Shown here one piece after another: positions 1-64,000 of a stretch of 64,000 bases of DNA. The stretch is from the IMG/VR virus record IMGVR_UViG_3300027782_000027, positions 124,001 to 188,000 of that record; one strand, written 5' to 3'. Position numbers and translations under genes: made by a program. Position 1 is the first letter of the stretch; each line of letters opens with the position of its first letter. Below the pieces are notes generated by a model. The model was not told the origin of the DNA. It ran no database searches and saw nothing but the letters and a program-made list of their open reading frames with translations.

Positions 1-1
1 A

Positions 2-1543
2 CCACCTATTTTAGTGTTAAGAATTGGTGATTTTTATAATTGTAAAATCGTACCTGAAACTTTAGGTTTTACATACGAAGCATTAGATTTTAATCCTGAA
101 GGTATTGGTGTTCAACCAATGATTGTTACTGCAAAATTAGGTTTTAAAATGATTGGTGGACATGGTTTAAAAGAACCGATTGAAAGATTACAAAACGCTC
201 TTTCATTTAATTATTATGCTAATACTGAAATGTATGATGAAAGGTCAATTCCTACTGATACAACTAAATTAACAGCAGTTTTAAATGGTGATACCGGTTT
301 AAGTTCAAATCTAAGAACTTTACAAAACTTAGCTAATCAAACTAATAACCAAAACTTGGCTAGTAATCAGGCGACAAATCAAAACCCAACCGATGGGGGT
401 AATTTTATTGGAAATGTGTCTGAGTCAACAAACACAAATGGTGTGTTAACAGGAACTATACAATATAAGAATTTAGTTGACTCAACTGTTGATAACAGTC
501 AAAATTACATGAATTTAGTTGAAAGTTTTATTACAAGTGTAACTAAAGAATATAATTATGGTGTTTTAACTCAGATATATAATGAAAGACTATTTAACAA
601 TGGAACTTTCAATTCCTTACAAGGACCTGTCTCAGACGTAAAAATTTTGGGTAAATTTAATAATTACTCAAATTATATTACAAGTGTAATGTCAGCATTA
701 ATTACTGAGATTGATAATGGTACAGATATATTAACTGTTTATTTGTTATCTAAGAATGTTCCGCAAAATGAAATTAGAATAGTTCAATCAAATTTTAAAG
801 CAGCTTGTCAAAATAGAAAGAATACAATATTACAAGGTATTGGTAGTAAAATACAATCAATAACTAATCAACAGTCTGAGATATATCAAATTTTTAGAAG
901 AATGGATTTAGTTTGTGATTCTACAGATGGTAAGTTAAATTCAAATGGTTCTATATTTGCATTAACTAATACTGGTGAACCTTACGGAACATCGGATACC
1001 TTAACGGATATTAGAACTGATTATACACAAATAGCTAATGATTTCAAAAGTTATTACTCTTTATTGTTATCTAATAATATAATTATTGAACCAGCGGTTT
1101 CAACATTGTATTTCACACCTTTCACTAGTTATAGTTCAACAGGTGGATTAAATTTATTCTTCACATTATTCTCAAACGATTTTACAGATAATCAATCTAT
1201 TGAAAATTTAAAGAATTTTTTAACACAAAACTATACACCTGTAAATGAAAACACAAAAACAAAAGTTTTAACATATTTGAGTTCTATTTCACAATCAATT
1301 ATTGATGAGAAAAACGCTCAAACAACATATGTAAATAATTTCTTTACAGGTCAAAGTTATTTGATTTATAAAAATTATAATCCACAAGTTGATGGTGTTA
1401 GTGTGAAAGGAAGGGATAGAGATTTTACATTTACTTCAGCAGGTTCAACATCAAATCAACAAACTAATGTTTCCAACATTTATAAAAATGTTAATATTGA
1501 TAATAATCAATCAACATACAACGGAAAAAAATATTTTAACTAA
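2..1543 (+). CDS. 5'-truncated large virion/baseplate-associated protein (C-terminal part)
   Basis: The frame is open from position 2 (PPILVLRIGDFYNCKIVP...), so the GTG at 14 is probably not the real start. It directly precedes a gp53/LysM-like gene and a hub-like gene. The function is inferred from context. Confidence 0.5.
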   Translation, partial: PPILVLRIGDFYNCKIVPETLGFTYEALDFNPEGIGVQPMIVTAKLGFKMIGGHGLKEPIERLQNALSFNYYANTEMYDERSIPTDTTKLTAVLNGDTGLSSNLRTLQNLANQTNNQNLASNQATNQNPTDGGNFIGNVSESTNTNGVLTGTIQYKNLVDSTVDNSQNYMNLVESFITSVTKEYNYGVLTQIYNERLFNNGTFNSLQGPVSDVKILGKFNNYSNYITSVMSALITEIDNGTDILTVYLLSKNVPQNEIRIVQSNFKAACQNRKNTILQGIGSKIQSITNQQSEIYQIFRRMDLVCDSTDGKLNSNGSIFALTNTGEPYGTSDTLTDIRTDYTQIANDFKSYYSLLLSNNIIIEPAVSTLYFTPFTSYSSTGGLNLFFTLFSNDFTDNQSIENLKNFLTQNYTPVNENTKTKVLTYLSSISQSIIDEKNAQTTYVNNFFTGQSYLIYKNYNPQVDGVSVKGRDRDFTFTSAGSTSNQQTNVSNIYKNVNIDNNQSTYNGKKYFN

Positions 1544-1869
1544 TGGCTAACGAATATTTAAATAGATACCAATTCTTTACGGCAAACGACCAACAAAATA
1601 CTATTCCGTATATTAATATTCCTTTGAAAAATTCCGATAAAAAATACATTTATAAACTTGGAGTTTCTCGTTTAGATAAAATATCCCAACTGTATTATGA
1701 CACGCCTTATTTTGGTTGGCTTATTTTACAATCAAACTCACAGTATGGTGGTTCAGAATTAAACATTCCTGACAATGCCGTTCTTAACATACCCTTCCCT
1801 TTAACATCTTCTTTATTAGATTATAAATCAGCTTTAGAGCGTTATTTCTATTATTATGGCGAACAATAA
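1543..1869 (+). CDS. LysM-like / T4 gp53-like baseplate wedge protein
   Basis: 108 aa with the motif RLDKISQLYYDTPYFGWLILQSN...IPDNAVLNIP, typical of LysM-fold tail X/gp53 proteins. It lies upstream of a hub-like gene. Confidence 0.7.
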   Translation: MANEYLNRYQFFTANDQQNTIPYINIPLKNSDKKYIYKLGVSRLDKISQLYYDTPYFGWLILQSNSQYGGSELNIPDNAVLNIPFPLTSSLLDYKSALERYFYYYGEQ

Positions 1870-4800
1870 TATTTTTATTGAAAAAGATGTAAATAATATC
1901 TTCATAGTTAATCCTAATAAAGTTACCAACCAATTTGGTAACGCTGAAGATAGGAATGTTCCTATGGAAGATTTGGTTTATTATGTCAATTTAGACTGTG
2001 ACATTAAACCAAGAAGTAGATTAATTGGTGGAGTAAAAGGGAATGATAAAACAACTCAAACTACAACTCAAACTACAACTCAAATTGCTTACGGTAAAAT
2101 TAATTTTTTAAAACCTAACGACCAAGATTATTTAACAACAAAATGGACTCAATTACAAACTGATGTAAATGACCCTAATACTATTAATGGTGAATTATTA
2201 GGGTTAAAAACCGTAACATATAAAGTTAATGCATCCTTTGTCCCAACGATAACGATAACTTTAGAAGATTCAAAAGGTAGAGCTTTAATGGAGAGTGGAG
2301 ACAACTCTCTTTATTCGGCATTTTTTAATTTACCATACCCAACTTTTCATTTAACTATTAAAGGTTATTATGGTAAGGCAATTAGATACCCTATAATACT
2401 ACAAAAATTTAATTCATCATTTAACTCAACTACTGGTAATTTTGAGTTGACGTTAAATTTTATTGCGTATCAATTCAATGTGTTAACCGATATTACAATG
2501 GCGTCTCTTTTTGCGGTGCCTCAGATGTATTTGAAAAGAACAACAACAAATATTCCTTTACAAGCGTCAAACGGTCAAACTGCGGCTAAAGAACAATTAT
2601 CACCACAAACACAGACTACTAATGAATACATCCAACAGAAAGGGATGGATAAATTAAAGGAAGTTTATAAAAAATATAAAACAAGAAATTTAATTGACCA
2701 AAATGTTCCTGAATTAACAATACAAGAACTTATAACAAAATTAGATAATTTTATTAATTATAGTTTAGAACAATTTGGTCAAGTTTCATTATCAGCGTTA
2801 AATGATGTTAAAGAATATTCCGATATAATAACGGACTATAGAAAGGCAATTTACACTGGTAGGGGAACATCATGGTTTGACGTTTACTTATCAAGAACAA
2901 AATTTTTTATTAAAAATGGTGATGTAAATGAGAACCAACAGATAGAGCCTAATGAAATAAAGTTTTATACATTTTCAGATACTAAAGGTTCATCTGAAAT
3001 TTTAACAGATAATGATACTGTTAATACTAGAAAAATTGATGGATTTAAGGAATTAGGGCCATTAATTGAAAGTTTTAATGAAAAATTATTAAACAACGCA
3101 ACTTTTGGTAAAAACGGAAAATATCCAATAACTGTAAATATAAAATTAGAAAATGTTGCAATTACATTACCAAATTCACCTAATTACAAAAAAACTTATA
3201 AATTAAGAAATCCTACTGTTAATGATGTTACTGACGAAAACATAAAATCAATTGAAAACGAAATAGAGAGATTACACAGTATAAATGACCCATTGAGTAG
3301 TGCTGAATTAAAATATTATTATTTTGATTTTGATTCACCAAATCAATTTAATGACCTATTAAATAAAATACAAGATAGTTTACAAGACGCTTCACAAAAA
3401 ATTGAAAAAGAGTTAACTGATGAATTATCTAAATTTATTGCATCTGCGACTGGTTTAGGATTTGTTCCGTCTTTAAAAAATATTATGGGGGTTATTTTAG
3501 CGTCAGCTGAAGCGTTTTTACTTTTAATGGATGATGTTCATGTTGCAGCATACCAAGTTAGAAATAATAAAAAGAAACAAACATCTGTTGGGAATGTTGA
3601 CATTAAAGGACTCCCTGATTCACCAGTTTATCCATGGCCATTATATACCAGAGTAAAAGAGTGTAATAAATATGAGATTAAGTATCCTGGGGATAATGAT
3701 GTAATTAATGATACAAGAGCATATGATTATGAAATATGGCCTGAAGTAGAATTTGTTGAAGAGTTTTTAAAGGGTTACATGCAAAGACAAACACCACCAT
3801 CTCCAGTTAGTCCTTTAGAACCAACAAGTGAGGTTAAAAGAATAATGGTCTCAGCTTTTGATACGATACCTACAAATATACCATACTCAAATTTAGAAGA
3901 GGTTAGTTTCTTTTATGAATTTTATGAAAGATTAATATCATTAGTTGAATACAACGGATTTTTAAGAAAAAAATTAGCAGACTCTGAATATAGCCAACAA
4001 CTTATTAATTATTTGTCAGATTCCGAAGGAACAAATATTGTTAATTCTATATTAACTTCTTCACCAAGTTTAGTTTCTAAATTTACAAATACACCATTTA
4101 CGGATAATGGAACATTTCAGGTGTATTTAAAATCAATATCTAATAATGGTACTGGTTTATTTTGGAATAATAAAGAAGCTGGTATTTTTAATACAACGTA
4201 TTTAAAAGAAAAAATAATAGACACACCAAGTGAGATTTTAATTTCAGATTTACCGTCTATTAAAATAACTTTAACAAAGACAGAGCCTGATATGACAAAA
4301 TATATGTCAAGTTCTGTCCATGACTCCAAAAACATATTTGATTTATTACCGTATAGTAATGAAAATTGGAGAGTAAGCAATCTATCTAATGGTGAATCTG
4401 AATTTTCTTTTGAAAATTCTTATAACAAAACTAAAGAGTCGTTATTTTACAATACATATACAAAAAAAATTAGTAATTACCTAACTCCACTTGGATACGG
4501 AACAAATAATGAAAAAAATCTTATCAAACCTTTTACCAACTTTAAACCATTTTATAATACAATTACACCACCCATTGATTTAACTTCATTTTATAATGAT
4601 AGAAAACCAAAAGATTATATTTTAACTGAAGGTAGAACAAAGTATTCGACAAATGAAGAAACTACCTCAATAATGAATACACCATATTTCATTAATGCTG
4701 TTCAACAAGGAATTAATAATTTAAGAAATAATACTCCTTATCCATTTAAAGCTGCCGCATATTTGTTTTTAAATAGTTTACCATTATCAACATTAAGAGA

Positions 4801-7800
4801 AAAATATTTATCTTTTGAAAATAATGAAAATGTTCATTTAAATTTTATTTCAGCATCTTTAAATAAATTTTCAGGAGTTCATTCATTACCAAAAATATGG
4901 GTATGTAAAATTGGTTCTATTTGGCATAGATATAAAAATTATATTTTAAATGATTCAGATATATTAACATCTATATGGACTAATTTTGATGTTTTAAATA
5001 ATTATTACCCGACATCTAATCCTACTTTAGATTATCTTTATTATTTATCGGGACAAACAGTTGATGGTAATAACTATGAATACAAAATTAAATGTTCGGG
5101 TTCTACAGGAACATCTTCGGGTACTTTAAATGAAATAAATTTAGGATTTTACCCAAAAATTATTAATGATTTTTATTACTTGATTTACAATCAAAATTTA
5201 TTTTTATCATCTGATACTATAACACAGATAACTGAAAAAATTAACACTCAAATTAAATTAGGAAATTTAATATTATTATCACCATCAGACTCGTCCTTTC
5301 AAACAGTTAAAACATGGTCAGTTCTAATAAAAAATCCGTTTTTTAAAAATTATTATGTTTTACCTTCTTTTGGATTGGGTAAAAACCAATTACAAAATTT
5401 ATATTCAAACAATATATCTGCAATAAATACGGACGGGAATTTATTTAATGGGTCAGTTAGATTACTATGGGGAGCACCAAACTACGGTTATTTTAATAAT
5501 ACAAATATAGTTAAACCAACTGTAAGACAACATCTAAAAAAAGTTTATAATGATTTAATAGAACAAGAAAGTTTTGAACTAAGAACTGACAGTGACTATT
5601 CTTCGATTGAAGAAATTTTTGGAGTTTTTACAAAAACTGAGTTAGACTTATTTGAATCTGAATTTTTAAGATTTTCCGAAAAGAAAGAAGCCGAATTAAG
5701 TCCTATAAACTTTCAAAAGATTTTATTAAATATTACTTCAAACAATTACATTGTATCAGGTTCAAGTGAGAATGATTTAGTTGAGGGAATTCAAAAACTA
5801 CAATTAAATTCTTTAAATACTCTTTTACCGCCATTAATGACTAATAATACATTATTCAAAAAAGGTAATACAACAGGATTTGATTTACCGACATTTAATT
5901 ATTTTAGTAATAGTCCAAGTAATCCGAAAATAAATGTTGATTTAGGATACACTGGAAATTTACCACCAGGATTTACTGGTTCAACAATAACTTTACAACA
6001 ATCACAAGAGCAAAATCCTAAATCGTGGGAGGAGTTACAATTACAAGTTGGGTTCTCAACAATTAATGGGGTTAGTTATACTGACGAAGGTTCTGCTTTA
6101 ACTGATTTTTTTATTGATTTTAACATTCCTTTTAATGTTGAAAATATACAAAGGTTTACAACCATCATAAAAATGTATGCAAGTTATAAACATACCACAA
6201 CAATTCAAAATGTTAGTGATTTATTTAAGGGTAAGATTTCAGATGTTTTATTAAATAATGATAATTTATACATCAAATTATTTGAGGGTGTAACTAGTTA
6301 TGTTAAAAAAAATCTACCTCAAACTGATACAACACAAGTACAGGAAATTGATAGTGTTATACAAGGATTTCAAAGTAAGATTGAACTTTACGACATGTTT
6401 AAGGCGGTTAATGATAAATGGGTCTCGGCAAATGACTATAATGAAAAAACTTTATTTGAAGATTTTTTATTTTTAGATAGAGCAAACAGAGACATTGGTG
6501 GGGAAATATATTTAGATATTAATTCAATTACTAAGTTTTTAAAAAACACATCACCAAAAACAAATGTGTTTACAATATTAGATTCTATCTTTAAAACACA
6601 TAATTTCATAACATTCTCAATGCCATCTTATATTAATTTTTATAACAATTACATTCCTTCTAAAAATTCGGAAAACAAACAGGAAGACCCTGATAGTTTT
6701 TCTAACAGTTTATTTGGGATTTTTAAAAGTGTTGATTATCAAAAAACCGCAGCTAAATTAGTAAGTATATATACTGAAAAACCTTCAACACAATTAAACA
6801 ACAAAAGTAAAAATAACGGATATAAAGATGATGGATTAAATATCATGAATGATGGTGACACATTGAGAGAATGTGACACAAGTAAAGTTCAGGATTTTGC
6901 GAAGTCTAATAAAGTTGTTGGTTTTGCGGTTGATTTTAATTTACAAAACCAAAGTGTATTTGAAACCATTAACGTGAGTCAAGATTTAGGTAAAGCCACT
7001 TCAGAATCTTTAACTGCGGAATTTAATTTGGCAAACGGAACCGCTGGGACTAACTCATCAACTCAGAATGTTAGTTTGTATAACATATATAAAGACAGAA
7101 GTTATTCATGTTCTGTTGATGGTTTTGGTAATGCTATGATACAACCAACCATGTATTTTGTTTTAAGAAATGTTCCATTATTTGCGGGTTCATATTATAT
7201 AACTGAAGTTACTCATACTATTAGCACAGAAAGTTTTAAAACTTCTTTTACGGGTACAAGACAAAATAAATATACTTTACCTAAAGTTGAGAATACGTTC
7301 CAAACATTAAAAACTGAATTATTAAAAACTTTAAATAAAAATTACAATAACAAAATTGCTAGTAACGCTTCATTATCACAAAATAAAAATAACATAAGTG
7401 CTCAAATAACTAATGGTATTAAAAATAATGATAAAGTTGCTAATGTTGGTACCTGTTCCTCGATGTTATTTGCGGATTATCAAACATATGTTTCATTAAA
7501 TACTCCAATAATTGCACATAACCCTGATGATGTTATTGGTGGGGTTCTTGATTCAACAACAACAACAACTGAATTCTTTACAACTTATTTTATATTTAAA
7601 ATTGCTTCATATGTTAAAGATGAATCAAATAATTCTTCGTTTAACGCAACCTCATTTAATTTTGCGGATATTACTTTAGATATACCATATAAGGGAGATT
7701 TATCTACTTTATTTTTACCAAACTTTGTTTGTGTTGCCCAAAGTGATAAAACAACAAAACCATATGCAGTTTTTAATAATATTTTTGATTGTATTACATT

Positions 7801-8053
7801 AGTTAAATTAAGATATACGGAATATTTTAAAGAAATATTTGATGATAGTATAACAATTAATCAAACTATTACTGATTTTAATCAAAAAAACGATATCCAA
7901 AAATTAGAGTTCAAAGAACAATTCGCAAAGATTTGGATAGAATATTTTCCTTACAATAAAGTAAAAGAATATCCTAGTATTTTTAAAGATTATAAAGAAA
8001 ATAACCCAACTGAGTATAAAGAATTATTAGATAAAATCGAGTTTCAGCTTTAA
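1856..8053 (+). CDS. Large baseplate hub-like protein (gp27/GpD-like domains with a large insertion)
   Basis: 2065 aa. The N-terminal region has PTITITLED...FHLTIKGYYG...FELTLNF. The C-terminal region has SCSVDGFGNAMIQPTMYFVL..VPLFAGSYYITEVTHTIS..FKTSFTGTR, resembling the end of GpD/gp27-type hub folds. Confidence 0.55.
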   Translation: MANNNIFIEKDVNNIFIVNPNKVTNQFGNAEDRNVPMEDLVYYVNLDCDIKPRSRLIGGVKGNDKTTQTTTQTTTQIAYGKINFLKPNDQDYLTTKWTQLQTDVNDPNTINGELLGLKTVTYKVNASFVPTITITLEDSKGRALMESGDNSLYSAFFNLPYPTFHLTIKGYYGKAIRYPIILQKFNSSFNSTTGNFELTLNFIAYQFNVLTDITMASLFAVPQMYLKRTTTNIPLQASNGQTAAKEQLSPQTQTTNEYIQQKGMDKLKEVYKKYKTRNLIDQNVPELTIQELITKLDNFINYSLEQFGQVSLSALNDVKEYSDIITDYRKAIYTGRGTSWFDVYLSRTKFFIKNGDVNENQQIEPNEIKFYTFSDTKGSSEILTDNDTVNTRKIDGFKELGPLIESFNEKLLNNATFGKNGKYPITVNIKLENVAITLPNSPNYKKTYKLRNPTVNDVTDENIKSIENEIERLHSINDPLSSAELKYYYFDFDSPNQFNDLLNKIQDSLQDASQKIEKELTDELSKFIASATGLGFVPSLKNIMGVILASAEAFLLLMDDVHVAAYQVRNNKKKQTSVGNVDIKGLPDSPVYPWPLYTRVKECNKYEIKYPGDNDVINDTRAYDYEIWPEVEFVEEFLKGYMQRQTPPSPVSPLEPTSEVKRIMVSAFDTIPTNIPYSNLEEVSFFYEFYERLISLVEYNGFLRKKLADSEYSQQLINYLSDSEGTNIVNSILTSSPSLVSKFTNTPFTDNGTFQVYLKSISNNGTGLFWNNKEAGIFNTTYLKEKIIDTPSEILISDLPSIKITLTKTEPDMTKYMSSSVHDSKNIFDLLPYSNENWRVSNLSNGESEFSFENSYNKTKESLFYNTYTKKISNYLTPLGYGTNNEKNLIKPFTNFKPFYNTITPPIDLTSFYNDRKPKDYILTEGRTKYSTNEETTSIMNTPYFINAVQQGINNLRNNTPYPFKAAAYLFLNSLPLSTLREKYLSFENNENVHLNFISASLNKFSGVHSLPKIWVCKIGSIWHRYKNYILNDSDILTSIWTNFDVLNNYYPTSNPTLDYLYYLSGQTVDGNNYEYKIKCSGSTGTSSGTLNEINLGFYPKIINDFYYLIYNQNLFLSSDTITQITEKINTQIKLGNLILLSPSDSSFQTVKTWSVLIKNPFFKNYYVLPSFGLGKNQLQNLYSNNISAINTDGNLFNGSVRLLWGAPNYGYFNNTNIVKPTVRQHLKKVYNDLIEQESFELRTDSDYSSIEEIFGVFTKTELDLFESEFLRFSEKKEAELSPINFQKILLNITSNNYIVSGSSENDLVEGIQKLQLNSLNTLLPPLMTNNTLFKKGNTTGFDLPTFNYFSNSPSNPKINVDLGYTGNLPPGFTGSTITLQQSQEQNPKSWEELQLQVGFSTINGVSYTDEGSALTDFFIDFNIPFNVENIQRFTTIIKMYASYKHTTTIQNVSDLFKGKISDVLLNNDNLYIKLFEGVTSYVKKNLPQTDTTQVQEIDSVIQGFQSKIELYDMFKAVNDKWVSANDYNEKTLFEDFLFLDRANRDIGGEIYLDINSITKFLKNTSPKTNVFTILDSIFKTHNFITFSMPSYINFYNNYIPSKNSENKQEDPDSFSNSLFGIFKSVDYQKTAAKLVSIYTEKPSTQLNNKSKNNGYKDDGLNIMNDGDTLRECDTSKVQDFAKSNKVVGFAVDFNLQNQSVFETINVSQDLGKATSESLTAEFNLANGTAGTNSSTQNVSLYNIYKDRSYSCSVDGFGNAMIQPTMYFVLRNVPLFAGSYYITEVTHTISTESFKTSFTGTRQNKYTLPKVENTFQTLKTELLKTLNKNYNNKIASNASLSQNKNNISAQITNGIKNNDKVANVGTCSSMLFADYQTYVSLNTPIIAHNPDDVIGGVLDSTTTTTEFFTTYFIFKIASYVKDESNNSSFNATSFNFADITLDIPYKGDLSTLFLPNFVCVAQSDKTTKPYAVFNNIFDCITLVKLRYTEYFKEIFDDSITINQTITDFNQKNDIQKLEFKEQFAKIWIEYFPYNKVKEYPSIFKDYKENNPTEYKELLDKIEFQL
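2051..2084 (+). repeat. In-frame 12-bp tandem repeat (ACAACTCAAACT x ~2.8; TTQT)
   Basis: Exact copies are visible: acaactcaaact acaactcaaact acaactcaaa. Confidence 0.9.
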
Positions 8054-8057
8054 CATA

Positions 8058-8065
8058 TATTTATA
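8058..8065 (+). promoter_or_regulatory. TATTTAT(A) putative phage (late) promoter motif, representative copy
   Basis: The same motif lies about 4-30 nt upstream of the starts at 8079, 12439, 17298, 19645, 28913, 34971, 36995, 43177, 59122 and 62737. Confidence 0.6.
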
Positions 8066-8078
8066 ATAAAAAACTACT

Positions 8079-8303
8079 ATGGACACAAAAAAAGTTTTAG
8101 ATAATTATTTAGGTAAAAACACACGTATTACCGAAAAAGAAATTGGTAATGGATTTAAAGAAGTCTGCGATTTAGACACTGGAGATTGTTATTCAATTAG
8201 AATGAAAGATGGTTTAATTGAAAGAGTCGATAACACTTTAAGAACAAACAGAAAAATAAACGTTGAAACAATACAAGGTTTCAAGCAACTATTAAACGGT
8301 TAA
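8079..8303 (+). CDS. Hypothetical protein, 74 aa (CDLDTGDC motif)
   Basis: Clean ORF that fills the gap between genes and is preceded by TATTTATA. Confidence 0.7.
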   Translation: MDTKKVLDNYLGKNTRITEKEIGNGFKEVCDLDTGDCYSIRMKDGLIERVDNTLRTNRKINVETIQGFKQLLNG

Positions 8304-8307
8304 AAAA

Positions 8308-8952
8308 ATGTCAGGAATAGATAAAACAATTTTAGAGGAAATATCAAGATATAAGAATATAAATAATTATATCTTTGAACAAGATGCTACGGCTCCAGCA
8401 CCTGAAGGTGATGTTCCTCCAGCACCTGACGCAGGAGCTTTACCTCCATCACCCGATGCTGGTATGGCGACAACACCACCGCCAACTGCAGAACCTATTG
8501 ATGTAGCATCAGACCCTGATGTTGAAAAGGTAGGTGAAGAAGAAAATGAGTCTGAAGAACTTGAAATTACTGATTTGGTAAATTCTCAAAAAAATATTGA
8601 AACAAAACAAGAAGAGTATTTTAATAATCTTTTTAATCAGTTAAATGGTTTAGAAAGTAAATTGAAAGACATGGAAGGTATTTTTACAAAGTTAAACGAC
8701 ATTGAAGCTAAGATTGAAAAATACAGAGAAAAAACTCCACAAGAAAAACTTGAATTAAGAAGTTTAGACTCAGGACCGTTCAATCAAAAACTATCTGATT
8801 TCTTTGTAGATAAAGAACAAGAAATGGAAAAATCAGGAAAAAATGAATATATTTTAACTACTGATGAAGTTGAAAGTTTTACACCTTCAGAAATTAAAAC
8901 GACATTTAACGATTTTGGAGACGAAACACAAAACAAACCTTTGAAATTCTAA
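8308..8952 (+). CDS. Hypothetical acidic protein with Pro/Ala-rich linker and coiled coil
   Basis: 214 aa. It has an N-terminal helix (ILEEISRYKNINNY), a disordered P/A/D/E segment and a heptad-like region (LNGLESKLKDMEGIFTKLNDIEAKIEKY). Confidence 0.7.
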   Translation: MSGIDKTILEEISRYKNINNYIFEQDATAPAPEGDVPPAPDAGALPPSPDAGMATTPPPTAEPIDVASDPDVEKVGEEENESEELEITDLVNSQKNIETKQEEYFNNLFNQLNGLESKLKDMEGIFTKLNDIEAKIEKYREKTPQEKLELRSLDSGPFNQKLSDFFVDKEQEMEKSGKNEYILTTDEVESFTPSEIKTTFNDFGDETQNKPLKF

Positions 8953-8960
8953 ATTTCGAA

Positions 8961-8992
8961 TTTGACTATCACGGCTGACACACTTATACTTG
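8961..8992 (+). promoter_or_regulatory. Host-RNA-polymerase-type promoter for the replication module
   Basis: TTGACT (8962-8967), 17 bp, then TATACT (8985-8990). The same bases also read as TTTG-N20-TATACTTG, one mismatch from the Bacteroidota -33/-7 consensus TTTG...TAnnTTTG. Confidence 0.65.
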
Positions 8993-9021
8993 AATATTAA
9001 CTAATAAATTATACACACAAA

Positions 9022-9861
9022 ATGGCGACAAATTCCCTAGACGCTGTACTCGCACAGTATGAAAAAGCGAAAAGTGGAGGTAACTCTGCAAACAAAATGT
9101 CTCAAGAAGACAGAATGAAAAAATATTTTGCAGCAATCTTGATGCAAAATGAGAACTCAGGACAGAAACGTCTTCGTATTCTACCTACACCTGACGGGTC
9201 ATCACCCTTCAAAGAAGTATGGTATCACGAAGTACAAGTTGAGGGTAAATGGAATAAAATCTATGACCCAGGAAAGAACGACAACGAGCGTTCACCTTTG
9301 ACTGAAATTCATGACGAATTAATGTCAACAGGAAAAGAATCTGATAAAGAACTTGCAAAGGCGTATAAGCCACGTAAATTCTATATCGTTAAAGTAGTTG
9401 ACCGTGATAACGAAGCGGACGGAGTTAAGTTCTGGCGTTTTAAACACAATTACAAAAACGAAGGTATCCTTGACAAAATCATTCCGATTTGGAAAGCTAA
9501 AGGTGATATCACTGACCCTGTTAATGGTCGTGACCTTATCATAGAATTGACAAAGGCTAAGACACCAAAAGGTGCTACTTACACAGTTATTCAGACTGTT
9601 ATGCATGACGACCCAACACCTGTTCACGCAGATGCTGAGACGGCTAAGGCTTGGACTGAAGACCCACTTACGTGGATGGATGTTTACTCTAAGAAACCTG
9701 TTGAGTATTTGGAAGCAATTGCTCGTGGAGAAACACCAAGATGGTCATCTGATTTAGGTAAATACGTTTATGGTGATAGTTCATCTGACGAAGGCACTAT
9801 CGGTGGTTCATATGTTGACCCACAGGCTGAAGCAGAGCCAGATGGTGATTTACCATTCTAA
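9022..9861 (+). CDS. T4 gp32-like single-stranded DNA-binding protein
   Basis: Motifs LRILP...PFKEVWYH, YIVKVVDRD, DITDPVNGRDLII, and an acidic tail ending DGDLPF. It is adjacent to a recombinase gene. Confidence 0.8.
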   Translation: MATNSLDAVLAQYEKAKSGGNSANKMSQEDRMKKYFAAILMQNENSGQKRLRILPTPDGSSPFKEVWYHEVQVEGKWNKIYDPGKNDNERSPLTEIHDELMSTGKESDKELAKAYKPRKFYIVKVVDRDNEADGVKFWRFKHNYKNEGILDKIIPIWKAKGDITDPVNGRDLIIELTKAKTPKGATYTVIQTVMHDDPTPVHADAETAKAWTEDPLTWMDVYSKKPVEYLEAIARGETPRWSSDLGKYVYGDSSSDEGTIGGSYVDPQAEAEPDGDLPF

Positions 9862-9867
9862 TTCATA

Positions 9868-9915
9868 AAAGGGTAGGTACAAGTATATACAAAGTGCCTA
9901 CCCTTTGTTATTTTT
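9868..9915 (+). terminator. Hairpin, probable intrinsic terminator or processing site
   Basis: 13-bp stem AAAGGGTAGGTAC / GTGCCTACCCTTT (one G-U pair), 13-nt loop, followed by GTTATTTTT. Confidence 0.7.
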
Positions 9916-9945
9916 AAACACAAACAAATTAAATCATAGACATTT

Positions 9946-10938
9946 ATGGCAATAAAGAAAAAAGAATTCTCATTAGATGCAATCAAAGACAAATATTCCA
10001 CCAAGACAAAATATAAAGAAACAGACTTTTATGAGGTCGGTGAAGCTTTCCATAATAGTTGCGGTTTACCTGGTCCTGCTTTGGGTAACATCAACATGTT
10101 CTTGGGTCACTCAAACTCTTCAAAAACGACCGCGCTTGTCAAAGCCGCTGTGTCTGTACAGAAGAAGGGGCATTTGCCTGTTTTTATTATCACCGAGAAA
10201 AAATGGAGTTGGGACCACGCAGTAGAACTTGGTCTTGAAGCTAAAATGGTTGATGGTGAATGGGATGGTCAGTTTATCTTTAATGATAACTTTGACTATA
10301 TTGAACAAGTTACCGATTACATTAACGAACTATTAGACGAACAAGAAAAAGGTAATATTCCTTATTCTCTTTGTTTCCTTTGGGATTCAGTTGGTTCAGT
10401 TCCTTGTAAGATGACCTTTGACGGTAAGGGTGGAAAACAACATAACGCATCTGTATTGGCGGATAAGATTGGTATGGGTATTCAAGCTCGTATTACCAAA
10501 TCTCGTAAAGAAGATTTCCCATATACAAACACGATGGTAGTAGTTAATCAACCTTGGGTTGAATTACCTGATAATCCATTTGGACAACCAACAATTAAAG
10601 CAAAAGGTGGTGAAGCTCTTTGGTTGGCATCAGCTCTTGTATTTTTGTTTGGTAATCAGAAAAACGCTGGTATTAACCACATTACAGCAACTAAAAATGG
10701 TAGAACGGTATCTTACGCTATCAGAACAAAAATATCTGTCCTAAAGAATCATATCAATGGATTAGGATATAAAGATGGTAAGATTATCGCAACTGCTCAA
10801 GGATATATTGCTGACGATAAAGACGCTCTTGAAACATACAAAAAAGAGTATTCACAATATTGGAATGCAATACTTACAGGGACCGGTGAAATAACTCTTG
10901 ACGAGACTGAAGAAACTTTTACAAACGAACAATTTTAA
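9946..10938 (+). CDS. uvsX: RecA/UvsX-like recombinase
   Basis: P-loop GHSNSSKTT, FIITE, Walker B LWDSVGSV, VVVNQ and KGGEAL, in RecA-fold motif order. Confidence 0.8.
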   Translation: MAIKKKEFSLDAIKDKYSTKTKYKETDFYEVGEAFHNSCGLPGPALGNINMFLGHSNSSKTTALVKAAVSVQKKGHLPVFIITEKKWSWDHAVELGLEAKMVDGEWDGQFIFNDNFDYIEQVTDYINELLDEQEKGNIPYSLCFLWDSVGSVPCKMTFDGKGGKQHNASVLADKIGMGIQARITKSRKEDFPYTNTMVVVNQPWVELPDNPFGQPTIKAKGGEALWLASALVFLFGNQKNAGINHITATKNGRTVSYAIRTKISVLKNHINGLGYKDGKIIATAQGYIADDKDALETYKKEYSQYWNAILTGTGEITLDETEETFTNEQF

Positions 10939-10947
10939 TTTTAGTTC

Positions 10948-11952
10948 GTGAAAAAAACACTACTTATTGACGGAAACAATCTGATGAAAATTGGGTTTCA
11001 TGGTGTGAAGGATTACTTCCACAATGGAGAACACATTGGGGCTTTGTATCATTTTATGAATACACTTCGTAAATTTATTAACGAACAAAACTTTGACAAG
11101 GTAGTAGTATTTTGGGATGGTGAAGATTCCACGAGTTTACGTGGAATTCTTTACCCCAAATACAAACAAAACCGACGATTGGTTATGGAGGACGCTATCT
11201 TTATGTCCTACCTAAAACAAAAAAATCGTATCAAACAATATTTGGAAGAAGTCTATATAAGACAATTAGAGATTAGTGGAAGAGAGGCCGATGATTTAAT
11301 TGCTTATTATTGTCAAGTATCTGAAAATGAAGATAAATTAATTTTTTCATCAGACAGAGACTTAACACAACTTATTTCCGAAAATGTATCCATATACTCA
11401 CCATCAGTTAAAGCTACGTTTAAACACGGGGATAAGATTAAATTTGATGATTTTGAGTTCCCACACTATAACGTAAAAACATTAAAGATATTGACTGGTG
11501 ATAAATCAGATAATATTGAAGGTATCTATCTTTTGGGTGAAAAAACTTTAGTTAAATTTTTTCCTGAGATACTTGAAAAAGAAGTTTCTTATAACGATAT
11601 TTTAACAAGAGCTGAAGATTTGTTAAAAGAACAAAAAGACAATCAAACTCTAAAGAATCTTTTAACAGGTAAAACAAAATCAGGTATCTTTGAACAAGAA
11701 TTTTTCCAAGTTAATGAACAGATTGTTGACTTATCTAATCCTTTATTGAGGGATGAAGACAAAGAAGAAATACAATCAATTGTTACTGAAAAATTAGATA
11801 TTGAAGGTAGAAGTTACAAAAACTTAATTAAGTATATGGTTGAGGATGGGTTATTCAAATACCTACCAAAAGGTGACGACTCATGGACATACTTCATCCA
11901 ACCGTTCATGAAGTTAACAAGAAAAGAAAAAACAAAAACAAACAAAAAATAA
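10948..11952 (+). CDS. 5'-3' exonuclease / flap endonuclease (T4 RNase H / PolA N-terminal domain family)
   Basis: LLIDGNNL, VVFWDG, YPKYKQNR, EADDLIA, SSDRDLTQL and LTGDKSDNIEGI..LGEKT give the full FEN/5'-nuclease motif set. GTG start. Confidence 0.92.
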   Translation: MKKTLLIDGNNLMKIGFHGVKDYFHNGEHIGALYHFMNTLRKFINEQNFDKVVVFWDGEDSTSLRGILYPKYKQNRRLVMEDAIFMSYLKQKNRIKQYLEEVYIRQLEISGREADDLIAYYCQVSENEDKLIFSSDRDLTQLISENVSIYSPSVKATFKHGDKIKFDDFEFPHYNVKTLKILTGDKSDNIEGIYLLGEKTLVKFFPEILEKEVSYNDILTRAEDLLKEQKDNQTLKNLLTGKTKSGIFEQEFFQVNEQIVDLSNPLLRDEDKEEIQSIVTEKLDIEGRSYKNLIKYMVEDGLFKYLPKGDDSWTYFIQPFMKLTRKEKTKTNKK

Positions 11953-11960
11953 CATAAATT

Positions 11961-12413
11961 ATGAAAGAACAAGACATTACCAAACTGGAATTCTTGATGA
12001 CGGTAAATAACAATTTTATCGTACAACGTTTTTTTAACGTTAAAGGGTATAACCCAAAGGCTCACAACTCGGCTGAGTTGATTGATTTGATGGATGGTTT
12101 TATTTCAGAGTTGAAAGAAAATTTCAAAATGAAAACTGTAAACTATATGTTGGACAATCAATATCAGATTAGTGAAGACCCTGAGGTATTGAACACATCA
12201 TTCACTGATGGACCTGAGTCGTTTAACATCTATATCAAAAATGGTGATACGACAATGTGTCACTATACGTTTGATGCTAAACTTTATCCACCAAAGGTAA
12301 GATACACCGTAGACATACGCCCGTTCCTAAAAGGTATCCTTTTTGGTCTTACTGACGTGTTGTCATCTAGAAATTTAACACACGAATACATGGGTTATCA
12401 GCTGGCTCGTTGA
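11961..12413 (+). CDS. Hypothetical protein, 150 aa
   Basis: Clean ORF between the exonuclease and helicase genes. No recognised motif. Confidence 0.75.
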   Translation: MKEQDITKLEFLMTVNNNFIVQRFFNVKGYNPKAHNSAELIDLMDGFISELKENFKMKTVNYMLDNQYQISEDPEVLNTSFTDGPESFNIYIKNGDTTMCHYTFDAKLYPPKVRYTVDIRPFLKGILFGLTDVLSSRNLTHEYMGYQLAR

Positions 12414-12438
12414 TATTTATTCTAAAAACAAACATAAT

Positions 12439-13809
12439 ATGGCTGACAAAAATTTTGACTATTTGGGAGAGACCTTCCAATTACAACTTCTTAATCAAAT
12501 GATACTTGATAAGGATTTTTCACACTCAATTATTGAGGTGATGGAATCTACTTATTTTGAAAACAAATACTTTAGATTATTTGTTCAGATGGTAAAAGAA
12601 TACTATTCAAAGTTTGAACACAGTCCTAGTTTTGAGACAATTCAACAAAAAGCTAAGAGTGAAATTAGTCAGGAGTTATTATTAAAGATAACTCTTGACA
12701 CTATTTCTGATATACAGAATGTTACCGAAGAGGGTACTCAGTTTGTTCAGGAAAAGGCATTGAAGTTTTGTAAACAACAAGAACTTCAAAAAGTTATGGA
12801 TAAAGCTAAGAAAATCATTGACCACGGTGAGTTTGAAAACTATGACACCTTGGAAGAAATGGTTAGAGGAGCTTTACAGGTTGGAAACGTGGATAGAGGA
12901 ACGGGAGATGTGTTTCAAGACTTAGATGAGGTATTGGCGGATGATTATAGACATCCAATCCCTATGGGAATACCGGGTATTGACAATCTTTTGAAAGGTG
13001 GTTTGGCAAAAGGAGAAATTGGTGTTATATTAGCACCCACAGGTGTTGGTAAGTCAACACTGACAACAAAGATTGCTAATCACGCTTTTAATTTAGGGTT
13101 TAATGTATTACAAATCTTCTTTGAGGATAACTATAAGATTATTCAGAGAAAACATTTTACATGTTGGACGGGTATAGCACCTGACGAACTTGGTAATCAT
13201 AAAGAAAAGGTGATGGCTAAAATCGCGGAGATTAAAGAAACAATGCCAAACAAGTTGATTATGAAAAAGTTACCTTCAGACACATTAACTATGAATCAGA
13301 TTAAGAATCAGATTAGAAAGTTGATTGCCGATGGGACAAGGATTGATGTTGTTATTTTGGATTATATTGATTGTGTAACACCTGAAAAGATGATGGACGA
13401 TGAGTGGAAATCTGAGGGTTCAGTGATGAGAGCGTTTGAATCTATGTGTCATGAATTGGATATTGCAGGTTGGACGGCAACACAGGGTAATAGAAGTTCT
13501 ATTTCATCTGACGTAGTAACAACTGACCAAATGGGTGGTTCTATTAAGAAAGCTCAGGTAGGACACGTTATCATTACGGTGGCAAAATCATTACAACAAA
13601 AAGAATTAAATCTTGCAACTATTGCTATCACAAAGTCAAGAATTGGTAAAGACGGGGTAGTATTTGAAAACTGTAAATTTAATAACGAAATGTTAGAAAT
13701 TGATACAGAAAGTACCACAACATTCTTAGGACTTGAAGAACAGAAGGAAGAAAGAAATAGAAGTAGAATTAAAGAAATTATGGAGAAAAGAAAACAAACA
13801 ACAGTATAA
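12439..13809 (+). CDS. DnaB-like (T4 gp41-type) replicative helicase
   Basis: IPMGIPGIDNLLKGGL, Walker A APTGVGKS, Walker B VILDYID, WTATQGNR and KSR (SF4 helicase motifs). Confidence 0.9.
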   Translation: MADKNFDYLGETFQLQLLNQMILDKDFSHSIIEVMESTYFENKYFRLFVQMVKEYYSKFEHSPSFETIQQKAKSEISQELLLKITLDTISDIQNVTEEGTQFVQEKALKFCKQQELQKVMDKAKKIIDHGEFENYDTLEEMVRGALQVGNVDRGTGDVFQDLDEVLADDYRHPIPMGIPGIDNLLKGGLAKGEIGVILAPTGVGKSTLTTKIANHAFNLGFNVLQIFFEDNYKIIQRKHFTCWTGIAPDELGNHKEKVMAKIAEIKETMPNKLIMKKLPSDTLTMNQIKNQIRKLIADGTRIDVVILDYIDCVTPEKMMDDEWKSEGSVMRAFESMCHELDIAGWTATQGNRSSISSDVVTTDQMGGSIKKAQVGHVIITVAKSLQQKELNLATIAITKSRIGKDGVVFENCKFNNEMLEIDTESTTTFLGLEEQKEERNRSRIKEIMEKRKQTTV

Positions 13810-13822
13810 TTATTAAAACAAT

Positions 13823-14782
13823 ATGGAACAAAAAATGGAAAAAATTTTAACGGAAAATCCAAATCGTTTTGTGATATTCCCAATCAAGTACAACGATATT
13901 TGGGAATATTATAAGATGCATCAAGCTGCGTTTTGGACCGCAGAAGAAATAGATTTAAGCGGTGATTTACGTGATTGGGAAAACTTATCAGAGAATGAAC
14001 AGTATTTTGTAAAAAATATTTTATCGTTTTTTGCTGCGTCGGATGGTATCGTAAATGAAAACTTAGCTGAGAATTTCTACAGAGAAGTACAATACCCTGA
14101 GGCAAAATTCTTTTATGGAATTCAGTTGGCTATGGAAAACATTCATAGTCTAATGTACTCACTTCTTATTGATACTTACGTGTCAAATGAAGATGAGAAA
14201 AACAAGTGTTTTACCGCTTTAGATAACCTACCAGCAGTTCAAAAGAAAGCTAAATGGGCTTTGGATTGGATTGAAAACGCATCGTTCCAAGAAAGATTGG
14301 TAGCGTTTGCAGCAGTTGAGGGTATCTTCTTTTCAGGTTCATTCTGTTCTATTTTTTGGTTGAAATCAAGAGGTATTATGCAAGGATTGTGTAATGCTAA
14401 CGCATTGATTTTCAAGGATGAAAACTTACATTGTGACTTCGCAATTCATTTATTAAACAATCACGTTGAAAACAAACCAAGTGAAAAAAGAATTAAAGAA
14501 ATTCTACTTTCAGCTCTTGAAATTGAAAAAGAATTTATCACTGAATCACTACCAGTTTCACTTATTGGTATGAATTCAAATTTAATGAAACAATATCTTG
14601 AGTTTGTTGTTGATGGATTATTGTTAAAGTTTGGATGTAAAAAACAATTTAATGTTGAGCAACCGTTCAAATTCATGGAACAAATCGCAGTTGAAACAAA
14701 AGGTAACTTCTTTGAGTCAAGAACTGTTGAATACCAAAAGGCTAAATTAAATGAAACTTTGTCCTTTACAGACGATTTCTAA
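13823..14782 (+). CDS. nrdB: Ribonucleotide reductase class Ia, beta subunit
   Basis: [30 protein letters not shown] (radical Tyr), [19 protein letters not shown]. The start may be 13835. Confidence 0.97.
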
Positions 14783-14802
14783 TTTATTACTTATATAGAA
14801 CT

Positions 14803-17235
14803 ATGATGTCACTTAAAATTAAAAAAAGAAGTGGAGATGATTCGTCATTTAATCCACAGAAAATTTATAACCGTATTAAAAGAGCTTCAAAGGGGTTGAG
14901 TGTCAACTCCGATGAAATCTTTATTAAGGTTATCACTTCAGTACCAACTGAAGGTATTATTACAACAAAAGAATTAGATAAGTTAATTTATGAAATTGCT
15001 GCGGCATTTACAGGTAGTCATCACGATTACTCAAGATTAGCTTCTTCAGTTGCTATTTCATCTTACCATAAGGAAACTGACCCAAGTTTTTCAAACACAA
15101 TGCATTTGTTACATGGTGAAGGGATTATCAATGAAAAATTAATGGAGACTATTGAAAAATACGGTTCTTCTAAAATTGATGAGGTTATTAATCACGATAA
15201 CGATTATAACTTTGATTACTTTGCTTGGAGGTCACTTGCTGAAATGTATCTTTTGAAGTTATCAGAAGGTAAAGTAGTTGAACGTCCACAACACATGTAT
15301 ATGAGAGTGGCTCTTTGGGTAACAAATACATTTGAGGAGGCGGTTGAATATTACCAAGCGTTATCAACACAAAGAATATCACCGGCAACACCAATTATGA
15401 TAAATGCCGGAACTAAAGTTCCGCAACTTGCTTCTTGTGTTCTTCATTACAATGATTCGGATTCTCGTGAAGGTTTGTTAAACACCATGAGAGATATCTC
15501 AACCTACTCATCTGATGCTGCGGGTATCGGACTATCAATGTCTAACATTCGTAGTAAGGAGAGTCGTATTTCATCTTCAGGTGGACATGCTGGTGGACTA
15601 TTAAAATATTTGAAGATTGTAAACGAGTCACTTCGTTTCTTTAACCAACAAGGACGTAGACCTGGTTCTGCGGCAATTTACTTGGAACCTTGGCATAAAG
15701 ATATCTTTGACCTATTGGAAATTAAAAAGAACACAGGTGCTGAGGAATTGAGGGCTCGTGATTTGTTCACAGCACTTTGGATTCCTGATAACTTTATGAA
15801 TGCGGTTAAGAATAACGACGATTGGTATTTGTTCTGTCCTAACGATATTATTAAATCGGGTATTAAACCATTACAAGAAAGTTACGGTGATGAATATGAA
15901 GAGAATTATAAATTAGCGGTAAGTATGGGTCTTGGTAAGAAAGTTAAGGCTCAAGAAATTTGGAATAAGATTATTGAATCACAAGTTGAAACAGGGGTTC
16001 CATACTTATGTTCTAAAGATAGTGCTAACAGAAAGACAAACCATCAGAACATTGGTGTAATCAAACAATCAAATCTTTGTAATGAAATTTATCAATACAC
16101 TGACGAGAATATAACTGCAATCTGTACTCTTTCATCTATGGTATTAAAGAACTATGTAAAAGATGGTGAGTTTGATTTTCAGGGGTTATATGAAGAAACA
16201 CGTAAGGTTGTAAGAGCGTTAAACAAAGTTGTTAACATCAACAACTACTCAACTGAAAAAGGACGTAAGGGTGGACTATACCAAAGAGCAATTGCTATTG
16301 GAACACAAGGACTTGCTGACGTATTTTATTTGATGGATTATATTTTCACATCTGATGAAGCTCGTAAATTGAATAAAGAGATTTTTGAAACAATTTATTT
16401 CGCAGCAATCACTGAAAGTAACAGATTGTGTATGGATGGTAAGTATGAACCGTATGCTTACTTTAAAGGGTCTCCAATGTCACAAGGAGTATTTCAATTT
16501 GATATGTGGGGATTAAACGAAGATGAGTTATCAAAAAGATGGCCTTGGGGGATTCTTAAACAGAATGTTAGTAAGTACGGAATTTGTAACTCATTATTCA
16601 CAGCTCAAATGCCTGTGGCATCTTCAGCTAAGATTACAGGTTCATATGAAATGACAGAACCCGCTCACTCAGCAATCTTTAATAGACGTGTAGTTGGTGG
16701 GGAGATTATGATTGTTAACAAGTATTTGATTAGTGATTTTGAAAAGATTGGGATTTGGTCTGAGGACTTAAAGAATGAAATTATCATGAACGAAGGGTCA
16801 ATTCAAAACATTAATTTCAATAACTACCTTGACCAAGAAGATAAGAGATATAACTTCAAAGTTAAAAGAACTGAACACTTAATTAAGAAATACAAAACAA
16901 TTTGGGAGATTTCACAAAGAGAATTGATTGAGATGGCCGCTGACAGAGCACCATTTATTGACCAATCACAATCAATGAATATCTACATGTCAAACCCAAC
17001 ATTGTCAAAAATTTCATCTTCACATTTCTACGGATGGGAAAAAGGATTGAAAACACTTTGTTATTACGTTAGAACAAGAGCAATCTCAACGGGAGCTAAA
17101 CACTTGGCTATGGACGTATCAAAAATTAACAAACCAAAACCAACACCTGAACCACCAAAGGTTGATTACAGTTATATGAATCTACCTGACAAACCTGAAA
17201 ATAGTGAATTTGATTGTTTTGGGTGTTCTTCTTAA
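14803..17235 (+). CDS. nrdA: Ribonucleotide reductase class Ia, alpha subunit with N-terminal ATP cone
   Basis: ATP-cone-like N-terminus (IKKRSG...FNPQKI), ERPQHMYMRVA, QLASC, SNLCNEI, KTLCYYVR, and C-terminal redox pair CFGCSS. Confidence 0.97.
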   Translation: MMSLKIKKRSGDDSSFNPQKIYNRIKRASKGLSVNSDEIFIKVITSVPTEGIITTKELDKLIYEIAAAFTGSHHDYSRLASSVAISSYHKETDPSFSNTMHLLHGEGIINEKLMETIEKYGSSKIDEVINHDNDYNFDYFAWRSLAEMYLLKLSEGKVVERPQHMYMRVALWVTNTFEEAVEYYQALSTQRISPATPIMINAGTKVPQLASCVLHYNDSDSREGLLNTMRDISTYSSDAAGIGLSMSNIRSKESRISSSGGHAGGLLKYLKIVNESLRFFNQQGRRPGSAAIYLEPWHKDIFDLLEIKKNTGAEELRARDLFTALWIPDNFMNAVKNNDDWYLFCPNDIIKSGIKPLQESYGDEYEENYKLAVSMGLGKKVKAQEIWNKIIESQVETGVPYLCSKDSANRKTNHQNIGVIKQSNLCNEIYQYTDENITAICTLSSMVLKNYVKDGEFDFQGLYEETRKVVRALNKVVNINNYSTEKGRKGGLYQRAIAIGTQGLADVFYLMDYIFTSDEARKLNKEIFETIYFAAITESNRLCMDGKYEPYAYFKGSPMSQGVFQFDMWGLNEDELSKRWPWGILKQNVSKYGICNSLFTAQMPVASSAKITGSYEMTEPAHSAIFNRRVVGGEIMIVNKYLISDFEKIGIWSEDLKNEIIMNEGSIQNINFNNYLDQEDKRYNFKVKRTEHLIKKYKTIWEISQRELIEMAADRAPFIDQSQSMNIYMSNPTLSKISSSHFYGWEKGLKTLCYYVRTRAISTGAKHLAMDVSKINKPKPTPEPPKVDYSYMNLPDKPENSEFDCFGCSS

Positions 17236-17251
17236 AAAAATCCGATGTGTT

Positions 17252-17275
17252 ATCCCGAGCTAGGTCGGGATTTTT
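17252..17275 (+). terminator. Intrinsic terminator after nrdA
   Basis: Stem ATCCCGA / TCGGGAT, 6-nt loop, followed by a T tract. Confidence 0.8.
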
Positions 17276-17297
17276 AATTTCATAGTATTTATGAAAT

Positions 17298-17756
17298 ATG
17301 GCTCAAGGTAAAACATACGGTATAACATTTCCATTTAGAGATTCTTTTGACGGTAAATATTTAGATTTAACTGACTTTGATGAAGATGAGGTTAAAACAG
17401 ATTTAGTTCATTTACTATTAACAAGAAAGGGAAGCAGATATTTTTTACCAAATTTTGGGACAAGATTATATGAATATATTTTTGAACCACTTGATGGTCC
17501 AACATTTAATGAGATTGAAACTGAAATAAAAGATTCTGTGACAGCGTATATTCCTAATCTTCAAATTACATCAGTTAAAGTTGAACCAATTATATCACCT
17601 GATGGACAATCGGATTTATCGACAACTTTTCCTGGAACAGGTGAAATAACTTTACCTGATTTAGCAATTAATGAACACACTGCAAAAGTGACAATAAATT
17701 ATAATATTACGAGTGGAGTATTTAATACTTCTGACTTTATAATTATTAATATATAA
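17298..17756 (+). CDS. T4 gp25-like baseplate wedge protein (GPW/gp25 family)
   Basis: GITFPF...LLLTRKGSRYFLPNFGTRLYEYIFEP is the gp25 signature. Confidence 0.92.
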   Translation: MAQGKTYGITFPFRDSFDGKYLDLTDFDEDEVKTDLVHLLLTRKGSRYFLPNFGTRLYEYIFEPLDGPTFNEIETEIKDSVTAYIPNLQITSVKVEPIISPDGQSDLSTTFPGTGEITLPDLAINEHTAKVTINYNITSGVFNTSDFIIINI

Positions 17757-17757
17757 C

Positions 17758-19593
17758 ATGGCTCAACAAATATCATATACCACAAGGGATTTCCAAGCAA
17801 TAAGATTAGAACTAATAAATTATGTTCAGACTTATTATCCTGATTTAATTCAAAATGTTAATGATGCTTCGGTATTTTCAGTATTCTTGGATTTAAACGC
17901 TGCGGTTACTGATAACTTAAATTTTAATATTGATAGAGCGTTACAAGAAACTGTTCTACAATACGCTCAAAAAGATATATCTGTTTATAACATTGCAAGA
18001 ACATACGGTTTGAAGATACCGGGATTAAGACCTTCGATTGCTCTTTGTGATTTTTCTATAATAGTTCCTGTTGATGGTGACTCTGAAAATTTACAATATT
18101 GTGGGGTTTTACGTAGAGGTAGTCAAGTATTGGGAGCGGGTCAAACTTTTGAAAGTTTATATGACATTGATTTTTCTTCAGAATATAATTCAGAAGGTTT
18201 TCCAAATAGATTAAAAATTCCAAATTTTAATGCTAACGGAAGTTTAGTGAATTATACTATTTTAAAAAGAGAACCTGTGGTAAACGGTGTAACTAGAGTA
18301 TTTAAAAAAGTTATATCACAAACAGACTCAAGACCATTTTTAGAAGTATTTTTACCTGAACAAAATGTCTTAGGTGTTACAAGTGTTCTTTTAAAGAACG
18401 GAAACAATTTTACAAATATTCCATCTGCTCAAGAATTTTTATCAACAGTTGATAGATGGTATGAAGTTCAAGCTTTAGCTGAGGATAGAATTTTTATACC
18501 TGACGTGACTAAAACATCAGATAATCCTGGTATTAAAGTTGGAAAATATTTACAAACAAATCAAAGATTTATTAGTGAATATACACCACAGGGGTTTCTT
18601 AAATTAACTTTTGGTGGTGGTAATCAATCTACCGATGAATTATTACGACAATATGCTTTAAATGGAATTACTTTAGATATCTCAAAATATCAAAATAATT
18701 TCTCTTTAGGTTCTACTTTAAAACCAACTACAACATTGTTTATTCAATATCGTGTTGGTGGTGGATTACAAAGTAATATAGGCGTAGGAGTTATGAATCA
18801 AATTGGAACAATTAATTTTTCTGTAAATGGACCTAACTCTCAACAGAATTTAAATACCATTAACTCTCTTCAGGTGAATAATGTTACTGCGGCAGTGGGA
18901 GGGGCGAATGCTCCAACAATCGAAGAAATTAGAAACTTAGTTGGATTTAACTTTGCTTCACAAAACAGAGCGGTAACTATTAATGATTACGAAGCAATTT
19001 TAAGAAAAATGCCTTCGATGTTCGGAGCTCCGGCAAAAGTTGCGATAACTGAAGAAGACAACAAAATCAAAATTAATATCTTATCTTACGACACCGAAGG
19101 TAATTTATCAAGTAATGTGTCAAATACATTACAAAGTAATATTGCTAATTACCTATCAAATTACAGAATGATAAATGATTACATTTTTGTAAATTCTGCT
19201 AATGTAATTGATTTGGCGTTTGATGTCTCAGTAGTATTAGATGCTAGTCAAAATCAGGGAACAGTTATTACAAACTTGGTTGAAAAGGTTCAAAACTATA
19301 TGAGTCCATTAACAAGAGAAATGGGTTCAAATGTCTACATATCAGAAATAAGAAGATTAGTACAAGAAGAAGTTGGTGTGATAACTGTGACAGATATTAA
19401 AGTTTATAATAAAGTAGGGGGGCAATATTCATCATCTCAAACTTCACAAAGATATTCAAATAGTGATACTAAACAAATTGAACTTATTGATGATACAATA
19501 TTTGCAGAACCGACACAAATTTATGATGTAAGATATCCTAATAAAGATATTCGAATCATAGTAAAGAACTTAACTGCTGTTAACTTTAGCTAA
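17758..19593 (+). CDS. T4 gp6-like / baseplate J-like wedge protein
   Basis: RDFQAIRLEL, IARTYG, LTFGGG, YRVGGG, GGANAPTIEEIR...QNRAVTINDY. It follows gp25. Confidence 0.88.
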   Translation: MAQQISYTTRDFQAIRLELINYVQTYYPDLIQNVNDASVFSVFLDLNAAVTDNLNFNIDRALQETVLQYAQKDISVYNIARTYGLKIPGLRPSIALCDFSIIVPVDGDSENLQYCGVLRRGSQVLGAGQTFESLYDIDFSSEYNSEGFPNRLKIPNFNANGSLVNYTILKREPVVNGVTRVFKKVISQTDSRPFLEVFLPEQNVLGVTSVLLKNGNNFTNIPSAQEFLSTVDRWYEVQALAEDRIFIPDVTKTSDNPGIKVGKYLQTNQRFISEYTPQGFLKLTFGGGNQSTDELLRQYALNGITLDISKYQNNFSLGSTLKPTTTLFIQYRVGGGLQSNIGVGVMNQIGTINFSVNGPNSQQNLNTINSLQVNNVTAAVGGANAPTIEEIRNLVGFNFASQNRAVTINDYEAILRKMPSMFGAPAKVAITEEDNKIKINILSYDTEGNLSSNVSNTLQSNIANYLSNYRMINDYIFVNSANVIDLAFDVSVVLDASQNQGTVITNLVEKVQNYMSPLTREMGSNVYISEIRRLVQEEVGVITVTDIKVYNKVGGQYSSSQTSQRYSNSDTKQIELIDDTIFAEPTQIYDVRYPNKDIRIIVKNLTAVNFS

Positions 19594-19644
19594 CATCCTT
19601 TATTTTTATAAAAGTGTGTTTAAAATATTTATTTAAAAACACAC

Positions 19645-22600
19645 ATGCCGTCAACATATAGAATTAGAACAGAGTTAGGGGTAAACAAGACCATTCAGGT
19701 TAAGTTAGAACAAAATTACGACACTTTAGAGTTATTGTCTTTAACAATTTCGCCAAATAATTTATATACTCGTGCTTGTGCGAATTATGGTGTTGTTTGT
19801 GGTAGAGTTTTTTGTAATAATGGTTTTGGATTACCAAACGCAAGATTATCTATTTTCATACCTATTGATGAATTAGATATTACAAATCAAGATATTTCAG
19901 TTTTATATCCTTATCAGAGTATTAATGATATTAATGAGGATGGTTATAGATATAATTTATTACCTTATACACAATCTCATAGTGGACACGTTCCTGTTGG
20001 TACTTTCCCTGATAGGATTGACGCTCTAATTAACAAGACAGTAATTGAGGTTTATGATAAGTATTATCGATTCACAGTGAGTACAAACGACTCTGGTGAC
20101 TTTATGATACTTGGAGTCCCGACAGGTCAACAGACGTTGTTTATGCAAGTCGACCTTTCTGATATTGGTGAGTTCTCAATGACACCACAAGACCTGATAA
20201 GAATGGGTCTTGCTACTGAATCACAAGTTGACGGAACAAGATTTAAATTTTCAGAAAATTATAATGAGTTACCTCAAATTATTAGTATTTCAAAAACAAT
20301 ACAAGTCTCACCATTTTACGGTGAACCTGAGATATGTGATTATTCAATCCAACAGGTTGATTTTGATTTAACCTCTGAAAAAAATGTAACGATATCACCT
20401 ACTGCGGTTTTTATTGGTTCAATATTTTCAGCGAATGAAGGAACTAAAGTTACTAATACAAATAATAATGCTTGTAATGTTAAGAGGAACCTTGGTGAGA
20501 TGTGTGATTTAATTCCTGGTTCAGGTCAAATATTAGCATTAAGACAGACAATTCGCTTAGATAATTTAGGTCTCCCAATTATCGAACAATTTACATTAGA
20601 GAATGATGGTAAAATTATAGACCAAGACGGTACTTGGGTAACTGAGGTACCGATGAATTTAGATTATGTTTATACTGATGAGGAAGGTAATAGAAGAATA
20701 AGTGATAATCCTAATATCGGTATTCCTACCAAATCAAAATATCGATTTAAAATTAAATGGGACCAATCACCACAATTATCAGAATCAACTAAACGAGGAT
20801 ATTTTTTAGTTCCAAACATTAAAGAATATGGTTGGATTAACCCTACAAATGACCCGAATTTACAAGACTTAGTTGATAGTATTTTCACCATTGAAATTCC
20901 TGCGGGGACAACAGAATCATTTATTTATAATTTGATAAATGAAAATGAAGCCACCGCATATGTTTTTAGACTTAATGAAACGGTTAACGTTAATAATTTA
21001 AAAATAACTTATCCTGACGGAACGGTCTATAATAGTCAAAATTTTAGTAACAATTTTATAGGTGGTTTTCCAAACTTTAATTTATTTTGGGAATCACCTG
21101 ATTCCGAAACGGTAGCAACATTTATTTTTTACAAAATAAATTATACAAGATTTCAGTTAGAAGCGTCTTACGCTTTTAGTTTAGATTGGAATGATTACGC
21201 TAATGTCGATGATGCTTTGAGTTGTGAGGATACTTTTATGGAGTTGTATTTTAATAAGGTTTATACAATTAGTCAGATTATTGACAGGTACTCAACAGGA
21301 TTAAGACCTAGTAAAACTGTTCAAATTAAAAATATTCAAGACCCAAGTTGTGACGGTAGTATAAATAAATTTCCAATTAATGATGTTTTTTTAAGAATTA
21401 ATTTTAATTATATTTTTAATAATTTTTTACTTGATTTACTTAAATATATTTTAATTTCTTTAGTGCCGGCACTACATGTGTTAAGTTTTTTATGGTTAGT
21501 TTTAGCACCAATTATTGCGGTTATTCTATTAGTTGTTCAGTTAATAATTTTTATCATTTGTAATATAGTCAGAGGTATACAAAATATTTTTGGTAATTCT
21601 AATTTAGATTGTTCACCTCCTTCAGATTTCAGAAGTTTACTTCTTAATAATCCATTTAAAAATATAACATTATCTCTTTTACTTTATACCGAAGATGGTT
21701 GTGAAAGATGTAATTGTAAATCTGGTGAAATAACTGCTGATACTGATTTAATTGGTCAATTTACTCAGGTTCAAGAAGAGCAAGTTTCTATTTTAATGGA
21801 TACTACGGGATTCCAAACTTATACCAACAATTCAAACGATGTAATTTATGTGTCCAATTTGATTGCTGGAAATGCTGGTGAAGATGGTTTAAAAAGAAGA
21901 ACTCCCATAATTAAAGACAAATTAACATTAGTCACTGACCCTGATGCTGTAACTAGAACAATTGACATTGGATATTATTCACAATCTTTAACTTTTTCTG
22001 AAAGGTTAAATATGTTATCTTTTCCTGGTAGGTATTTTAAGGTTGGAGATAAACTAGACCCTTTGGGTATAAAAGTTTACATAGAACCAGAATTAAATAC
22101 TAGTATTGGTTCATTTCCAATATTCGACAGTACAACCCAAACCGTTCAACAACAAATCGTTGTTGGTACATCAAAGTTTCATTGGGATAACGCGATGATA
22201 ATCGCTTTGGACCCTGGAATTGATTTAACTGTTGGTGAAATCTTGAGTTTTCAAAACCCAAATCTTTCGAATGACCCAAACTATAAAAGAAACGAATCTT
22301 ATCCTGCGTCTTCAGGTCTTACCCAATCACCTCCAGTTTTTAATGGTGAAAGTATTGTTGGTGGTCAAATTACTGTTAATTGGACCCGAACGTATAATTT
22401 TACGACTTTAGCTAATGGTTATCAAAATCCGGCAGGACCAATTAATGGAGCAGCAGGCGGAGGAGTTGCGGAACAAACAACTTATAATGTTTCAGCAATA
22501 ACTGAAAACAATACTGTTACATCATTTGCTGCTGACATCGAATATTTTCAGGTGTTGAAAATTGGAAATTTAAACGATTTAAATCTAATTGCAGGTCTAA

Positions 22601-25236
22601 ATGGTATAAATGGTGTATTAAATCAAAATCAATATTACCGTAGTCAAGGAAGTGATGATGATGGTGAAGTCAATTGTTTTTATCTGAGGTTTAATTATTA
22701 TAATCCGACATTTGGTAGTGTTGGAGTTATATCAAATCCTGATAGTTATAAATACGCGATTTTAATGAGAGGTGTTGATGTCCATTCGCCAAGAGTTAAA
22801 CAAAAAATATGGTTAGGTAGTTTATTTTCTAATCAAGTCGATGAATCAAATATTCCCAACGATGTTAATGAATCGGATGTTTATGTTGAAGGTTATTTCA
22901 AACTGAATATCCCATACCAACCAAATACTTCAACTATTTTAAACGAAGAACAACAACAAGTTCAATGTCGACACAATCAGCTTCAAACTAATAATAGTGT
23001 TGACCAATTCGGTGGACGTATTTTCTACCCGAGTTATATGTTTCAGTATTACGACACTTCGTATATACCATTTCAAAGTGACCTACATTTATATTACTCT
23101 GCTTACGACGCTAGAAATTTCCCAGGAAATATTTTAAATGTTGTTCCTGAATATGATGAACTCTACCTTACTACTGGTACTCAAACAACAACAGATTCGG
23201 GGTTTCTTAGAGTTGATTTTAGCAATTTTTTTACAGGTTCTCTTTCTATCTTAAAAAATTGTGGTCAAAGTGCTGCTGGTGGTAATAATAACGATTGTGA
23301 TGATGATTTAGCACCTAATTTTCCACAAACACTCCAAAAAACATGGAATTTTTACGAGCAATTTGATAATTCCATATTTGGAGATTTTTTGGCGAATTAT
23401 AGAATAGGACAAGTTGTTGAGGGAGGTTCTATGTATGCGTATAAGAACGGGAGAAATTTCTATGACAGTCCATGTCAAGGTGATACTGACGACCAAGATA
23501 TGAAGATTCCGTCGAACATACCGACCATGAAATACCTTTCACCTTCATACCGAACAATAACATCACCTGGTACAACATATCCAACTGTAAACTTTAATAA
23601 TAGACAAAGAATTGTTGTTAGGTCAAATAGAATGCCAACCTCAACAAACGAACAAATTTCAGGACCAAATAGTTTCCAATTACATCAGAATTCAAGATTT
23701 GCTGTCTACAGATTATCAGATACTGGTGGTGTACAGGAATTAGAAAACATAACACAATACCCAACAAATTCGGATAATGAATCGGCTTCCGCATTTGTTC
23801 CATTTACGAATGTTTTAGAATCTGTAAATAATTGTGAAAAAGCGGTTATGCTAAATTGTTATGGTACTGATGAAAATGGTAGTCCTATTATTAAAGACGA
23901 CTGTCCGCAACTTATGGACCCTGACGGACCTAAAAAATTCTTTAACTATGGAACAGGATGTTATAATTTAATTTCGAGAGCTTTTGGTAGTTTACCAAAA
24001 GATTTGGAATTGATAAATGAATGGTCAAGTAGAAATAAAATTTCAAATGCAGTTTGTTTGGGGGTATTCTCACATAGTTTTTCCAACAATTGGATTAACG
24101 GAACTTTATTTGCCTATCCATTTGAAAATAAAAGATTTTTTGATTCTCAAAATCAACCTTATAGTATTTTTTGTAAAAGTTTAATTTATTTACATGAAAC
24201 ATCTCAGAATTTTTATTATAGAAGTTCTGCATGGGACGGGGATAGATTTTTAGGTAAACCATCGGTAGTTTATAATGAGAAACAAGTCGGTAACGAAAGG
24301 TATTTAGGAAGTCCGACAACTATTATGGATTTAGGGCCTAAAGATACCTTTATACAGGAATTAGTTAATACTGATGAATATGATGGGTATATTGTATCAA
24401 AAGTACCATCAACATCCTATAAAGATATTAGTGAAATATTTAATTTATTTGTTTTAAGTAGATTGGTAAATAATAGTTTTATTGAAAATTTATTAATTTC
24501 TCTTTTACCTGAAATTGTAATGGCGACGTTCTTTACAAATAAAAGATGGGGAGCGTTTAATGCTCTACCGGCATATGTTGATGGAGATTATTCACAGATG
24601 TTATCAATTAACTCTGAATTTGGAATAAGTGAATTTAACGTTTCAAATTACGCTCAACCATTAGACTCAGGATTTCAGTCGGTTTATTTTGGAGGGTCGG
24701 GAGCGTATCCTTTATTTGGAATATTCTTAACTGGTAACACACAAGATAGAGATTTTATCACACCGAGAAGAACTATATGGAATCCAAACGCCTCTATTAA
24801 CCAAAACCCTGATTATAACTTTAGTCAAATACCAGTGAAAACTCAAACAGTGCCATTTTATCAGTGGAAATTAGATAACCAAAACTACTCTAGTATTGGA
24901 CAGTATACAATTTTTGGTAATCAAAATAACAATTGGGTTACGGATTCACAAGTAACACCACCTAATTTCTTTTCTTATGGATATCAGAATATGGATAGAC
25001 TTAATCCAGCTTCAAATTATTTTCAACCTGACGGTAATAACTCTAATTATTTTAGAGCAACATTAATTAATTTCTCAAGTGGTATACCGACAATTGCTCT
25101 TCCACAGACATTTAGTAATAATACAAGTTTTGTTGTTGGAGCTCCACAACACTTTTATTTTGGTTTGGTAAAAGGAGGAAGTGCTATTGATAAGTTTAGA
25201 ATAAAATACGTTAATACAGAATTAATAATTGAATAA
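19645..25236 (+). CDS. Large structural (baseplate/tail-associated) protein, 1863 aa
   Basis: N-terminal beta-sandwich-like segment (GVVCGRV...PNARLSIF...TNDSGDFMILGVPTG) and an internal hydrophobic segment. It lies in the baseplate operon. Confidence 0.6.
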   Translation: MPSTYRIRTELGVNKTIQVKLEQNYDTLELLSLTISPNNLYTRACANYGVVCGRVFCNNGFGLPNARLSIFIPIDELDITNQDISVLYPYQSINDINEDGYRYNLLPYTQSHSGHVPVGTFPDRIDALINKTVIEVYDKYYRFTVSTNDSGDFMILGVPTGQQTLFMQVDLSDIGEFSMTPQDLIRMGLATESQVDGTRFKFSENYNELPQIISISKTIQVSPFYGEPEICDYSIQQVDFDLTSEKNVTISPTAVFIGSIFSANEGTKVTNTNNNACNVKRNLGEMCDLIPGSGQILALRQTIRLDNLGLPIIEQFTLENDGKIIDQDGTWVTEVPMNLDYVYTDEEGNRRISDNPNIGIPTKSKYRFKIKWDQSPQLSESTKRGYFLVPNIKEYGWINPTNDPNLQDLVDSIFTIEIPAGTTESFIYNLINENEATAYVFRLNETVNVNNLKITYPDGTVYNSQNFSNNFIGGFPNFNLFWESPDSETVATFIFYKINYTRFQLEASYAFSLDWNDYANVDDALSCEDTFMELYFNKVYTISQIIDRYSTGLRPSKTVQIKNIQDPSCDGSINKFPINDVFLRINFNYIFNNFLLDLLKYILISLVPALHVLSFLWLVLAPIIAVILLVVQLIIFIICNIVRGIQNIFGNSNLDCSPPSDFRSLLLNNPFKNITLSLLLYTEDGCERCNCKSGEITADTDLIGQFTQVQEEQVSILMDTTGFQTYTNNSNDVIYVSNLIAGNAGEDGLKRRTPIIKDKLTLVTDPDAVTRTIDIGYYSQSLTFSERLNMLSFPGRYFKVGDKLDPLGIKVYIEPELNTSIGSFPIFDSTTQTVQQQIVVGTSKFHWDNAMIIALDPGIDLTVGEILSFQNPNLSNDPNYKRNESYPASSGLTQSPPVFNGESIVGGQITVNWTRTYNFTTLANGYQNPAGPINGAAGGGVAEQTTYNVSAITENNTVTSFAADIEYFQVLKIGNLNDLNLIAGLNGINGVLNQNQYYRSQGSDDDGEVNCFYLRFNYYNPTFGSVGVISNPDSYKYAILMRGVDVHSPRVKQKIWLGSLFSNQVDESNIPNDVNESDVYVEGYFKLNIPYQPNTSTILNEEQQQVQCRHNQLQTNNSVDQFGGRIFYPSYMFQYYDTSYIPFQSDLHLYYSAYDARNFPGNILNVVPEYDELYLTTGTQTTTDSGFLRVDFSNFFTGSLSILKNCGQSAAGGNNNDCDDDLAPNFPQTLQKTWNFYEQFDNSIFGDFLANYRIGQVVEGGSMYAYKNGRNFYDSPCQGDTDDQDMKIPSNIPTMKYLSPSYRTITSPGTTYPTVNFNNRQRIVVRSNRMPTSTNEQISGPNSFQLHQNSRFAVYRLSDTGGVQELENITQYPTNSDNESASAFVPFTNVLESVNNCEKAVMLNCYGTDENGSPIIKDDCPQLMDPDGPKKFFNYGTGCYNLISRAFGSLPKDLELINEWSSRNKISNAVCLGVFSHSFSNNWINGTLFAYPFENKRFFDSQNQPYSIFCKSLIYLHETSQNFYYRSSAWDGDRFLGKPSVVYNEKQVGNERYLGSPTTIMDLGPKDTFIQELVNTDEYDGYIVSKVPSTSYKDISEIFNLFVLSRLVNNSFIENLLISLLPEIVMATFFTNKRWGAFNALPAYVDGDYSQMLSINSEFGISEFNVSNYAQPLDSGFQSVYFGGSGAYPLFGIFLTGNTQDRDFITPRRTIWNPNASINQNPDYNFSQIPVKTQTVPFYQWKLDNQNYSSIGQYTIFGNQNNNWVTDSQVTPPNFFSYGYQNMDRLNPASNYFQPDGNNSNYFRATLINFSSGIPTIALPQTFSNNTSFVVGAPQHFYFGLVKGGSAIDKFRIKYVNTELIIE

Positions 25237-27013
25237 ATCTAACGAAATAACTATAGTAAAAGGTTCTGCAAGATATGCGGGAGCACCCGATATTGATTCT
25301 AAAATATCAGTTGAATTAAACTCAACATTAAAGGAGATGACTGAATATGACAGAAATCTACTTGTTGATTTAGAAAATTTATTTGATAGAGAAAGACAAG
25401 AGTGTGATACTTTTGTCCCGACATGTAAGTTTACATTTATATTTGAAAATTCATATAGTGGACTTACAGGGCCTAAAACTGGCCCTTACGACCCGATTAA
25501 CAGAAATCTTTATTATGTTAATCCTTTATACTATCGTCTTTTACAAAATGACCAACAAGACCCAAGTAATGAGATTGCGTGGGGAGGATTTCCACAATAT
25601 TATGAGTTTGATTTTATAAGAACAGATTCTAATGTGGTTGGATATACCCAACCACTTGTAGGTCAAACTCCTCAGTATCATATCTTATTTGACGCTAAAG
25701 AACAATCATACTATAATTGGTTTTTTCATTTAAGCTATCCGTCTGAAAAATATTTTAATCAATCGATGGAATATCAGTTTGAAGATGGTGAAATATTTAC
25801 ATGGACTGTTTCTCAGGGAATTCCTTTTGTCATTTCAAATGATAAATTTAATGGTCAGCCTGTTATTATCTTTAAATGTGCAATGGACCACGGATTAAGT
25901 GTTGGAGAAAGTGTTGAACTTTCTTTAAATTGTGATGGTGTTAATATTTTTGATGTTTATAGGTTAGGCGATGGATATACTAATTCTGAAACAAATGTTT
26001 TTATGATTTTTAATATTGGTTTCTTATGTGATATCTTTTTTGATGGACAAAAAGGAACTTTAAAAAGAATTACAAATAAAGAAAATTTAAATGAAAGTAA
26101 ATCAGAATATTATGTTAGAAGACATAAAATTATTACAAATTATACTGACGCTATCTTAACTAACACCGCTTTTGAAAATAACGCATTTAGAAAAACCACC
26201 AAATTTGAGACAAAGTCATTAACACCAAATTTAAGCGCTCGAACATCACTAAAAGAAGGAACACAAAGTTATAGTTTATCGTTTAAAAATACATTCTCAA
26301 TAGATGGATTAAAAGATAATTTAAATAGACCTCTAACTGAATTATATGTTACATCTGTTAATCGAGGAAGATTTGGATTTTTTAATCCATTAAAAAAAGG
26401 ATGGGGGTTTAATCTTGGTCCTGAATTAAATACATGGTGGGGTAATCCAAACAATGAAACAAATATAACTCAAACGAGTTTTAATAGACCTGGACCATTT
26501 ATTACAGATTCATTCGGAAATCCTGCTGGAACATTAATAACATTTTATTATAATAATCCATTAGAAGTTGATGATTTAATTGATGGGGATTTATGTGAAT
26601 GGAATGATACCACACAAGAAGAGCAAGTTTTAAGTTTACATTATCATAAAATAACATTTAATCCTAAAGTTTTTGATGTAAAACCAAATAGTTCTTTGGG
26701 CTATTATTATAATACACATTACAAGTTTCAGTTAAGAACATTTTCATCTTATATCGAAAATGTTGATAGAGATGTTTTGGTATATAATCTACCAAGTTAT
26801 AGTTATTACTCGGCCTATAACCAAAAGTTTTTTTGGAGAGATATTTACACGTATGGATATATTGATGTTGATGGTGTAGGTGTAGACAATCCATTTTTAA
26901 ATAATAAACACTATTTGTTTGAAGATTTTATTTTCAGATTGATACCTGAAGGAAGTAGTATCAATGAAAATTCAACATTAGTTAATGACCCATTAATCGA
27001 CGATTGTGAATAA
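25229..27013 (+). CDS. Putative structural protein, 594 aa
   Basis: TTG start overlapping the previous stop. Context is the baseplate operon. Confidence 0.6.
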   Translation: MNKSNEITIVKGSARYAGAPDIDSKISVELNSTLKEMTEYDRNLLVDLENLFDRERQECDTFVPTCKFTFIFENSYSGLTGPKTGPYDPINRNLYYVNPLYYRLLQNDQQDPSNEIAWGGFPQYYEFDFIRTDSNVVGYTQPLVGQTPQYHILFDAKEQSYYNWFFHLSYPSEKYFNQSMEYQFEDGEIFTWTVSQGIPFVISNDKFNGQPVIIFKCAMDHGLSVGESVELSLNCDGVNIFDVYRLGDGYTNSETNVFMIFNIGFLCDIFFDGQKGTLKRITNKENLNESKSEYYVRRHKIITNYTDAILTNTAFENNAFRKTTKFETKSLTPNLSARTSLKEGTQSYSLSFKNTFSIDGLKDNLNRPLTELYVTSVNRGRFGFFNPLKKGWGFNLGPELNTWWGNPNNETNITQTSFNRPGPFITDSFGNPAGTLITFYYNNPLEVDDLIDGDLCEWNDTTQEEQVLSLHYHKITFNPKVFDVKPNSSLGYYYNTHYKFQLRTFSSYIENVDRDVLVYNLPSYSYYSAYNQKFFWRDIYTYGYIDVDGVGVDNPFLNNKHYLFEDFIFRLIPEGSSINENSTLVNDPLIDDCE

Positions 27014-27779
27014 AATTAAATTAACAAATAAAGATATTAATAGAAATATTAATATCCCAATTAATATGAATTGGGATTTCTTGGATAGAGAAGATACTTT
27101 AATTAAGTATGAAGAAGAAGTTCTAAATAAAATTTTGGGATTTCCAAATGATTACGAGGTTAGAAGATTTGAAATGTTTCAAAATCCTAATAATGATATA
27201 ACCTCATCATTAACATATAATTTTAATTTTAAATCAACAACTAATGATGATTGGGTTTTAAATTATTCTGATTCAGGTCGATTTACTCAGAGAGAACTTT
27301 ATAATAACACAAAAATATACGACAAATCTTTTTTTAAATTAGATTTTTACGATACAACAAATCCTCAAACAAAAAAAAATTATTTAACAATAATTCTTAA
27401 TAAAAGACCAAATAAAACAACATATACTTTTCCAAATCAAATCACTCCTGTTGAAATTGATTTACCATCATTTACTTTAAATTACAATAAAAATCAAGAG
27501 GGATTTTTTATTTATTGGTTTGATGACCCATCAATCTTAAACATTAGTACTTTGTATATGACAGCAAAGTTCTTCGATGCGTCAAACGGACAATTTACTT
27601 CTTTTACAACAAAAAAACAAACAACATCAACAACACCATATCGTTTAGGAACTGATTTTTTTAATAGAAGAGTTAGTTTTAATTATGTTGATAGCACATA
27701 TAAAATAACACTTATGGACCAACCGGCAACACAAGAAAATGTTATCGAATGGTATGAGTATATAAACCCATCAATATAA
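27006..27779 (+). CDS. Putative structural protein, 257 aa
   Basis: GTG start overlapping the previous stop. Function from context only. Confidence 0.6.
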   Translation: MNKIKLTNKDINRNINIPINMNWDFLDREDTLIKYEEEVLNKILGFPNDYEVRRFEMFQNPNNDITSSLTYNFNFKSTTNDDWVLNYSDSGRFTQRELYNNTKIYDKSFFKLDFYDTTNPQTKKNYLTIILNKRPNKTTYTFPNQITPVEIDLPSFTLNYNKNQEGFFIYWFDDPSILNISTLYMTAKFFDASNGQFTSFTTKKQTTSTTPYRLGTDFFNRRVSFNYVDSTYKITLMDQPATQENVIEWYEYINPSI

Positions 27780-28861
27780 TGGAAATTTTTAAAGTTAAAA
27801 TATCACCTGAAGTTTTAAAAGACGATATTGTTTATGAAACATATAGTGGTTATACATTTGGTGTTTACAGTGGATTAACAAATATTCTTAAAGGAGGTCC
27901 TGATGGTTCTTCTTTATTGACAGGTCTTACCATACCAATTTTATTAAAACAAAAATATCAAGATATTGGATACTATGATGGTTTTGATGGTAAGATAAAA
28001 CAAGAAAATATGTCTGCAAATTTTTTGTTTTATTCTACAATAGAAAATCCATATACTTTTAAAATACTTAATACTTCAGATAATGAAAATGTTTATTTGT
28101 TTAACTCGACCTACCAAGTTGATTGGGGGGACGGAACAACACAAACAATTACCACATTTTATCCTGAGGAAATTACACATAACTATTCAGGACCTTTACC
28201 TGAACCGACAGGTTATACAATTACATTAACACAAACAAACTTATGGGGTGTAATTCAAGTCAAAAAGAATATTGTTGTTCCATACTCAGTCGCTCAAAAT
28301 ACTGACCAATATGGAACCGTAACATTTGCTAACACTAATGGAAGTTGGAGTGCAACTCCGTCATCATATAATTTTATTTTTACAGGAGATGCTTATAATC
28401 AGTTAGCATATCAAGTAAGTTCTTTCTATACTGAGGTTCCATTTTTCGTAACAGGATATACTACATCAAGATTAAATGATTTGGGAACTTATGGACCAAG
28501 TCAATTTGTTGTTGGACAAACAGTTCCATTACCACAAAGAGAATATGGTATGGTTGAATCCATGAGTAGTGCTTATACTGCGTATACTATAAACGGAACA
28601 ACCTACCAAGATTATCCTGACGGAACAACAATTTTTGTATTACCATCTTCAGGTATGACTTCAGATATGTTTTCAGTTAGTGCAATTACTAAAAATGAAG
28701 CGTTAATGAATGTTATTGACCAACCTCAGTTATATAATTCAATTTTTGTTGAACGTGGTAAAAATTCAGGGGTTGAAAACTTTTTGAGATTAGGTGAAGT
28801 TTCTAATTTAAGCGATTTGTTAAATTATGGATATAACTATTTCATTATAAAACAGGGATAA
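27779..28861 (+). CDS. Putative structural protein with PKD/Ig-like motif
   Basis: YQVDWGDGT...HNY...YTITLT is a PKD-domain-like signature. Confidence 0.6.
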   Translation: MEIFKVKISPEVLKDDIVYETYSGYTFGVYSGLTNILKGGPDGSSLLTGLTIPILLKQKYQDIGYYDGFDGKIKQENMSANFLFYSTIENPYTFKILNTSDNENVYLFNSTYQVDWGDGTTQTITTFYPEEITHNYSGPLPEPTGYTITLTQTNLWGVIQVKKNIVVPYSVAQNTDQYGTVTFANTNGSWSATPSSYNFIFTGDAYNQLAYQVSSFYTEVPFFVTGYTTSRLNDLGTYGPSQFVVGQTVPLPQREYGMVESMSSAYTAYTINGTTYQDYPDGTTIFVLPSSGMTSDMFSVSAITKNEALMNVIDQPQLYNSIFVERGKNSGVENFLRLGEVSNLSDLLNYGYNYFIIKQG

Positions 28862-28912
28862 GAAATTTAAATTTAACTATTTATAAAAATAAACTACTAA
28901 AGCAATAAGAAC

Positions 28913-29818
28913 TTGGCAACTGGTAATTACGGAACTATAAGATTGGCAGACGTTAGTCCTGCTGATGTTGAAATAATATTAAATTATACACCATCAAGAG
29001 ATGACACCCAAGGGTTTGTTTTGAAAAAATTAAACTCACTTGAGTTATTGCGTCCTTACTTTAGTAATTCAAGTGTTGGTGGGACTACTACGGAGATATT
29101 AGGAGGATTGTATAATCTTACATTACCATCAACTGAGTTTAACAATTTGGGGATTTACACTTTGATGTTACGTCCATCTCAAATCAGAACATCAATTACT
29201 GATTGTGGAGTTTTATCTGCGTTACCAAATGTGAGAGGTATTATTATTGACTTAAATAATGTTCCATCAGAGTATCTAAACAAGTTTGTTAATCAAGGAT
29301 TAGTTGGATATAGGATTGAATACCTTAATAATGACGGTTCTAAAGTTACTAATTTTTTTAGAATAATAACTTCATCTTTTTATTGTGAGGCAATTTTAGC
29401 AAACACTAATAATACAAGTGATAAGGCGGTAAGATATAGATACACAGATAGTGAAACTAATCTAATGTTCTGCACAGTATCACCAAGTTCATCACCATCA
29501 AATAAACCAAACGTTACACCATTCATTGGTTCACCAGGACAAAATGTTATTATTACTAATACATTTTTTGACCCTACAGTAATTGAGGTTGAGATTGTAG
29601 AATATGACACATCAAGTTTAGCGATTGCTCTTTATGGTAATCAAACTAAATCTATTGAAGATGGTATATACACAATCTATGATAGTGATAATAACATTTA
29701 TAAGCAATATAACTTGTACGAAATTAGAGACCAATTTAATGAACTTCTATATGAAGTTAGACAAGATAGAAATAATAATATTGATTTCACTAAAAACTTT
29801 GACAATATCATTGCTTAA
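28913..29818 (+). CDS. Putative structural protein, 301 aa
   Basis: TTG start (MATGNYG), preceded by TATTTATA. Coupled to the next gene. Confidence 0.65.
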   Translation: MATGNYGTIRLADVSPADVEIILNYTPSRDDTQGFVLKKLNSLELLRPYFSNSSVGGTTTEILGGLYNLTLPSTEFNNLGIYTLMLRPSQIRTSITDCGVLSALPNVRGIIIDLNNVPSEYLNKFVNQGLVGYRIEYLNNDGSKVTNFFRIITSSFYCEAILANTNNTSDKAVRYRYTDSETNLMFCTVSPSSSPSNKPNVTPFIGSPGQNVIITNTFFDPTVIEVEIVEYDTSSLAIALYGNQTKSIEDGIYTIYDSDNNIYKQYNLYEIRDQFNELLYEVRQDRNNNIDFTKNFDNIIA

Positions 29819-32784
29819 TGGCTAATTACACTTGTCCACCGCAAAGACCATCAGGTTCGGGAACATTTTCGAATAACTTAGTCGGTTTACAAATAACCGA
29901 TGGTGGTGGACTAACGCAAGGTAATTTTACATTTACAAGTGTTATAACTGAAAAAACTAATAGGAACTTTTCGGTTGGGGTATTTTCAGAACCAATTTCA
30001 TTAGAAACTCTTGGGTTTGAAGATACGGTACAAGCAAGGTCAATATTTGATAATAATTTTAAATTATATCCAAACTTTGACGAAACAGATGTTACAAATT
30101 TTGTTGGTTATGGTTCATTATCAAAAAGGTTTGAGTCTGCGGTTACAAATATTATAAATTATTTTCCGGCGTCTATTGATGTGTCAAAATATCGACCAAA
30201 TTTTACAACAGGTGCTACGGCAACAGGTATAACATACAACGTTAATGAAAATGAAACAAAACTCATTATTCCGTTAGAAACAGTTAGAAATCCTTTTTCA
30301 GTAAATTATACAACAACTTCAACACAAACAATTAATAGTTTAGAATTTAGTGTTTCAAAGTATAGAGATATGTCTAAAACATTTTTAAGTTATGTTTTAG
30401 TTTTAAATTCAAATTATTATCCTCTTACATTTATGGACCCAAGTACTTCTATAAGTGCTGGTACATTAACAATTTATGTTCAGGGTAATCCTTTTTCGGG
30501 ATTGTCGACGTATAGTGAATTCTTTTTAATTAGACCAAACGATACAATTGTCAATGAAGTTTTTAATTTAGAATTAGGTGAAGTTGAAGAAATTTTATTG
30601 AATAGAATGGTTACACCTATCTATACTTATGTAGCGACAGTCCCATCAATTTCTGATTCTGGATTAATTTATAACGCAACACAAACAGTTACTTTTCCAT
30701 TAGACGGTCCTTGGAATTTAGATATTAGAACAAATGCATTTATTACTTATATTGAAAGTTTACAATCATTAGGTTTAGATTTTGATAACTACAGGACAAA
30801 TATCATATCTAGATTTTATACAACAAATGCGTTTAAAGATTTTGATACATCAGACCAAAAGGTTGACAAGGTATTAAAAATATTTGGAAGAAGTTTTGAT
30901 GAAACAAAAAAATATGCTGACGCTATTCAACATGTTACATCTGTAAATTACAATGTTGGTAATGATATTCATTCAGGACTTCTTACAAAATTTGCGGAAA
31001 CTTTAGGGTGGAAAACAAACATATCACCAATAGCTGATTCGGCTTTTTTGGAATCGGTTTATGGAACTACTGAAAATGCGTTTCCGGCTTATTCGACAAG
31101 TGAAACTAAATTAGATTTAAATTACCAATATTATAGAAATTTAATATTAAATTCGGCATATTTGTTTAAATCCAAAGGAACTAGAAAGGCGATAGAATTT
31201 CTTTTAAATTTTATCGGAACACCACAAGCGTTACTTGAATTTAATGAAAATGTTTATTTGGTTGATTCCAAAATAAACATGGATAGATTTAATCAATTAT
31301 ATCGAAGTATTTCAGGTGGAACTTACGCTCCACAATTTCCGGCTTTAGACTCAACGAATGTTTATGGGTTCTTAGGTAATACATACACTGGTTATACTAC
31401 ACAACAAGTTGTTGAAGAAGTAACTACATCTAGAAACGACTACCCTGTGGATAATGAAGGATATCCAGCCAAACCAACATATAGTAATGATTACTTTTTT
31501 CAAAAAGGGGAAGGTTGGATACAATCAACACCACAACATAGAAGCCCACAAATTGTTTCTATAAATACAAATACATTTACTGGGCAAAATCTTAGTATAC
31601 AAACAAGTTTAGAACCTTTTACTTATGGTGAAAAATATTTGGAAAGATTTAGAGATTTTCCATTTATGGAACTTGGGTTTTCAATTAAGAAAGAAAGTGA
31701 TAACAAAAAAAGTTGGTATGACCAAACAAGTGATTTACGAAAAAACACGGATAACTTATTTGACGCTTATTATACTGTTAGTGATGATAGATATGTTTTA
31801 AATGTTAAGAATACTGATATATTTTTAAATCCTGCACAAGCGTTGGCTTATGATGTTTGGTATATGTCTAACACACAAAATTACCCAATACCATTTACAG
31901 GGTTATCTTCACCATATCCACAAATAGGTGGTACGGACTGGACGTTTATTAATCCTCAACCACAAATAGAAAACTTCTTTGAGTTTTACAAGACGTTTTG
32001 GATGAACATGATTAATGTTAGAAATAGACAAATTTCATCTGACGGTAAAACAAGTGGATATCCAACTTTACAATCTTTATTTTGGAAATACTTAACGATG
32101 TATCAAGATGTTGGAATTCAAAACAATAATTTCACATACCAAAATATGATAAACTATATTAATGGTTTAGGTTCATTTTGGATTAATTTGATAGAACAAT
32201 TTGTCCCGGCTACTACAATATGGAACACAGGAACAAAATTTGAAAATTCTATTTTCCATAGACAAAAGTTTATTTATAGGATGCAAAAAGGATGTCAAAT
32301 TGTTTTACAGGAAATTGTTGGACCAGTATCAACAGGAACTATTAGCACTAACAATTGTAATAGTGTAACATTCCCACTTCCAATACCGACAATAAATGAT
32401 TTAGGTTCGGCACTTAGTAACGCTTCCGAAGATTTAGCAATTCAAGAAGGGTTTCAGGATGGTTATACAACGGTATCTGCTTTGTATGGTTTTGAATTTA
32501 CAATAAGTAATTTTAATGGGACAAACTCATATACGTTTACTTACAACGATTCCGCTTATTATTACACCCCTAATTTATTACCTACTAACGCACAATGGAC
32601 TAATATTATAAATCAAGGTATATTGTATTTTGCAAGTTCAGGACAACTAAATGACGCAGGAATTCAAATTATTCTTGATTCAAATGATAATGTTATTAAC
32701 ATAGTAACACTATCGTGTGAATTCAGTGATTGGGAAATATCTGATTTCTCGATATTAACACAAGTATCAATTCAAGGACCATAA
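29818..32784 (+). CDS. Baseplate wedge protein, gp7 / P2 gpI-like
   Basis: LLTKFAETLGW...YLFKSKGTRKAIEFLLNFIG matches the KGT..AI helix motif of P2 gpI/T4 gp7-like wedge proteins. Confidence 0.65.
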   Translation: MANYTCPPQRPSGSGTFSNNLVGLQITDGGGLTQGNFTFTSVITEKTNRNFSVGVFSEPISLETLGFEDTVQARSIFDNNFKLYPNFDETDVTNFVGYGSLSKRFESAVTNIINYFPASIDVSKYRPNFTTGATATGITYNVNENETKLIIPLETVRNPFSVNYTTTSTQTINSLEFSVSKYRDMSKTFLSYVLVLNSNYYPLTFMDPSTSISAGTLTIYVQGNPFSGLSTYSEFFLIRPNDTIVNEVFNLELGEVEEILLNRMVTPIYTYVATVPSISDSGLIYNATQTVTFPLDGPWNLDIRTNAFITYIESLQSLGLDFDNYRTNIISRFYTTNAFKDFDTSDQKVDKVLKIFGRSFDETKKYADAIQHVTSVNYNVGNDIHSGLLTKFAETLGWKTNISPIADSAFLESVYGTTENAFPAYSTSETKLDLNYQYYRNLILNSAYLFKSKGTRKAIEFLLNFIGTPQALLEFNENVYLVDSKINMDRFNQLYRSISGGTYAPQFPALDSTNVYGFLGNTYTGYTTQQVVEEVTTSRNDYPVDNEGYPAKPTYSNDYFFQKGEGWIQSTPQHRSPQIVSINTNTFTGQNLSIQTSLEPFTYGEKYLERFRDFPFMELGFSIKKESDNKKSWYDQTSDLRKNTDNLFDAYYTVSDDRYVLNVKNTDIFLNPAQALAYDVWYMSNTQNYPIPFTGLSSPYPQIGGTDWTFINPQPQIENFFEFYKTFWMNMINVRNRQISSDGKTSGYPTLQSLFWKYLTMYQDVGIQNNNFTYQNMINYINGLGSFWINLIEQFVPATTIWNTGTKFENSIFHRQKFIYRMQKGCQIVLQEIVGPVSTGTISTNNCNSVTFPLPIPTINDLGSALSNASEDLAIQEGFQDGYTTVSALYGFEFTISNFNGTNSYTFTYNDSAYYYTPNLLPTNAQWTNIINQGILYFASSGQLNDAGIQIILDSNDNVINIVTLSCEFSDWEISDFSILTQVSIQGP

Positions 32785-34946
32785 TGAGTTATAGTATTAC
32801 ACTTACAGGAGATTGTTCAAATAACAATAATGGAGCGGTAAATATACAATTTTTTACCCCACCACCAACTATTATTAGTTGGACTGATAATAAATTACCT
32901 ACTCAGACATTTACGGGTAATAGTATTACGTATAGTGGATTAAGTGCTGACACATATTCTTTTTCATTTACATCTTCTACTGTTCCAGTAAATAATATTT
33001 ACGGACCAATAAGTTTTATAGTTCTTTCATCAACTACCGCTAATATTACCACAGGGTATCAATCAAGTTGTTCTCCAAGTAATGGTTATTTAACTGTTGA
33101 TGTTAACTTGGATATTTTTGATACTGAATTATATCCGACATCTGTTAATATTAATTTATATAAAGATTATCAATTTTACGAGACCATAATTGGTAGTGGT
33201 AGTCTAACGTCTTTCTTTAATTTAGGTGAAGGTATGTATTACGCATCTATTTCAGGAAATGGTTTTTGTAATTGTGAGACTGAATCAGTTGTTATACATC
33301 CAAATACGGAGTCTTTAGACTTTAATTTTTATGTTGTTAATAACCCTGCTTGTTCAGGTGTTGATGGTAAGATATATGTAACAGGTATAACTGGTACACC
33401 TCCATATACATACATTTGGTCTCAAAATATTGGATATACCGGAGCAACTACATTAGTTACAGGTGTAACTCAAGGAACGTATACTTTAACAATAATTGAC
33501 GGGGCAGGTTGTGAATTGTCAAAAACTGCAGCAGTTGGTTCAGCACCATTTATTGGGTTGATTAGTTATGAAGTTACACAACCAACTTGTTTTACTTCTG
33601 ATGGTGTTTTAGACATTTATTTGTCAGGTGGGACAGGACCTTATTTTTATTTATTAAGTAATGGTGATTCTGTTACCACGTATAGTTCTTCAGTTTCTTT
33701 CTCAGGGTTAAGTGCTGGTTTATATAGTCTGAGTGTTACCGATGTTGCTCTTTGTACTTTTACATCATTCTTTACGTTATCAACACCTAAAGTTTTCACA
33801 TTTATTTCTGCGGATGTTATTAATTCACAATGTCAATATAACGGTGGTTCAATTGATATTACTCTTTTAGGTGGAACTCCACCATATTATTACACTTTAG
33901 ATAATAATAGTGGAACAACTAATAATGTCTCAAGTTTAATTACAACAAATACTTTTTCAGATTTATCATCAGGAACCTATACTCTTACAATATCTGACTC
34001 AAGTAGTGCGTGTACTTACTCACAAAATTATAATGTTCTTAATGAAACCTCGTTTAATTTTTCATTAAGTGCTCGAAGTAATTATTGCACTTACAATAGT
34101 GGGGCAATTCAGGTTGATGTTACACCAAATACTACTGCAGATACATTCTATACTTATTCTATTTCAAGTGGGTTTAGTTCCGCTCCGACAACGGCAACAA
34201 CATATGTATTTAACAATTTACCACCTGATACATATGATATAACAATTTCAGATTCTACAGGATGTACTCAAAATAGTTCAGTGGTGGTTGATTATCTTGC
34301 TCCTTATAATTTGGTTCTTTACGGTACTGATTGTGGGACAGGTAGTGGGGGAACAATAAGCGCGATGATTAATGAAACGGATGGTCCATTTGATTTGACA
34401 TGGAGTGATAATGTTAATGGTCAGACAGGGGTTTATATTACAGGTTTAACTGCCGGGACTTATTCTTTGGCGGTTAGTGGAGTGAATAATTGTGAGACAA
34501 CAAAATACTTTACAATTAGTTGTAATCCTCCGAGAACGGCTAGTTCAACTTACTCCTATTCAATGGGAACTAAATCTTACATACCATCTTCATTCTTGAA
34601 TTTCTCAAATATGTTATCGAAAGGTTATTTGAGTTTAATCGACGGACATACAAGTTGTAAACTAAATTATGCTAGATTTTTCTGTGATGTTGAATTAAAC
34701 AACATAACTTATTCTGGTTCATTTTACACTTCTAAAACACTTACAAGTGTTCCCACATTAAGTGCGTTTACAAATGGTATAGGTTATTTATTTGACACAA
34801 TTCCTGATTTAAAATCATATGAGATTAACCTTGATACTAACACAATAAATGTTGAATCAGATGTTGTTGGTGGTGTTGAAGTTTATAAGGATGAAGTATT
34901 AACAATTACTGTAAGAATAGTTTATAAAATTTCATGTCTAACATAA
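32784..34946 (+). CDS. SprB-like repeat protein (putative fibre/adhesin)
   Basis: About six repeats of the type C...G.I.V...GGTPPY.Y...GL.AG.Y.L.V.D...C. Confidence 0.75.
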   Translation: MSYSITLTGDCSNNNNGAVNIQFFTPPPTIISWTDNKLPTQTFTGNSITYSGLSADTYSFSFTSSTVPVNNIYGPISFIVLSSTTANITTGYQSSCSPSNGYLTVDVNLDIFDTELYPTSVNINLYKDYQFYETIIGSGSLTSFFNLGEGMYYASISGNGFCNCETESVVIHPNTESLDFNFYVVNNPACSGVDGKIYVTGITGTPPYTYIWSQNIGYTGATTLVTGVTQGTYTLTIIDGAGCELSKTAAVGSAPFIGLISYEVTQPTCFTSDGVLDIYLSGGTGPYFYLLSNGDSVTTYSSSVSFSGLSAGLYSLSVTDVALCTFTSFFTLSTPKVFTFISADVINSQCQYNGGSIDITLLGGTPPYYYTLDNNSGTTNNVSSLITTNTFSDLSSGTYTLTISDSSSACTYSQNYNVLNETSFNFSLSARSNYCTYNSGAIQVDVTPNTTADTFYTYSISSGFSSAPTTATTYVFNNLPPDTYDITISDSTGCTQNSSVVVDYLAPYNLVLYGTDCGTGSGGTISAMINETDGPFDLTWSDNVNGQTGVYITGLTAGTYSLAVSGVNNCETTKYFTISCNPPRTASSTYSYSMGTKSYIPSSFLNFSNMLSKGYLSLIDGHTSCKLNYARFFCDVELNNITYSGSFYTSKTLTSVPTLSAFTNGIGYLFDTIPDLKSYEINLDTNTINVESDVVGGVEVYKDEVLTITVRIVYKISCLT

Positions 34947-34970
34947 TCTAACAAAAACTATTTATGTTAG

Positions 34971-35975
34971 ATGAGTTTAGTAACAATTAGCAATTTATCG
35001 GGTATTCCTCCTTACCAAGTTTCTGTCTGTGATATCTTTCAGTTTTCTTGTGTTACGGTAACAACAATTTACGATTATATTCCTCCGGCATATTCTTTTT
35101 ATTTACCAAGTGGTTTTAATAATGCTCCGAAAGTATTAATTAAGATTGTCGATTCTACGGGGTGTATTTTTACAAGTGAGTATGAATGTTTAACACCAAC
35201 TCCAACACCGAGTATTACTCCGTCAATTACACCTACGATTTCACTTACACCTTCTAATACTCCGACACCAAGTATTACTCCATCAGTTACTCCAACATTA
35301 TCGATTACTCCGACAATTACTCCGACACCAAGTATTACTCCGTCGATTACACCTACTAATACTTTAACACCAACACCTACTGTGACACCTACTTTAACTC
35401 AAACTCCTGAAGTTGGAAGATATGCTTATTTATTTATTGAACCTTATTCTGGTTCGTCATCTATTGGAAGTTATATGAATTCTATAGGTTCATCATTCTA
35501 TGGATTTACAAATGCTACAAGACCAAGTACTTCGGCATCTACGTTCCAAACGGATATGCAAAACTATGTTAATTTCTCGGGATGGTCAACAGGTTTATTC
35601 CCACAAGTAATAAGACAAACGATACCTCAAACAACGGGAGGACTTGATAGTTATGGTAATCCAAGAATTGCATACAATTTCTTAACAACACTTGTTCCTG
35701 AAAATTATACCCAAAGTAAGGCTTGGTATACTTGGATAATACCAACTAATCTTACAAATAACAAATACCAAATGGAAATTGATTTGGGGATTGTTAATCC
35801 GAATGTGTTTACGAGTTATAAAATGGAACCAACCATTTATCAAAATACGTTTACATATGTTGGTCCAACCATTGCAAATACAACATATAGGGTTTATACA
35901 ACATACCCATCAACTTCGTTTGAGATAGATAATACTTACGACCTTTATTTTAGAGGAAGTAAGGTTGATATATAA
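34971..35975 (+). CDS. Two-domain protein with Pro/Thr/Ser mucin-like linker (putative fibre adaptor)
   Basis: The N-domain is shared with 62418..62684, the linker is (TPTPSITPS)n, and the C-domain is shared with 43547..44755. Confidence 0.7.
35193..35408 (+). repeat. Pro/Thr/Ser low-complexity coding repeat
   Basis: About 70 aa of [15 protein letters not shown]. The DNA unit ccgacaccaagtattactcc recurs. Confidence 0.9.
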
Positions 35976-35984
35976 TTATAGTAA

Positions 35985-36974
35985 ATGAGTTTCCCATATA
36001 AAAATCCAATATCGTCTATCCAACTAAATGGGACACAAAGTGTACCAAGAAACAATACGTATGGCACTACTTTCAGTGTTAACAATACGGGTGGTTACAT
36101 GGAGGTTTTTAGTTTATCTGACCTTTATTATACAATACCAACAGGAACAACGGGAAGTATTGAATATTCGGGTAATACCATTCCTATTGAGTTTACAAAG
36201 GGAACGGGTGCCGCTTGGTCTCCTGATGTAATTACATTAGCTTCAGATAATATTTCATCAGGTAGAAGACGACTTGGTATGTTGGCTTATGTTTATGAGG
36301 TTGACCAAGTTTATCAATATCATATTAATAATTACGAGACGTTATTTAATGCTGCTACGGCTAGTACAGGATGTGCTCAGGTATCTGATTTTGGAACAAC
36401 GATAAATAATAAAACTGCTGCGGGTCAGTCGTTTATTAATTCTTGGACTGCAAATACTATTGAAGATGTAAGTGGTACGACATATAGCACTGCGGTATGG
36501 AGAAAGTTTCCAGCACGTACTGTTAGAGCTTGGGGTTCATTTATTTCTACCGTTAGTCAATACGTAACAAGTACAACGACCGCATATTCAATGAGTGCCG
36601 CAACACAAACATCAGGAAATGGTGTTAGCGTTTCCGCAAATACAAGATTTATTGTTGCAAGTGCGGGGACATACAATTTACAATTTTCTTCTCAATTAGA
36701 GTCAACAGGTGGAGGCGCTGCTCAAACTATGAACATATGGTTGGCAATAAATGGTTTTAATGTTGATAATTCAAACACAGCTATTGTTGGAAATTCTAAT
36801 AATGGAAGAAGTGTTGCGGCATGGAATTTTGTAGAACCATTAAACGCTGGTGATTACATGGAATTAAAGTTTTGGGTTAGTGATATCAGATTAGGATTTG
36901 CATATGATGTAGCACAATCTACTCCGACCAGACCGGCAATTCCATCAGTAATAGTAACGGTAACACAAGTGTAA
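35985..36974 (+). CDS. Short fibre-like protein: N-terminal anchor domain plus C1q/BclA-CTD-like head
   Basis: The N-terminal ~175 aa are paralogous to the N-terminus of the 4766-aa protein. The C-terminus has VASAGTYNLQFSSQL...IWLAING...LNAGDYMEL, a C1q/TNF-like pattern. Confidence 0.65.
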   Translation: MSFPYKNPISSIQLNGTQSVPRNNTYGTTFSVNNTGGYMEVFSLSDLYYTIPTGTTGSIEYSGNTIPIEFTKGTGAAWSPDVITLASDNISSGRRRLGMLAYVYEVDQVYQYHINNYETLFNAATASTGCAQVSDFGTTINNKTAAGQSFINSWTANTIEDVSGTTYSTAVWRKFPARTVRAWGSFISTVSQYVTSTTTAYSMSAATQTSGNGVSVSANTRFIVASAGTYNLQFSSQLESTGGGAAQTMNIWLAINGFNVDNSNTAIVGNSNNGRSVAAWNFVEPLNAGDYMELKFWVSDIRLGFAYDVAQSTPTRPAIPSVIVTVTQV

Positions 36975-36994
36975 AGATATATTTATAATATAAC

Positions 36995-38041
36995 ATGGCA
37001 ACATCAAGACCCTTCGCATATAACACAGGTTCAACAATTACAGGAACAGAACAACTTGGAAGTATTGCTATTGGTACGCCAACAAGTGGTTTCACATCCA
37101 CAGGTTTAAGATGGTGGAGTGGACCTGACGAAGATTTAGGTTATGTTATTGCCCATACAGTACCTTCAGGAACACAACCAAATCCTGTAGGAGTTCCGGC
37201 TTACATCGGTTTTTGGAGAACACCAAGTAAGACAGATAATAACTTTATTAGTTTATCACAGTATGTTTCAAGTTTTACAGGGACAGCGCAAACATTTGCA
37301 AGTACTTCAGCGGCTAAAACATGGTTAAACTCAGCTGGATATTGGACATCTTACTCATCTTCTATCGTTACCTCAGGACTCATATTAAACTATGATATTA
37401 GTAATACATCAAGTTATCCTGGAACAGGAACCACAATTACGGATTTAACAGGTAGTAGTAATGCGACACTATACAACTCTCCGACATACACATCATCAGG
37501 TGGAGGTTATCTAACCTTCAATGGTAGTAATCAATATATAGGAACTAATACCGCATTAGGTTCAAAATTAAACCCGGCTAACTCATCTACCGTTATCTCA
37601 ATCTTTGTATGGGTTTATCCTATGGATAATGGTGTTATTGTACAGGAAATTGGACAAACAACACCAAATACAGGATGGCATGATTCACAGATAGAAATGG
37701 TTGGGGGAACACTTAGGTTTTCTGTATGGCAGAACCAACCTGGTTTTGCGTCAACTATATCTACACCTTTAAACAATTGGTATTATGTTGGATTTACATA
37801 TAACGGAACAAATTTAATTGGTTATGTTAATGGAGTTTCTGCAGTAACTAGTGGGACCATATCAAGAGCCACACCAGGCGCTAATTTATATTATGCGATT
37901 GCACATGATGACGCAACAAATTTAGGTGACGGAACTTTTTCTAATATGAGATTTGGTGGAATGCAAATTTATAACACAGCATTGTCTAATGAAAATGTAT
38001 TAACAAATTATAATGCTCAAAAATCAAGATTTGGATTATAA
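36995..38041 (+). CDS. Virion protein with C-terminal LamG/concanavalin A-like lectin domain
   Basis: GLILNYD...SYPGTG, FNGSNQY, SIFVWVY, NNWYYVGFTYNG...YVNG, IYNTALS...NYNAQKSRFGL. Confidence 0.85.
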   Translation: MATSRPFAYNTGSTITGTEQLGSIAIGTPTSGFTSTGLRWWSGPDEDLGYVIAHTVPSGTQPNPVGVPAYIGFWRTPSKTDNNFISLSQYVSSFTGTAQTFASTSAAKTWLNSAGYWTSYSSSIVTSGLILNYDISNTSSYPGTGTTITDLTGSSNATLYNSPTYTSSGGGYLTFNGSNQYIGTNTALGSKLNPANSSTVISIFVWVYPMDNGVIVQEIGQTTPNTGWHDSQIEMVGGTLRFSVWQNQPGFASTISTPLNNWYYVGFTYNGTNLIGYVNGVSAVTSGTISRATPGANLYYAIAHDDATNLGDGTFSNMRFGGMQIYNTALSNENVLTNYNAQKSRFGL

Positions 38042-38127
38042 AATACAAAACGTATTATTATTTAAACTTATTAATTTATTTCTTTAATTTTTATTTAAAA
38101 TTAATACTTTTTGTGTAAAACATTTAC

Positions 38128-39372
38128 ATGAAAATTTTTATACAAGTTGCTTCTTACAGAGACCCCCAACTAATCCCAACTATACAGTCAGCATTAGAAA
38201 ATGCTAAACGACCTGAAAACTTAGTTTTCGGTATTGCTCGTCAGTATCATCCTGATGATAGTTTTGATAATTTGGACGAATACCGAAACGATGAAAGGTT
38301 TAGAATAATTGATATTCCTTATACAGAATCCAAAGGAGCTTGTTGGGCAAGAAATAAGATACAACAAGTATATCAAAAGGAGTCATATACTCTTCAAATT
38401 GACTCACATATGAGGTTTGCTCAAAATTGGGATGACGAGATGATTAAGATGATTAAACAACTTCAAAAGAAAGGATATAAGAAACCATTATTAACAGGTT
38501 ATGTTTCATCCTTTGACCCTGACAATGACCCTAACCTACGTGTGAACGAACCTTGGAGAATGGCGTTTGATAGATTTATTCCTGAAGGTGCGGTTTTCTT
38601 TTTACCTGAGACAATTCCTGGTTGGCAAAATTTAACTGAACCTGTTACCGCAAGGTTCTACTCGGCTCACTTTTGTTTTACTCTTGGTAAATTTGCTAAA
38701 GAAGTTCAACACGACCCTGAGTTCTATTTTCATGGTGAAGAGATTTCAATTGCTGCAAGAGCTTACACTCATGGATATGATTTATTTCACCCACATAAAG
38801 TTTTGATTTGGCATGAATATACAAGAAAGGGAAGAACCAAACAATGGGATGACGATAAAGAATGGGTTGATAAGAATAATTTTGCTCACAAAAAAAATCG
38901 TTCTCTATTCGGTATGGATGATGAGGAAGATATGAAACACGGAAAGTATGGTTTTGGTAAAGTTAGAAGTTTAAGAGACTATGAAAAATATTCAGGACTT
39001 TTATTTTCAAAGAGAGCTGTTCAACAATACACATTAGATAAGGGTTATCCACCAAATCCAAATAACTTCAATTCAGAAGAAGAATGGTTAAAATCATTTA
39101 CATCAGTATTCAAACATTGTATTGATATTGGGTTTACTCAAGTACCTGAAAAAGATTATGACTTTTGGGTTGTTGCATTCCATAATGAATTAGATGAAAC
39201 CATTTACAGACAAGATGCTGATAAAGGTGAAGTTGATAGAATGTTAAGAGACCCTGATGGTTATTGTAAAGTTTGGAGAGAGTTCTTAACTGATTCAAAA
39301 CCTAAATATTGGGTGGTTTGGCCTCACTCGGAATCTAAAGGATGGTGTGATAGAATAACAGGAAATTTATAA
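38128..39372 (+). CDS. GT60-family (Pfam GlcNAc-type) polypeptide/hydroxyproline N-acetylglucosaminyltransferase-like protein
   Basis: IFIQVASYRDP, SKGACWAR, LQIDSHMRFAQNWD (DxH), FHGEEI..AARAYTHGYDLFHP and WHEY follow the motif series of Skp1/polypeptide GlcNAc-transferases. Confidence 0.82.
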   Translation: MKIFIQVASYRDPQLIPTIQSALENAKRPENLVFGIARQYHPDDSFDNLDEYRNDERFRIIDIPYTESKGACWARNKIQQVYQKESYTLQIDSHMRFAQNWDDEMIKMIKQLQKKGYKKPLLTGYVSSFDPDNDPNLRVNEPWRMAFDRFIPEGAVFFLPETIPGWQNLTEPVTARFYSAHFCFTLGKFAKEVQHDPEFYFHGEEISIAARAYTHGYDLFHPHKVLIWHEYTRKGRTKQWDDDKEWVDKNNFAHKKNRSLFGMDDEEDMKHGKYGFGKVRSLRDYEKYSGLLFSKRAVQQYTLDKGYPPNPNNFNSEEEWLKSFTSVFKHCIDIGFTQVPEKDYDFWVVAFHNELDETIYRQDADKGEVDRMLRDPDGYCKVWREFLTDSKPKYWVVWPHSESKGWCDRITGNL

Positions 39373-39375
39373 GAT

Positions 39376-40086
39376 ATGAAATTTACATTTACTACTTTTT
39401 GTTTTGGTGAAAGATATTATAACCAAGTTAATAGATTTATTGGTGATATCGTAGAATCAGATTATAAAACAAATTTGGTTGTCATTACCGATGACCCAAG
39501 TAAGATTAATAATCAAGAATTTGTTCACGCCTTCAACATTAATGATTTTAATCCAAATTATTTGGAGTATGCTAAAAACTACTATGACTTTGATTTTTCA
39601 GTTAAAAGATATTCGTTAAGAGCAGCTTTAAGTATTGGTTTTACTAAAATCATATTAGTTGATTGTGATATGAGAGTTAACCCATCTTTCTTTAATGAAG
39701 AAAAGATTTTGGGGGCGTTTGATGAGAATTGTTTATCAGGGCCAGTTACCTATAATTTTCACGAACAAGTTCATACTAATAGTGAATTAGGTAGACGATT
39801 ACTTGAGTATGAGAAATACTTTAATCATGAGGTTGATAAAGATAAGTTGGAGGTTATGCCTGAAGATTGTATTCAATACTTGAGTATTGATGAAGATAAG
39901 TTTAATGGTTTTTTAGATACTTGGGACAAGTGTATTGAATATAAAAAAGAAAAAGGTTTGAGAAACATACCCGCTGGTAACATAGATGAGATGTGTTTTT
40001 CAGCATTATTTAATGGAATTGAAATAAAAAATAACGCTTATAAAGCATCAAATATAATATACGCAGAACATGACAAATGGTACTAA
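39376..40086 (+). CDS. Putative GT-A-fold glycosyltransferase
   Basis: FTTFCFGERY, VVITDD, KRYSL and IILVDCD (DxD). It lies within the GT cluster. Confidence 0.6.
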   Translation: MKFTFTTFCFGERYYNQVNRFIGDIVESDYKTNLVVITDDPSKINNQEFVHAFNINDFNPNYLEYAKNYYDFDFSVKRYSLRAALSIGFTKIILVDCDMRVNPSFFNEEKILGAFDENCLSGPVTYNFHEQVHTNSELGRRLLEYEKYFNHEVDKDKLEVMPEDCIQYLSIDEDKFNGFLDTWDKCIEYKKEKGLRNIPAGNIDEMCFSALFNGIEIKNNAYKASNIIYAEHDKWY

Positions 40087-40924
40087 AATAATTTCGGCAA
40101 TTTATGAATTAAAATATGTTGAAGGGATTAATAGTGAGAGATATAAAAATTTTCCATTATTGGTCGCGACGATTAAAAATATAATTTATCCTGAATATCG
40201 TTACGTAATTTATACTGACCAAAATTCATATGATAAATTTAATTTAAAGTATGAATTTAATTTTCCAAATGTTGAATTCAAGTTTAAAGAATTAAATACA
40301 TCTGAAACTTGTGAATTAATTGATAGAATTAGAACTCAAGAATTATCAGGTGGAATTAACTATGATAGAATTTATTGTGTAAACAATTATTTGGAAGTTG
40401 TTTTAAATAAACTTAAATTCTTAATTGATGAGTCACATGATTGTGATAATATCTTTTGGATTGATGCCGGATTGATTGGAACATCTTGTCACGATGGGTG
40501 GAGAGATTACATGGCTCCGTTAATTAATTCAAAAAACTTTTTGGATAAGGTGGTTGATAAGATAAACCAACATGGGTTTATTCATTTAAAAGGTAATTCA
40601 ATTGTTATGAATTATGAAACAGTTGCTAAGTTTAATGACCTATTTGGTGTTGAATTAAAGGTTGTTCCTGGATGTCTATTTGGTGGAACATCAGAAAAAG
40701 TTAGACATATTTTAGACGAATATTTAGACATTTTTAATCAATACTTAACTACACATAACCAACTTATTAGTGAACAAGAGGTTCTTACTGCTATTACAGG
40801 TAAACATTCTGATAAATGTTATGCTTTTGAGTTTGGAGATTGGTTAGACTTACAAAGAGCATTTTTAGACATTTTAGACATTTATGATGAAACAAAATAT
40901 GTAAGGGAGAAATGTTATGTTTAG
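40070..40924 (+). CDS. HtrL/YibB (WlaTC)-like putative glycosyltransferase
   Basis: YVIYTD, KLKFL, FWIDAGL, GCLFGG, SEQEVL. Confidence 0.65.
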   Translation: MTNGTKIISAIYELKYVEGINSERYKNFPLLVATIKNIIYPEYRYVIYTDQNSYDKFNLKYEFNFPNVEFKFKELNTSETCELIDRIRTQELSGGINYDRIYCVNNYLEVVLNKLKFLIDESHDCDNIFWIDAGLIGTSCHDGWRDYMAPLINSKNFLDKVVDKINQHGFIHLKGNSIVMNYETVAKFNDLFGVELKVVPGCLFGGTSEKVRHILDEYLDIFNQYLTTHNQLISEQEVLTAITGKHSDKCYAFEFGDWLDLQRAFLDILDIYDETKYVREKCYV

Positions 40925-41480
40925 TCTTAATATTGTTTGTACTTCTATTGGAAGGGAAACCCTACCAAGATTGATTGAGTCATTCAAAGACCAATTAGAT
41001 ACAACTGATATTTTTACAATAATATCTGATATTAATCACGAATTTGTTTCAGAAGTATTATCAAGATATGAGTTTAAATTCAAAGTTAATCACATATTAA
41101 ATCAAGGCGAACAAAAGTGGAAATACGGACATCCATTAATTAATGAAAACATTAATTCATTAGAAGGTGATTTTATAATGTTTGCCGATGATGATGATAG
41201 ATACACTGAAGAAGCATTTAAAGTAATCAAAGAAACTATTAAAGATAAAAACAAATTATACATATTCAAACACAATTGGTTAGGTGATATTAATTGGAGA
41301 TTAAAAGATTTTACAAGAGGTAATGTAGGTAAATGTATGGGAGTGATTCCAAATACACATAATTTACCGATGTTCCAAGAAGATGTTTTTGGAGATGTTA
41401 TTTTTTATGAAGAGATAGGTAAAGTGTTTGAAAGTGAATTTGTTGATTACATAATCTATAAAGTTAGACATACGGAATGA
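40917..41480 (+). CDS. GT2-like glycosyltransferase
   Basis: TSIGRETLPRLIES, GDFIMFADDDDRY, GDVIF. Confidence 0.72.
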   Translation: MFSLNIVCTSIGRETLPRLIESFKDQLDTTDIFTIISDINHEFVSEVLSRYEFKFKVNHILNQGEQKWKYGHPLINENINSLEGDFIMFADDDDRYTEEAFKVIKETIKDKNKLYIFKHNWLGDINWRLKDFTRGNVGKCMGVIPNTHNLPMFQEDVFGDVIFYEEIGKVFESEFVDYIIYKVRHTE

Positions 41481-43147
41481 GTAATATTACATTAGTTACA
41501 GGATTGTGGAATATTGGAAGGGAAAATCTTGAAGAAGGTTGGTCTCGTTCTTTTTCACATTATTTAGAAAAATTTGAACAACTATTAAAAGTTGAAGAAA
41601 ACTTAATAATTTTTGGTGAAAAGGAATTGGAGGAATTTGTTTGGGAAAGAAGAGACCAAAGTAATACCCAATTTATTTTAAGAGATAAGAGTTGGTTTGT
41701 TGAAAATGACTTTTACAATAAAATACAAGAAATTAGAAATAATCCTGAATGGTATAATCAATCAGGGTGGTTAAAAGAATCAACACAAGGTAGATTGGAA
41801 ATATACAATCCACTTGTTATGTCAAAAATGTTTATATTAAATGATGCAAGGATTTTTGATAAGTTTAATTCAGAGTTTTTATTTTGGATTGACGCTGGAC
41901 TTACAAATACTGTTCATCCTGGATATTTTACACATGATAAGGTTTTAAATAATTTAAGTAAGTATATTGATAAGTTTACATTTGTTTGTTTTCCATACGA
42001 TGCAAGTAATGAGATACATGGATTTTCATACCCAAAGATTAATCAGTGGGCTGAAGATGATGTAAAGAAAGTTGCTCGTGGTGGGTTCTTTGGTGGGCCG
42101 AAAGAAACCATATCACAGATGAATGGTGAATACTATAACCTATTGAATGATACACTATCAAGTGGGTACATGGGAACGGAAGAGTCAATATTTTCAATAA
42201 TGGTTTATAAGTTAAGTGAATACATAAATTATTTTGAAATTGAATATAATGGTTTATTTGGGAAATTCTTTGAGGATTTAAAAGATGATGTTTTAGTTAA
42301 AAAGACAGAGTTTGTTAAAATTCAAAATGATTTAGATATAGATAAAGTTGCGTTGTATGTAATAACATTCAATTCACCAAAACAATTTGAAACATTAATT
42401 AAATCTATGATTGAATATGATAGGGATTTCTTGGACAAACCAAAGAAATTTTTATTGGATAACTCTACAGATTTATCAACAACTGAAGAATACTTAAGAC
42501 TTTGTAAAGAATATGACTTTGAACATATTAAAAAAGATAACATAGGCATTACAGGTGGAAGACAATGGACTGCTGAACACTTTGATGAAACAGGGTTGGA
42601 CTATATGTTATTCTTTGAAGATGATATGTTTTTTTATTCAAAAAAAAATGAAGTATGTAGAAATGGGTTCAACAGATATGTGAGTAATCTATATCAAAAA
42701 AGTTTAGAGATAGTTAACAAAGAAAACTTTGATTTTTTAAAATTAAATTTTTCAGAGTTTTATGGTGATAATAGTACTCAGTGGAGTTGGTATAATGTTC
42801 CACAAAATTTCAGAGAACAACATTGGCCAAAAAACCCAAGATTACCTCAACATGGTTTAGACCCGAACGCTCCAAAAACAAAATTTAACGAGATAAAAAC
42901 ACATAAGGGTTTACCATATGCTTCAGGTGAAATTTATTTGTGTAACTGGCCTATAATCCTTTCAAAAAGTGGGAGTTATAAATGTTATTTGGAGACAAAA
43001 TATCAACACCCATATGAGCAAACTTTAATGTCTCACAACTTCCAAAACACAATTAAAGGTAAGTTAAAACCAGGTATTTTATTACTCACTCCTACCGAAC
43101 ATGATAGATTTGAACATTATGATAGTAATTTAAGAAAAGAATGTTGA
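41477..43147 (+). CDS. Two-domain putative glycosyltransferase (HtrL/YibB-like plus GT-A domain)
   Basis: N-domain: TLVTGLWNIGR, SKMFIL, FWIDAGL, GGFFGG, TEESIF. C-domain: LYVITFN, LLDNS, NIGITGGR, YMLFFEDDM. Confidence 0.7.
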   Translation: MSNITLVTGLWNIGRENLEEGWSRSFSHYLEKFEQLLKVEENLIIFGEKELEEFVWERRDQSNTQFILRDKSWFVENDFYNKIQEIRNNPEWYNQSGWLKESTQGRLEIYNPLVMSKMFILNDARIFDKFNSEFLFWIDAGLTNTVHPGYFTHDKVLNNLSKYIDKFTFVCFPYDASNEIHGFSYPKINQWAEDDVKKVARGGFFGGPKETISQMNGEYYNLLNDTLSSGYMGTEESIFSIMVYKLSEYINYFEIEYNGLFGKFFEDLKDDVLVKKTEFVKIQNDLDIDKVALYVITFNSPKQFETLIKSMIEYDRDFLDKPKKFLLDNSTDLSTTEEYLRLCKEYDFEHIKKDNIGITGGRQWTAEHFDETGLDYMLFFEDDMFFYSKKNEVCRNGFNRYVSNLYQKSLEIVNKENFDFLKLNFSEFYGDNSTQWSWYNVPQNFREQHWPKNPRLPQHGLDPNAPKTKFNEIKTHKGLPYASGEIYLCNWPIILSKSGSYKCYLETKYQHPYEQTLMSHNFQNTIKGKLKPGILLLTPTEHDRFEHYDSNLRKEC

Positions 43148-43176
43148 TTTTTTGATATTTATTTAAAAAACTATTA

Positions 43177-43545
43177 ATGGAATTTTTTATTAACAAAGGT
43201 GCAACACTGCCTGTTCTTAAAATGCAAGTGGTTAAAGATGGTATTGCTGACATAACAGAGTTTATGTCACTGATAGAAACCTCGTTGATTTATTTTTCCA
43301 TGATAGATGTTAAAACGGGAGGTTACAAGATTCTGAATAAGAAAGGAGGGTTTGTTGAAAAGACATTTATTGACCCAAACGCTGAGACAGAATACTATGT
43401 TTATTATAAATTCACTTCAAGCGATACAAGTAGAGAGGGACTTTATGAAGGAGAGTTTGTTTTTATCACTGATACAGGAACTTATATTTTACCAATCAGA
43501 GAAAAACTTACGATAAAAATTGGTAATAGTTACGTATCTATTTAA
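43177..43545 (+). CDS. Small Ig-like (BppU N-terminal-like) virion protein
   Basis: FFINKGATLPVL...YYKFTSSDTSREGLYEGEF...ILP. Paralogous to the N-domain of the next gene. Confidence 0.6.
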   Translation: MEFFINKGATLPVLKMQVVKDGIADITEFMSLIETSLIYFSMIDVKTGGYKILNKKGGFVEKTFIDPNAETEYYVYYKFTSSDTSREGLYEGEFVFITDTGTYILPIREKLTIKIGNSYVSI

Positions 43546-43546
43546 T

Positions 43547-44755
43547 ATGGAATGGTTTATTAAGAAAAATTCAACGTTACCAGTTTTCCAAGTTGAGATA
43601 TCAAAAGACGGAAGAAGTGATTTTGGTTTAGATGAAAATATTTCGGGTAATACAATTTTAATTTCGGTATATGACGAAATTAATAAGAAATATGTTGTAG
43701 CGTCTAAAGAATGTTATATTACAACAAGTGCGTCTACTGTTAATCCTTTAGATATTACTTATTATGTAAACTATCAATTCACAAGTAGAGAAACAAAAAA
43801 TGAAGGTAAGTTTTTAGTTCAGTTTTTAAAACAATCATCTCAGGGTATTGTTATTATACCATTACCTCAAAAAATTTATGTAAGTGTTCTTAGTAGTTTT
43901 AGTTTAAACTCTTACTCTTATCCAACTAATAATCCTTACATTATTGATAGACCTTGTTGTAACGCACCTGCTCTACCTGCAACACCTACTCCGACTCCAA
44001 GTATTACTCCAAGTGTTACACCAACAATGTCTTTAACACCTACGAGAACCCCAACTCTCACCCCAACAACGACAACAACCCCAACATTTACTCCGACACC
44101 ATCTATAACAAAACCTTTGTACTACGCTTATGTATTCGCAGAACCACAAGATTCTTCGGCAAGTGGTTCGTTGTATGGATTAGGAAGTTATATGTATTAC
44201 TTGGCGGATGGTGTTACAGTTGATACTAATGTTAATTGGTACGGATGGGGTAATTCGGGAGCTCTTCCATTACCGACAAGTCCAAACTACAGTTATATGA
44301 TGAACAAATACTCATCATACTCAGGATTTACGGGTGGAACAGGAAACTTTGTTAAACCTACAGACTTAAAAGGTGTGTTAAACCAATTCTCAAATACTAT
44401 TAACGATAGTTTCGGATGTTTAATTAACCAATACACATTTGAGACAATTGAGGTTAATAATAGTGATATTAACACTAGCTTACAGTACATGTATACGATT
44501 TGGATACCACTTGCTGGTGTGGGGGGAAGTTTAAATAACATGACAGTAAATGTTGGTTATCAATCACAACCTTGTGACTTTGATATTTTAGCAACTCCTG
44601 ACCCTAAAATTTCGGTTGGGAATATTACAATAACTTCAGGTGGAGCGATACCTGCGGGGACTTATAGAGTATTATACTTGTCTAACGATGGATTGTTACC
44701 TCCAAAACTTCCTGATAAAAATAATTATTATTTCAAAGGGGTGTATAAAACCTAA
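43547..44755 (+). CDS. Adaptor-like protein: BppU-like domain, Pro/Thr linker, C-domain shared with 34971..35975
   Basis: The start is reassigned from 43520 to the ATG at 43547 because MEWFIKKNSTLPV aligns with MEFFINKGATLPV of the upstream paralog. Confidence 0.7.
   Translation: MEWFIKKNSTLPVFQVEISKDGRSDFGLDENISGNTILISVYDEINKKYVVASKECYITTSASTVNPLDITYYVNYQFTSRETKNEGKFLVQFLKQSSQGIVIIPLPQKIYVSVLSSFSLNSYSYPTNNPYIIDRPCCNAPALPATPTPTPSITPSVTPTMSLTPTRTPTLTPTTTTTPTFTPTPSITKPLYYAYVFAEPQDSSASGSLYGLGSYMYYLADGVTVDTNVNWYGWGNSGALPLPTSPNYSYMMNKYSSYSGFTGGTGNFVKPTDLKGVLNQFSNTINDSFGCLINQYTFETIEVNNSDINTSLQYMYTIWIPLAGVGGSLNNMTVNVGYQSQPCDFDILATPDPKISVGNITITSGGAIPAGTYRVLYLSNDGLLPPKLPDKNNYYFKGVYKT
43982..44110 (+). 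repeat. Pro/Thr/Ser low-complexity coding repeat
   Basis: [43 protein letters not shown]. Confidence 0.9.
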
Positions 44756-44784
44756 AAAAAAGATAATTATTAGTAAGTAAAAAA

Positions 44785-47700
44785 ATGGCAATACCGTATC
44801 AAAATCCAATAAGTGCGTCCCAAATTACAGGACCTTTCAGTGTAGCGAGAACAAGCCCATACGGAACCAATTTTAATGTTTTAAATGTTGGTGGATGGCA
44901 AGAGGCGGCATACCTTACTAATTTAGGTTTAATATTTAGTGGGCAAGGACAACAACAATTAAGTGTTAATAATATACCTATTAATATTAACATTGGTAAC
45001 GGTACATTTTCTCCAACATATTTAACTTTAAATTCTGACAATTTCTCTTCGGGTAGAAGAAGATTGGGTATGATTGTTTGGGTTAATGAAACTGAAACAG
45101 CATATCAATATCAAATAGACAATTACAATGATTTATGGGATGCGGCGGTAAGTGCTAATTCTGTAACTCAATTATCTTACGAAACTATTGTAAAGAACAA
45201 TACACCTGAAGGTCAGGCATTTATTAATGCTTGGACAGGTTCAACTATTGAAGGTGTTAGTGGCGTAACAAGAGCAAATGCTCGTTGGAGAGTTTTTGCA
45301 CAAGGTACTGAATTAACGGGTGGTACTTATTTTTCAGGTACAAGTACATTAGAATTATATAATAGTGATGGAACTGTTATTTCTGTAACAGGTATTACGG
45401 CATCTGGTTCTAATGGTAGTTCTGGAACATCAGGTTCAAGTGGTTCATCAGGTAGTTCAGGTTCAAGTGGGTCTTCGGGAACTTCAGGTAGTAATGGTTC
45501 GTCAGGTAGTAGTGGAACAAGCGGAACAAGTGGAACATCGGGTAGTACAGGAACTAGTGGTTCATCAGGAAGTGTAGGTACAAGTGGTAGTTCGGGATTA
45601 AGTGGTGTTGACGGTACAAATGGTACTAGTGGTTCATCTGGAAGTGTAGGTACATCAGGAACTTCAGGGTCATCAGGAAGTTCAGGTACAGGTGGAACAT
45701 CAGGAACTTCAGGTACATCAGGAAGTACTGGAACTTCAGGTTCAAGTGGTAGTGTTGGGACTAGTGGTACATCAGGTTCAAGTGGTTCTTCAGGAAGTGT
45801 TGGTACGTCTGGTTCATCTGGAAGTGCAGGTACATCAGGAACTTCAGGGTCATCAGGAAGTTCAGGTACAAGCGGAACATCAGGAACTGGAGGAACTTCA
45901 GGTTCAAGTGGTAGTGTTGGGACTAGTGGTACATCAGGAACAAGTGGTTCTTCAGGTACATCAGGTAGTTCAGGTTCAAGTGGTTCATCGGGAAGTTCAG
46001 GTTCAAGTGGTTCATCGGGTACATCAGGTAGTACTGGTACTAGTGGTAGTAGTGGAACAAGCGGAACGTCGGGTTCATCAGGTTCTGCGGGAAGTAGTGG
46101 TTCATCAGGTAGTGTTGGAACATCTGGTTCAAGTGGTAGTTCAGGTAGTTCTGGTTCATCAGGTACATCTGGCTCAAGTGGTAGCTCTGGTTCAACAGGT
46201 TCGTCAGGTAGTAGTGGTATAACTGGGTCTTCAGGTACGAGTGGTAGTTCTGGCACATCAGGTTCATCTGGTAGTTCAGGTTCTTCAGGTTCATCTGGTA
46301 GTTCAGGTTCTTCAGGTAGTACTGGTTCATCAGGAACTAGCGGAACATCAGGAACATCAGGTACAAGTGGTAGTTCAGGTTCTACAGGAACATCGGGTTC
46401 TACAGGAACATCGGGTTCTACAGGAACATCGGGTTCATCAGGTAGTAGTGGCTCAAGTGGAAGTTCAGGATTGACAGGTTCATCAGGAACATCGGGTTCA
46501 TCAGGGACATCGGGTTCATCAGGTAGTTCTGGTTCAAGTGGTAGTAGCGGAAGTACAGGGTCTTCGGGCACAAGTGGTAGTTCTGGTACATCAGGTTCAT
46601 CAGGAAGTTCAGGTTCATCAGGTTCTAGCGGTAGTGTTGGAACTTCGGGAACAAGTGGTTCAAGTGGAAGTTCAGGTTCTTCAGGAAGTGTAGGAACATC
46701 AGGTACAAGTGGTAGTTCAGGTTCGTCTGGCTCAAGTGGAAATACAGGTTCAAGTGGAACGAGTGGTTCATCAGGTACATCTGGCTCAAGTGGTAGTTCA
46801 GGTTCGTCTGGCTCAAGTGGTTCAAGTGGAAGTTCAGGTTCTTCAGGAAGTGTAGGAACATCAGGTACAAGTGGTAGTTCAGGTTCTTCAGGTAGTTCAG
46901 GTGTTAATGGTTCTTCAGGGACTAGTGGTAGTTCGGGAACATCTGGTTCTTCAGGAAGTTCGGGTTCATCAGGTTCTAGTGGTAGTTCAGGAACATCTGG
47001 CTCAAGCGGGTCTTCTGGTTCAAGTGGAAGTACTGGTTCTTCAGGAAGTGCAGGTACATCGGGTAGTGTAGGAACTAGCGGTAGTTCTGGTTCATCTGGT
47101 TCTTCAGGTAGTACTGGCTCAAGTGGTACTTCAGGTTCATCAGGTAGTGTAGGTACTAGTGGTTCATCAGGTAGTGTAGGTACTAGTGGTTCATCAGGTA
47201 GCACTGGTTCAAGTGGTAGTAGCGGAAGTACAGGGTCTTCTGGTACAAGTGGGAGCTCAGGAACATCTGGTACTAGCGGTAGTTCTGGGTCATCTGGTTC
47301 AGTTGGTACAAGCGGTTCATCAGGTAGTGTTGGAACATCTGGTTCATCAGGTTCTGTTGGTACTTCAGGAACATCGGGTTCATCAGGTAGTACTGGTTCA
47401 AGTGGAAGTTCAGGAAGTAGTGGTAGTGTAGGAACAAGTGGTTCTTCAGGGACATCTGGCTCAACAGGTACTTCAGGAACATCAGGTTCAAGTGGGTCTT
47501 CAGGTAGTTCGGGTTCATCAGGAAGTTCAGGTACAAGCGGAACATCAGGTTCAGTAGGAACAAGTGGTTCATCGGGAAGTTCAGGGTCAACAGGAACTTC
47601 AGGTTCAAGTGGGTCTTCAGGTAGTTCAGGAAGTAGCGGAACATCTGGTTCTAGTGGAAGTGTTGGAACTTCTGGCACATCAGGAACAAGTGGTTCATCG

Positions 47701-50700
47701 GGAAGTTCTGGTTCTGCCGGTACAAGTGGAAGTGTAGGAACAAGTGGTACTTCAGGTTCATCTGGCTCAAGTGGAAGTTCAGGTTCAACAGGTAGTTCAG
47801 GTACTAGCGGAACATCTGGAACAAGTGGTTCATCAGGTTCTAGCGGTAGCGCTGGAAGCTCAGGAACGTCAGGTTCTAGCGGTAGCACAGGTTCAAGTGG
47901 TTCTACTGGCACGTCAGGTTCTTCAGGAACAAGTGGTTCTGTAGGTACAAGCGGAACATCTGGTTCCTCAGGAAGTGTAGGTACTTCAGGTACTAGTGGA
48001 AGCTCAGGAAGTGTAGGAACATCTGGTTCAAGTGGTACTACTGGTACCTCAGGAACATCAGGTAGTTCAGGTTCATCTGGTAGTGTTGGTACATCAGGAA
48101 CTTCGGGTACTAGCGGAACATCAGGTTCTAGCGGTTCGTCAGGAAATAGTGGAAGTTCAGGTACAAGTGGAACATCGGGTTCAACTGGGTCTTCAGGCTC
48201 AAGTGGTAGTTCGGGAAGTGTTGGTACATCAGGAAGTAGTGGTTCTTCAGGTTCTAGTGGTAGTACTGGAAGCTCAGGAAGTACAGGTACATCGGGTTCA
48301 AGTGGAACTTCAGGTTCTTCAGGTACTAGCGGAACATCGGGAACTAGTGGAAGTTCAGGAAGTGTAGGTACTTCAGGTACATCAGGAAGTTCTGGTTCAG
48401 TAGGAACATCGGGTACTAGTGGTAGTTCTGGTTCAGTAGGAACATCGGGAACTAGTGGTAGTTCTGGTTCGTCTGGTTCAGTTGGTACTAGCGGTTCTTC
48501 AGGAAGTGTTGGAACTAGTGGAACATCAGGTAGTTCAGGTTCAAGTGGTTCTAGCGGAGTATCAGGTTCATCGGGTTCTAGTGGTATTAGTGGAAGTTCA
48601 GGTACTTCAGGTACTAGTGGAACTTCAGGTTCAAGTGGTTCTACTGGTACGTCAGGTTCTAGCGGAAGTGCTGGAAGCTCAGGAAATAGTGGGACATCAG
48701 GTTCTTCAGGTAGTGTTGGAACATCTGGTACTAGCGGTTCGTCAGGTAGTGTAGGGACTAGCGGAACATCTGGTTCAAGTGGTAGTTCAGGAAATAGTGG
48801 AACATCAGGAACTAGTGGCTCATCGGGTAGTGTAGGAACATCAGGAACAAGTGGTACGTCAGGTAGTTCTGGTTCAAGTGGTAGTTCAGGAAGTGTAGGT
48901 ACTTCAGGTACTAGTGGTAGTTCAGGAAGTGTAGGAACATCTGGTTCAAGTGGCTCTACTGGTACGTCAGGTTCTAGCGGAAGTGCTGGAAGCTCAGGAA
49001 ATAGTGGAACATCTGGAACAAGTGGCAGTTCAGGTTCTTCTGGTTCAAGTGGTAGTACTGGTACGTCAGGTAGTTCGGGAAGTACAGGAACATCTGGCTC
49101 TTCAGGAAGTGTTGGTACATCAGGAACTAGTGGAACTAGTGGAACTTCAGGTAGTTCTGGTTCAGTAGGAACTTCAGGTACTAGTGGTAGCGTAGGAACA
49201 TCGGGTACATCAGGTAGTTCTGGTTCATCGGGAAGCAGTGGTTCTTCAGGTTCTAGCGGTAGTGCTGGAAGTTCAGGAACTAGTGGGTCTACAGGTTCAA
49301 GTGGAAGTAGTGGTTCTTCAGGAAGTGTTGGAACAAGTGGTTCTAGCGGAAGTACTGGTACATCAGGTAGTTCAGGAAGTGTTGGTACAAGTGGTTCTTC
49401 AGGAAGTACTGGAACATCAGGAACAAGTGGTAGTTCAGGTTCTGTGGGTACATCAGGTACTAGCGGTACGAGCGGAAGTTCTGGTTCAAGTGGAACTTCT
49501 GGTTCTTCGGGAAGTACTGGTACATCTGGTTCATCGGGTAGTGTAGGTACTTCAGGAACAAGTGGTTCATCTGGAAGTACGGGTACATCAGGTAGTGCTG
49601 GTTCTTCTGGCTCAAGTGGTAGTTCAGGTTCTTCAGGAAGTTCTGGAAGCGTTGGTACATCTGGAACTAGTGGTTCTTCAGGAAGTACAGGCACAAGTGG
49701 TACATCAGGTAGTTCAGGGTCAAGTGGAACTGGAGGTTCGTCAGGTTCAAGTGGAAGCACCGGAACCTCAGGAACATCAGGAAGTGTTGGAACATCAGGA
49801 ACGTCTGGTTCTTCAGGAAGTGTTGGTACGAGTGGAACATCGGGTTCATCAGGTAGTGTTGGAACATCTGGTTCTTCAGGTTCATCAGGAACAAGTGGAA
49901 CATCAGGTAGTTCTGGCTCTGTAGGTACTAGTGGTACATCAGGGTCTTCAGGAAGTGTGGGAACAAGTGGGACTAGCGGTACATCAGGAACTTCTGGTTC
50001 ATCAGGAAGTGTGGGAACTAGCGGTAGTTCGGGTAGTGTAGGTACTTCAGGAACTAGCGGTACATCAGGTTCTAGTGGAAGCGTTGGTACATCAGGTACG
50101 AGCGGTTCTTCAGGAAGTTATGGTTCAAGTGGTAGTTCAGGAAGCACAGGTACAAGTGGAACATCTGGTTCTTCAGGTACGACAGGTAGTTCGGGGAGTA
50201 GTGGTAGTTCAGGTTCTTCGGGTAGTGTTGGTACTTCAGGAAGTAGTGGTTCAAGTGGAACATCAGGGTATAGCGGAAGTAGTGGTAGTTCTGGCTCATC
50301 AGGAAGTGCTGGTACTTCAGGGGTTAACGGAAGTTCTGGAACATCAGGAAGTAGTGGTTCATCTGGGTCTTCAGGTTCTAGCGGTTCATCAGGAACGTCT
50401 GGCTCAAGCGGAAGTACTGGTTCATCTGGTTCATCTGGTTCATCTGGAAGTACGGGAACATCAGGGTCTAGCGGTTCAACAGGTACAAGTGGTACATCGG
50501 GTAGTGTAGGTACATCAGGTTCATCGGGAAGTTCTGGCTCATCAGGTTCTAGTGGAAGTGTTGGTACTTCTGGAACAAGTGGTTCTTCGGGAAGTACTGG
50601 TTCATCAGGTAGTTCAGGAACATCAGGAAGTACAGGTACATCAGGAACAAGTGGTAGTTCAGGTTCTGTGGGTACATCAGGTACCAGCGGTACGAGTGGA

Positions 50701-53700
50701 AGTTCTGGTTCTTCGGGAAGTAGTGGAACATCAGGAAGTTCTGGAAGCGTTGGTACATCAGGTACGAGCGGTTCTTCAGGAAGTTCTGGTTCATCAGGGA
50801 TATCTGGTTCAAGTGGTAGTTCAGGAAGCACAGGTACAAGTGGAACATCAGGTTCTTCAGGTAGTGTAGGAACTTCTGGTTCTTCAGGTAGTTCTGGTTC
50901 AGTAGGAACTTCAGGTACTAGTGGTACATCAGGAACATCGGGTTCATCGGGTAGCTCTGGCTCAACAGGCTCGTCAGGTAGTAGTGGAACTTCTGGTTCA
51001 TCAGGTTCAAGTGGTAGTGCTGGCTCATCTGGTAGTTCTGGAAGTACAGGAACATCAGGCACTAGCGGTAGTACTGGTTCAAGTGGTAGTAGTGGTACAT
51101 CAGGAAGTTCAGGTTCTTCGGGTTCTGTAGGTACATCAGGGACTGCGGGTACATCAGGAAGTACAGGTTCTAGTGGTAGTAGTGGTTCATCAGGTAGTGT
51201 GGGTACTTCAGGAACTAGTGGTTCGTCAGGTTCTAGCGGAAGCGCTGGAAGCTCAGGGACATCAGGTTCTTCAGGTACAAGTGGTACTTCGGGTTCTAGT
51301 GGTAGTACTGGAAGTTCAGGAACATCTGGCTCGTCAGGAAGTGTTGGTACATCAGGTTCTTCAGGAAGTACTGGAACTAGTGGCTCAAGTGGTAGTTCAG
51401 GAACCTCAGGTTCTTCTGGCTCAACAGGTTCAAGTGGTTCTTCAGGAAGTGCTGGTTCTAGTGGTAGTACAGGTTCATCAGGAACATCAGGGTCAAGTGG
51501 TTCGGTAGGTACTTCGGGGACTAGTGGAAGTTCAGGTAGTGTAGGAACATCTGGTTCAAGTGGGTCTTCAGGCTCTAGCGGAAGTGTTGGAACATCAGGT
51601 TCTAGCGGTTCTTCAGGAAGTTCTGGGTCATCAGGGTCTAGTGGAAGTGTTGGTACATCAGGTTCTTCGGGAAGTACTGGTACGTCAGGTTCAAGTGGTT
51701 CTACAGGAAGCTCTGGCTCAAGTGGTTCTACAGGAACTAGTGGAACTTCAGGTTCTTCAGGTAGTACAGGAACATCTGGTACGTCAGGTTCAAGCGGTAG
51801 TGTAGGTACATCAGGAACTAGTGGTAGTTCTGGTTCAGTTGGTACAAGTGGTACATCTGGCTCAAGTGGTAGTGTTGGTACATCTGGAACTTCGGGGTCA
51901 TCTGGAAGTGTTGGTACAAGCGGTTCTTCAGGAACTAGTGGGTCAAGTGGAAGTAGTGGTTCATCAGGTTCTACAGGAACTTCTGGTTCATCAGGAACAA
52001 GTGGTTCTTCAGGTAGTACAGGAACATCAGGTAGTGCTGGTTCTTCTGGCTCAAGTGGTAGTTCAGGTTCAAGTGGAAGTACTGGAACATCAGGTTCCTC
52101 AGGTTCAAGTGGTAGTACAGGTTCTTCAGGAAGTTCTGGAACGAGTGGTAGTTCAGGAACTAGTGGGTCTTCTGGTAATTCTGGTTCTTCAGGAACTAGC
52201 GGAACATCTGGAACAAGTGGTTCATCAGGTTCTAGCGGTAGCGCTGGAAGCTCAGGAACGTCAGGTTCTGTAGGTACGAGCGGAACATCAGGTTCTAGCG
52301 GTAGTACTGGTTCAAGTGGTTCGTCAGGTACTAGCGGAACTTCAGGTTCAAGTGGTTCATCTGGAAGTTCAGGGTCATCAGGAACATCTGGTTCTTCAGG
52401 TAGTACAGGTTCAAGTGGAACTAGTGGTTCTTCAGGAACATCTGGTACTAGCGGTAGTTCAGGAAGTTCTGGTTCATCGGGTAGTACAGGTACTTCAGGA
52501 AGCTCAGGCTCAAGCGGAACAAGTGGTTCTTCAGGGTCTAGCGGTTCATCGGGTTCTAGTGGAAGTTCAGGGTCATCTGGTAGTACAGGTTCAAGAGGGA
52601 CTAGCGGAACATCTGGAACAAGTGGTAGTTCAGGAACATCTGGTTCAAACGGTACATCAGGAAGTTCTGGTTCATCGGGTAGTAGTGGGAGTTCAGGTTC
52701 TGGTGGTACTTCAGGTTCATCAGGATTAAGTGGGGTTGATGGTACAAACGGTACTAGTGGTAGTTCAGGGACTAGTGGAACATCTGGTTCAAGTGGTTCA
52801 AGTGGTTCTTCAGGGTCTAGTGGTAGTGTAGGAACAAGCGGAACTTCTGGTTCTTCAGGAAGTAGTGGAAGTGCTGGGTCATCTGGTTCAAGTGGTTCGT
52901 CGGGTACATCAGGTGCTAATGGAAGCTCTGGTAGTTCAGGTTCAAGTGGTAGTTCAGGGACAAGTGGTTCGTCAGGTTCTAGCGGAAGTGCTGGAAGCTC
53001 AGGAAGTTCTGGTTCTGTTGGGACATCAGGTTCGTCAGGTACTTCAGGTTCAAGCGGTTCTTCAGGTAGTAGTGGCTCAAGTGGTAGTTCAGGAAGTTCT
53101 GGTTCTGCGGGTACTTCAGGTTCAAGTGGAAGTGCTGGAACTAGTGGTTCATCTGGTAGTTCAGGGTCTGCTGGTAGTTCAGGGTCAAGTGGAGTAACTG
53201 GTTCTTCAGGTACTAGCGGGTCTTCAGGAAGTTCTGGTAGTTCAGGTTCTAGTGGAAGTGTTGGAACTAGCGGTTCATCAGGTACAAGTGGTTCATCCGG
53301 CTCAAGTGGAAGTTCTGGTTCATCAGGAAGTTCTGGTTCAACAGGTTCATCAGGAAGTTCTGGTTCAACAGGTTCATCAGGAACAAGTGGTACGTCAGGT
53401 AGTAGCGGTTCTAGTGGTAGTACAGGGACTAGTGGTTCGTCAGGAAGTTCTGGCTCAGCTGGTACAAGCGGAAGTTCAGGTTCTACAGGTAGTAGTGGGT
53501 CTAGCGGAAGTGCGGGTTCTTCAGGAAGTGTAGGGACTAGTGGAACATCTGGTTCTAGTGGTAGTTCTGGTTCTAGTGGAAGTACGGGTAGTTCAGGTAC
53601 TAGCGGTAGTAGTGGTTCATCAGGAAGTTCTGGTTCCACAGGTTCTTCGGGAAGTAGTGGAACATCAGGTTCTGTAGGTTCATCAGGTACTAGTGGTTCT

Positions 53701-56700
53701 TCAGGTTCTAGTGGAAGTGCTGGAAGTTCAGGTTCAACTGGTACATCTGGTTCTTCAGGTTCAGTAGGAACAAGTGGAACTTCTGGTTCAAGTGGTAGTT
53801 CAGGTTCTTCAGGTTCAGTAGGAACAAGTGGAACTTCTGGTTCAAGTGGTAGTTCAGGTTCTTCTGGAACTAGTGGAAGTGTTGGTACAAGTGGTTCATC
53901 TGGAACATCAGGTTCTAGTGGTAGTTCAGGAAGTTCTGGTTCATCAGGAAGTTCGGGTTCCACAGGTTCTTCGGGAACATCAGGAAGTACTGGAAGTTCA
54001 GGGTCTAGTGGAAGTACTGGTAGTTCAGGGACTAGTGGTTCGTCAGGGTCTAGCGGAAGTTCAGGTACATCAGGTACTTCTGGTTCAAGTGGGTCTTCAG
54101 GTTCTAGTGGAAGTGTTGGAACATCAGGTACGAGCGGTTCGTCAGGTTCTAGTGGTAGCACTGGAAGCTCAGGAAGTGCGGGTACATCAGGTAGTTCAGG
54201 TTCTGTAGGTACAAGTGGTAGTTCTGGAAGCTCAGGAAGTTCTGGTTCATCAGGTTCTGCGGGAAGTGCTGGTACATCAGGAACATCAGGTTCATCGGGA
54301 AGTAGTGGTAGTTCAGGGTCATCTGGTTCAGCAGGTACATCAGGTGCTAATGGAAGTTCTGGTACTTCAGGAACATCTGGTTCTTCAGGTTCAAGTGGAA
54401 GTAGTGGTTCATCAGGAAGTGTGGGTACATCTGGTTCATCTGGTACATCTGGTACATCAGGAACATCTGGTTCAAGTGGCTCAGCAGGTTCTAGCGGAAG
54501 TGCTGGAAGCTCAGGAAGTAGCGGTTCATCTGGTACATCAGGAGCTAATGGAAGTAGTGGAACATCTGGTTCTTCAGGTTCAAGTGGTAGTAGTGGTAGT
54601 TCAGGTTCAGCTGGTTCTTCTGGAACATCAGGTTCTAGCGGAAGCTCAGGAAGTACTGGTTCATCTGGTTCTTCTGGTACTTCAGGAAGTAGTGGAAGTT
54701 CTGGAACATCAGGTTCAAGCGGTTCATCAGGTAGTTCAGGAAGTGTTGGAACAAGTGGAAGTTCTGGAACTTCAGGTTCAAGTGGTTCGTCAGGTTCTAG
54801 TGGTAGTGCTGGAAGCTCTGGTACGTCAGGTACTAGTGGTTCATCAGGAACTTCAGGTTCAAGTGGTTCGTCAGGTTCTAGTGGTAGTACTGGAAGCTCA
54901 GGAAGTACTGGTACAAGTGGAAGTTCTGGTTCATCAGGTAGTTCAGGAAGTGTTGGTACAAGTGGAAGTTCAGGTTCTGCCGGAACGTCTGGTTCATCAG
55001 GAAGTTCGGGTTCAAGCGGTAGTAGTGGAAGTTCAGGTTCTACTGGTTCAAGAGGAACATCAGGAACATCAGGTAGTAGTGGTACAAGTGGAACATCAGG
55101 TACTTCTGGTTCATCAGGTTCTAGCGGAAGTGCTGGTTCATCAGGTACATCGGGAGCTAACGGAAGTTCAGGTACAAGTGGTACTTCAGGAAGTAGTGGA
55201 AGTTCAGGGTCTAGCGGTAGTGCTGGAAGTTCAGGTTCTACTGGTACAAGTGGCTCTTCAGGAAGTTCTGGTACAAGTGGCTCTTCAGGAAGTTCTGGTT
55301 CATCGGGTAGTAGTGGAAGTGCGGGGTCATCTGGTTCATCAGGTACATCAGGTGCTAATGGAAGTTATGGTACTTCAGGTACTAGTGGAAGTTCAGGGTC
55401 TAGCGGTAGTGCTGGAAGTTCTGGTTCTGTAGGTACAAGTGGCTCATCAGGTTCTAGCGGAAGCGCTGGAAGTTCAGGAAGTACTGGCTCAAGTGGTAGT
55501 TCTGGTTCGTCAGGAACAAGTGGTGCTAATGGTAGTTCAGGAACGTCTGGTTCAAGTGGCTCATCTGGTTCTTCAGGAAGTAGTGGTAGTTCTGGTTCTG
55601 TTGGAACATCAGGTTCTAGCGGTTCATCAGGAAGTTCTGGTTCTTCAGGAAGTACAGGTTCAAGTGGAACATCAGGTACTTCTGGTTCGTCAGGTTCTAG
55701 CGGTTCATCAGGAAGTAGTGGTAGTGCAGGTTCTTCAGGAACATCAGGGGCTAACGGTTCTTCAGGTACAAGTGGTTCGTCAGGTTCTAGCGGTAGTACT
55801 GGAAGCTCAGGAAGTAGTGGTACATCGGGTGCTAATGGAAGCAGCGGAACATCAGGAAGTTCAGGGTCTAGTGGTTCTTCAGGAACTGCTGGCTCAAGTG
55901 GATTATCAGGAAACGACTCTTCTAACTCAGGTAGATGGAGATATAATGGAACAGGTACTACACCTGCAGCAACATTCTTTCAGACAGATAGTACAACAAT
56001 ATCTTCAATTACTAATGTCTATATAAACATTGATGATATAAATTCCACATCTTATGCTTCGTGGTTTTCTGGAATAGATACCATACAGGCTCTTGGTAAT
56101 ACTGTTTATTTACAAATCACACAAGTAGGTTCTAACAATATTATTGGTATATGGGATGTTGCAGGAATTACAGTAACCGGTAGTGTTTATAGATGGATAT
56201 TCAAAGGTAATATTGTTGCAAATGGAACTTTATCCAGTACAGAATATACAATATCATGGGTATTTAATGGTCTTAATGGTTCATCTGGTACGAGCGGAAG
56301 TTCTGGAACATCAGGTTCAAGCGGAAGTTCGGGCAGTTCAGGTTCGTCAGGTAATACTGGAAGTTCAGGAACATCAGGTTCATCAGGAACTAGCGGTTCA
56401 TCAGGTAGTGCTGGCTCAAGTGGAAGTTCAGGTAATACAGGTTCTTCGGGTACAAGTGGTAGTTCAGGGTCTTCAGGTAGTGTAGGTACATCTGGAACGA
56501 GTGGAACATCGGGTACTAGTGGAAGTTCAGGTTCATCAGGAAGTGCTGGTACGAGTGGAAGTTCAGGAACATCGGGTTCAAGTGGTAGTTCAGGTTCGTC
56601 AGGTAATACTGGAAGTTCAGGTTCTTCAGGAACATCAGGGTCCAGTGGTAGTTCAGGAAGTACAGGTTCTTCAGGTTCAAGTGGAACATCAGGAAGTTCA

Positions 56701-59085
56701 GGGTCTAGTGGTTCTTCAGGTTCTAGTGGTAGTGCTGGAAGTTCTGGTACATCAGGTGCTAATGGTAGTTCAGGAACATCTGGCTCAAGCGGTTCATCTG
56801 GCTCAAGTGGAAGTAGTGGTAGTTCTGGTTCAGTTGGAACATCAGGTTCTAGTGGAAGTAGTGGTAGTTCAGGGTCTTCAGGAAGTACTGGTTCAAGAGG
56901 AACAAGCGGTTCTTCAGGAACATCGGGAAGCTCAGGTTCAAGTGGTTCATCAGGTACTTCAGGTTCTAACGGAAGTTCAGGAACATCAGGAAGTGCTGGT
57001 TCAAGTGGTAGTTCAGGTTCATCAGGTTCAAGTGGAACATCAGGTTCTAATGGTAGCTCTGGTACATCAGGTAGTTCTGGTTCAAGTGGTAGTAGTGGTT
57101 CTAGCGGTAGTGCTGGTACTTCAGGTTCAGTAGGGACAAGTGGCTCTTCAGGAAGTGCGGGTAGTTCAGGGTCAAGTGGAAATACAGGCTCTTCGGGTAC
57201 TAGCGGTTCATCAGGAACATCAGGTTCTTCTGGCTCAAGTGGCTCGTCAGGGTCTGGTGGAAGCTCAGGTACATCGGGTAGTAGTGGAACATCAGGGTCT
57301 TCAGGCTCAAGTGGAAGTTCAGGTAGTACAGGTTCATCGGGTTCATCTGGTATTACAGGTTCTTCAGGAACTAGTGGTAGTTCAGGTACATCAGGAAGTT
57401 CGGGTTCATCAGGTAGTAGTGGAAGCACTGGCTCAAGTGGTACTGGAGGTTCTTCAGGAACATCAGGTTCTTCTGGTTCAAGTGGAAGCTCAGGTTCTTC
57501 GGGTAATAGCGGTTCATCGGGAACTTCTGGGTCAAGTGGAACATCAGGTTCTTCTGGCTCTTCAGGTAGTTCTGGGTCTAGCGGAAGTGCTGGCTCAAGT
57601 GGTAGTTCAGGTTCATCGGGTATTACTGGAAGTAGTGGAACAAGTGGTTCTTCTGGCTCAAGCGGAAGTTCAGGAACATCGGGTTCTTCGGGTACTTCAG
57701 GGTCAAGTGGTTCTTCAGGAAGTAGCGGAAGTTCGGGTAATACAGGTTCTTCTGGAACTAGCGGTTCATCAGGTAGTGCTGGTTCAAGCGGAAGTTCGGG
57801 TAATACAGGTTCTTCTGGAACTAGCGGTTCATCAGGTAGTGCTGGTTCAAGCGGAAGTTCGGGTAATACAGGTTCTTCGGGTACAAGTGGTAGTTCTGGA
57901 ACATCGGGGTCAACAGGTTCTTCAGGAAGTTCTGGGATTACTGGTTCCTCAGGTACTTCTGGTTCAGGTTCTGCTGGTTCATCAGGTTCTAGCGGAAGTG
58001 GGTCATCAGGAACAAGTGGATTAGATGGTATAAGTGGAACATCTGGCTCAAGTGGTATTACTGGTTCATCAGGTACTTCAGGTTCTGGCTCATCAGGAAG
58101 TTCAGGGTCTAGTGGAAGTACGGGTTCGTCAGGAACATCAGGTTCGTCAGGAACATCAGGAAGTTCAGGTTCTAGTGGTAGTTCTGGTTCAAGTGGGAGT
58201 ACTGGTTCAAGAGGAACTTCTGGAAGTCAAGGTAACAAAGGAGGTCTTCAGTATATCTATGGTAATGGAGCCGGTACAGCACCTTCTTCAGGTCAATTTA
58301 GTTATAATGGTGCAGGTTCTTCAGTTTATGATTTGAAATTTAATGTAACAACCGCGGATTCTGCAAATATTAGTGATTATTTTTTCAATTTAGTTGGAAA
58401 AAGTGGGATTGTATATTTGATTTTCAATTTAAATGGTTCAAACAAAATTGATATTTATAGCTTTAATAACGTTTCGGTAAGTGGTAGTGATTATCTTTTT
58501 ACAGGAGCTTTAGATACAAATGCTGGAGATACAACACTTACAACTAGTGATTTATGTGCAATTACCATAATTGTTAATGGAGCATCAGGTGCTAATGGTA
58601 GTTCAGGAACTTCAGGTTCAAGTGGTAGTAGTGGAAGTACTGGTTCAAGAGGAACATCGGGTTCTTCAGGTTCAAGCGGAAGTTCTGGTTCATCAGGGAC
58701 TAGCGGTTCATCAGGAACTTCAGGTTCTAGTGGAAGTTCAGGTTCTAGTGGAAGTTCTGGTTCAAGTGGTTCTTCAGGAACTTCAGGTTCAAGTGGAAGT
58801 ACAGGTTCAAGAGGAACATCTGGAAGCTCAGGAACTAGTGGTACTTCAGGTTCATCGGGTTCTTCGGGTACTTCAGGTTCAAATGGTTCATCTGGTACAA
58901 GTGGTAGTTCAGGTTCATCGGGTAGTTCAGGTTCATCAGGGACTAGCGGTTCATCAGGAAGTTCTGGAATTACTGGCTCTTCAGGAACATCAGGTTCAGG
59001 TTCATCAGGAACTAGTGGAGCTGCGGGCGGAACATTCACATTAGGAATTGTTTACACAACCGCAAACAATTTTAACTTTATATAA
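44785..59085 (+). CDS. Giant Gly-X-Y (G-S/T-S) repeat fibre-like protein, 4766 aa
   Basis: Uninterrupted 14.3-kb ORF with a ~205-aa N-domain, roughly 4300 aa of Gly-X-Y triplets in three blocks, two ~120-aa globular inserts and a short C-terminal tail. Confidence 0.85.
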   Translation: MAIPYQNPISASQITGPFSVARTSPYGTNFNVLNVGGWQEAAYLTNLGLIFSGQGQQQLSVNNIPININIGNGTFSPTYLTLNSDNFSSGRRRLGMIVWVNETETAYQYQIDNYNDLWDAAVSANSVTQLSYETIVKNNTPEGQAFINAWTGSTIEGVSGVTRANARWRVFAQGTELTGGTYFSGTSTLELYNSDGTVISVTGITASGSNGSSGTSGSSGSSGSSGSSGSSGTSGSNGSSGSSGTSGTSGTSGSTGTSGSSGSVGTSGSSGLSGVDGTNGTSGSSGSVGTSGTSGSSGSSGTGGTSGTSGTSGSTGTSGSSGSVGTSGTSGSSGSSGSVGTSGSSGSAGTSGTSGSSGSSGTSGTSGTGGTSGSSGSVGTSGTSGTSGSSGTSGSSGSSGSSGSSGSSGSSGTSGSTGTSGSSGTSGTSGSSGSAGSSGSSGSVGTSGSSGSSGSSGSSGTSGSSGSSGSTGSSGSSGITGSSGTSGSSGTSGSSGSSGSSGSSGSSGSSGSTGSSGTSGTSGTSGTSGSSGSTGTSGSTGTSGSTGTSGSSGSSGSSGSSGLTGSSGTSGSSGTSGSSGSSGSSGSSGSTGSSGTSGSSGTSGSSGSSGSSGSSGSVGTSGTSGSSGSSGSSGSVGTSGTSGSSGSSGSSGNTGSSGTSGSSGTSGSSGSSGSSGSSGSSGSSGSSGSVGTSGTSGSSGSSGSSGVNGSSGTSGSSGTSGSSGSSGSSGSSGSSGTSGSSGSSGSSGSTGSSGSAGTSGSVGTSGSSGSSGSSGSTGSSGTSGSSGSVGTSGSSGSVGTSGSSGSTGSSGSSGSTGSSGTSGSSGTSGTSGSSGSSGSVGTSGSSGSVGTSGSSGSVGTSGTSGSSGSTGSSGSSGSSGSVGTSGSSGTSGSTGTSGTSGSSGSSGSSGSSGSSGTSGTSGSVGTSGSSGSSGSTGTSGSSGSSGSSGSSGTSGSSGSVGTSGTSGTSGSSGSSGSAGTSGSVGTSGTSGSSGSSGSSGSTGSSGTSGTSGTSGSSGSSGSAGSSGTSGSSGSTGSSGSTGTSGSSGTSGSVGTSGTSGSSGSVGTSGTSGSSGSVGTSGSSGTTGTSGTSGSSGSSGSVGTSGTSGTSGTSGSSGSSGNSGSSGTSGTSGSTGSSGSSGSSGSVGTSGSSGSSGSSGSTGSSGSTGTSGSSGTSGSSGTSGTSGTSGSSGSVGTSGTSGSSGSVGTSGTSGSSGSVGTSGTSGSSGSSGSVGTSGSSGSVGTSGTSGSSGSSGSSGVSGSSGSSGISGSSGTSGTSGTSGSSGSTGTSGSSGSAGSSGNSGTSGSSGSVGTSGTSGSSGSVGTSGTSGSSGSSGNSGTSGTSGSSGSVGTSGTSGTSGSSGSSGSSGSVGTSGTSGSSGSVGTSGSSGSTGTSGSSGSAGSSGNSGTSGTSGSSGSSGSSGSTGTSGSSGSTGTSGSSGSVGTSGTSGTSGTSGSSGSVGTSGTSGSVGTSGTSGSSGSSGSSGSSGSSGSAGSSGTSGSTGSSGSSGSSGSVGTSGSSGSTGTSGSSGSVGTSGSSGSTGTSGTSGSSGSVGTSGTSGTSGSSGSSGTSGSSGSTGTSGSSGSVGTSGTSGSSGSTGTSGSAGSSGSSGSSGSSGSSGSVGTSGTSGSSGSTGTSGTSGSSGSSGTGGSSGSSGSTGTSGTSGSVGTSGTSGSSGSVGTSGTSGSSGSVGTSGSSGSSGTSGTSGSSGSVGTSGTSGSSGSVGTSGTSGTSGTSGSSGSVGTSGSSGSVGTSGTSGTSGSSGSVGTSGTSGSSGSYGSSGSSGSTGTSGTSGSSGTTGSSGSSGSSGSSGSVGTSGSSGSSGTSGYSGSSGSSGSSGSAGTSGVNGSSGTSGSSGSSGSSGSSGSSGTSGSSGSTGSSGSSGSSGSTGTSGSSGSTGTSGTSGSVGTSGSSGSSGSSGSSGSVGTSGTSGSSGSTGSSGSSGTSGSTGTSGTSGSSGSVGTSGTSGTSGSSGSSGSSGTSGSSGSVGTSGTSGSSGSSGSSGISGSSGSSGSTGTSGTSGSSGSVGTSGSSGSSGSVGTSGTSGTSGTSGSSGSSGSTGSSGSSGTSGSSGSSGSAGSSGSSGSTGTSGTSGSTGSSGSSGTSGSSGSSGSVGTSGTAGTSGSTGSSGSSGSSGSVGTSGTSGSSGSSGSAGSSGTSGSSGTSGTSGSSGSTGSSGTSGSSGSVGTSGSSGSTGTSGSSGSSGTSGSSGSTGSSGSSGSAGSSGSTGSSGTSGSSGSVGTSGTSGSSGSVGTSGSSGSSGSSGSVGTSGSSGSSGSSGSSGSSGSVGTSGSSGSTGTSGSSGSTGSSGSSGSTGTSGTSGSSGSTGTSGTSGSSGSVGTSGTSGSSGSVGTSGTSGSSGSVGTSGTSGSSGSVGTSGSSGTSGSSGSSGSSGSTGTSGSSGTSGSSGSTGTSGSAGSSGSSGSSGSSGSTGTSGSSGSSGSTGSSGSSGTSGSSGTSGSSGNSGSSGTSGTSGTSGSSGSSGSAGSSGTSGSVGTSGTSGSSGSTGSSGSSGTSGTSGSSGSSGSSGSSGTSGSSGSTGSSGTSGSSGTSGTSGSSGSSGSSGSTGTSGSSGSSGTSGSSGSSGSSGSSGSSGSSGSTGSRGTSGTSGTSGSSGTSGSNGTSGSSGSSGSSGSSGSGGTSGSSGLSGVDGTNGTSGSSGTSGTSGSSGSSGSSGSSGSVGTSGTSGSSGSSGSAGSSGSSGSSGTSGANGSSGSSGSSGSSGTSGSSGSSGSAGSSGSSGSVGTSGSSGTSGSSGSSGSSGSSGSSGSSGSAGTSGSSGSAGTSGSSGSSGSAGSSGSSGVTGSSGTSGSSGSSGSSGSSGSVGTSGSSGTSGSSGSSGSSGSSGSSGSTGSSGSSGSTGSSGTSGTSGSSGSSGSTGTSGSSGSSGSAGTSGSSGSTGSSGSSGSAGSSGSVGTSGTSGSSGSSGSSGSTGSSGTSGSSGSSGSSGSTGSSGSSGTSGSVGSSGTSGSSGSSGSAGSSGSTGTSGSSGSVGTSGTSGSSGSSGSSGSVGTSGTSGSSGSSGSSGTSGSVGTSGSSGTSGSSGSSGSSGSSGSSGSTGSSGTSGSTGSSGSSGSTGSSGTSGSSGSSGSSGTSGTSGSSGSSGSSGSVGTSGTSGSSGSSGSTGSSGSAGTSGSSGSVGTSGSSGSSGSSGSSGSAGSAGTSGTSGSSGSSGSSGSSGSAGTSGANGSSGTSGTSGSSGSSGSSGSSGSVGTSGSSGTSGTSGTSGSSGSAGSSGSAGSSGSSGSSGTSGANGSSGTSGSSGSSGSSGSSGSAGSSGTSGSSGSSGSTGSSGSSGTSGSSGSSGTSGSSGSSGSSGSVGTSGSSGTSGSSGSSGSSGSAGSSGTSGTSGSSGTSGSSGSSGSSGSTGSSGSTGTSGSSGSSGSSGSVGTSGSSGSAGTSGSSGSSGSSGSSGSSGSTGSRGTSGTSGSSGTSGTSGTSGSSGSSGSAGSSGTSGANGSSGTSGTSGSSGSSGSSGSAGSSGSTGTSGSSGSSGTSGSSGSSGSSGSSGSAGSSGSSGTSGANGSYGTSGTSGSSGSSGSAGSSGSVGTSGSSGSSGSAGSSGSTGSSGSSGSSGTSGANGSSGTSGSSGSSGSSGSSGSSGSVGTSGSSGSSGSSGSSGSTGSSGTSGTSGSSGSSGSSGSSGSAGSSGTSGANGSSGTSGSSGSSGSTGSSGSSGTSGANGSSGTSGSSGSSGSSGTAGSSGLSGNDSSNSGRWRYNGTGTTPAATFFQTDSTTISSITNVYINIDDINSTSYASWFSGIDTIQALGNTVYLQITQVGSNNIIGIWDVAGITVTGSVYRWIFKGNIVANGTLSSTEYTISWVFNGLNGSSGTSGSSGTSGSSGSSGSSGSSGNTGSSGTSGSSGTSGSSGSAGSSGSSGNTGSSGTSGSSGSSGSVGTSGTSGTSGTSGSSGSSGSAGTSGSSGTSGSSGSSGSSGNTGSSGSSGTSGSSGSSGSTGSSGSSGTSGSSGSSGSSGSSGSAGSSGTSGANGSSGTSGSSGSSGSSGSSGSSGSVGTSGSSGSSGSSGSSGSTGSRGTSGSSGTSGSSGSSGSSGTSGSNGSSGTSGSAGSSGSSGSSGSSGTSGSNGSSGTSGSSGSSGSSGSSGSAGTSGSVGTSGSSGSAGSSGSSGNTGSSGTSGSSGTSGSSGSSGSSGSGGSSGTSGSSGTSGSSGSSGSSGSTGSSGSSGITGSSGTSGSSGTSGSSGSSGSSGSTGSSGTGGSSGTSGSSGSSGSSGSSGNSGSSGTSGSSGTSGSSGSSGSSGSSGSAGSSGSSGSSGITGSSGTSGSSGSSGSSGTSGSSGTSGSSGSSGSSGSSGNTGSSGTSGSSGSAGSSGSSGNTGSSGTSGSSGSAGSSGSSGNTGSSGTSGSSGTSGSTGSSGSSGITGSSGTSGSGSAGSSGSSGSGSSGTSGLDGISGTSGSSGITGSSGTSGSGSSGSSGSSGSTGSSGTSGSSGTSGSSGSSGSSGSSGSTGSRGTSGSQGNKGGLQYIYGNGAGTAPSSGQFSYNGAGSSVYDLKFNVTTADSANISDYFFNLVGKSGIVYLIFNLNGSNKIDIYSFNNVSVSGSDYLFTGALDTNAGDTTLTTSDLCAITIIVNGASGANGSSGTSGSSGSSGSTGSRGTSGSSGSSGSSGSSGTSGSSGTSGSSGSSGSSGSSGSSGSSGTSGSSGSTGSRGTSGSSGTSGTSGSSGSSGTSGSNGSSGTSGSSGSSGSSGSSGTSGSSGSSGITGSSGTSGSGSSGTSGAAGGTFTLGIVYTTANNFNFI
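45406..59025 (+). repeat. Degenerate 9-bp-period coding repeat (GSS/GTS/GSV/GST/GSA triplets)
   Basis: A GGN codon occurs at every third codon, with interruptions at about 55909-56271 and 58231-58581. Confidence 0.97.
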
Positions 59086-59121
59086 TATTTATAATAAACT
59101 AAATTAAACTAATATAATAAT

Positions 59122-59541
59122 ATGCCAGCGAATACAGCTCCAATCTTTACACTATTACCTGAGATTATGTGGGATAATACTATCACAACTGCTAATAATA
59201 CTGGTGATTTAACTTCAGGTACAGTTTATCCTGTATTTACCGCAGGTACCAATGGTAGTTATGTGCAAAAAATAAGATTTAGACATACAGGTGCCAATTC
59301 GGCGGCAACTGTTGCTCGTGTTTGGATTAATAATGGTTCTGCGACTACTAGTGCAATTAATAACACTTTATTTGATGAAATAACAATTGCTGCAAACGCC
59401 ACATTTACAACGAATGCCGCCTCAACCAACTATGAATTACCACTTATGTTTGGTTTACCTCCTAATTATAGACTTTATGTAACAATCGGTGCGGCTGCTG
59501 CAGGTGGTATTGATGCAACGGTTATAGGAGGAGACTACTAA
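59122..59541 (+). CDS. Hypothetical beta-rich virion-associated protein, 139 aa
   Basis: Clean ORF (MPANTAPIF...VIGGDY) preceded by TATTTATA. It follows the fibre gene. Confidence 0.7.
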   Translation: MPANTAPIFTLLPEIMWDNTITTANNTGDLTSGTVYPVFTAGTNGSYVQKIRFRHTGANSAATVARVWINNGSATTSAINNTLFDEITIAANATFTTNAASTNYELPLMFGLPPNYRLYVTIGAAAAGGIDATVIGGDY

Positions 59542-59726
59542 TGTTAATATACCAATTAATACAATTTGACTATGGTTCGCCAGTATCTATGGGATATATG
59601 GAAATAGATTGGATGGCAGGACAATGTTTAAGATTAACCGATTTAGACGGTAATACTTTAGATTTGACAATAAATTTCGGATACCGAGTTGTTGATTCAA
59701 ACCCTCCAAGACCATCATGGGCTTAA
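59541..59726 (+). CDS. Hypothetical protein, 61 aa
   Basis: TAATG stop/start overlap with the upstream gene. It fills the gap exactly. Confidence 0.6.
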   Translation: MLIYQLIQFDYGSPVSMGYMEIDWMAGQCLRLTDLDGNTLDLTINFGYRVVDSNPPRPSWA

Positions 59727-59732
59727 AAAATT

Positions 59733-60629
59733 ATGATTGACTATTACAATTTAGCTGACAATCAATATAAAAATCAAGTATATACCGGGTCTATAGGTAC
59801 TAATACTACTTTCATGGTTTATTATTGGATTAAACCAAGAGGTGTTACTATGGTACATATTACTGCTATTGGTGCTGGAGGTGGTGGAGGTGGTGGTAAT
59901 TCTTCTGCGAGTACTGCGGCTTCAGGTGGTTCTGGTGGTGGTTCAGGAGCTATTACAAGATTAACAATCCCCGCTATTTTTTTACCCGACCAACTTAGAA
60001 TAATTGTTGCCGCTGGTGGTTCTGGAGGAACTACAGGTGGAGGTAATACTGCAGCTAATACTTTTGTTGAAGTTGCTAGAGGTTCTGCGGTTGCGGCTAC
60101 CTATGTGTTACAAGCTAACGGTGGTGGTGGAGGTAACGTAGGTGCTGCGGGAGCAGCTTCTGCGGGTGGTGGAGCCGGAGCTATAGGTGTTCAAACTAAT
60201 GCAGTATATCAGGCTTTAGGTACGTTTTCAGTTATTGCAGGTCAAGCGGGTGCTGCAGGTGCAAATGGTGCCGTAGGGGGTACAATAACAATTAACGGTA
60301 ATGCTACAACAGTATCAGGAGGTGCCGCTGGAGGTGGGAAAAGTGCAGCTAATACCTCATTTGGTGGTGGTAATATCAATCCTATTGGGCAAATACCTAC
60401 AGGTAATGGAGGAAGCGCGGGTGGAACTAATAATGGTGATACAGGAACTTATACGTTTAATGGATTTTATAGTGCAGGAGGTGCTGGTGGAGGTGCTTTT
60501 GCAACAGGTACTGCGGGCAGAGGAGGTGATGGTGGACCTGGCAGCGGTGGAGGTGGTGGTGGTTCAGGAGTAACTGGAGGTAATGGAGGTAATGGTGGAC
60601 CCGGTATGGTAATAATAACATGTTGGTAA
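59733..60629 (+). CDS. Glycine-rich domain protein, paralog 1
   Basis: WIKPRGVTMVHITAIGAGGGGGGG...GGNGGPGMVIITCW, a polyglycine-rich phage tail domain pattern. Confidence 0.8.
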   Translation: MIDYYNLADNQYKNQVYTGSIGTNTTFMVYYWIKPRGVTMVHITAIGAGGGGGGGNSSASTAASGGSGGGSGAITRLTIPAIFLPDQLRIIVAAGGSGGTTGGGNTAANTFVEVARGSAVAATYVLQANGGGGGNVGAAGAASAGGGAGAIGVQTNAVYQALGTFSVIAGQAGAAGANGAVGGTITINGNATTVSGGAAGGGKSAANTSFGGGNINPIGQIPTGNGGSAGGTNNGDTGTYTFNGFYSAGGAGGGAFATGTAGRGGDGGPGSGGGGGGSGVTGGNGGNGGPGMVIITCW

Positions 60630-60641
60630 TAAGTATAAAAT

Positions 60642-61520
60642 ATGAGTTTTGTATATGATTTAGCGGACACAAGTTATAAGACCGCAGTGTTTTATCAGTC
60701 AGGTAGTTGGATAAAACCACAAGGTATAACCATGATATCTATCACGGCTATTGGTGCTGGTGGTGGAGGTAGTGGAGGGGCTACTAATACATCTGCTAAC
60801 GCAAGGTCAGGAGGTGGTGGAGGTGGTTCAGGTAGTATTACAAGATTGACTATTCCTGAAATGTTTATAACTGATTCATTAATTATAAATATTGGTACGG
60901 GTGGTAACGGAGGTGCTGCTGGTTTAGGAAATGGAGGTAGTGGAGGGTCAACAATTGTTGACATGCCTGTTCCGGGTAATGGTGACATATATACAAGAGT
61001 AATAGTTGCTACTGGAGGGTCAGGAGCAGTTGGTGCTACAGGAGGAGTGGCCGCAGGTGCAACTGACGTAGCCGCGGCATTATATTCGACATTAGGTATT
61101 TGGATGGCTATTGGAGGACAAGGAGGTGGTAACGGATTAACTGCCGCAGGTACTTCGGTAACATATGGAGCGACTATTGGACTACCAATTACCTCAGGTG
61201 CGGGAGGTGGTGGTATGGCCGCGGCAGGTACCACACCAACAAATGGTGGAGAAATTACAGGCGCAGGGTTTGTGTCTACAAACCCTGGTGGTATTTCAGG
61301 AGCTACAGGGAATAGAGGGGTTTATTCATTAACACCTTTTTATTCTACAGGAGGAAGTGGAGGTGGAGGTGGAGGGACAACTCCAGTTTCAGGTGGTGCA
61401 GGAGGTGATGGAAATATTGGATGTGGTGGTGGCGGTGGTGGAGGTGGTACTTCACCCACAGGTGTTGGTGGCATTGGAGGAAAAGGTGGAGACGGTTTAG
61501 TAATAATACAATGTTGGTAA
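60642..61520 (+). CDS. Glycine-rich domain protein, paralog 2
   Basis: WIKPQGITMISITAIGAGGGGSGG...GGKGGDGLVIIQCW. Confidence 0.8.
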   Translation: MSFVYDLADTSYKTAVFYQSGSWIKPQGITMISITAIGAGGGGSGGATNTSANARSGGGGGGSGSITRLTIPEMFITDSLIINIGTGGNGGAAGLGNGGSGGSTIVDMPVPGNGDIYTRVIVATGGSGAVGATGGVAAGATDVAAALYSTLGIWMAIGGQGGGNGLTAAGTSVTYGATIGLPITSGAGGGGMAAAGTTPTNGGEITGAGFVSTNPGGISGATGNRGVYSLTPFYSTGGSGGGGGGTTPVSGGAGGDGNIGCGGGGGGGGTSPTGVGGIGGKGGDGLVIIQCW

Positions 61521-61529
61521 TATAATAAT

Positions 61530-62408
61530 ATGGATTTTCAATATAATTTAACAAACAACTCTCATAAGGTTTTCATTTACAACAGTGATGGTACTCACAC
61601 ATGTCAATTACCTAAAGGTGTGTCTATGGTATATGTTATTACAATAAGTGCTGGTGGAGGTGGTGGTGGAGGATTTACATCCGCCAGTGGAGCCGCTGGA
61701 GGAGGAGGTGGTGGAGGTACAGGAGCAGTCAACCGTATCATCATTCCAAAAATATTTTTGACAGATAGTTTAACAGTTGTAGTTGGTGCCGGAGGTGCCG
61801 GAGGTGCTGCAAATACTATTGGTTCTAACGGAGGGGCAACATCTGTAGGATTAAATGTGACAACTGGTGGAGGTGCTCAATCATTTTTATTAAGTATTAC
61901 TGCTGGTGGTGGAGGAGGAAACCCCGGAACTGTGGGGGCTGGTGGTACGGGAGGTGCTGCTGGAGCTACGTCATCGGTAAACAATATGGCTATGACAGCT
62001 TTAGGTGAGTTTGTATTAAGAGCTGGTATTGCGGGTGGTGATGGTAATGCGACTGGAGCTCCATTGGCTGGTATATACGGGTCAGGTATTGTTCCTTTAT
62101 CCGCTGGTAGAGGTGGTGCGGGTCGTACAGCAGGTAACGTTCCAGCCGCTGGTGGTTCTATTTCAGGTAGAGGATTTGTACAAGATGTTCCAGGAGGTAC
62201 TTCAGGTGGTGGTACAGGTGTTGATGGTATGTTTATGCGGAAACCTTTTGTATCACTCGGTGGTACAGGTGGTGGTTCATCAACAGGTGTGGGTGGTAAC
62301 GGTGGTAATGGAGGACCTGGTAGCGGTGGAGGCGGTGGTGGTGCTGGAACAACAGGAGGAACAGGAGGACGTGGTGGTAATGGCTTAGTAATTATAACTT
62401 GTTGGTAA
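61530..62408 (+). CDS. Glycine-rich domain protein, paralog 3
   Basis: LPKGVSMVYVITISAGGGGGGG...GGRGGNGLVIITCW. Confidence 0.8.
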   Translation: MDFQYNLTNNSHKVFIYNSDGTHTCQLPKGVSMVYVITISAGGGGGGGFTSASGAAGGGGGGGTGAVNRIIIPKIFLTDSLTVVVGAGGAGGAANTIGSNGGATSVGLNVTTGGGAQSFLLSITAGGGGGNPGTVGAGGTGGAAGATSSVNNMAMTALGEFVLRAGIAGGDGNATGAPLAGIYGSGIVPLSAGRGGAGRTAGNVPAAGGSISGRGFVQDVPGGTSGGGTGVDGMFMRKPFVSLGGTGGGSSTGVGGNGGNGGPGSGGGGGGAGTTGGTGGRGGNGLVIITCW

Positions 62409-62417
62409 TTATATAAT

Positions 62418-62684
62418 ATGACATACGTTGAAATATCAAATATAAACGGAACACCACCTTTTCAAATTTACTTATGTGATTTTGCGGGTAATAATTGTTC
62501 TTTGGTTCAAACTGAATACGACCCCGTTTATTGGCCAGTTATTGTTTATCTTCCATCGTCTTTGATTGGGTCAAGTCAGGTGATGTGTAAAGTTATTGAT
62601 GGAAATTCTTGTGAGACTTTTAATATTTTAGTTTGTCCAAGTCCTACACCAACACCGACACCTACCCCAACACCCACTCCTTAA
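62418..62684 (+). CDS. Small protein: N-domain paralogous to 34971..35975 plus terminal (TP)n tail
   Basis: ISNINGTPPFQIYLCD...KVIDGNSC aligns with [16 protein letters not shown]...KIVDSTGC. It ends CPSPTPTPTPTPTPTP. Confidence 0.7.
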   Translation: MTYVEISNINGTPPFQIYLCDFAGNNCSLVQTEYDPVYWPVIVYLPSSLIGSSQVMCKVIDGNSCETFNILVCPSPTPTPTPTPTPTP

Positions 62685-62736
62685 TATATTTCATTTTTAA
62701 TATTCATAAAAATAAATTTCTTGTTATTTATATGTA

Positions 62737-64000
62737 ATGGCACTTGGATTTCAAAATTGTTGTGATGTAGAAGATTATTTTTATGTAACTGGTATACCTG
62801 GTTCGGTTTCTGAATTTGAAATATATTATATTCAAACTGTTGAAGGTGAAAAACTATGTGGTACATATGTTGAATTACCTACATTAGATTATCAACCAAT
62901 TACCTATGATTTAATAGGTATGACAGCACAGACAAGTTGTACAAATTGTATTTTATTAAATCCTTGTCCAACAGGAATTACTATAGATTTCGGAACTCAA
63001 AGTACTGGAATTTTCACACCTGTTAATGAGTGTAATGTTAAAACTATCTTTCCTTTTGATGTTGAATGTAGAACTGTGGTACCTGTAATTGGTGAAGGTA
63101 ACGTAAACGGTTCGGTAAGTTTATTTGTTACAGGTGGTACTCCACCTTATAATTTTTATAGTGCGGGAACACAAACTCAAATAGGTGTGGGTATTTTACC
63201 GACTAATAATGAGTATTTGTTATATGAAAATGTCCCGGCAGGTGATTACTCAATTTTAGTTCATGACTTTTGGGGAGATAATGTTCAGGTTGTTACTTGT
63301 AATATACCTCTTGTTCCTGACCCGTTATATGTTGAATGTCAACCTAACTCACCTGAGTTTGGTTTACCATCAAGTGGTTCTTTAGATTTGTTAATAACAG
63401 GAGGGACTGAACCATATTCGATTTATTTGAGTGGTAATCCTGTTAGTTTACCTATATTTAATCTAACGGCAGGAACATATACATTAGTTATTGAGGATAA
63501 TGGTGTTGAAGATTATTTTCAAACTGAAACAATTACTTGTACTTTATTAAATCCTGAGGATTTAGTTTATCCTGATAAGTTATGTATGAACTTCCAATAC
63601 TGTGGGGTTAACTTCTATTTAGATTTTGTAAGTGCGTCAACACTTAATTCAAGACCTGTATATAACTTATCGACACCAAGTGAAATAAGTGTTACAGGAA
63701 TGACAATATATTATGATGAATATTGGTTAAGTTCAATTGAAACTCATAACTCTCCATTACCTATCCCAACAGATTGTGAACAATCAAATGTGGTATCGTT
63801 TAAAATTGGAAATACATTTTCAGACCAACCTAATGGTTCTAACTGGATTGGTGGTGGTACATTTGCAAATACTAATCCAATAGTTGTTACTTCAGGACAA
63901 TGTTCGCAGATAACACCAACAGTTATTACTAATGCTCAAGGAGGGTGTGGTTTAACAGATAATATTGGTAGTGTTATATTATTACCAAATCCATCGTCAG
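62737..64000 (+). CDS. 3'-truncated Cys-rich SprB-like repeat protein (absent from the supplied ORF track)
   Basis: ATG at 62737 after TATTTATA. It reads MALGFQNCCDVEDYFY...VTGGTPPYNF...NVPAGDYSILVHD...ITGGTEPYSI...NLTAGTYTLVIED and appears open to the window end. Confidence 0.8.
   Translation, partial: MALGFQNCCDVEDYFYVTGIPGSVSEFEIYYIQTVEGEKLCGTYVELPTLDYQPITYDLIGMTAQTSCTNCILLNPCPTGITIDFGTQSTGIFTPVNECNVKTIFPFDVECRTVVPVIGEGNVNGSVSLFVTGGTPPYNFYSAGTQTQIGVGILPTNNEYLLYENVPAGDYSILVHDFWGDNVQVVTCNIPLVPDPLYVECQPNSPEFGLPSSGSLDLLITGGTEPYSIYLSGNPVSLPIFNLTAGTYTLVIEDNGVEDYFQTETITCTLLNPEDLVYPDKLCMNFQYCGVNFYLDFVSASTLNSRPVYNLSTPSEISVTGMTIYYDEYWLSSIETHNSPLPIPTDCEQSNVVSFKIGNTFSDQPNGSNWIGGGTFANTNPIVVTSGQCSQITPTVITNAQGGCGLTDNIGSVILLPNPSS

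Follow-up and report, generated by a model that had tools for sequence, protein, structure and literature searches.

A putative phage-encoded glycosyltransferase cassette for O-glycosylation of Thr/Pro-rich fibre linkers

Results

The phage cassette described here probably encodes a cytoplasmic protein O-glycosylation system, which would act before assembly and with no lipid carrier on Ser and Thr of Pro-rich linkers in fibre and adaptor proteins that the phage itself encodes. In the mechanism that we propose, the product of ORF 38128, a soluble GT-A enzyme with a DxH metal site, would start the glycan on Thr/Ser of the (S/T)P tracts, probably by transferring a HexNAc from a UDP-sugar. The universally co-inherited two-domain enzyme 41477 would then extend the core by one or two sugars, and swappable tailoring enzymes would complete a strain-specific glycan. 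Here these would be GT6-like 39376, HtrL-like 40070 and GT2-like 40917; in relatives they would include fucosyl- and galactosyltransferases, enzymes of Galf synthesis, and O-methyl-, carbamoyl- and sulfotransferases. The glycosylated proteins would then be incorporated into the virion.

Gene layout

The DNA belongs to an uncultured freshwater jumbo phage, and we refer to the whole 64,000-nt stretch analysed as the window. All ORFs discussed were found on the + strand, at the positions given in the initial annotation:

34971..35975, +, adaptor/fibre-type protein, 334 aa, with N-terminal SprB-like domain, (S/T)P tract and C-terminal domain
35985..36974, +, fibre-type protein, 329 aa, N-terminus paralogous to that of the giant
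36995..38041, +, ConA-like/Laminin_G_3 protein, 348 aa, related to virion structural proteins
38128..39372, +, GT60-family glycosyltransferase, PF11397, GT27-like fold
39376..40086, +, GT-A glycosyltransferase, 236 aa, predicted fold nearest GT6
40070..40924, +, putative GT, 284 aa, paralogous to the HtrL-like part of 41477, a weak call
40917..41480, +, GT2-like protein, 187 aa, sub-threshold in Pfam, homologues better
41477..43147, +, two-domain glycosyltransferase, 556 aa, PF09612 N-half and GT-A-like C-half
43177..43545, +, domain protein, 122 aa, the same domain as the N-terminus of TP-tract proteins
43520..44755, +, (S/T)P-tract protein with 43177-like N-terminal domain, tract and C-terminal domain
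44785..59085, +, collagen-like giant, 4766 aa, anchor domain plus Gly-X-Y repeat
59733..62408, +, three Gly-rich paralogues in tandem, PF21722 Gly_rich_2
62418..62684, +, 88-aa ORF with 34971-like N-terminal domain and terminal (TP)n tract

Genes for Ser/Thr-rich proteins of virion type surround the cassette; SprB repeats and a ConA-like domain point to this type, as do matches to virion structural proteins. The (S/T)P tracts, described earlier as mucin-like TPTPS tracts in three proteins, were located in all three: at aa ~75-145 of 34971 (~70 aa, nt 35181-35411), at aa ~153-197 of 43520 (nt 43961-44074) and at the C-terminus of 62418. We regard 34971 and 43520 as candidate glycan acceptors; the true start of 43520 is probably the ATG at 43547. 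No TP tract was found in 36995, the gene immediately upstream of the window's GT60 gene, which counts against our reading; the relatives of 36995 are structural proteins in the virions of Synechococcus and Flavobacterium phages.

The adaptor/fibre genes had been described as paralogous pairs. This holds for the N-termini of 35985 and 44785 (42%, E 6e-39, over ~185 aa of 35985), of 34971 and 62418 (37%, E 5e-10), and for 43177 against the N-terminus of 43520 (30%, E 4e-12), but is marginal for 34971 against the C-terminal domain of 43520 (E 0.07). The distal head of 35985 matches phage proteins named C1q/cerebellin-like by their depositors, and its orthologues in loci L005-L007 carry 42-98 Gly-X-Y(S/T) triplets between anchor and head. 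The three paralogues at 59733..62408 end in ..VII(T/Q)CW and have no regular Gly-X-Y pattern. After 62418, in another frame, comes an ORF with SprB repeats.

The lead enzyme

ORF 38128 is a confident member of GT60 by profile search and predicted structure. It matched PF11397 with E 1.1e-68 and phrog_24687 with E 2e-168. Among 48 diverse homologues, D92 and H94 of the DxH motif are invariant and S93 is nearly so. For the predicted structure (pLDDT 96), each of the 35 best PDB fold matches was a GT27 polypeptide GalNAc-transferase (E 5e-11). Both the GT60 assignment and the kinship with mucin-initiating GT27 enzymes made in the initial annotation are borne out. GT60 enzymes are the protist polypeptide alpha-GlcNAc-transferases, initiators of mucin-type O-glycosylation (PMC8724618), and we propose 38128 as a putative initiating polypeptide HexNAc-transferase.

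The phage enzyme shares with the protist enzymes (Dictyostelium, Trypanosoma cruzi) and the animal ppGalNAc-Ts the PF11397 (GT60) family, a GT-A fold nearest GT27 and the DxH motif, and the Ser/Thr/Pro-rich tracts beside it resemble mucin-domain acceptors. However, this enzyme is prokaryotic/viral, soluble and predicted to be cytoplasmic rather than a Golgi type II membrane protein. It also carries an extra C-terminal beta domain of ~95 aa and is coupled to an HtrL/TAGT-like two-domain GT.

The other cassette enzymes

Six catalytic-looking domains had been counted in the five genes. The call is firm for the GT60 enzyme, 39376 and the HtrL half of 41477, and weaker for 40917, 40070 and the C-terminal half of 41477. 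Although 39376 has no Pfam match, its model has a GT6-like GT-A fold with a conserved D96-x-D98, nearest to the GT6 alpha1,3-Gal/GalNAc transferases and BoGT6a; the predicted GT-A domain is solid, and the enzyme is variable with a putative elongating role. The sole support for 40070 as a GT is that it is a paralogue (28%) of the 41477 HtrL half; XacN1 ORF332 is weakly similar to it. The GT2 profile suggested for 40917 matched at E 4e-4, below the Pfam threshold, and homologues reach E 4e-6 at best, so this protein is a variable, putative elongating enzyme whose GT2 assignment is weaker. The N-terminal half of 41477 matched another suggested profile, PF09612 (HtrL_YibB), at E 8.7e-13, and its C-terminal half is GT-A-like, with sub-threshold matches only (TAGT and phrog_842). 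We propose 41477 as the putative core-extending enzyme.

As claimed initially, the enzymes lack a signal or membrane anchor: no hydrophobic segment (maximum 19-residue Kyte-Doolittle mean 1.21) and no TM or signal segment was found in any cassette GT. Judged by their sequences, the cassette enzymes are soluble.

Related phage and bacterial loci

The GT60 gene and a 41477-like gene were both present in 80 of 80 related jumbo-phage loci, and a 43177-like gene followed the cassette in 71, although many of these loci are near-duplicates and counts over the 80 are therefore not independent. Between the two constant genes lie hypervariable genes (72 clusters) typical of glycan assembly and tailoring, including those for the fucosyl-, galactosyl-, O-methyl-, carbamoyl- and sulfotransferases and Galf synthesis that we assign to the last step in relatives.

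The co-occurrence of GT60 with Ser/Thr-repeat genes, proposed earlier as a check, was found for (S/T)P tracts, which lie beside the cassette in 65 of the 80 phage loci and recur in XacN1-like phages and at least 11 bacterial loci, but not for Gly-X-Y(S/T) genes (~5 of 80). TP-tract ORFs were more numerous around GT60 than chance would give, with 122 in 1.45 Mb versus 0 in 0.90 Mb flanking the clade's helicase gene, and a TP-tract gene ended within 3 kb upstream of GT60 in 42 of 63 loci (median gap 88 nt); this co-localisation is confounded because the cassette sits in a fibre module, a setting in which TP linkers may be frequent in any case.

XacN1-like phages (XacN1, Xoo-sp13, RAS14, CM1) have GT60 and 41477-like homologues near the baseplate module, together with a gene weakly like 40070 (23-27% identity); a giant protein that carries (S/T)P tracts is encoded nearby. 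Cassette identity to XacN1 and RAS14 is 41-47%, versus ~25% for backbone genes. In these two phages the tracts are on the baseplate-adjacent giant protein, whose homologue in the cassette-less relative RsoM2USA stops just before the (S/T)P tract. Unlike our phage, the XacN1-like phages have Proteobacteria hosts, high GC and an extra carbamoyltransferase, are without the collagen-like giant, and carry the cassette and the structural genes on opposite strands. Published XacN1 virions show at least two Schiff-stained (PAS) glycoprotein bands, without assigned proteins (PMC5852040).

In cellular genomes, the pairing of GT60 with a 41477-like gene was seen in about 35 of 80 loci. A TP-tract gene directly abuts the cassette in only 11 of the 80 (at least 11), from at least five phyla, and in the products of these bacterial genes (TP)n comes after either a leader of twin-arginine type or a PqqD domain. 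Long (TP)n tracts in cellular loci lay within 1 kb in 7 of 18 cases, compared with 14.6% expected (p = 0.01).

The collagen-like giant

The initial annotation had placed the giant, with its repeat of roughly 60% Ser/Thr, in a candidate mucin-type O-glycosylation system. The content is correct (58% overall, 60% in the 4281-aa repeat part), but a mucin-like repeat is ruled out by the strict Gly-X-Y pattern and the near absence of Pro. There are 1431 such triplets, 1168 of them in one unbroken run, with S 953 and T 428 at X and S 1144, T 106, V 87 and A 49 at Y; the 4281 repeat residues include one Pro and 19 charged residues. A 500-aa piece matched PF01391 (Collagen) with E 4.8e-72. The repeat follows an anchor domain (aa 1-207) and is interrupted by two non-repeat inserts (aa 3712-3828 and 4489-4598); if triple-helical, the giant would be ~1.2 micrometres long. 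An assembly artefact or recent amplification is also ruled out: the 10,453 60-mers include 10,420 distinct ones, exact repeats reach 75 nt at most, and Gly and Ser are each encoded by a mixture of codons. Taken as a whole, the initial observation was right about the GT60 and HtrL_YibB enzymes, Ser/Thr content and tracts, and its interpretation gains support for the GT60 lead, solubility, context and Ser/Thr link, with the giant now read as collagen-like. Alpha-GlcNAc as the donated sugar and the initially proposed roles in shielding, as bait or in sedimentation stay hypothetical.

Known GT27/GT60 acceptors contain Pro, and the Pro-free repeat therefore counts against the giant as an acceptor. 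Because Gly-X-Y(S/T) genes accompany only ~5 of 80 cassettes, the cassette did not evolve for the giant. It is possible, though rather doubtful, that a cassette enzyme or a sister enzyme also glycosylates the charge-free (Gly-Ser/Thr-Ser)n stalk; this extrapolation is plausible but far less supported than modification of the (S/T)P tracts. If the stalk were glycosylated, the glycans could stabilise a collagen-type triple helix.

The nearest parallel arrangements are the glyco-collagens BclA3/SgtA of Clostridioides difficile and BclA of Bacillus, with a collagen-like filament gene beside a soluble GT-A gene and an N-terminal anchor; 35985, the giant's paralogue, may have a C1q-like head. SgtA puts O-GlcNAc onto Thr of the BclA3 repeat (also onto Ser peptides) with UDP-GlcNAc and Mn2+ (PMC7157674). 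However, the BclA repeat is Gly-Pro-Thr, with Thr at Y, whereas the phage giant has Ser at Y, Thr mostly at X and no Pro; SgtA is GT2 plus TPR rather than GT60; and BclA proteins have tens to about a hundred triplets versus 1431 in the giant.

Alternative explanations

Host-envelope remodelling is unlikely. In the infected Bacteroidota cell, the soluble enzymes would modify lipid-linked precursors of the LPS core or capsule at the cytoplasmic face, e.g., to block superinfection or release, and the adjacency to fibre genes would be incidental. The families HtrL_YibB and GT25 take their names from LPS-core loci, which weighs against our preferred reading, the hypervariable GT content resembles O-antigen loci, and variable GT clusters were read as envelope-polysaccharide modification in a jumbo-phage survey (PMC7824862). 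However, GT60/GT27-type enzymes take peptide acceptors, the bacterial pair adjoins (TP)n protein genes and not polysaccharide loci alone, and XacN1 virions carry glycoproteins. The window, and the 25 commonest of the 36 Pfam families matched by the 72 middle-gene clusters, likewise showed no Gtr-like protein, Wzx/Wzy (flippase, polymerase) or polyprenyl-phosphate transferase.

We consider it similarly improbable that other virion proteins (capsid, sheath or decoration) are the acceptors, with the TP tracts and giant as plain unglycosylated linkers. In mycobacteriophages, capsid and tail-tube subunits are reported to be glycosylated at their C-termini (Freeman 2023, as cited in PMC12619734), and the XacN1 glycoprotein bands have no protein assignment. 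This explanation leaves unexplained both the leader-plus-(TP)n genes that abut the cassette in capsid-less bacteria and the absence of the TP tract from the giant of cassette-less RsoM2USA.

Glycan building on hydroxymethylated phage DNA bases, for restriction evasion, is very improbable: the lead enzyme is of peptide-acceptor type, no hydroxymethylase or TET/JBP gene was found in the window, the annotation of XacN1 includes an ordinary thymidylate synthase, dCMP deaminase and DHFR and a map of its DNA was made with BssHII, NaeI and SpeI, and the fucosyl-, sulfo- and carbamoyltransferases and Galf synthesis of relatives do not fit DNA-glycan systems, of which to our knowledge they are not features. 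Phage GTs are known to make a variety of DNA glycans (Pyle 2024, as cited in PMC12619734). A weak likeness of the 41477 C-half to DNA-base glycosyltransferases also weighs against our reading (TAGT, PF20691, best E 4e-5 among homologues; the T-even beta-glucosyl-HMC-alpha-glucosyltransferase PHROG phrog_842, E 1e-4), but every TAGT match falls below the Pfam threshold.

Discussion

Modification of (S/T)P linkers in the phage's own proteins would resemble the virion O-glycosylation of mycobacteriophages, in which, according to the citing source, phage GTs act in the cytoplasm on the phage's own structural proteins and glycan content differs among related phages (Freeman et al. 2023, cited in PMC12619734). 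The acceptors reported there are capsid and tail-tube C-termini, in contrast to the putative TP linkers of fibre-type proteins here, and the host phylum differs. Chlorovirus PBCV-1 and mimivirus likewise encode soluble GTs and, as cited in PMC5852040, decorate their virion proteins, without recourse to host machinery, with unusual, methylated glycans that vary among strains. Unlike our phage, both infect eukaryotes; PBCV-1 carries N-linked glycans, and hydroxylysine is the glycosylated residue of mimivirus collagen. Phage virion glycosylation as such is already known. Our sequence comparison with related phages and bacteria suggests that the Thr/Pro linkers are the sugar-coated part.

Phage type and predicted host

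The window carries genes for a DnaB-type helicase, a UvsX-like recombinase, a gp32-like protein, both RNR subunits and baseplate-wedge proteins, and from this set we assign it to a myovirus-type phage. Because its own contig and relatives in IMG/VR reach 322 kb, we regard these as jumbo phages. All long ORFs of the 64-kb window lie on the + strand, and GC content is approximately 30%, rising to 48% within one giant gene. Two observations point to a freshwater Bacteroidota host: SprB repeats in ORF 32784 and in the last ORF of the window, and best genome-collection matches among MAGs of Saprospiraceae, Lewinellaceae, Cytophagaceae and Chitinophagia. No near-identical DNA was found among cultured phages. 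Two very large ORFs, 1856-8053 (2065 aa) and 19645-25236 (1863 aa), had no Pfam match; the second comes after a baseplate-wedge gene, the same placement as the giant protein of the cultured jumbo phage XacN1.

A GT60-family enzyme heads the glycosyltransferase cassette

The ORFs considered here are named by their start coordinates in the window.

34971, + strand: (S/T)P-tract protein
35985-36974, + strand: fibre-type protein
38128-39372, + strand: GT60-family glycosyltransferase (GT), first gene of the cassette (38128-43147)
39376, + strand: GT with a GT-A fold model
40070, + strand: putative GT
40917, + strand: GT2-like
41477, + strand: two-domain GT with an HtrL_YibB N-terminal half
43177, + strand: 122-aa domain protein
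43520, + strand: (S/T)P-tract protein
44785-59085, + strand: giant protein, 4766 aa
62418-62684, + strand: (S/T)P-tract protein

ORF 38128 matched PF11397 with 232.7 bits (cutoff 21, E = 1.1e-68) and phrog_24687 with E = 2e-168. DxH is the metal-binding motif in GT27 and GT60 enzymes, and across 48 diverse homologues D92 and H94 are invariant and S93 is at least 90% conserved. An AlphaFold (AF2) model built on the alignment of those homologues had a pLDDT of 96.1, and the best 35 Foldseek matches to it in the PDB were all ppGalNAc-Ts (GT27; E = 5e-11 to 4e-9, probability 1.0). GT27 enzymes, unlike GT60 members, carry a C-terminal ricin-type lectin domain. The last 95 or so residues of 38128 (aa ~320-414) make up a conserved beta-rich domain. 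By profile, modeled fold and motif, ORF 38128 is a member of GT60/PF11397, as the initial annotation had proposed, and family membership would predict alpha-GlcNAc transfer from UDP-GlcNAc to Ser/Thr/Hyp of polypeptides. Sequence searches of the PDB with the GT60 protein, 41477 and the head of 35985 gave zero matches. Some members of the GT60 family are 1300-2461 aa long and contain two to four GT60 domains in tandem (P0122, P0123, P0125 and others).

The same annotation counted five GT-like genes with six catalytic-looking domains. This holds for 38128, for 39376, which had no Pfam match but gave a GT-A fold model (pLDDT 93.0) closest to GT6 enzymes and has a conserved DxD, and for the N-terminal half of 41477, which matched HtrL_YibB (PF09612, E = 8.7e-13). 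The assignment is weaker for the C-terminal half of 41477, with sub-threshold similarity only, to TAGT and to a T-even DNA-GT PHROG; for 40917, where the GT2 match was weak (E = 4e-4 in the window copy, 4e-6 in the best homologue); and for 40070, called a GT solely as a paralogue (28%) of the HtrL-like N-terminal half of 41477. No hydrophobic segment (signal or transmembrane) was found in any cassette GT, in agreement with the earlier reading of these enzymes as lacking an obvious signal or membrane anchor. This sets the cassette apart from the Gtr-type systems of phage seroconversion and O-antigen modification, which comprise a membrane flippase and an integral-membrane GT.

Flanking fibre-type proteins carry (S/T)P tracts

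The mucin-like TP tracts previously noted in three flanking proteins are present in 34971, 43520 and 62418, and they are dense Ser/Thr/Pro tracts of the kind that mucin-type enzymes use as acceptors. Two paralogous adaptor/fibre pairs had also been described. Paralogy is solid at the N-termini (35985 with 44785, 34971 with 62418, and 43177 with 43520), and similarity between the C-terminal domains of 34971 and 43520 is marginal.

Several details of these genes deserve mention. For ORF 43520 the called TTG start is probably an error. Translation from the ATG at 43547, just past the 43177 stop, gives MEWFIKK..., in alignment with the first residues of 43177 (MEFFINK...). ORF 62418 stops at 62684 straight after its (TP)n tract, and a second frame that opens near 62731 carries SprB repeats and continues beyond the window end at 64000. 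Two separate genes could account for this arrangement, as could a frameshift in the sequencing or slippage within the ACNCCN repeat. Between the giant gene and 62418, three tandem paralogues (59733-62408) of about 30% Gly match PF21722 (Gly_rich_2) and share the ending ..G(L/M)VII(T/Q)CW, with no regular Gly-X-Y pattern. The distal head of 35985 (aa 212-329) matches small phage proteins that their depositors named cerebellin/C1q-like. We regard a C1q-like head as no more than a lead, given that these matches are weak and by depositors' names only and that the heads of 35985 orthologues are unrelated. Such unrelated heads suggest swapping of putative receptor-binding domains.

The cassette and TP tracts co-occur in related phages

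At least 579 IMG/VR contigs carry a GT60 relative, and matches to GT60 at E ≤ 1e-5 comprise at least 7374 protein clusters (90% identity). We analyzed the best 80 contigs (74-100% identity), many of which are near-duplicates. All 80 loci encode both GT60 and a 41477-like protein, followed in 71 by a 43177-like gene. Between the two GT genes lie 1 to 8 ORFs, amounting to 72 clusters over 74 loci. A Pfam census of these clusters yielded GT25, GT10, GT11, GT2, GT34, GT7 and PLOD-type GTs, along with UDP-galactopyranose mutase, nucleotidyltransferase, FkbM and rhamnosyl O-methyltransferases, carbamoyltransferase and sulfotransferase. Judged by family membership, this set is what a diversifying oligosaccharide would be predicted to require. 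The 25 most frequent middle-gene families included no lipid-carrier or flippase components.

The proposal that GT60 genes co-occur with Ser/Thr-repeat genes was upheld for one repeat type and not for the other. The 1.45 Mb of sequence around GT60 contained 122 TP-tract ORFs, called by a composition window and spread over 65/80 loci, against 0 in 0.90 Mb of helicase-anchored sequence from the same clade, and in 42/63 loci a TP-tract gene ended within 3 kb upstream of GT60 (median gap 88 nt). Gly-X-Y(S/T) genes occurred in about 5 of the 80 loci, as variable stalks (42-98 triplets) of 35985 orthologues, which rules them out as general GT60 companions. Since the cassette sits in a fibre module, co-localization alone does not prove a substrate relationship.

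Among cultured phages, GT60 was found in four only: XacN1, Xoo-sp13, RAS14 and CM1. In XacN1 and RAS14 it leads a cassette that also contains a carbamoyltransferase gene, a gene weakly similar to 40070 (23-27% identity) and a homologue of 41477 over its full length (41-43%); the backbone genes of these phages are only about 25% identical to those of the window. Their baseplate-adjacent protein of 3100-3300 aa has (S/T)P tracts near the C-terminus and is otherwise of ordinary composition, which rules it out as a Ser/Thr repeat protein. In Ralstonia phage RsoM2USA, which lacks the cassette, the homologue of this giant stops where the TP tract would begin, a single case, and 25 kb of its sequence contained no TP tract. 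The XacN1 paper describes at least two Schiff-stained glycoproteins in the virion and proposes that ORF334, which is the homologue of GT60, and ORF328 are responsible for the glycosylation (PMC5852040).

GT60-like genes adjoin leader-(TP)n genes at some bacterial loci

We compared 80 GT60-like loci from cellular genomes, which provide evidence independent of phage gene order. The genes (37-50% identity) lie on chromosomes of Acidobacteriota, Gemmatimonadota, Verrucomicrobiota, Bacteroidota and Proteobacteria, with a 41477-like gene alongside in approximately 35 of the 80. Long same-strand TP tracts fell within 1 kb of GT60 in 7 of 18 cases, compared with 14.6% expected (binomial p = 0.01). At 11 loci the immediate neighbor of the cassette is a gene for little beyond a leader plus a long (TP)n tract. 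Eight of these proteins begin with a twin-arginine-type motif (RRQFV, RRKLLQ or similar, read by eye) followed by a hydrophobic stretch. A soluble enzyme adjoining a Tat-type candidate substrate fits modification in the cytoplasm and subsequent export.

Two abutting (TP)n proteins carry a PqqD domain (Pfam E = 6e-6), an element that usually binds peptides in RiPP pathways; both are from Gemmatimonadaceae (L176:7215-7937 and L181:7314-7952), and their genes end 49-64 nt upstream of the GT60-like gene. At L209 the adjoining (TP)n ORF had no clear leader or start in the frame read. The twin-arginine-leader family beside GT60-like/41477-like genes spans several phyla (L193, L197, L202, L213, L214, L217, L222 and L243), and in some members a W-x-KP-x-I...AQ segment is conserved and the C-terminus bears an anchor.

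Proposed mechanism and alternatives

We consider it probable that the cassette directs cytoplasmic O-glycosylation of (S/T)P tracts on fibre and adaptor proteins. The enzyme family, its fold, the solubility of the GTs, their synteny and their co-occurrence with TP tracts are observed; the acceptor, the sugar, the order of steps and virion incorporation are what we infer from them. The GT60-family enzyme would start by modifying Thr/Ser of these tracts in the cytoplasm, the conserved two-domain GT (41477) would then extend the core, and swappable enzymes would complete a strain-specific glycan. The finished glycoproteins would be built into the virion.

Remodeling of host LPS or CPS is suggested by the family names HtrL and GT25. 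We think it unlikely, because the initiator is of the peptide type, membrane partners were not found in the window or among the 25 most frequent middle-gene families, and (TP)n genes adjoin bacterial cassettes. That the cassette instead glycosylates other virion proteins is, in our estimate, similarly improbable. DNA hypermodification, for which the sub-threshold TAGT similarity of 41477 speaks (15.7 bits, cutoff 27.5), is very unlikely: a hydroxymethylase or TET, the partner that would make hydroxymethyl-pyrimidine, was not found in the window, the enzyme repertoire argues otherwise, and XacN1 DNA was digested with BssHII, NaeI and SpeI, with an ordinary thymidylate synthase and no hydroxymethylase or TET annotated in that phage (PMC5852040).

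A giant collagen-like protein lies downstream

The gene at 44785-59085 starts 1.6 kb downstream of the cassette end on the same strand. Its product was initially taken for a mucin-like Ser/Thr protein, and the Ser+Thr content of 58% over 4766 aa was confirmed, but the repeat is of the collagen type. The repeat comprises 1431 triplets in a strict Gly-X-Y register, 1168 of them in the longest uninterrupted run, and a 500-aa piece matched PF01391 (Collagen) with E = 4.8e-72. Position X is Ser/Thr in 97% of triplets, with Thr mostly here, and position Y is Ser in 80% (1144/1431). Only 1 Pro and 19 charged residues occur in the 4281 aa of the repeat. Its lack of Pro and its Gly-X-Y register set it apart from the mucin-type acceptor tracts of the flanking proteins. 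The C-terminal domain (aa 4489-4598) matched no family.

At the DNA level the repeat is old and diverged: of 10,453 60-mers 10,420 are distinct, no exact repeat is longer than 75 nt, all four Gly codons are in use and Ser codons are mixed. These features rule out an assembly artefact or a recent amplification. Gly is never replaced in the long run, and unbroken Gly despite diverged DNA argues for protein-level selection on the every-third-Gly register. Two minus-strand ORFs opposite the giant gene (45327-49760, 1477 aa; 50118-54161, 1347 aa) are codon-composition by-products rather than genes.

Known acceptors of GT27/GT60 enzymes contain Pro, and this repeat does not provide it. Prokaryotic collagen-like repeats reach about 2000 triplets, a range that includes the 1431 found here; long triple helices are usually stabilized by Pro/Hyp or Lys-Glu/Asp salt bridges, and (Gly-Pro-Thr)10 is triple-helical only with glycosylated Thr (PMC11923368). 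Because the giant lacks both usual stabilizers and the cassette is 1.6 kb upstream, glycan-dependent folding is an attractive idea. In C. difficile, SgtA, encoded next to bclA3, transfers O-GlcNAc onto Thr, and Ser peptides, of a collagen-like repeat (PMC7157674). In both systems GT genes lie near a collagen-like gene, a linkage that recurs in only about 5 of the 80 related phage loci, but BclA is glycosylated on Thr at Y of Gly-Pro-Thr, whereas the giant has mostly Ser at Y and no Pro.

Glycosylation of the giant by the cassette is possible, although we lean against it: linkage of Gly-X-Y(S/T) to the cassette is confined to one subclade, and Thr is mostly at X rather than Y. A reverse search from the repeat retrieved just two other Gly-X-Ser giants, too few for inference. 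One (2639 aa, L247:10001-20823, on an unrelated 147-kb phage contig) is followed, about 750 nt downstream, by the gene of a 717-aa protein in which GT2, methyltransferase and GT17 are fused, and the other has no GT nearby.

Relation to known systems and implications

To our knowledge, there are only a few systems in which a phage's own enzymes have been shown to glycosylate its particles. The proposed initiation resembles that of mucin-type O-glycosylation in its mode of working. It differs in location: mucin-type enzymes are membrane-anchored and act in the secretory pathway, and the cassette GTs are cytoplasmic with no signal or transmembrane segment. Mycobacteriophage virion glycosylation and chlorovirus and mimivirus self-glycosylation are alike in principle. 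Neither the presence of GT60-type enzymes in phages and bacteria nor their link to TP tracts was found described in the searchable literature. In jumbo phages of freshwater Bacteroidota, a 2025 paper noted four groups of core GTs whose function is unassigned (PMC12619734).

Taken together, these loci could represent a widespread prokaryotic mucin-type O-glycosylation, in which a soluble GT60-like initiator and an HtrL/GT-A partner act in the cytoplasm on (S/T)P tracts, in fibres of an abundant freshwater jumbo-phage clade and, in several bacterial phyla, in (TP)n surface proteins that leave through the Tat pathway after modification. In this phage lineage they would also convert a (Gly-Ser/Thr-Ser)1431 chain free of Pro and charge into a glycan-stabilized collagen triple helix of about 1.2 micrometres. 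As a whole we regard this reading as speculative and rather unlikely.

With neither Pro nor charge pairs, the two usual stabilizers of collagen helices, the giant repeat would offer a natural way to ask whether O-glycans by themselves can keep a very long triple helix together. For bacteria, the enzyme pair beside leader-(TP)n genes provides a testable hypothesis for the function of PF11397 and HtrL_YibB proteins, and these neighbors also suggest glycoprotein export via the Tat pathway. In the phages, sugars attached to receptor-binding fibres would have consequences for host range, stability and recognition, and a conserved initiator with hypervariable tailoring genes looks like a glycan arms race in an abundant environmental phage clade.

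What the first reader, a model, noticed from the sequence alone, without database searches (positions are those of the whole stretch)
34971..45400. Duplicated adaptor + fibre gene pair brackets the glycosyltransferase cassette
34971..35975 and 43547..44755 share a Pro/Thr linker and a C-domain ([45 protein letters not shown]) but have different N-domains. The gene after each (35985 and 44785) starts with the same domain (PYKNPIS/PYQNPIS, SDNISSGRRRLGM/SDNFSSGRRRLGM, GQSFINSWT/GQAFINAWT). Even the spacers are similar (ATAATTATAGTAA vs ATAATTATTAGTAA). Inference: this is a modular socket-and-plug pair that attaches a short C1q-like-headed fibre at one virion site and the giant GS fibre at another.
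Basis: partly seen in the sequence, partly recalled or inferred. Interest (0 to 1): 0.65.

Follow-up and report, generated by a model that had tools for sequence, protein, structure and literature searches.

The report
Conserved adaptor–fibre connector gene pair, duplicated
An uncultured freshwater jumbo phage carries two copies of a two-gene unit: a tether protein ending in a conserved ~185-residue domain, followed by a fibre starting with a conserved ~177-residue domain. This gene order is kept in every related phage examined and even forms chains, which suggests a reusable joint for building tail fibres from separate proteins.

Summary
The two fibres, F1 (35985-36974) and F2 (44785-59085), share an N-domain at 42% identity (E 1e-38). 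The two adaptors, A1 (34971-35975) and A2 (43547-44755), share a Pro/Thr linker and a C-domain. Plain BLAST barely detects the C-domain match (E 0.067), but profiles prove it (hhalign 97.8%, E 9e-13, 177 columns).

In all 105 related viral loci, the fibre gene is directly preceded by a gene with variable N-domain, Pro/Thr linker and C-domain. All 8 phage-type loci found through the C-domain have the fibre N-domain gene downstream.

One contig carries a daisy chain. Three successive genes each start with the fibre N-domain and end with the adaptor C-domain. The chain ends in a Peptidase_S74 fibre.

The window's genome has exactly 2 + 2 copies. Complex prediction gave weak support only (0.60 against 0.00 for controls).

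F1's head has a TNF/C1q fold (Z about 10). The C-domain model is confident but matches no known fold.

One caveat: about 8% of C-domain clusters are signal-peptide or lipoprotein proteins without a fibre partner. Two of these sit among housekeeping genes in an Aquirufa genome.

Best reading: a new, non-homologous plug-and-socket connector for tail fibres. Binding and the virion docking sites are still inferred.

The parts
34971..35183 (+). Adaptor A1, N-domain (aa 1-71), the 'GxPPY...CD' type
   Evidence: A paralogue, the ORF at 62418-62684, is 37% identical (E 3e-14). The same N-domain type is found joined to an A2-type C-domain in L098.
35184..35408 (+). Adaptor A1, Pro/Thr linker (about 75 aa)
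   Evidence: Linker length ranges from about 50 to 700 aa among relatives.
35424..35972 (+). Adaptor A1, conserved C-domain (183 aa). It starts AYLFIEP and ends YFRG plus 5 aa. Proposed socket.
   Evidence: Alignment A1. AF2 model pLDDT 96.5, pTM 0.91. No fold match in the PDB (best Z 4.5), BFVD or the Atlas.
35972..35984 (+). A1-to-F1 spacer with the motif ATAATTATAGTAA, which overlaps the A1 stop codon
35985..36515 (+). Fibre F1, conserved N-domain (aa 1-177, with the SDNISSGRRRLGM motif). Proposed plug.
   Evidence: Alignment A2 has 65% mean column identity. In the model the core (aa 40-177) has pLDDT 78-95, while the conserved first 37 aa fall below 50.
36516..36971 (+). Fibre F1, TNF/C1q-like jelly-roll head (aa 178-329)
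   Evidence: VIA Z 10.0-10.7 with rmsd about 3 Å over 120-132 residues to 4-1BBL, LIGHT, C1q, BclA, ExsFA and cyanophage fibres. Foldseek E 1e-5. Model pLDDT is only 60-80 here.
43177..43545 (+). Stand-alone paralogue of the A2 N-domain (122 aa), directly upstream of A2
   Evidence: 30% identity over 120 aa, E 4e-15.
43547..43966 (+). Adaptor A2, N-domain (about 140 aa), unrelated to A1's N-domain
43967..44119 (+). Adaptor A2, Pro/Thr linker (about 50 aa)
44126..44752 (+). Adaptor A2, conserved C-domain (209 aa). It starts AYVFAEP and ends YFKG plus 4 aa.
44763..44776 (+). A2-to-F2 spacer motif ATAATTATTAGTAA
44785..45315 (+). Fibre F2, conserved N-domain (aa 1-177)
45316..59085 (+). Fibre F2, giant Gly-X-Y (Ser/Thr-rich, proline-free) collagen-like shaft with short interruptions
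   Evidence: The Pfam Collagen family matches the last 600 aa at E 8e-62. Gly sits at every third residue, in phase, from about aa 300 to 3600 and again from 3900 to 4200.
38128..43147 (+). Glycosyltransferase cassette lying between the two pairs (context only)
   Evidence: PF11397 GlcNAc transferase E 1e-68. Weak GT2 hit and HtrL_YibB hit.
62418..62684 (+). Short ORF made of an A1-type N-domain plus 15 aa of Pro/Thr linker, with no C-domain

Best explanation
The window lies in the baseplate and tail-fibre region of an uncultured, low-GC (about 30%) jumbo myovirus. It carries two paralogous copies of a two-gene connector unit.

Gene 1, the adaptor, has three parts: a variable N-domain, a flexible Pro/Thr tether of variable length, and a conserved C-terminal domain of about 185-210 aa. 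Gene 2, the fibre, starts with a conserved N-domain of about 177 aa and continues into a variable distal part. In F1 that distal part is a TNF/C1q-like head. In F2 it is a collagen-like shaft of about 4,500 aa.

I propose that the adaptor C-domain is a socket that holds the fibre N-domain, the plug. The adaptor N-domain would then fix the assembly to the virion, and the fibre would project distally.

What is shown:
- homology of both domain pairs;
- the strict adaptor-then-fibre gene order;
- equal copy numbers of the two domains;
- chains of genes that each start with the plug and end with the socket;
- independent shuffling of the adaptor N-domains and linkers.

What is inferred:
- physical binding;
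- polarity, with the adaptor proximal. This is suggested by chains that end in a Peptidase_S74 fibre;
- that the two N-domain types dock at two different virion sites;
- that the intervening glycosyltransferases modify the Thr/Ser-rich linkers or shaft.
For: 1. Homology. The fibre N-domains match at E 1e-38. The adaptor C-domains match at hhalign 97.8%, E 9e-13 over the full domain.

2. Adjacency. In all 105 viral loci holding the fibre N-domain (47 distinct upstream proteins; fibre N-domain identity down to about 49%), the gene immediately upstream has the N-domain, Pro/Thr linker and C-domain layout. It lies on the same strand with a gap of -1 to 53 nt. All 8 phage-type loci reached through the C-domain have the fibre N-domain gene next downstream: L120, L126, L127, L128, L140, L141, L142 and L143.

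3. Daisy chain. L128 shows four successive C-domain-to-fibre-N-domain junctions at gene borders. Three of its genes each start with the fibre N-domain and end with the C-domain. The last gene ends in Peptidase_S74. The chain was seen in at least two assemblies.

4. Copy parity. The window's genome has exactly 2 C-domains and 2 fibre N-domains.

5. Position. The C-domain sits within 5 aa of the C-terminus in 139 of 167 domain rows. The fibre N-domain always begins at residues 1-9.

6. Modularity. At least five N-domain types and 50-700 aa linkers are combined with the same C-domain. L098 joins an A1-type N-domain to an A2-type C-domain and an F2-type fibre.

7. Congruent divergence. C-domain and fibre N-domain distances correlate at r = 0.79 (0 of 2000 permutations reach this). 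Swapping the window's partners lowers r to 0.62.

8. Complex prediction of the A1 C-domain with the F1 N-domain. The verdict was weak support: score 0.60 (runs 0.00, 0.62, 0.60), best of 3 controls 0.00. The pass mark was reached by 58 of 80 solved complexes and 2 of 110 mismatched pairs. At 0.60 or under, only 7 of those 80 passed, as did both mismatches that passed. The runs agree in at least 0% of contacts, and the partner's pLDDT is at least 50.

9. Context. Baseplate wedge genes (gp25-like and gp6-like) lie upstream at 17298-19593.
Against: - No measurement of binding exists.
- The complex verdict is only 'weak'. One of three runs scored 0.00, and no interface was reported.
- The C-domain also occurs without any fibre partner, in proteins with signal peptides or lipoboxes and no Pro/Thr linker. 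These make up 12 of 150 representative clusters and were seen at loci L136, L138/L139 and L144. Two copies lie among housekeeping genes of an Aquirufa MAG. The fold therefore has some other function, or an additional one.
- In L128, the true order of the four partners ranks only 10th of 24 permutations. There is no partner-specific covariation there.
- The overall distance correlation could largely reflect shared genome ancestry.
- L140 has the C-domain in an internal position, and L142 has two C-domain genes for one fibre gene.
- No fused C-domain-then-fibre-N-domain protein (Rosetta stone) was found among the 150 representatives.
Confidence: 0.6

Rival explanations
1. The two proteins are independent appendages. 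The fibre N-domain anchors directly to the baseplate. The 'adaptor' is a separate tethered adhesin whose C-domain binds a host-surface ligand. The gene adjacency is inherited synteny only.
For: Homologues of the C-domain are cellular surface lipoproteins without any fibre partner. The C-domain is a beta-sandwich with weak likeness to carbohydrate-binding accessory domains of glycosidases (Z about 4). There is no partner-specific covariation in L128. The complex verdict is only weak.
Against: The order held in 113 of 113 phage loci, across fibre N-domain identities down to about 45-50% and despite heavy shuffling of everything else. The order was also kept in both duplicated copies 8.8 kb apart. 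Copy numbers match at 2:2. Chains of genes that start with the fibre N-domain and end with the C-domain are hard to explain as independent fibres. The C-domain is conserved (43% mean column identity), which is not the hypervariability expected of a receptor-binding tip.
Confidence: 0.2
2. The C-domain protein is an assembly factor or chaperone. It would nucleate trimerisation of the downstream fibre through the fibre's N-domain and would not be retained as a structural joint.
For: Tight translational coupling: overlapping stop and start codons or 1-12 nt spacers in many loci. The conserved first 37 aa of the fibre are unstructured in the monomer model.
Against: Known fibre chaperones are small proteins. 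They do not carry 50-700 aa tethers plus shuffled N-domains (my own knowledge of T4 gp38, gp57A and Tfa proteins). The chain genes that carry both domains argue for structural joints.
Confidence: 0.1
3. The adaptor similarity is only compositional (the Pro/Thr linker) plus chance motifs, so only the fibre gene was duplicated.
For: Plain BLASTP of A1 against A2 gives E 0.067. A search of the window's genome with the A2 C-domain as a single sequence did not find A1.
Against: Profile-to-profile comparison without the linker gives 97.8% probability, E 9e-13, over 177 columns. Intermediate sequences link the two types in one alignment. A profile search of the genome finds both copies at E 3e-78 and 4e-64.
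Confidence: 0.01

Closest known systems
T4-type long tail fibre built from consecutive gene products (gp34-gp35-gp36-gp37)
   Same: Adjacent genes, in proximal-to-distal order, would encode segments joined end to end. The L128 chain looks like this. The window lies next to T4-like baseplate wedge genes.
   Different: There is no sequence relation: no Pfam or PHROG hit for either domain. Here a single homologous socket-and-plug pair is reused at every joint and in both copies, whereas each T4 joint is unique (my own knowledge). The adaptor shaft is a disordered Pro/Thr tether, not a folded fibre.
Branched tailspike/fibre adaptors of phages G7C, CBA120 and SP6/K1-5 (N-terminal anchor domains docking on T4 gp10-like branching domains)
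   Same: The principle is the same: receptor-binding proteins dock on one another through conserved N-terminal modules while their distal parts vary.
   Different: No gp10-like or other known docking domain was detected. The socket fold has no PDB match.
Bacillus exosporium nap: the collagen-like glycoprotein BclA with a C1q-like head, anchored through its N-terminus to ExsFA/BxpB
   Same: F1's head matches the BclA and ExsFA/BxpB folds (Z 9.6-10.2). F2 is a collagen-like Gly-X-Thr/Ser filament. Glycosyltransferase genes lie adjacent. Anchoring is through the N-terminus.
   Different: This is a phage, not a spore. The proposed anchor (the C-domain) is not TNF-like. There is no sequence homology.
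PRD1 vertex spike P5 (N-terminal anchor, short collagen-like shaft, TNF-like head)
   Same: The fibre layout is the same, and the head fold matches (Z 8.4-8.7).
   Different: P5 docks on the penton, not on a separate tether protein (my own knowledge). There is no sequence relation.
Cohesin-dockerin pairs of cellulosomes
   Same: Both are plug-and-socket modules separated by Pro/Thr linkers, duplicated into types and combined freely with other domains.
   Different: There is no homology. The biological setting is different. The likeness is in mode of working only.

Membership tests
Collagen triple-helix repeat proteins (Pfam PF01391), for fibre F2 | Uninterrupted Gly-X-Y repeats that match the Pfam model above its cut-off | tested here: met
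   E 7.9e-62, 205 bits against a cut-off of 27.2, on the last 600 aa. Gly sits at every third residue, in phase, over thousands of residues.
C1q/TNF-like jelly-roll head domains, for fibre F1 aa 178-329 | Ten-strand jelly-roll fold superposable on C1q/TNF/BclA heads | tested here: met
   VIA Z 10.0-10.7, rmsd 2.8-3.3 Å, 120-132 aligned residues, with 43 chains at Z of 8 or more, nearly all from the TNF/C1q family. Foldseek probability 1.00. Model pLDDT is only 60-80.
C1q/TNF-like jelly-roll head domains, for fibre F1 aa 178-329 | Sequence membership (Pfam C1q/TNF models, or a PDB sequence match) | tested here: not met
   No Pfam family at E up to 0.01. No PDB sequence hit at E up to 1.
C1q/TNF-like jelly-roll head domains, for fibre F1 aa 178-329 | Trimeric assembly | not tested
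   Only a monomer was modelled.
T4 long-tail-fibre proteins gp34-gp37 | Sequence homology to gp34, gp35, gp36 or gp37 | tested here: not met
   No PHROG or Pfam tail-fibre family matches A1, A2, F1 or the F2 N-domain.
T4 long-tail-fibre proteins gp34-gp37 | Consecutive genes that encode serially joined fibre segments | tested here: inconclusive
   The gene order fits. Joining of the products has not been measured, and the complex prediction is weak.
Branched tailspike adaptors with T4 gp10-like domains | Presence of gp10-like branching domains | tested here: not met
   No such Pfam or PHROG hit. The C-domain fold search lists no gp10-like chain.
Cohesin-dockerin | Cohesin or dockerin domains | tested here: not met
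   No Pfam hit. There is no cohesin among the fold matches.
New family pair proposed here (adaptor C-domain and fibre N-domain) | A C-domain at the end of one gene, followed directly by a gene that begins with the fibre N-domain | tested here: met
   Both window pairs meet this. So do 105 of 105 and 8 of 8 related phage loci.
New family pair proposed here (adaptor C-domain and fibre N-domain) | Direct binding of the two domains | tested here: inconclusive
   The complex prediction verdict was 'weak support': 0.60 against 0.00 for the best control. One of three runs scored 0.00, and the runs agree in at least 0% of contacts.

The most novel reading that the evidence does not exclude
A large clade of uncultured freshwater phages, probably infecting Bacteroidota, would use one reusable and previously undescribed protein connector. 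Its socket has a fold with no known match, and its plug is about 177 aa. With it they would assemble tail fibres from separate gene products like building bricks: single joints, two adaptors per fibre, and serial chains of three or more segments. The fibres would hang on Pro/Thr tethers of adjustable length and would include a collagen-like filament that may exceed a micrometre. The socket domain is shared with host-lineage cell-surface lipoproteins, which points to exchange between host and phage.
Probability: 0.45. Interest if true: 0.7.

Novelty: new variant of a known kind. Interest (0 to 1): 0.55.

Why it matters
Tail-fibre architecture decides phage host range, and modular docking systems are the handles used to re-target phages in the laboratory. 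If the binding is real, this domain pair would be a compact connector: a socket of about 185 aa and a plug of about 177 aa, type-diversified and naturally able to form chains.

Three things set it apart. It is unrelated to the known T4, G7C and CBA120 docking modules. It sits in a group of abundant uncultured freshwater phages that have no cultured relative in the INPHARED collection. The socket has a confident predicted structure without a known fold match.

It would also give a concrete way to annotate hundreds of 'hypothetical' virion genes; 243 clusters at 50% identity carry the socket. Finally, the cellular homologues offer a host lead (Aquirufa), and the neighbouring glycosyltransferases suggest a possible link between fibre glycosylation and mucin-like Pro/Thr tethers.

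Tried and rejected
- Plain BLASTP of A1 against A2, and a single-sequence search of the window's genome with the A2 C-domain, could not show homology. Profiles replaced them.
- Pfam and PHROGs gave nothing useful for either domain. The only hits were weak ones caused by the Pro/Thr linker or with E above 1e-3.
- The INPHARED phage collection gave no DNA match and no tblastn match.
- PDB sequence searches with both profiles and with the F1 head gave nothing significant.
- Fold searches with the C-domain model found no real match. Foldseek against the PDB gave none. VIA-wide gave a best Z of 4.5, a generic beta-sandwich. The Atlas gave TM below 0.5. BFVD found only an 80%-identical uncharacterised orthologue.
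Single sequences were used instead.
- The fold of the fibre N-domain could not be searched on its own.
- The partner-specific covariation test on the four L128 joints gave no signal; the true order ranked 10th of 24.
- The complex prediction verdict was 'weak support'. The score was 0.60, and the best of 3 controls was 0.00. The pass mark was reached by 58 of 80 solved complexes and 2 of 110 mismatched pairs. At 0.60 or under, only 7 of those 80 passed, as did both mismatches that passed. The runs agree in at least 0% of contacts, and the partner's pLDDT is at least 50. Cognate versus non-cognate pairs could not be compared because only one complex job is allowed.
- Literature searches found no description of this family.
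- I considered and rejected the idea that the long antisense ORFs inside F2 (for example 45327-49760 on the minus strand) are genes. They are by-products of the Gly-Ser-Thr codon repeat.


Full report
**Setting.** The window is bases 124001-188000 of a 240,759-bp IMG/VR virus record. The record is linear and estimated 82% complete. Its GC content is about 30%, rising to 48% inside the Gly-Ser-Thr repeat. Genes upstream of the finding encode replication and nucleotide-metabolism functions: SSB, a UvsX-like recombinase, a DnaB-like helicase and ribonucleotide reductase. After these come baseplate wedge proteins, gp25-like at 17298-17756 and gp6-like at 17758-19593. The finding therefore lies in the tail and baseplate region of a jumbo myovirus-like phage. 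No cultured phage in the INPHARED collection matches it, at either the DNA or the protein level.

**Checking the observation.**
- The fibre N-domains of F1 (35985-36974) and F2 (44785-59085) are clearly homologous, at 42% identity over 191 residues, E 1e-38.
- The adaptors A1 (34971-35975) and A2 (43547-44755) both carry a Pro/Thr linker.
- Their C-domains score only E 0.067 in plain BLASTP. I therefore collected relatives and compared profiles. With the linker removed, an HMM of 26 A1-type C-domains finds the window's A2 C-domain at E 4e-16. The hhalign comparison of the two profiles gives 97.8% probability, E 8.9e-13, over 177 columns, which is the full domain. Intermediate sequences join the two types in one alignment.
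- The adaptor N-domains are unrelated to each other.
- The genome holds exactly two C-domains and two fibre N-domains.
- The spacer strings exist, and ATAATTAT(T)AGTAA occurs nowhere else in the window. That count is circular, because the pattern was read from these two sites. Variants with a TAATTATA core recur in the equivalent spacer of several lineages. I cannot say whether this reflects common descent or a signal.

**Comparative genomics.** Searching IMG/VR with the two fibre N-domains gave 105 loci.
- In every locus, the gene immediately upstream lies on the same strand with a gap of -1 to 53 nt. It ends with the C-domain, closing on Y-[FY]-[KR]-G plus 4-5 residues.
- The 47 distinct upstream proteins share one layout: N-domain, then a Pro/Thr linker of 50-700 aa, then the C-domain starting directly after the linker with A-[YL]-[LV]-[FV]-x-E-P.
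- The N-domains fall into at least five unrelated types. Closely related C-domains carry different N-domains. L098 has an A1-type N-domain on an A2-type C-domain in front of an F2-type fibre, while its near relatives L097, L099 and L101 have another N-domain type.
- The fibres range from 281 to 4766 aa, and their distal parts differ.
- The only constant elements are therefore the end of gene 1 and the start of gene 2.

**Going the other way.** A profile of the C-domain was run against 1.84 billion representative proteins. It found 243 clusters at E up to 1e-3. The domain lies within 5 residues of the C-terminus in 139 of 167 domain rows. Eight phage-type loci were reached through the C-domain: L120, L126, L127, L128, L140, L141, L142 and L143. 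All have a fibre N-domain gene next downstream. There are variations. L142 has two C-domain genes in a row before one fibre gene. In L140 the C-domain is internal and is followed by a Cys-rich segment and a second linker.

**The daisy chain.** The most telling locus is L128. One gene ends in the C-domain. Three further genes follow, of 605, 1153 and 925 aa, and each starts with the fibre N-domain and ends with the C-domain. A final gene of 1483 aa starts with the fibre N-domain and ends in a Peptidase_S74 domain, which is typical of the distal ends of tail fibres and spikes. That makes four socket-to-plug junctions, each falling exactly on a gene border. The arrangement was seen in at least two assemblies. 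It also suggests polarity, with the chain running from virion-proximal to distal.

**Structures.**
- The C-domain model is very confident: pLDDT 96.5 and pTM 0.91. It is a beta-sandwich with a helical insertion, and its first and last strands are the conserved ones. It has no convincing match in the PDB (Foldseek none; VIA-wide best Z 4.5), in the ESM Atlas (TM below 0.5) or in BFVD. The only BFVD hit is an 80%-identical uncharacterised orthologue from an uncultured phage.
- The F1 model is mixed (mean pLDDT 65). The N-domain core, residues 40-177, is good (78-95). The first 37 residues are conserved in sequence but unstructured in the monomer model.
- F1 residues 178-329 form a TNF/C1q jelly roll. 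Z is 10.0-10.7 to 4-1BBL, LIGHT, C1q, BclA, ExsFA and cyanophage fibre tips, and 43 chains reach Z of 8 or more. Foldseek probability is 1.00. In longer fibres of relatives this same domain is internal.
- F2 matches the Pfam Collagen family. It keeps Gly at every third residue, in phase, for thousands of residues, and it contains no proline.

**Interaction test.** The score was 0.60 (runs 0.00, 0.62, 0.60) and the best of 3 controls was 0.00. The pass mark was reached by 58 of 80 solved complexes and 2 of 110 mismatched pairs. At 0.60 or under, only 7 of those 80 passed, as did both mismatches that passed. The runs agree in at least 0% of contacts, the partner's pLDDT is at least 50, and no interface was reported. 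By the tool's own wording, such a pass counts only if the guess was likely beforehand. The universal adjacency gives that prior, but this remains a prediction.

**Co-variation.** The distances among C-domains and among fibre N-domains correlate at r = 0.79, and 0 of 2000 permutations reach that value. Swapping the window's two partners lowers r to 0.62. This fits duplication of the pair as a unit. It could also reflect shared ancestry. Within L128 the true pairing ranks only 10th of 24 permutations, so there is no partner-specific signal there.

**Evidence against an exclusive socket role.**
- Twelve of the 150 listed representatives have an N-terminal signal peptide, several with a lipobox, and no Pro/Thr linker.
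- Their loci show no fibre N-domain: L136, L138/L139 and L144.
- Two copies lie in a MAG of Aquirufa sp., a freshwater member of the Bacteroidota. Their neighbours are Nramp, LpxD, an HD-domain protein and oxidoreductase genes, so the setting is ordinary and cellular.
- The fold therefore also works on a bacterial surface without the plug. The phage use may be an exaptation, or the domain may bind something else as well. This keeps alive the rival in which adaptor and fibre are independent appendages. That rival, however, explains poorly the 113 of 113 adjacency, the 2:2 copy parity and the chains.

**Other related details.** Both adaptor N-domains have paralogues in the window.
- ORF 43177-43545, directly upstream of A2, is 30% identical to A2's N-domain (E 4e-15).
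- ORF 62418-62684 is 37% identical to A1's N-domain (E 3e-14). It ends after 15 residues of Pro/Thr linker.
- A1-type N-domains share the G-x-P-P-Y motif with the SprB-repeat protein encoded just upstream at 32784-34946. In L142 the homologous SprB-repeat protein carries its own C-domain.

These facts fit N-domains that dock on virion components or pair with them, but they do not prove it.

**Verdict.** The duplication is real and is more than chance. The adaptor-then-fibre unit is a conserved, modular and previously unannotated two-gene connector in a large group of uncultured freshwater phages. The plug-and-socket mechanism is the best-supported reading (confidence about 0.6). It rests on gene order, copy parity, the chains and a weak predicted interaction. 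Docking of the two adaptors at two different virion sites, and any role for the bracketed glycosyltransferases in modifying the linkers or the shaft, remain inferences. In kind, this is a new variant of the known theme of multi-protein, adaptor-mediated tail fibres, built from non-homologous parts.

Noticed in passing
window 44785-59085: F2 is a 4766-aa protein. Gly sits at every third residue, in perfect phase, from about aa 300 to 3600 and again from 3900 to 4200. The X and Y positions are almost all Ser or Thr, and there is no proline. Non-repeat insertions lie near aa 3600-3900 and 4510-4625. If it forms a collagen-type triple helix at about 0.29 nm per residue (my own arithmetic), the shaft would be over 1 micrometre long.
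   Followed up: partly
window 38128-43147: The cassette between the two pairs encodes a PF11397 GlcNAc-transferase family protein (E 1e-68), a weak GT2 hit and an HtrL_YibB-like protein. The Thr-rich Pro/Thr linkers and the Ser/Thr-rich shaft are obvious candidate O-glycosylation substrates. This was not tested.
   Followed up: no
window 43177-43545 and 62418-62684; also G000:194216-194413 (minus strand), outside the window: Paralogues of the adaptor N-domains. One is stand-alone and lies directly upstream of A2. Another is an A1-type N-domain that stops after 15 aa of Pro/Thr linker, so it may be a truncated third adaptor or a small docking protein.
   Followed up: partly
L128 (ENA ERZ28593570, scaffold_1288) 1-13238: A daisy chain of five genes with four C-domain-to-fibre-N-domain junctions, ending in a Peptidase_S74 fibre. 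In this assembly the 1153-aa middle gene is split into two ORFs, but it is intact in a second assembly.
   Followed up: yes
L145 and L146 (Aquirufa sp. MAG, NZ_JBIIQN010000028 and NZ_JBIIQN010000015): Cellular lipoproteins made of a signal peptide, a lipobox and the adaptor C-domain, lying among housekeeping genes. This is a possible hint to the host lineage of these phages and to the origin of the domain.
   Followed up: partly
L144 (JGI 3300071567, 281,639-bp contig): A lipoprotein-type C-domain protein lies on a 282-kb, 35% GC contig rich in HNH endonuclease genes, with ClpP and a carbamoyltransferase. This may itself be a jumbo phage, so some lipoprotein forms could be phage-encoded.
   Followed up: no
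L140 3712-5136 and L142 3001-6805: Two variants of the architecture. In L140 the C-domain is internal and is followed by a Cys-rich segment and a second Pro/Thr linker before the fibre gene. In L142 two C-domain genes, one fused to SprB repeats, precede a single fibre gene.
   Followed up: partly
window 59733-62408: Three tandem paralogous genes of 292-298 aa. They are glycine-rich but not in Gly-X-Y register, and all end in G-[ML]-V-I-I-[TQ]-C-W. The first has a weak hit to PHROG 'tail fiber assembly' (E 6e-10).
   Followed up: no
window 45327-49760 and 50118-54161, minus strand: Very long antisense ORFs (1477 and 1347 aa) lie inside F2. They are by-products of the Gly-Ser-Thr codon repeat and are not genes.
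   Followed up: partly
window 36995-38041: The gene directly after F1 encodes a 348-aa protein with a concanavalin A-like lectin/glucanase domain (Laminin_G_3, E 7.5e-9). It also matches the C-terminus of a PHROG virion structural protein.
   Followed up: no

What the first reader, a model, noticed from the sequence alone, without database searches (positions are those of the whole stretch)
44785..59085. 4766-aa proline-free, almost uncharged Gly-X-Y protein: possible micrometre-long fibre
Seen: about 1400 Gly-X-Y triplets, almost all GSS, GTS, GST, GSV or GSA, with no Pro and almost no charged residues in the repeats. Classical and bacterial collagens are stabilised by Pro/Hyp or charge pairs, and neither is available here. 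Inference: at about 0.29 nm per residue, an extended triple helix would be ~1.2 micrometres long, much larger than a capsid. It may need O-glycosylation for stability, as glycosylated Thr provides in some vent-worm collagen. Alternatively it could fold as a polyglycine-II bundle like snow-flea antifreeze protein, whose regular hydroxyl surface could order water or bind ice.
Basis: partly seen in the sequence, partly recalled or inferred. Interest (0 to 1): 0.8.

Follow-up and report, generated by a model that had tools for sequence, protein, structure and literature searches.

The report
Giant proline-free collagen-like phage fibre
A freshwater jumbo phage encodes a real 4,766-residue fibre protein whose stalk is 1,431 Gly-X-Y triplets made almost only of Gly, Ser and Thr, so if it forms a collagen triple helix it does so without any of the usual stabilisers and would be over a micrometre long.

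Summary
Window 44785-59085 (+) is one ORF of 4,766 aa with 1,431 Gly-X-Y triplets, 1,168 of them uninterrupted. The triplets hold 0 Pro, 0 KGE/KGD and 11 charged residues; Ser/Thr fill 92% of X/Y positions.

The length is unlikely to be an assembly artefact. No 99-mer repeats inside the ORF. Three independent contigs give the same 14,301 nt with 0-3 SNPs and no indels. No long read was found.

Gly is under purifying selection: 0 replacements against 14 synonymous changes, versus 18/27 at X+Y. All indels between strains are multiples of 9 nt.

The genome is a roughly 240-kb freshwater jumbo phage. The protein is modular:
- An N-terminal anchor domain, shared with about 290 phage fibre-type protein clusters and with a short paralog in the window.
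- Three collagen-like segments.
- Two related beta-sandwich knobs, whose fold recurs in viral collagen-repeat proteins.

Relatives carry 0 to more than 946 triplets. Best reading: a trimeric collagen-like virion fibre of extreme length and composition. Glycosylation is plausible because GT60 lies upstream, but that module is conserved in relatives that lack this gene. A polyglycine-II or ice-binding fold is not supported. This is a new variant of a known kind.

The parts
44785..59085 (+). Giant fibre gene, 4,766 aa (about 391 kDa, pI 4.6)
   Evidence: Nearly identical gene of the same length in three IMG/VR contigs.
44785..45405 (+). N-terminal anchor domain (aa 1-207), always N-terminal in its family
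   Evidence: 29 related loci at 47-100% identity. 291 cluster representatives in 1.84 billion proteins, always at residues 1 to about 210. Distal parts of other members include Peptidase_S74 and DUF2793, which are phage fibre domains. AF2 model unusable, pLDDT 41.
45406..55917 (+). Collagen-like segment CL1: 1,168 uninterrupted Gly-X-Y triplets (about 1.0 micrometre if triple-helical)
55918..56268 (+). Knob domain D1 (aa 3712-3828), beta-sandwich with one helix
   Evidence: 18 related loci, always flanked by Gly-X-Y. AF2 pLDDT 81.8, pTM 0.77. Fold recurs in viral collagen-repeat proteins, TM about 0.7. No significant PDB match.
56269..58248 (+). Collagen-like segment CL2: 189 + 10 + 17 triplets separated by two short register breaks
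58249..58578 (+). Knob domain D2 (aa 4489-4598), diverged copy of D1
   Evidence: hhalign probability 93%, E 2.6e-7 against the D1 profile. hmmsearch E 1.7e-9. Atlas look-alikes at 0.95-0.96 are phage clusters with PF01391.
58579..59001 (+). Collagen-like segment CL3: 47 triplets
59002..59082 (+). 27-aa C-terminal tail (one register break, then a short hydrophobic beta-like end)
35985..36974 (+). Short paralog (329 aa): same N-terminal anchor (42% identity) plus a compact C-terminal head, no repeat
   Evidence: Atlas look-alikes are phage fibre clusters: Mtd_N, C1q, lambda Stf repeat, BclA_C+Collagen.
38128..39372 (+). GT60-family glycosyltransferase homolog (candidate polypeptide O-GlcNAc transferase)
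   Evidence: PF11397 1.1e-68, 232.7 bits. phrog_24687 1.9e-168. 45-47% identity to Xanthomonas/Stenotrophomonas jumbo phage proteins. 507 relatives in viral contigs. Family function from PMC8724618.
40917..41480 (+). Weak GT2-like gene
   Evidence: PF00535 E 4.4e-4, below the curated cut-off
41477..43147 (+). HtrL/YibB-like putative glycosyltransferase with a second GT-like region
   Evidence: PF09612 8.7e-13. phrog_842 1e-4. Syntenic with GT60 in 64 of 68 clade loci.
43520..44755 (+). Upstream partner gene with a Thr/Pro linker. It is the conserved neighbour of the fibre slot
   Evidence: In L066 the homolog extends to a 1,085-aa PT-linker/LRR-like protein.

Best explanation
The gene encodes a virion fibre of a ~240-kb freshwater jumbo phage, of the tail-fibre class. 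The conserved 207-aa N-terminal domain anchors it to the particle. Three chains are proposed to wind into a collagen-type triple helix along 1,431 Gly-X-Y triplets. Two related beta-sandwich knobs (D1, D2) interrupt the stalk, giving beads on a string. These knobs probably act as trimerisation and registration nodes, and possibly as binding heads.

The stalk has no Pro and no charge pairs. Any helix would therefore have to be held by the Ser/Thr hydroxyl-water network, the cooperativity of a very long homotrimer at lake temperatures, and perhaps O-glycosylation by phage glycosyltransferases. Stalk length changes between strains by gain and loss of whole triplets. The likely use is long-range capture of host cells or particles.

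Shown: the gene, its composition, its length in several assemblies, selection on Gly and on the triplet register, its modular architecture, and homology of the anchor and knobs to phage fibre proteins.

Inferred: trimer and triple helix, virion attachment, glycosylation and function.
For: Gene and repeat.

Phage context:
- RNR, DnaB, UvsX, SSB and a gp6-like baseplate wedge, all on the + strand.
- A 240,759-bp IMG/VR contig.
- Freshwater and lake metagenomes from 13 studies.

Length:
- The longest exact internal repeat is 92 nt and no 99-mer is repeated.
- There is no long high-identity self-match.
- Three contigs give an identical length with 0, 3 and 1 SNPs.
- Exact tiles of even depth occur in unrelated runs, including a 2022 study.

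Selection:
- Gly codons show 14 synonymous and 0 replacement changes. X+Y show 27 synonymous and 18 replacement changes, Fisher p = 0.003.
- Indels are 9, 18, 27, 54 and 144 nt only, and 9-nt indels are seen in read data.
- The DNA is about 93% of the way to fully scrambled synonymous coding.

Fibre identity:
- PHROG collagen-like tail-fibre families match at 1e-47 to 1e-25.
- The anchor family is always N-terminal. Other members end in Peptidase_S74 or DUF2793.
- The short paralog resembles Mtd_N, C1q and Stf fibre proteins.
- The D1 fold recurs in collagen-repeat phage and giant-virus proteins and in cyanophage tail-fibre and baseplate-connector proteins.
- D2 look-alikes include T4 gp9/10_N + collagen clusters.

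Modular relatives have CL segments of 8 to 1,168 triplets and swapped knobs.

Precedent: prophage collagen-like side-tail proteins are experimentally trimeric triple helices with a trimerisation domain (PMC3368898).
Against: - No experiment shows that Pro-free, charge-free (Gly-Ser-Ser)n forms a triple helix. (Gly-Pro-Thr)10 is a random coil unless glycosylated (PMC11923368).
- Salt bridges, argued there to be a general folding aid, are absent here.
- No long read spans the gene, and Logan contigs only tile it in 200-940-nt pieces.
- The N-terminal domain has no match to a characterised baseplate or capsid attachment domain.
- There is no recognisable C-terminal receptor-binding domain.
- Virion presence is untested.
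- Only 8 of the 150 best anchor-family members carry Gly-X-Y at all, so the collagen stalk is a minority solution.
- The GT module is not specific to this gene.
Confidence: 0.6

Rival explanations
1. The stalk is not a triple helix. It is a flexible, intrinsically disordered Ser/Gly tether, possibly a heavily O-glycosylated mucin-like bottle-brush. The strict Gly period would then come mainly from the 9-nt repeat mechanism.
For: The stalk has no Pro, no charge pairs and low-propensity residues. The GT60 family initiates mucin-type glycosylation of Ser/Thr-rich domains. Slippage on 9-nt units would by itself give indels in multiples of 9.
Against: Gly takes 0 of 14 (0 of 16 against L007) replacements while X and Y positions change freely. 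The DNA is strongly codon-scrambled, so the period is old and maintained at the protein level. A disordered linker has no need for Gly at 1,168 of 1,168 third positions. The knobs are those that accompany collagen repeats in other viral proteins.
Confidence: 0.2
2. The 14.3-kb length is an assembly artefact, either a chimeric join of strain alleles or an inflated repeat. The real gene would be about the size of the 2,435-aa relative.
For: Many related contigs end inside the repeat. Close relatives are half as long. No long read was available. The three concordant contigs may come from related samples and the same assembler.
Against: No 99-mer is repeated, and 94% of 31-mer positions are unique. 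There is no long near-identical internal duplication. The three assemblies carry different SNPs but the same length. Run X1 holds 80% of the sampled words of a 10-kb stretch. Exact tiles have uniform depth of 10-17, and an exact 941-nt piece beyond the region shared with the short allele occurs in an unrelated 2022 run.
Confidence: 0.07
3. The repeat folds as a polyglycine-II helix bundle, like snow-flea antifreeze protein or the gp38 adhesin sandwich. That would present a flat hydroxyl surface that binds ice or ordered water.
For: The Gly-X-X period and hydroxyl-rich side chains fit, and the habitat is freshwater lakes that can freeze. PGII domains are known in phage adhesins (my own knowledge, not tested here).
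Against: No periodicity beyond 3 residues could mark turns. The strongest non-3 peak is below 10x the mean, against 75-280x for period 3. Gly is confined to one position in three. Runs of hundreds of triplets have no loop-forming residues. Pfam Collagen and collagen-associated knobs fit better.
Confidence: 0.04
4. The protein is not part of the virion. It would be released at lysis or displayed by the infected cell, for example as a matrix, net or decoy, or for exclusion of other phages.
For: Virion presence is untested, there is no identified attachment partner, and the size is extreme.
Against: There is no signal peptide-like N-terminus. The N-terminal domain is shared with proteins that carry classic fibre and tailspike C-termini. 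The gene sits among structural-type genes: a LamG virion protein, Gly_rich_2 minor-tail-like paralogs, and a baseplate wedge upstream.
Confidence: 0.06

Closest known systems
Phage collagen-like tail-fibre / side-tail proteins (PF01391-bearing; e.g. E. coli O157 prophage EPclA/B, PMC3368898; PHROG 6320, 5073, 1806)
   Same: Tailed-phage gene. N-terminal phage-fibre domain, then a Gly-X-Y stalk, then globular trimer-type domains. EPclA is experimentally a trimeric triple helix with a dumbbell shape. Strong profile matches.
   Different: EPcl and typical viral collagens have 22-48% Pro at X and 30-38% charged residues. This protein has 0% and under 0.5%. Their stalks are tens of triplets long, against 1,431 here. 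The anchor and knob domains here are different families with no Pfam model.
BclA exosporium nap glycoprotein of the Bacillus cereus group
   Same: Collagen-like region rich in Thr and O-glycosylated. Homotrimer with a globular head. Length polymorphism of the repeat sets filament length (reviewed in PMC8968730; PMC10470788). The family here also varies from 0 to 1,431 triplets. The short paralog has BclA_C/C1q-like look-alikes.
   Different: BclA repeats are mostly GPT, so they contain Pro. BclA is bacterial, has well under 100 triplets (my recollection, not checked here) and ends in a BclA_C domain, which the giant protein lacks.
Vent-worm (Riftia/Alvinella) cuticle collagen
   Same: Micrometre-scale collagen molecules. 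Galactosylated Thr at Y replaces Hyp as the stabiliser (Mann et al. 1996, as cited in PMC11923368).
   Different: Animal protein that still uses Pro at X. The glycosylation is experimentally shown there and only inferred here.
Giant-virus collagen-like fibril proteins (Mimivirus, Klosneuvirus, Indivirus)
   Same: Virus-encoded collagen repeats modified by virus-encoded enzymes (PMC8968730). The D1 knob fold recurs in Klosneuvirus, Indivirus and Marseillevirus collagen-repeat proteins at TM 0.69-0.74.
   Different: Those are eukaryotic viruses. Mimivirus uses Lys hydroxylation and glycosylation. No sequence-level homology was shown.
Snow-flea antifreeze protein / polyglycine-II bundles
   Same: Three-residue Gly period and small polar side chains.
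   Different: Those bundles need short helices joined by regular turns and more than one Gly per triplet. Neither is present here.

Membership tests
Collagen triple-helix repeat proteins (PF01391 / IPR008160) | Gly at every third residue over 6 or more contiguous triplets | tested here: met
   1,431 triplets, longest run 1,168
Collagen triple-helix repeat proteins (PF01391 / IPR008160) | Profile score above the curated threshold | tested here: met
   156 bits against a cut-off of 27.2 for a 300-aa slice
Collagen triple-helix repeat proteins (PF01391 / IPR008160) | Evolutionary constraint on Gly and on the triplet register | tested here: met
   0 of 14 Gly replacements against 18 of 45 at X/Y, p = 0.003. 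All indels are multiples of 9 nt.
Collagen triple-helix repeat proteins (PF01391 / IPR008160) | Actual homotrimeric triple helix (CD, melt, trimer mass) | not testable with these tools
   Only monomer prediction was available, and there is no experiment
Collagen triple-helix repeat proteins (PF01391 / IPR008160) | Usual stabilisers: Pro/Hyp or Lys-Glu/Asp salt bridges (typical rather than strictly defining) | tested here: not met
   0 Pro, 0 KGE/KGD, 11 charged residues in 4,293. Baselines in PMC3368898 and PMC11923368.
Collagen triple-helix repeat proteins (PF01391 / IPR008160) | Adjacent non-collagen trimerisation or nucleation domain | tested here: inconclusive
   D1 and D2 are confident beta-sandwiches whose fold accompanies collagen repeats in many viral proteins. 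Their oligomeric state was not tested.
Phage tail fibre proteins | N-terminal domain shared with other fibre proteins that have different distal parts | tested here: met
   291 representatives with the domain always at residues 1 to about 210. Distal Peptidase_S74, DUF2793 and LVIVD domains. A paralog in the window.
Phage tail fibre proteins | Location in a structural gene module | tested here: inconclusive
   LamG virion protein, Gly_rich_2 minor-tail-like genes and a hypervariable adhesin slot are adjacent. The baseplate wedge is 25 kb upstream. Many neighbours have no annotation.
Phage tail fibre proteins | Distal receptor-binding domain | tested here: inconclusive
   Only a 27-aa tail follows CL3. 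D2 lies 168 aa from the end. No known receptor-binding family matched.
Phage tail fibre proteins | Presence in virions | not testable with these tools
   Uncultured phage
BclA-type glycosylated collagen-like filaments | C-terminal BclA_C / C1q-like head | tested here: not met
   No such domain in the giant protein. Only the short paralog has C1q/BclA_C look-alikes.
BclA-type glycosylated collagen-like filaments | O-glycosylation of repeat Thr/Ser | not testable with these tools
   GT60, HtrL-like and GT2-like genes lie upstream, but the module also occurs without the gene
Polyglycine-II bundle antifreeze proteins | Short PGII helices joined by regularly spaced turns, with Gly at more than one position per triplet | tested here: not met
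   No period beyond 3 residues. Gly at X or Y in only 10 of 2,862 positions.
CAZy GT60 polypeptide alpha-GlcNAc transferases (gene 38128-39372) | PF11397 match above threshold | tested here: met
   232.7 bits against a cut-off of 21
CAZy GT60 polypeptide alpha-GlcNAc transferases (gene 38128-39372) | Transfer of GlcNAc to Ser/Thr of this fibre | not testable with these tools
   Inference from the family function only (PMC8724618)

The most novel reading that the evidence does not exclude
The stalk is a genuine homotrimeric collagen triple helix that is stable with no Pro, no Hyp and no salt bridges. It would be held only by Ser/Thr hydroxyls, bare or O-GlcNAc-modified by the phage GT60 enzyme. 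That would be a third natural mode of triple-helix stabilisation. It would build a fibre of at least 1 micrometre, roughly ten capsid diameters and the longest appendage known on a phage, whose length is tuned between strains by triplet indels.
Probability: 0.3. Interest if true: 0.85.

Novelty: new variant of a known kind. Interest (0 to 1): 0.62.

Why it matters
For collagen biophysics this is a natural test case. It is a 3,504-residue uninterrupted Gly-X-Y domain under clear selection for Gly, yet it lacks every accepted stabiliser. Recent work proposes Lys-Glu/Asp salt bridges as a general folding code for long collagens, viral ones included (PMC11923368), and this protein has none. Short recombinant segments would show directly whether Ser/Thr-only triplets can form a triple helix, and whether O-glycosylation is required.

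For phage biology, a micrometre-scale fibre of variable length on an abundant freshwater jumbo phage would imply adsorption by long-range tethering. It would also mark a hypervariable fibre slot worth tracking in lake viromes.

For materials work, a Pro-free, uncharged, hydroxyl-rich collagen encoded by non-repetitive DNA is an attractive scaffold.

Tried and rejected
- Near-identical DNA and N-terminal-domain protein searches in GenBank phages: no match.
- XacN1 ORF325 (3,313 aa, near its GT cluster) as a possible relative: ordinary composition and no similarity.
- N-terminal domain structure prediction: pLDDT 41, unusable. PDB sequence searches for the anchor, paralog, D1 profile, GT60 and HtrL-like gene: nothing significant.
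- D1 against PDB folds: the best hits were viral fibre heads, but at E 0.02-0.3 and TM 0.2-0.33, so not significant.
- Nanopore run search: none listed.
- The read-laying gave only 200-940-nt contig tiles, so it confirms local sequence but not long-range continuity.
- Promoter, terminator and SD scans: nothing above chance.
- PHROG scan of seven large neighbours: no hits.
- L029 and L030 were first read as repeat-less orthologs. They are orthologs of the paralog g35985.
- L012's 1,295-aa ORF is a 1-nt frameshift near a contig end, not a length variant.
- Database search for other giant proteins using a repeat slice: 4 hits, none with a long strict Gly-X-Y run. The search is limited by words and composition, and it did not return the window's own protein, so it is weak evidence of rarity.
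- Literature searches for a comparable phage protein or a Pro-free natural collagen: none found in the held library.
- The first two Atlas calls failed because the machine was busy. One paper reading was malformed.
Full report
OBSERVATION

Window 44785-59085 on the + strand is a single ATG-initiated ORF of 4,766 codons with no internal stop. Ser (2,157), Gly (1,493) and Thr (589) make up 89% of it. A register scan finds five Gly-X-Y runs:
- aa 208-3711: 1,168 triplets with no interruption at all
- aa 3829-4395: 189 triplets
- aa 4406-4435: 10 triplets
- aa 4438-4488: 17 triplets
- aa 4599-4739: 47 triplets

That makes 1,431 triplets, 90% of the protein. GSS (711), GTS (418), GST (88), GSV (87) and GSA (47) dominate. 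The 4,293 repeat residues contain no Pro, no KGE or KGD triplet, and only 11 charged residues. Ser plus Thr occupy 92% of X and Y positions. A 300-residue slice scores 156 bits on Pfam Collagen, where the cut-off is 27.2.

The protein is modular: a 207-aa N-terminal domain, two internal globular domains (D1 at aa 3712-3828, D2 at aa 4489-4598) and a 27-aa tail. Three one-residue register breaks occur in the last quarter. The long antisense ORFs (45327-49760 and 50118-54161) are by-products of the repeat.

IS THE LENGTH REAL?

The repeat is repetitive as protein but not as DNA.
- The longest exact internal repeat is 92 nt. No 99-mer occurs twice, and only 882 of 14,268 31-mer positions are non-unique.
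- The best off-diagonal self-alignments are 71-77% identical over at most 1 kb, which is the compositional background.
- The same protein encoded with one codon per residue would have 11,825 non-unique 31-mer positions. Random synonymous encoding gives 8 +/- 9.

So the array is old and codon-scrambled with a few recent small duplications. There is nothing for an assembler to inflate.

The window corresponds to IMG/VR contig 3300027782_000027 (240,759 bp). Two other contigs from different assemblies carry the whole gene at the same length, with 3 SNPs and 1 SNP and no indel. Public freshwater and lake metagenome runs from 13 studies contain it. One run holds 80% of the sampled words of a 10-kb stretch.

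Laying contigs of four runs on 48500-54499 gave exact tiles of 200-940 nt. Depth was even (10-17) in run X1. An unrelated 2022 run gave an exact 941-nt piece, and some strains showed 9-nt indels. No piece spans the gene and no Nanopore run could be listed, so long-range continuity rests on the concordant short-read assemblies. I put the artefact reading at about 7%.

SELECTION ON THE COLLAGEN REGISTER

A 98%-identical relative (L005, 2,435 aa) is collinear with the first ~3.3 kb of the gene and then diverges. In 276 aligned triplets:
- Gly codons carry 14 synonymous and 0 replacement differences.
- X carries 16 synonymous and 10 replacement differences.
- Y carries 11 synonymous and 8 replacement differences.
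- Fisher p = 0.003. A second relative gives 16/0, 14/3 and 15/5.

Every indel between these alleles is a multiple of 9 nt: 9, 18, 27, 54 or 144. Slippage on 9-nt units could explain the indels on its own. It cannot explain the absence of Gly replacements in codon-scrambled DNA.

There is no periodicity beyond three residues. The non-3 peaks stay below 10x the mean power, against 75-280x for period 3. That removes the regular turns a polyglycine-II hairpin bundle would need.

WHAT KIND OF GENOME AND GENE

All genes in the window run on the + strand at about 30% GC. The 48% GC of the repeat reflects Gly and Ser codons. Recognisable genes include ribonucleotide reductase, a DnaB-like helicase, a UvsX-like recombinase, SSB and a gp6-like baseplate wedge. 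This is a tailed jumbo phage.

The N-terminal domain:
- It is found in 29 related viral loci at 47-100% identity.
- An exhaustive profile search finds it in 291 cluster representatives, always at residues 1 to about 210.
- Other members carry distal Peptidase_S74 (the intramolecular chaperone of phage fibres and spikes), DUF2793 or LVIVD propellers.
- Only 8 of the best 150 have any Gly-X-Y run, at most 62 triplets, and those runs are all Pro-free and Ser/Thr-rich.
- The window itself holds a short paralog (35985-36974, 329 aa). Its anchor is 42% identical and it has a compact head whose Atlas look-alikes are Mtd_N, C1q, lambda Stf-repeat and BclA_C/collagen clusters of phages.

The knobs:
- D1 is conserved in 18 loci and always embedded between Gly-X-Y segments.
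- Its AF2 model is confident (pLDDT 81.8, pTM 0.77).
- The fold has no significant PDB match. It matches 41 predicted viral structures at E < 1e-3 and TM about 0.7. Most are annotated as collagen triple-helix repeat proteins of uncultured tailed phages, cyanophage tail-fibre or baseplate-connector proteins, and Klosneuvirus, Indivirus and Marseillevirus proteins.
- D2 is a diverged copy of D1: hhalign 93%, E 2.6e-7, and hmmsearch 1.7e-9. Its look-alikes include T4 gp9/10_N-plus-collagen clusters.

Relatives show the same construction kit in other arrangements:
- L005: anchor-CL658/31-D2-CL11
- L010: anchor-CL21-D1-CL486-other head
- L024: anchor-CL372-domain X-CL282-D1-CL292..., more than 3,337 aa and running off the contig
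- L027: five short CL segments between four different domains

The gene sits in a variable slot. In the nearest relative without it, that position holds a 1,085-aa protein with Thr/Pro linkers and LRR-like repeats.

GLYCOSYLATION

Between 1.6 and 6.7 kb upstream lie three candidate genes:
- A PF11397 (CAZy GT60) homolog at 233 bits.
- A weak GT2-like gene.
- An HtrL/YibB-like putative glycosyltransferase with a second GT-like region.

GT60 enzymes are the polypeptide alpha-GlcNAc transferases that start mucin-type O-glycosylation on Ser/Thr-rich domains in protists (PMC8724618).

The association is loose, though. GT60 has 507 relatives in viral contigs. In the best 80 loci only 13 have a Gly-X-Y run of 20 or more triplets within 10 kb. 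GT60, the HtrL-like gene, g43177 and g43520 form a conserved module irrespective of the fibre gene. The 64%-identity group has long Pro-free repeats but no GT within 10 kb upstream. Thr/Pro linkers in neighbouring proteins (35193-35357, 43982-44026, 62640-62681) are near GT60 in 50 of 68 clade loci and are an equally good acceptor. I rate glycosylation of the stalk at roughly one in three.

HOW IT MOST LIKELY WORKS

The best-supported model is a homotrimeric virion fibre. The N-terminal anchor is on the particle, the stalk is collagen-like, and D1 and D2 serve as registration or trimerisation nodes and possibly binding heads.

Experimental precedent exists for prophage collagen-like side-tail proteins. 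They are trimeric triple helices with a separate trimerisation domain and a dumbbell shape (PMC3368898).

At 0.286 nm per residue, CL1 would be 1.0 micrometre, CL2 0.19 and CL3 0.04, for a total of 1.23 micrometres. Stabilisation would have to come from Ser/Thr hydroxyl hydration, from cooperativity over thousands of residues at lake temperature, and possibly from glycans. This part is inference.

Function is inferred by analogy with other long phage filaments: long-range capture of hosts or particles, with reach tuned by triplet indels.

COMPARISON WITH WHAT IS KNOWN

Collagen-like phage fibres are a known kind, and prokaryotic collagen-like polypeptides of up to about 2,000 triplets, with many interruptions, have been noted (PMC11923368). 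Three things are unusual here:
- The uninterrupted run. Its 1,168 triplets compare with about 330 in human fibrillar chains and 1,380 residues in collagen VII.
- The composition. Viral collagens average 22% Pro and 35% Asp/Glu at X and 38% Arg/Lys at Y (PMC3368898, Table 4). Here the figures are 0, 0 and 0.5%.
- The complete lack of the salt-bridge triplets proposed as a general folding aid.

Thr-rich bacterial collagens (BclA) and vent-worm cuticle collagen use glycosylated Thr but keep Pro at X. (Gly-Pro-Thr)10 is a random coil unless glycosylated, so whether this stalk can fold at all is an open and testable question.

VERDICT

This is a real, selected, extreme member of the phage collagen-like fibre class, and a new variant of a known kind. 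The triple-helix and micrometre-fibre inferences are plausible but unproven. The glycosylation idea has a concrete candidate enzyme but a weak genomic link. The polyglycine-II and ice-binding idea is not supported. Interest 0.62.

Noticed in passing
window 59733-60629, 60642-61520, 61530-62408: Three tandem paralogous Gly-rich genes (292-298 aa, Pfam Gly_rich_2 PF21722). All end in (I/V)I(T/Q)CW, and they have weak PHROG matches to minor tail and tail-fibre-assembly families. They raise GC to 47% at 60-62 kb.
   Followed up: partly
window 35193-35357, 43982-44026, 62640-62681: Thr/Pro-rich linkers (TPTPSITPS-type) in three neighbouring proteins. Similar linkers lie near the GT60 gene in 50 of 68 related loci, which makes them an alternative target for the phage glycosyltransferases.
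   Followed up: partly
window 34971-36974 and 43520-59085: A duplicated two-gene cassette. A PT-linker protein (g34971 / g43520) is followed by a protein with the same N-terminal anchor (the 329-aa g35985 / the giant ORF). g43177 also resembles the N-terminus of g43520 (29% identity, E 2e-13).
   Followed up: partly
window 55918-56268 (D1); BFVD hits: The D1 beta-sandwich fold is shared by collagen-repeat proteins of tailed phages and of giant eukaryotic viruses (Klosneuvirus, Indivirus, Marseillevirus) but has no solved structure. It looks like an undescribed collagen-associated knob domain.
   Followed up: partly
L027 aa 968-1033 vs window aa ~175-207: The last ~35 residues of the anchor domain (LTGGTYFS.TS.LELYNS.G..I.VTGIT) recur inside a relative, directly in front of another Gly-X-Y segment. 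This may be a small pre-collagen nucleation unit.
   Followed up: no
window 45406-55917: The triplet GSV is followed by GTS in 83 of 84 cases and preceded by GSS in 74 of 84. That is a conserved GSS-GSV-GTS motif with no regular spacing.
   Followed up: no
window 38128-44755; loci L055-L134: GT60, the HtrL-like GT, g43177 and g43520 form a conserved syntenic module in a large clade of freshwater jumbo-phage contigs (507 GT60 relatives, contigs up to 322 kb). The slot after it holds highly variable adhesin-like genes, for example a 1,085-aa PT-linker/LRR-like protein in L066.
   Followed up: partly
window 45327-49760 and 50118-54161, minus strand: Antisense ORFs of 1,477 and 1,347 aa (Pro/Glu/Leu-rich translations). 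They are artefacts of the stop-free repeat and should not be called as genes.
   Followed up: yes
window 1856-8053 and 19645-25236: Two further very large ORFs (2,065 and 1,863 aa) have no PHROG match at all. The second follows the baseplate wedge gene directly.
   Followed up: no
L012 (IMGVR_UViG_3300031787_000060), near locus 13.9 kb: A 1-nt difference from the otherwise identical L010 truncates the fibre ORF to 1,295 aa close to the contig end. This is probably an assembly error, not a real short allele.
   Followed up: partly
L056-L058, L061-L064 at about 5.9-6.4 kb (about 4 kb upstream of GT60): Close relatives carry a second, short Pro-free Gly-X-Y run (34-51 triplets). It lies in the paralog position (the g35985 homolog region) and is absent from the window.
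   Followed up: no
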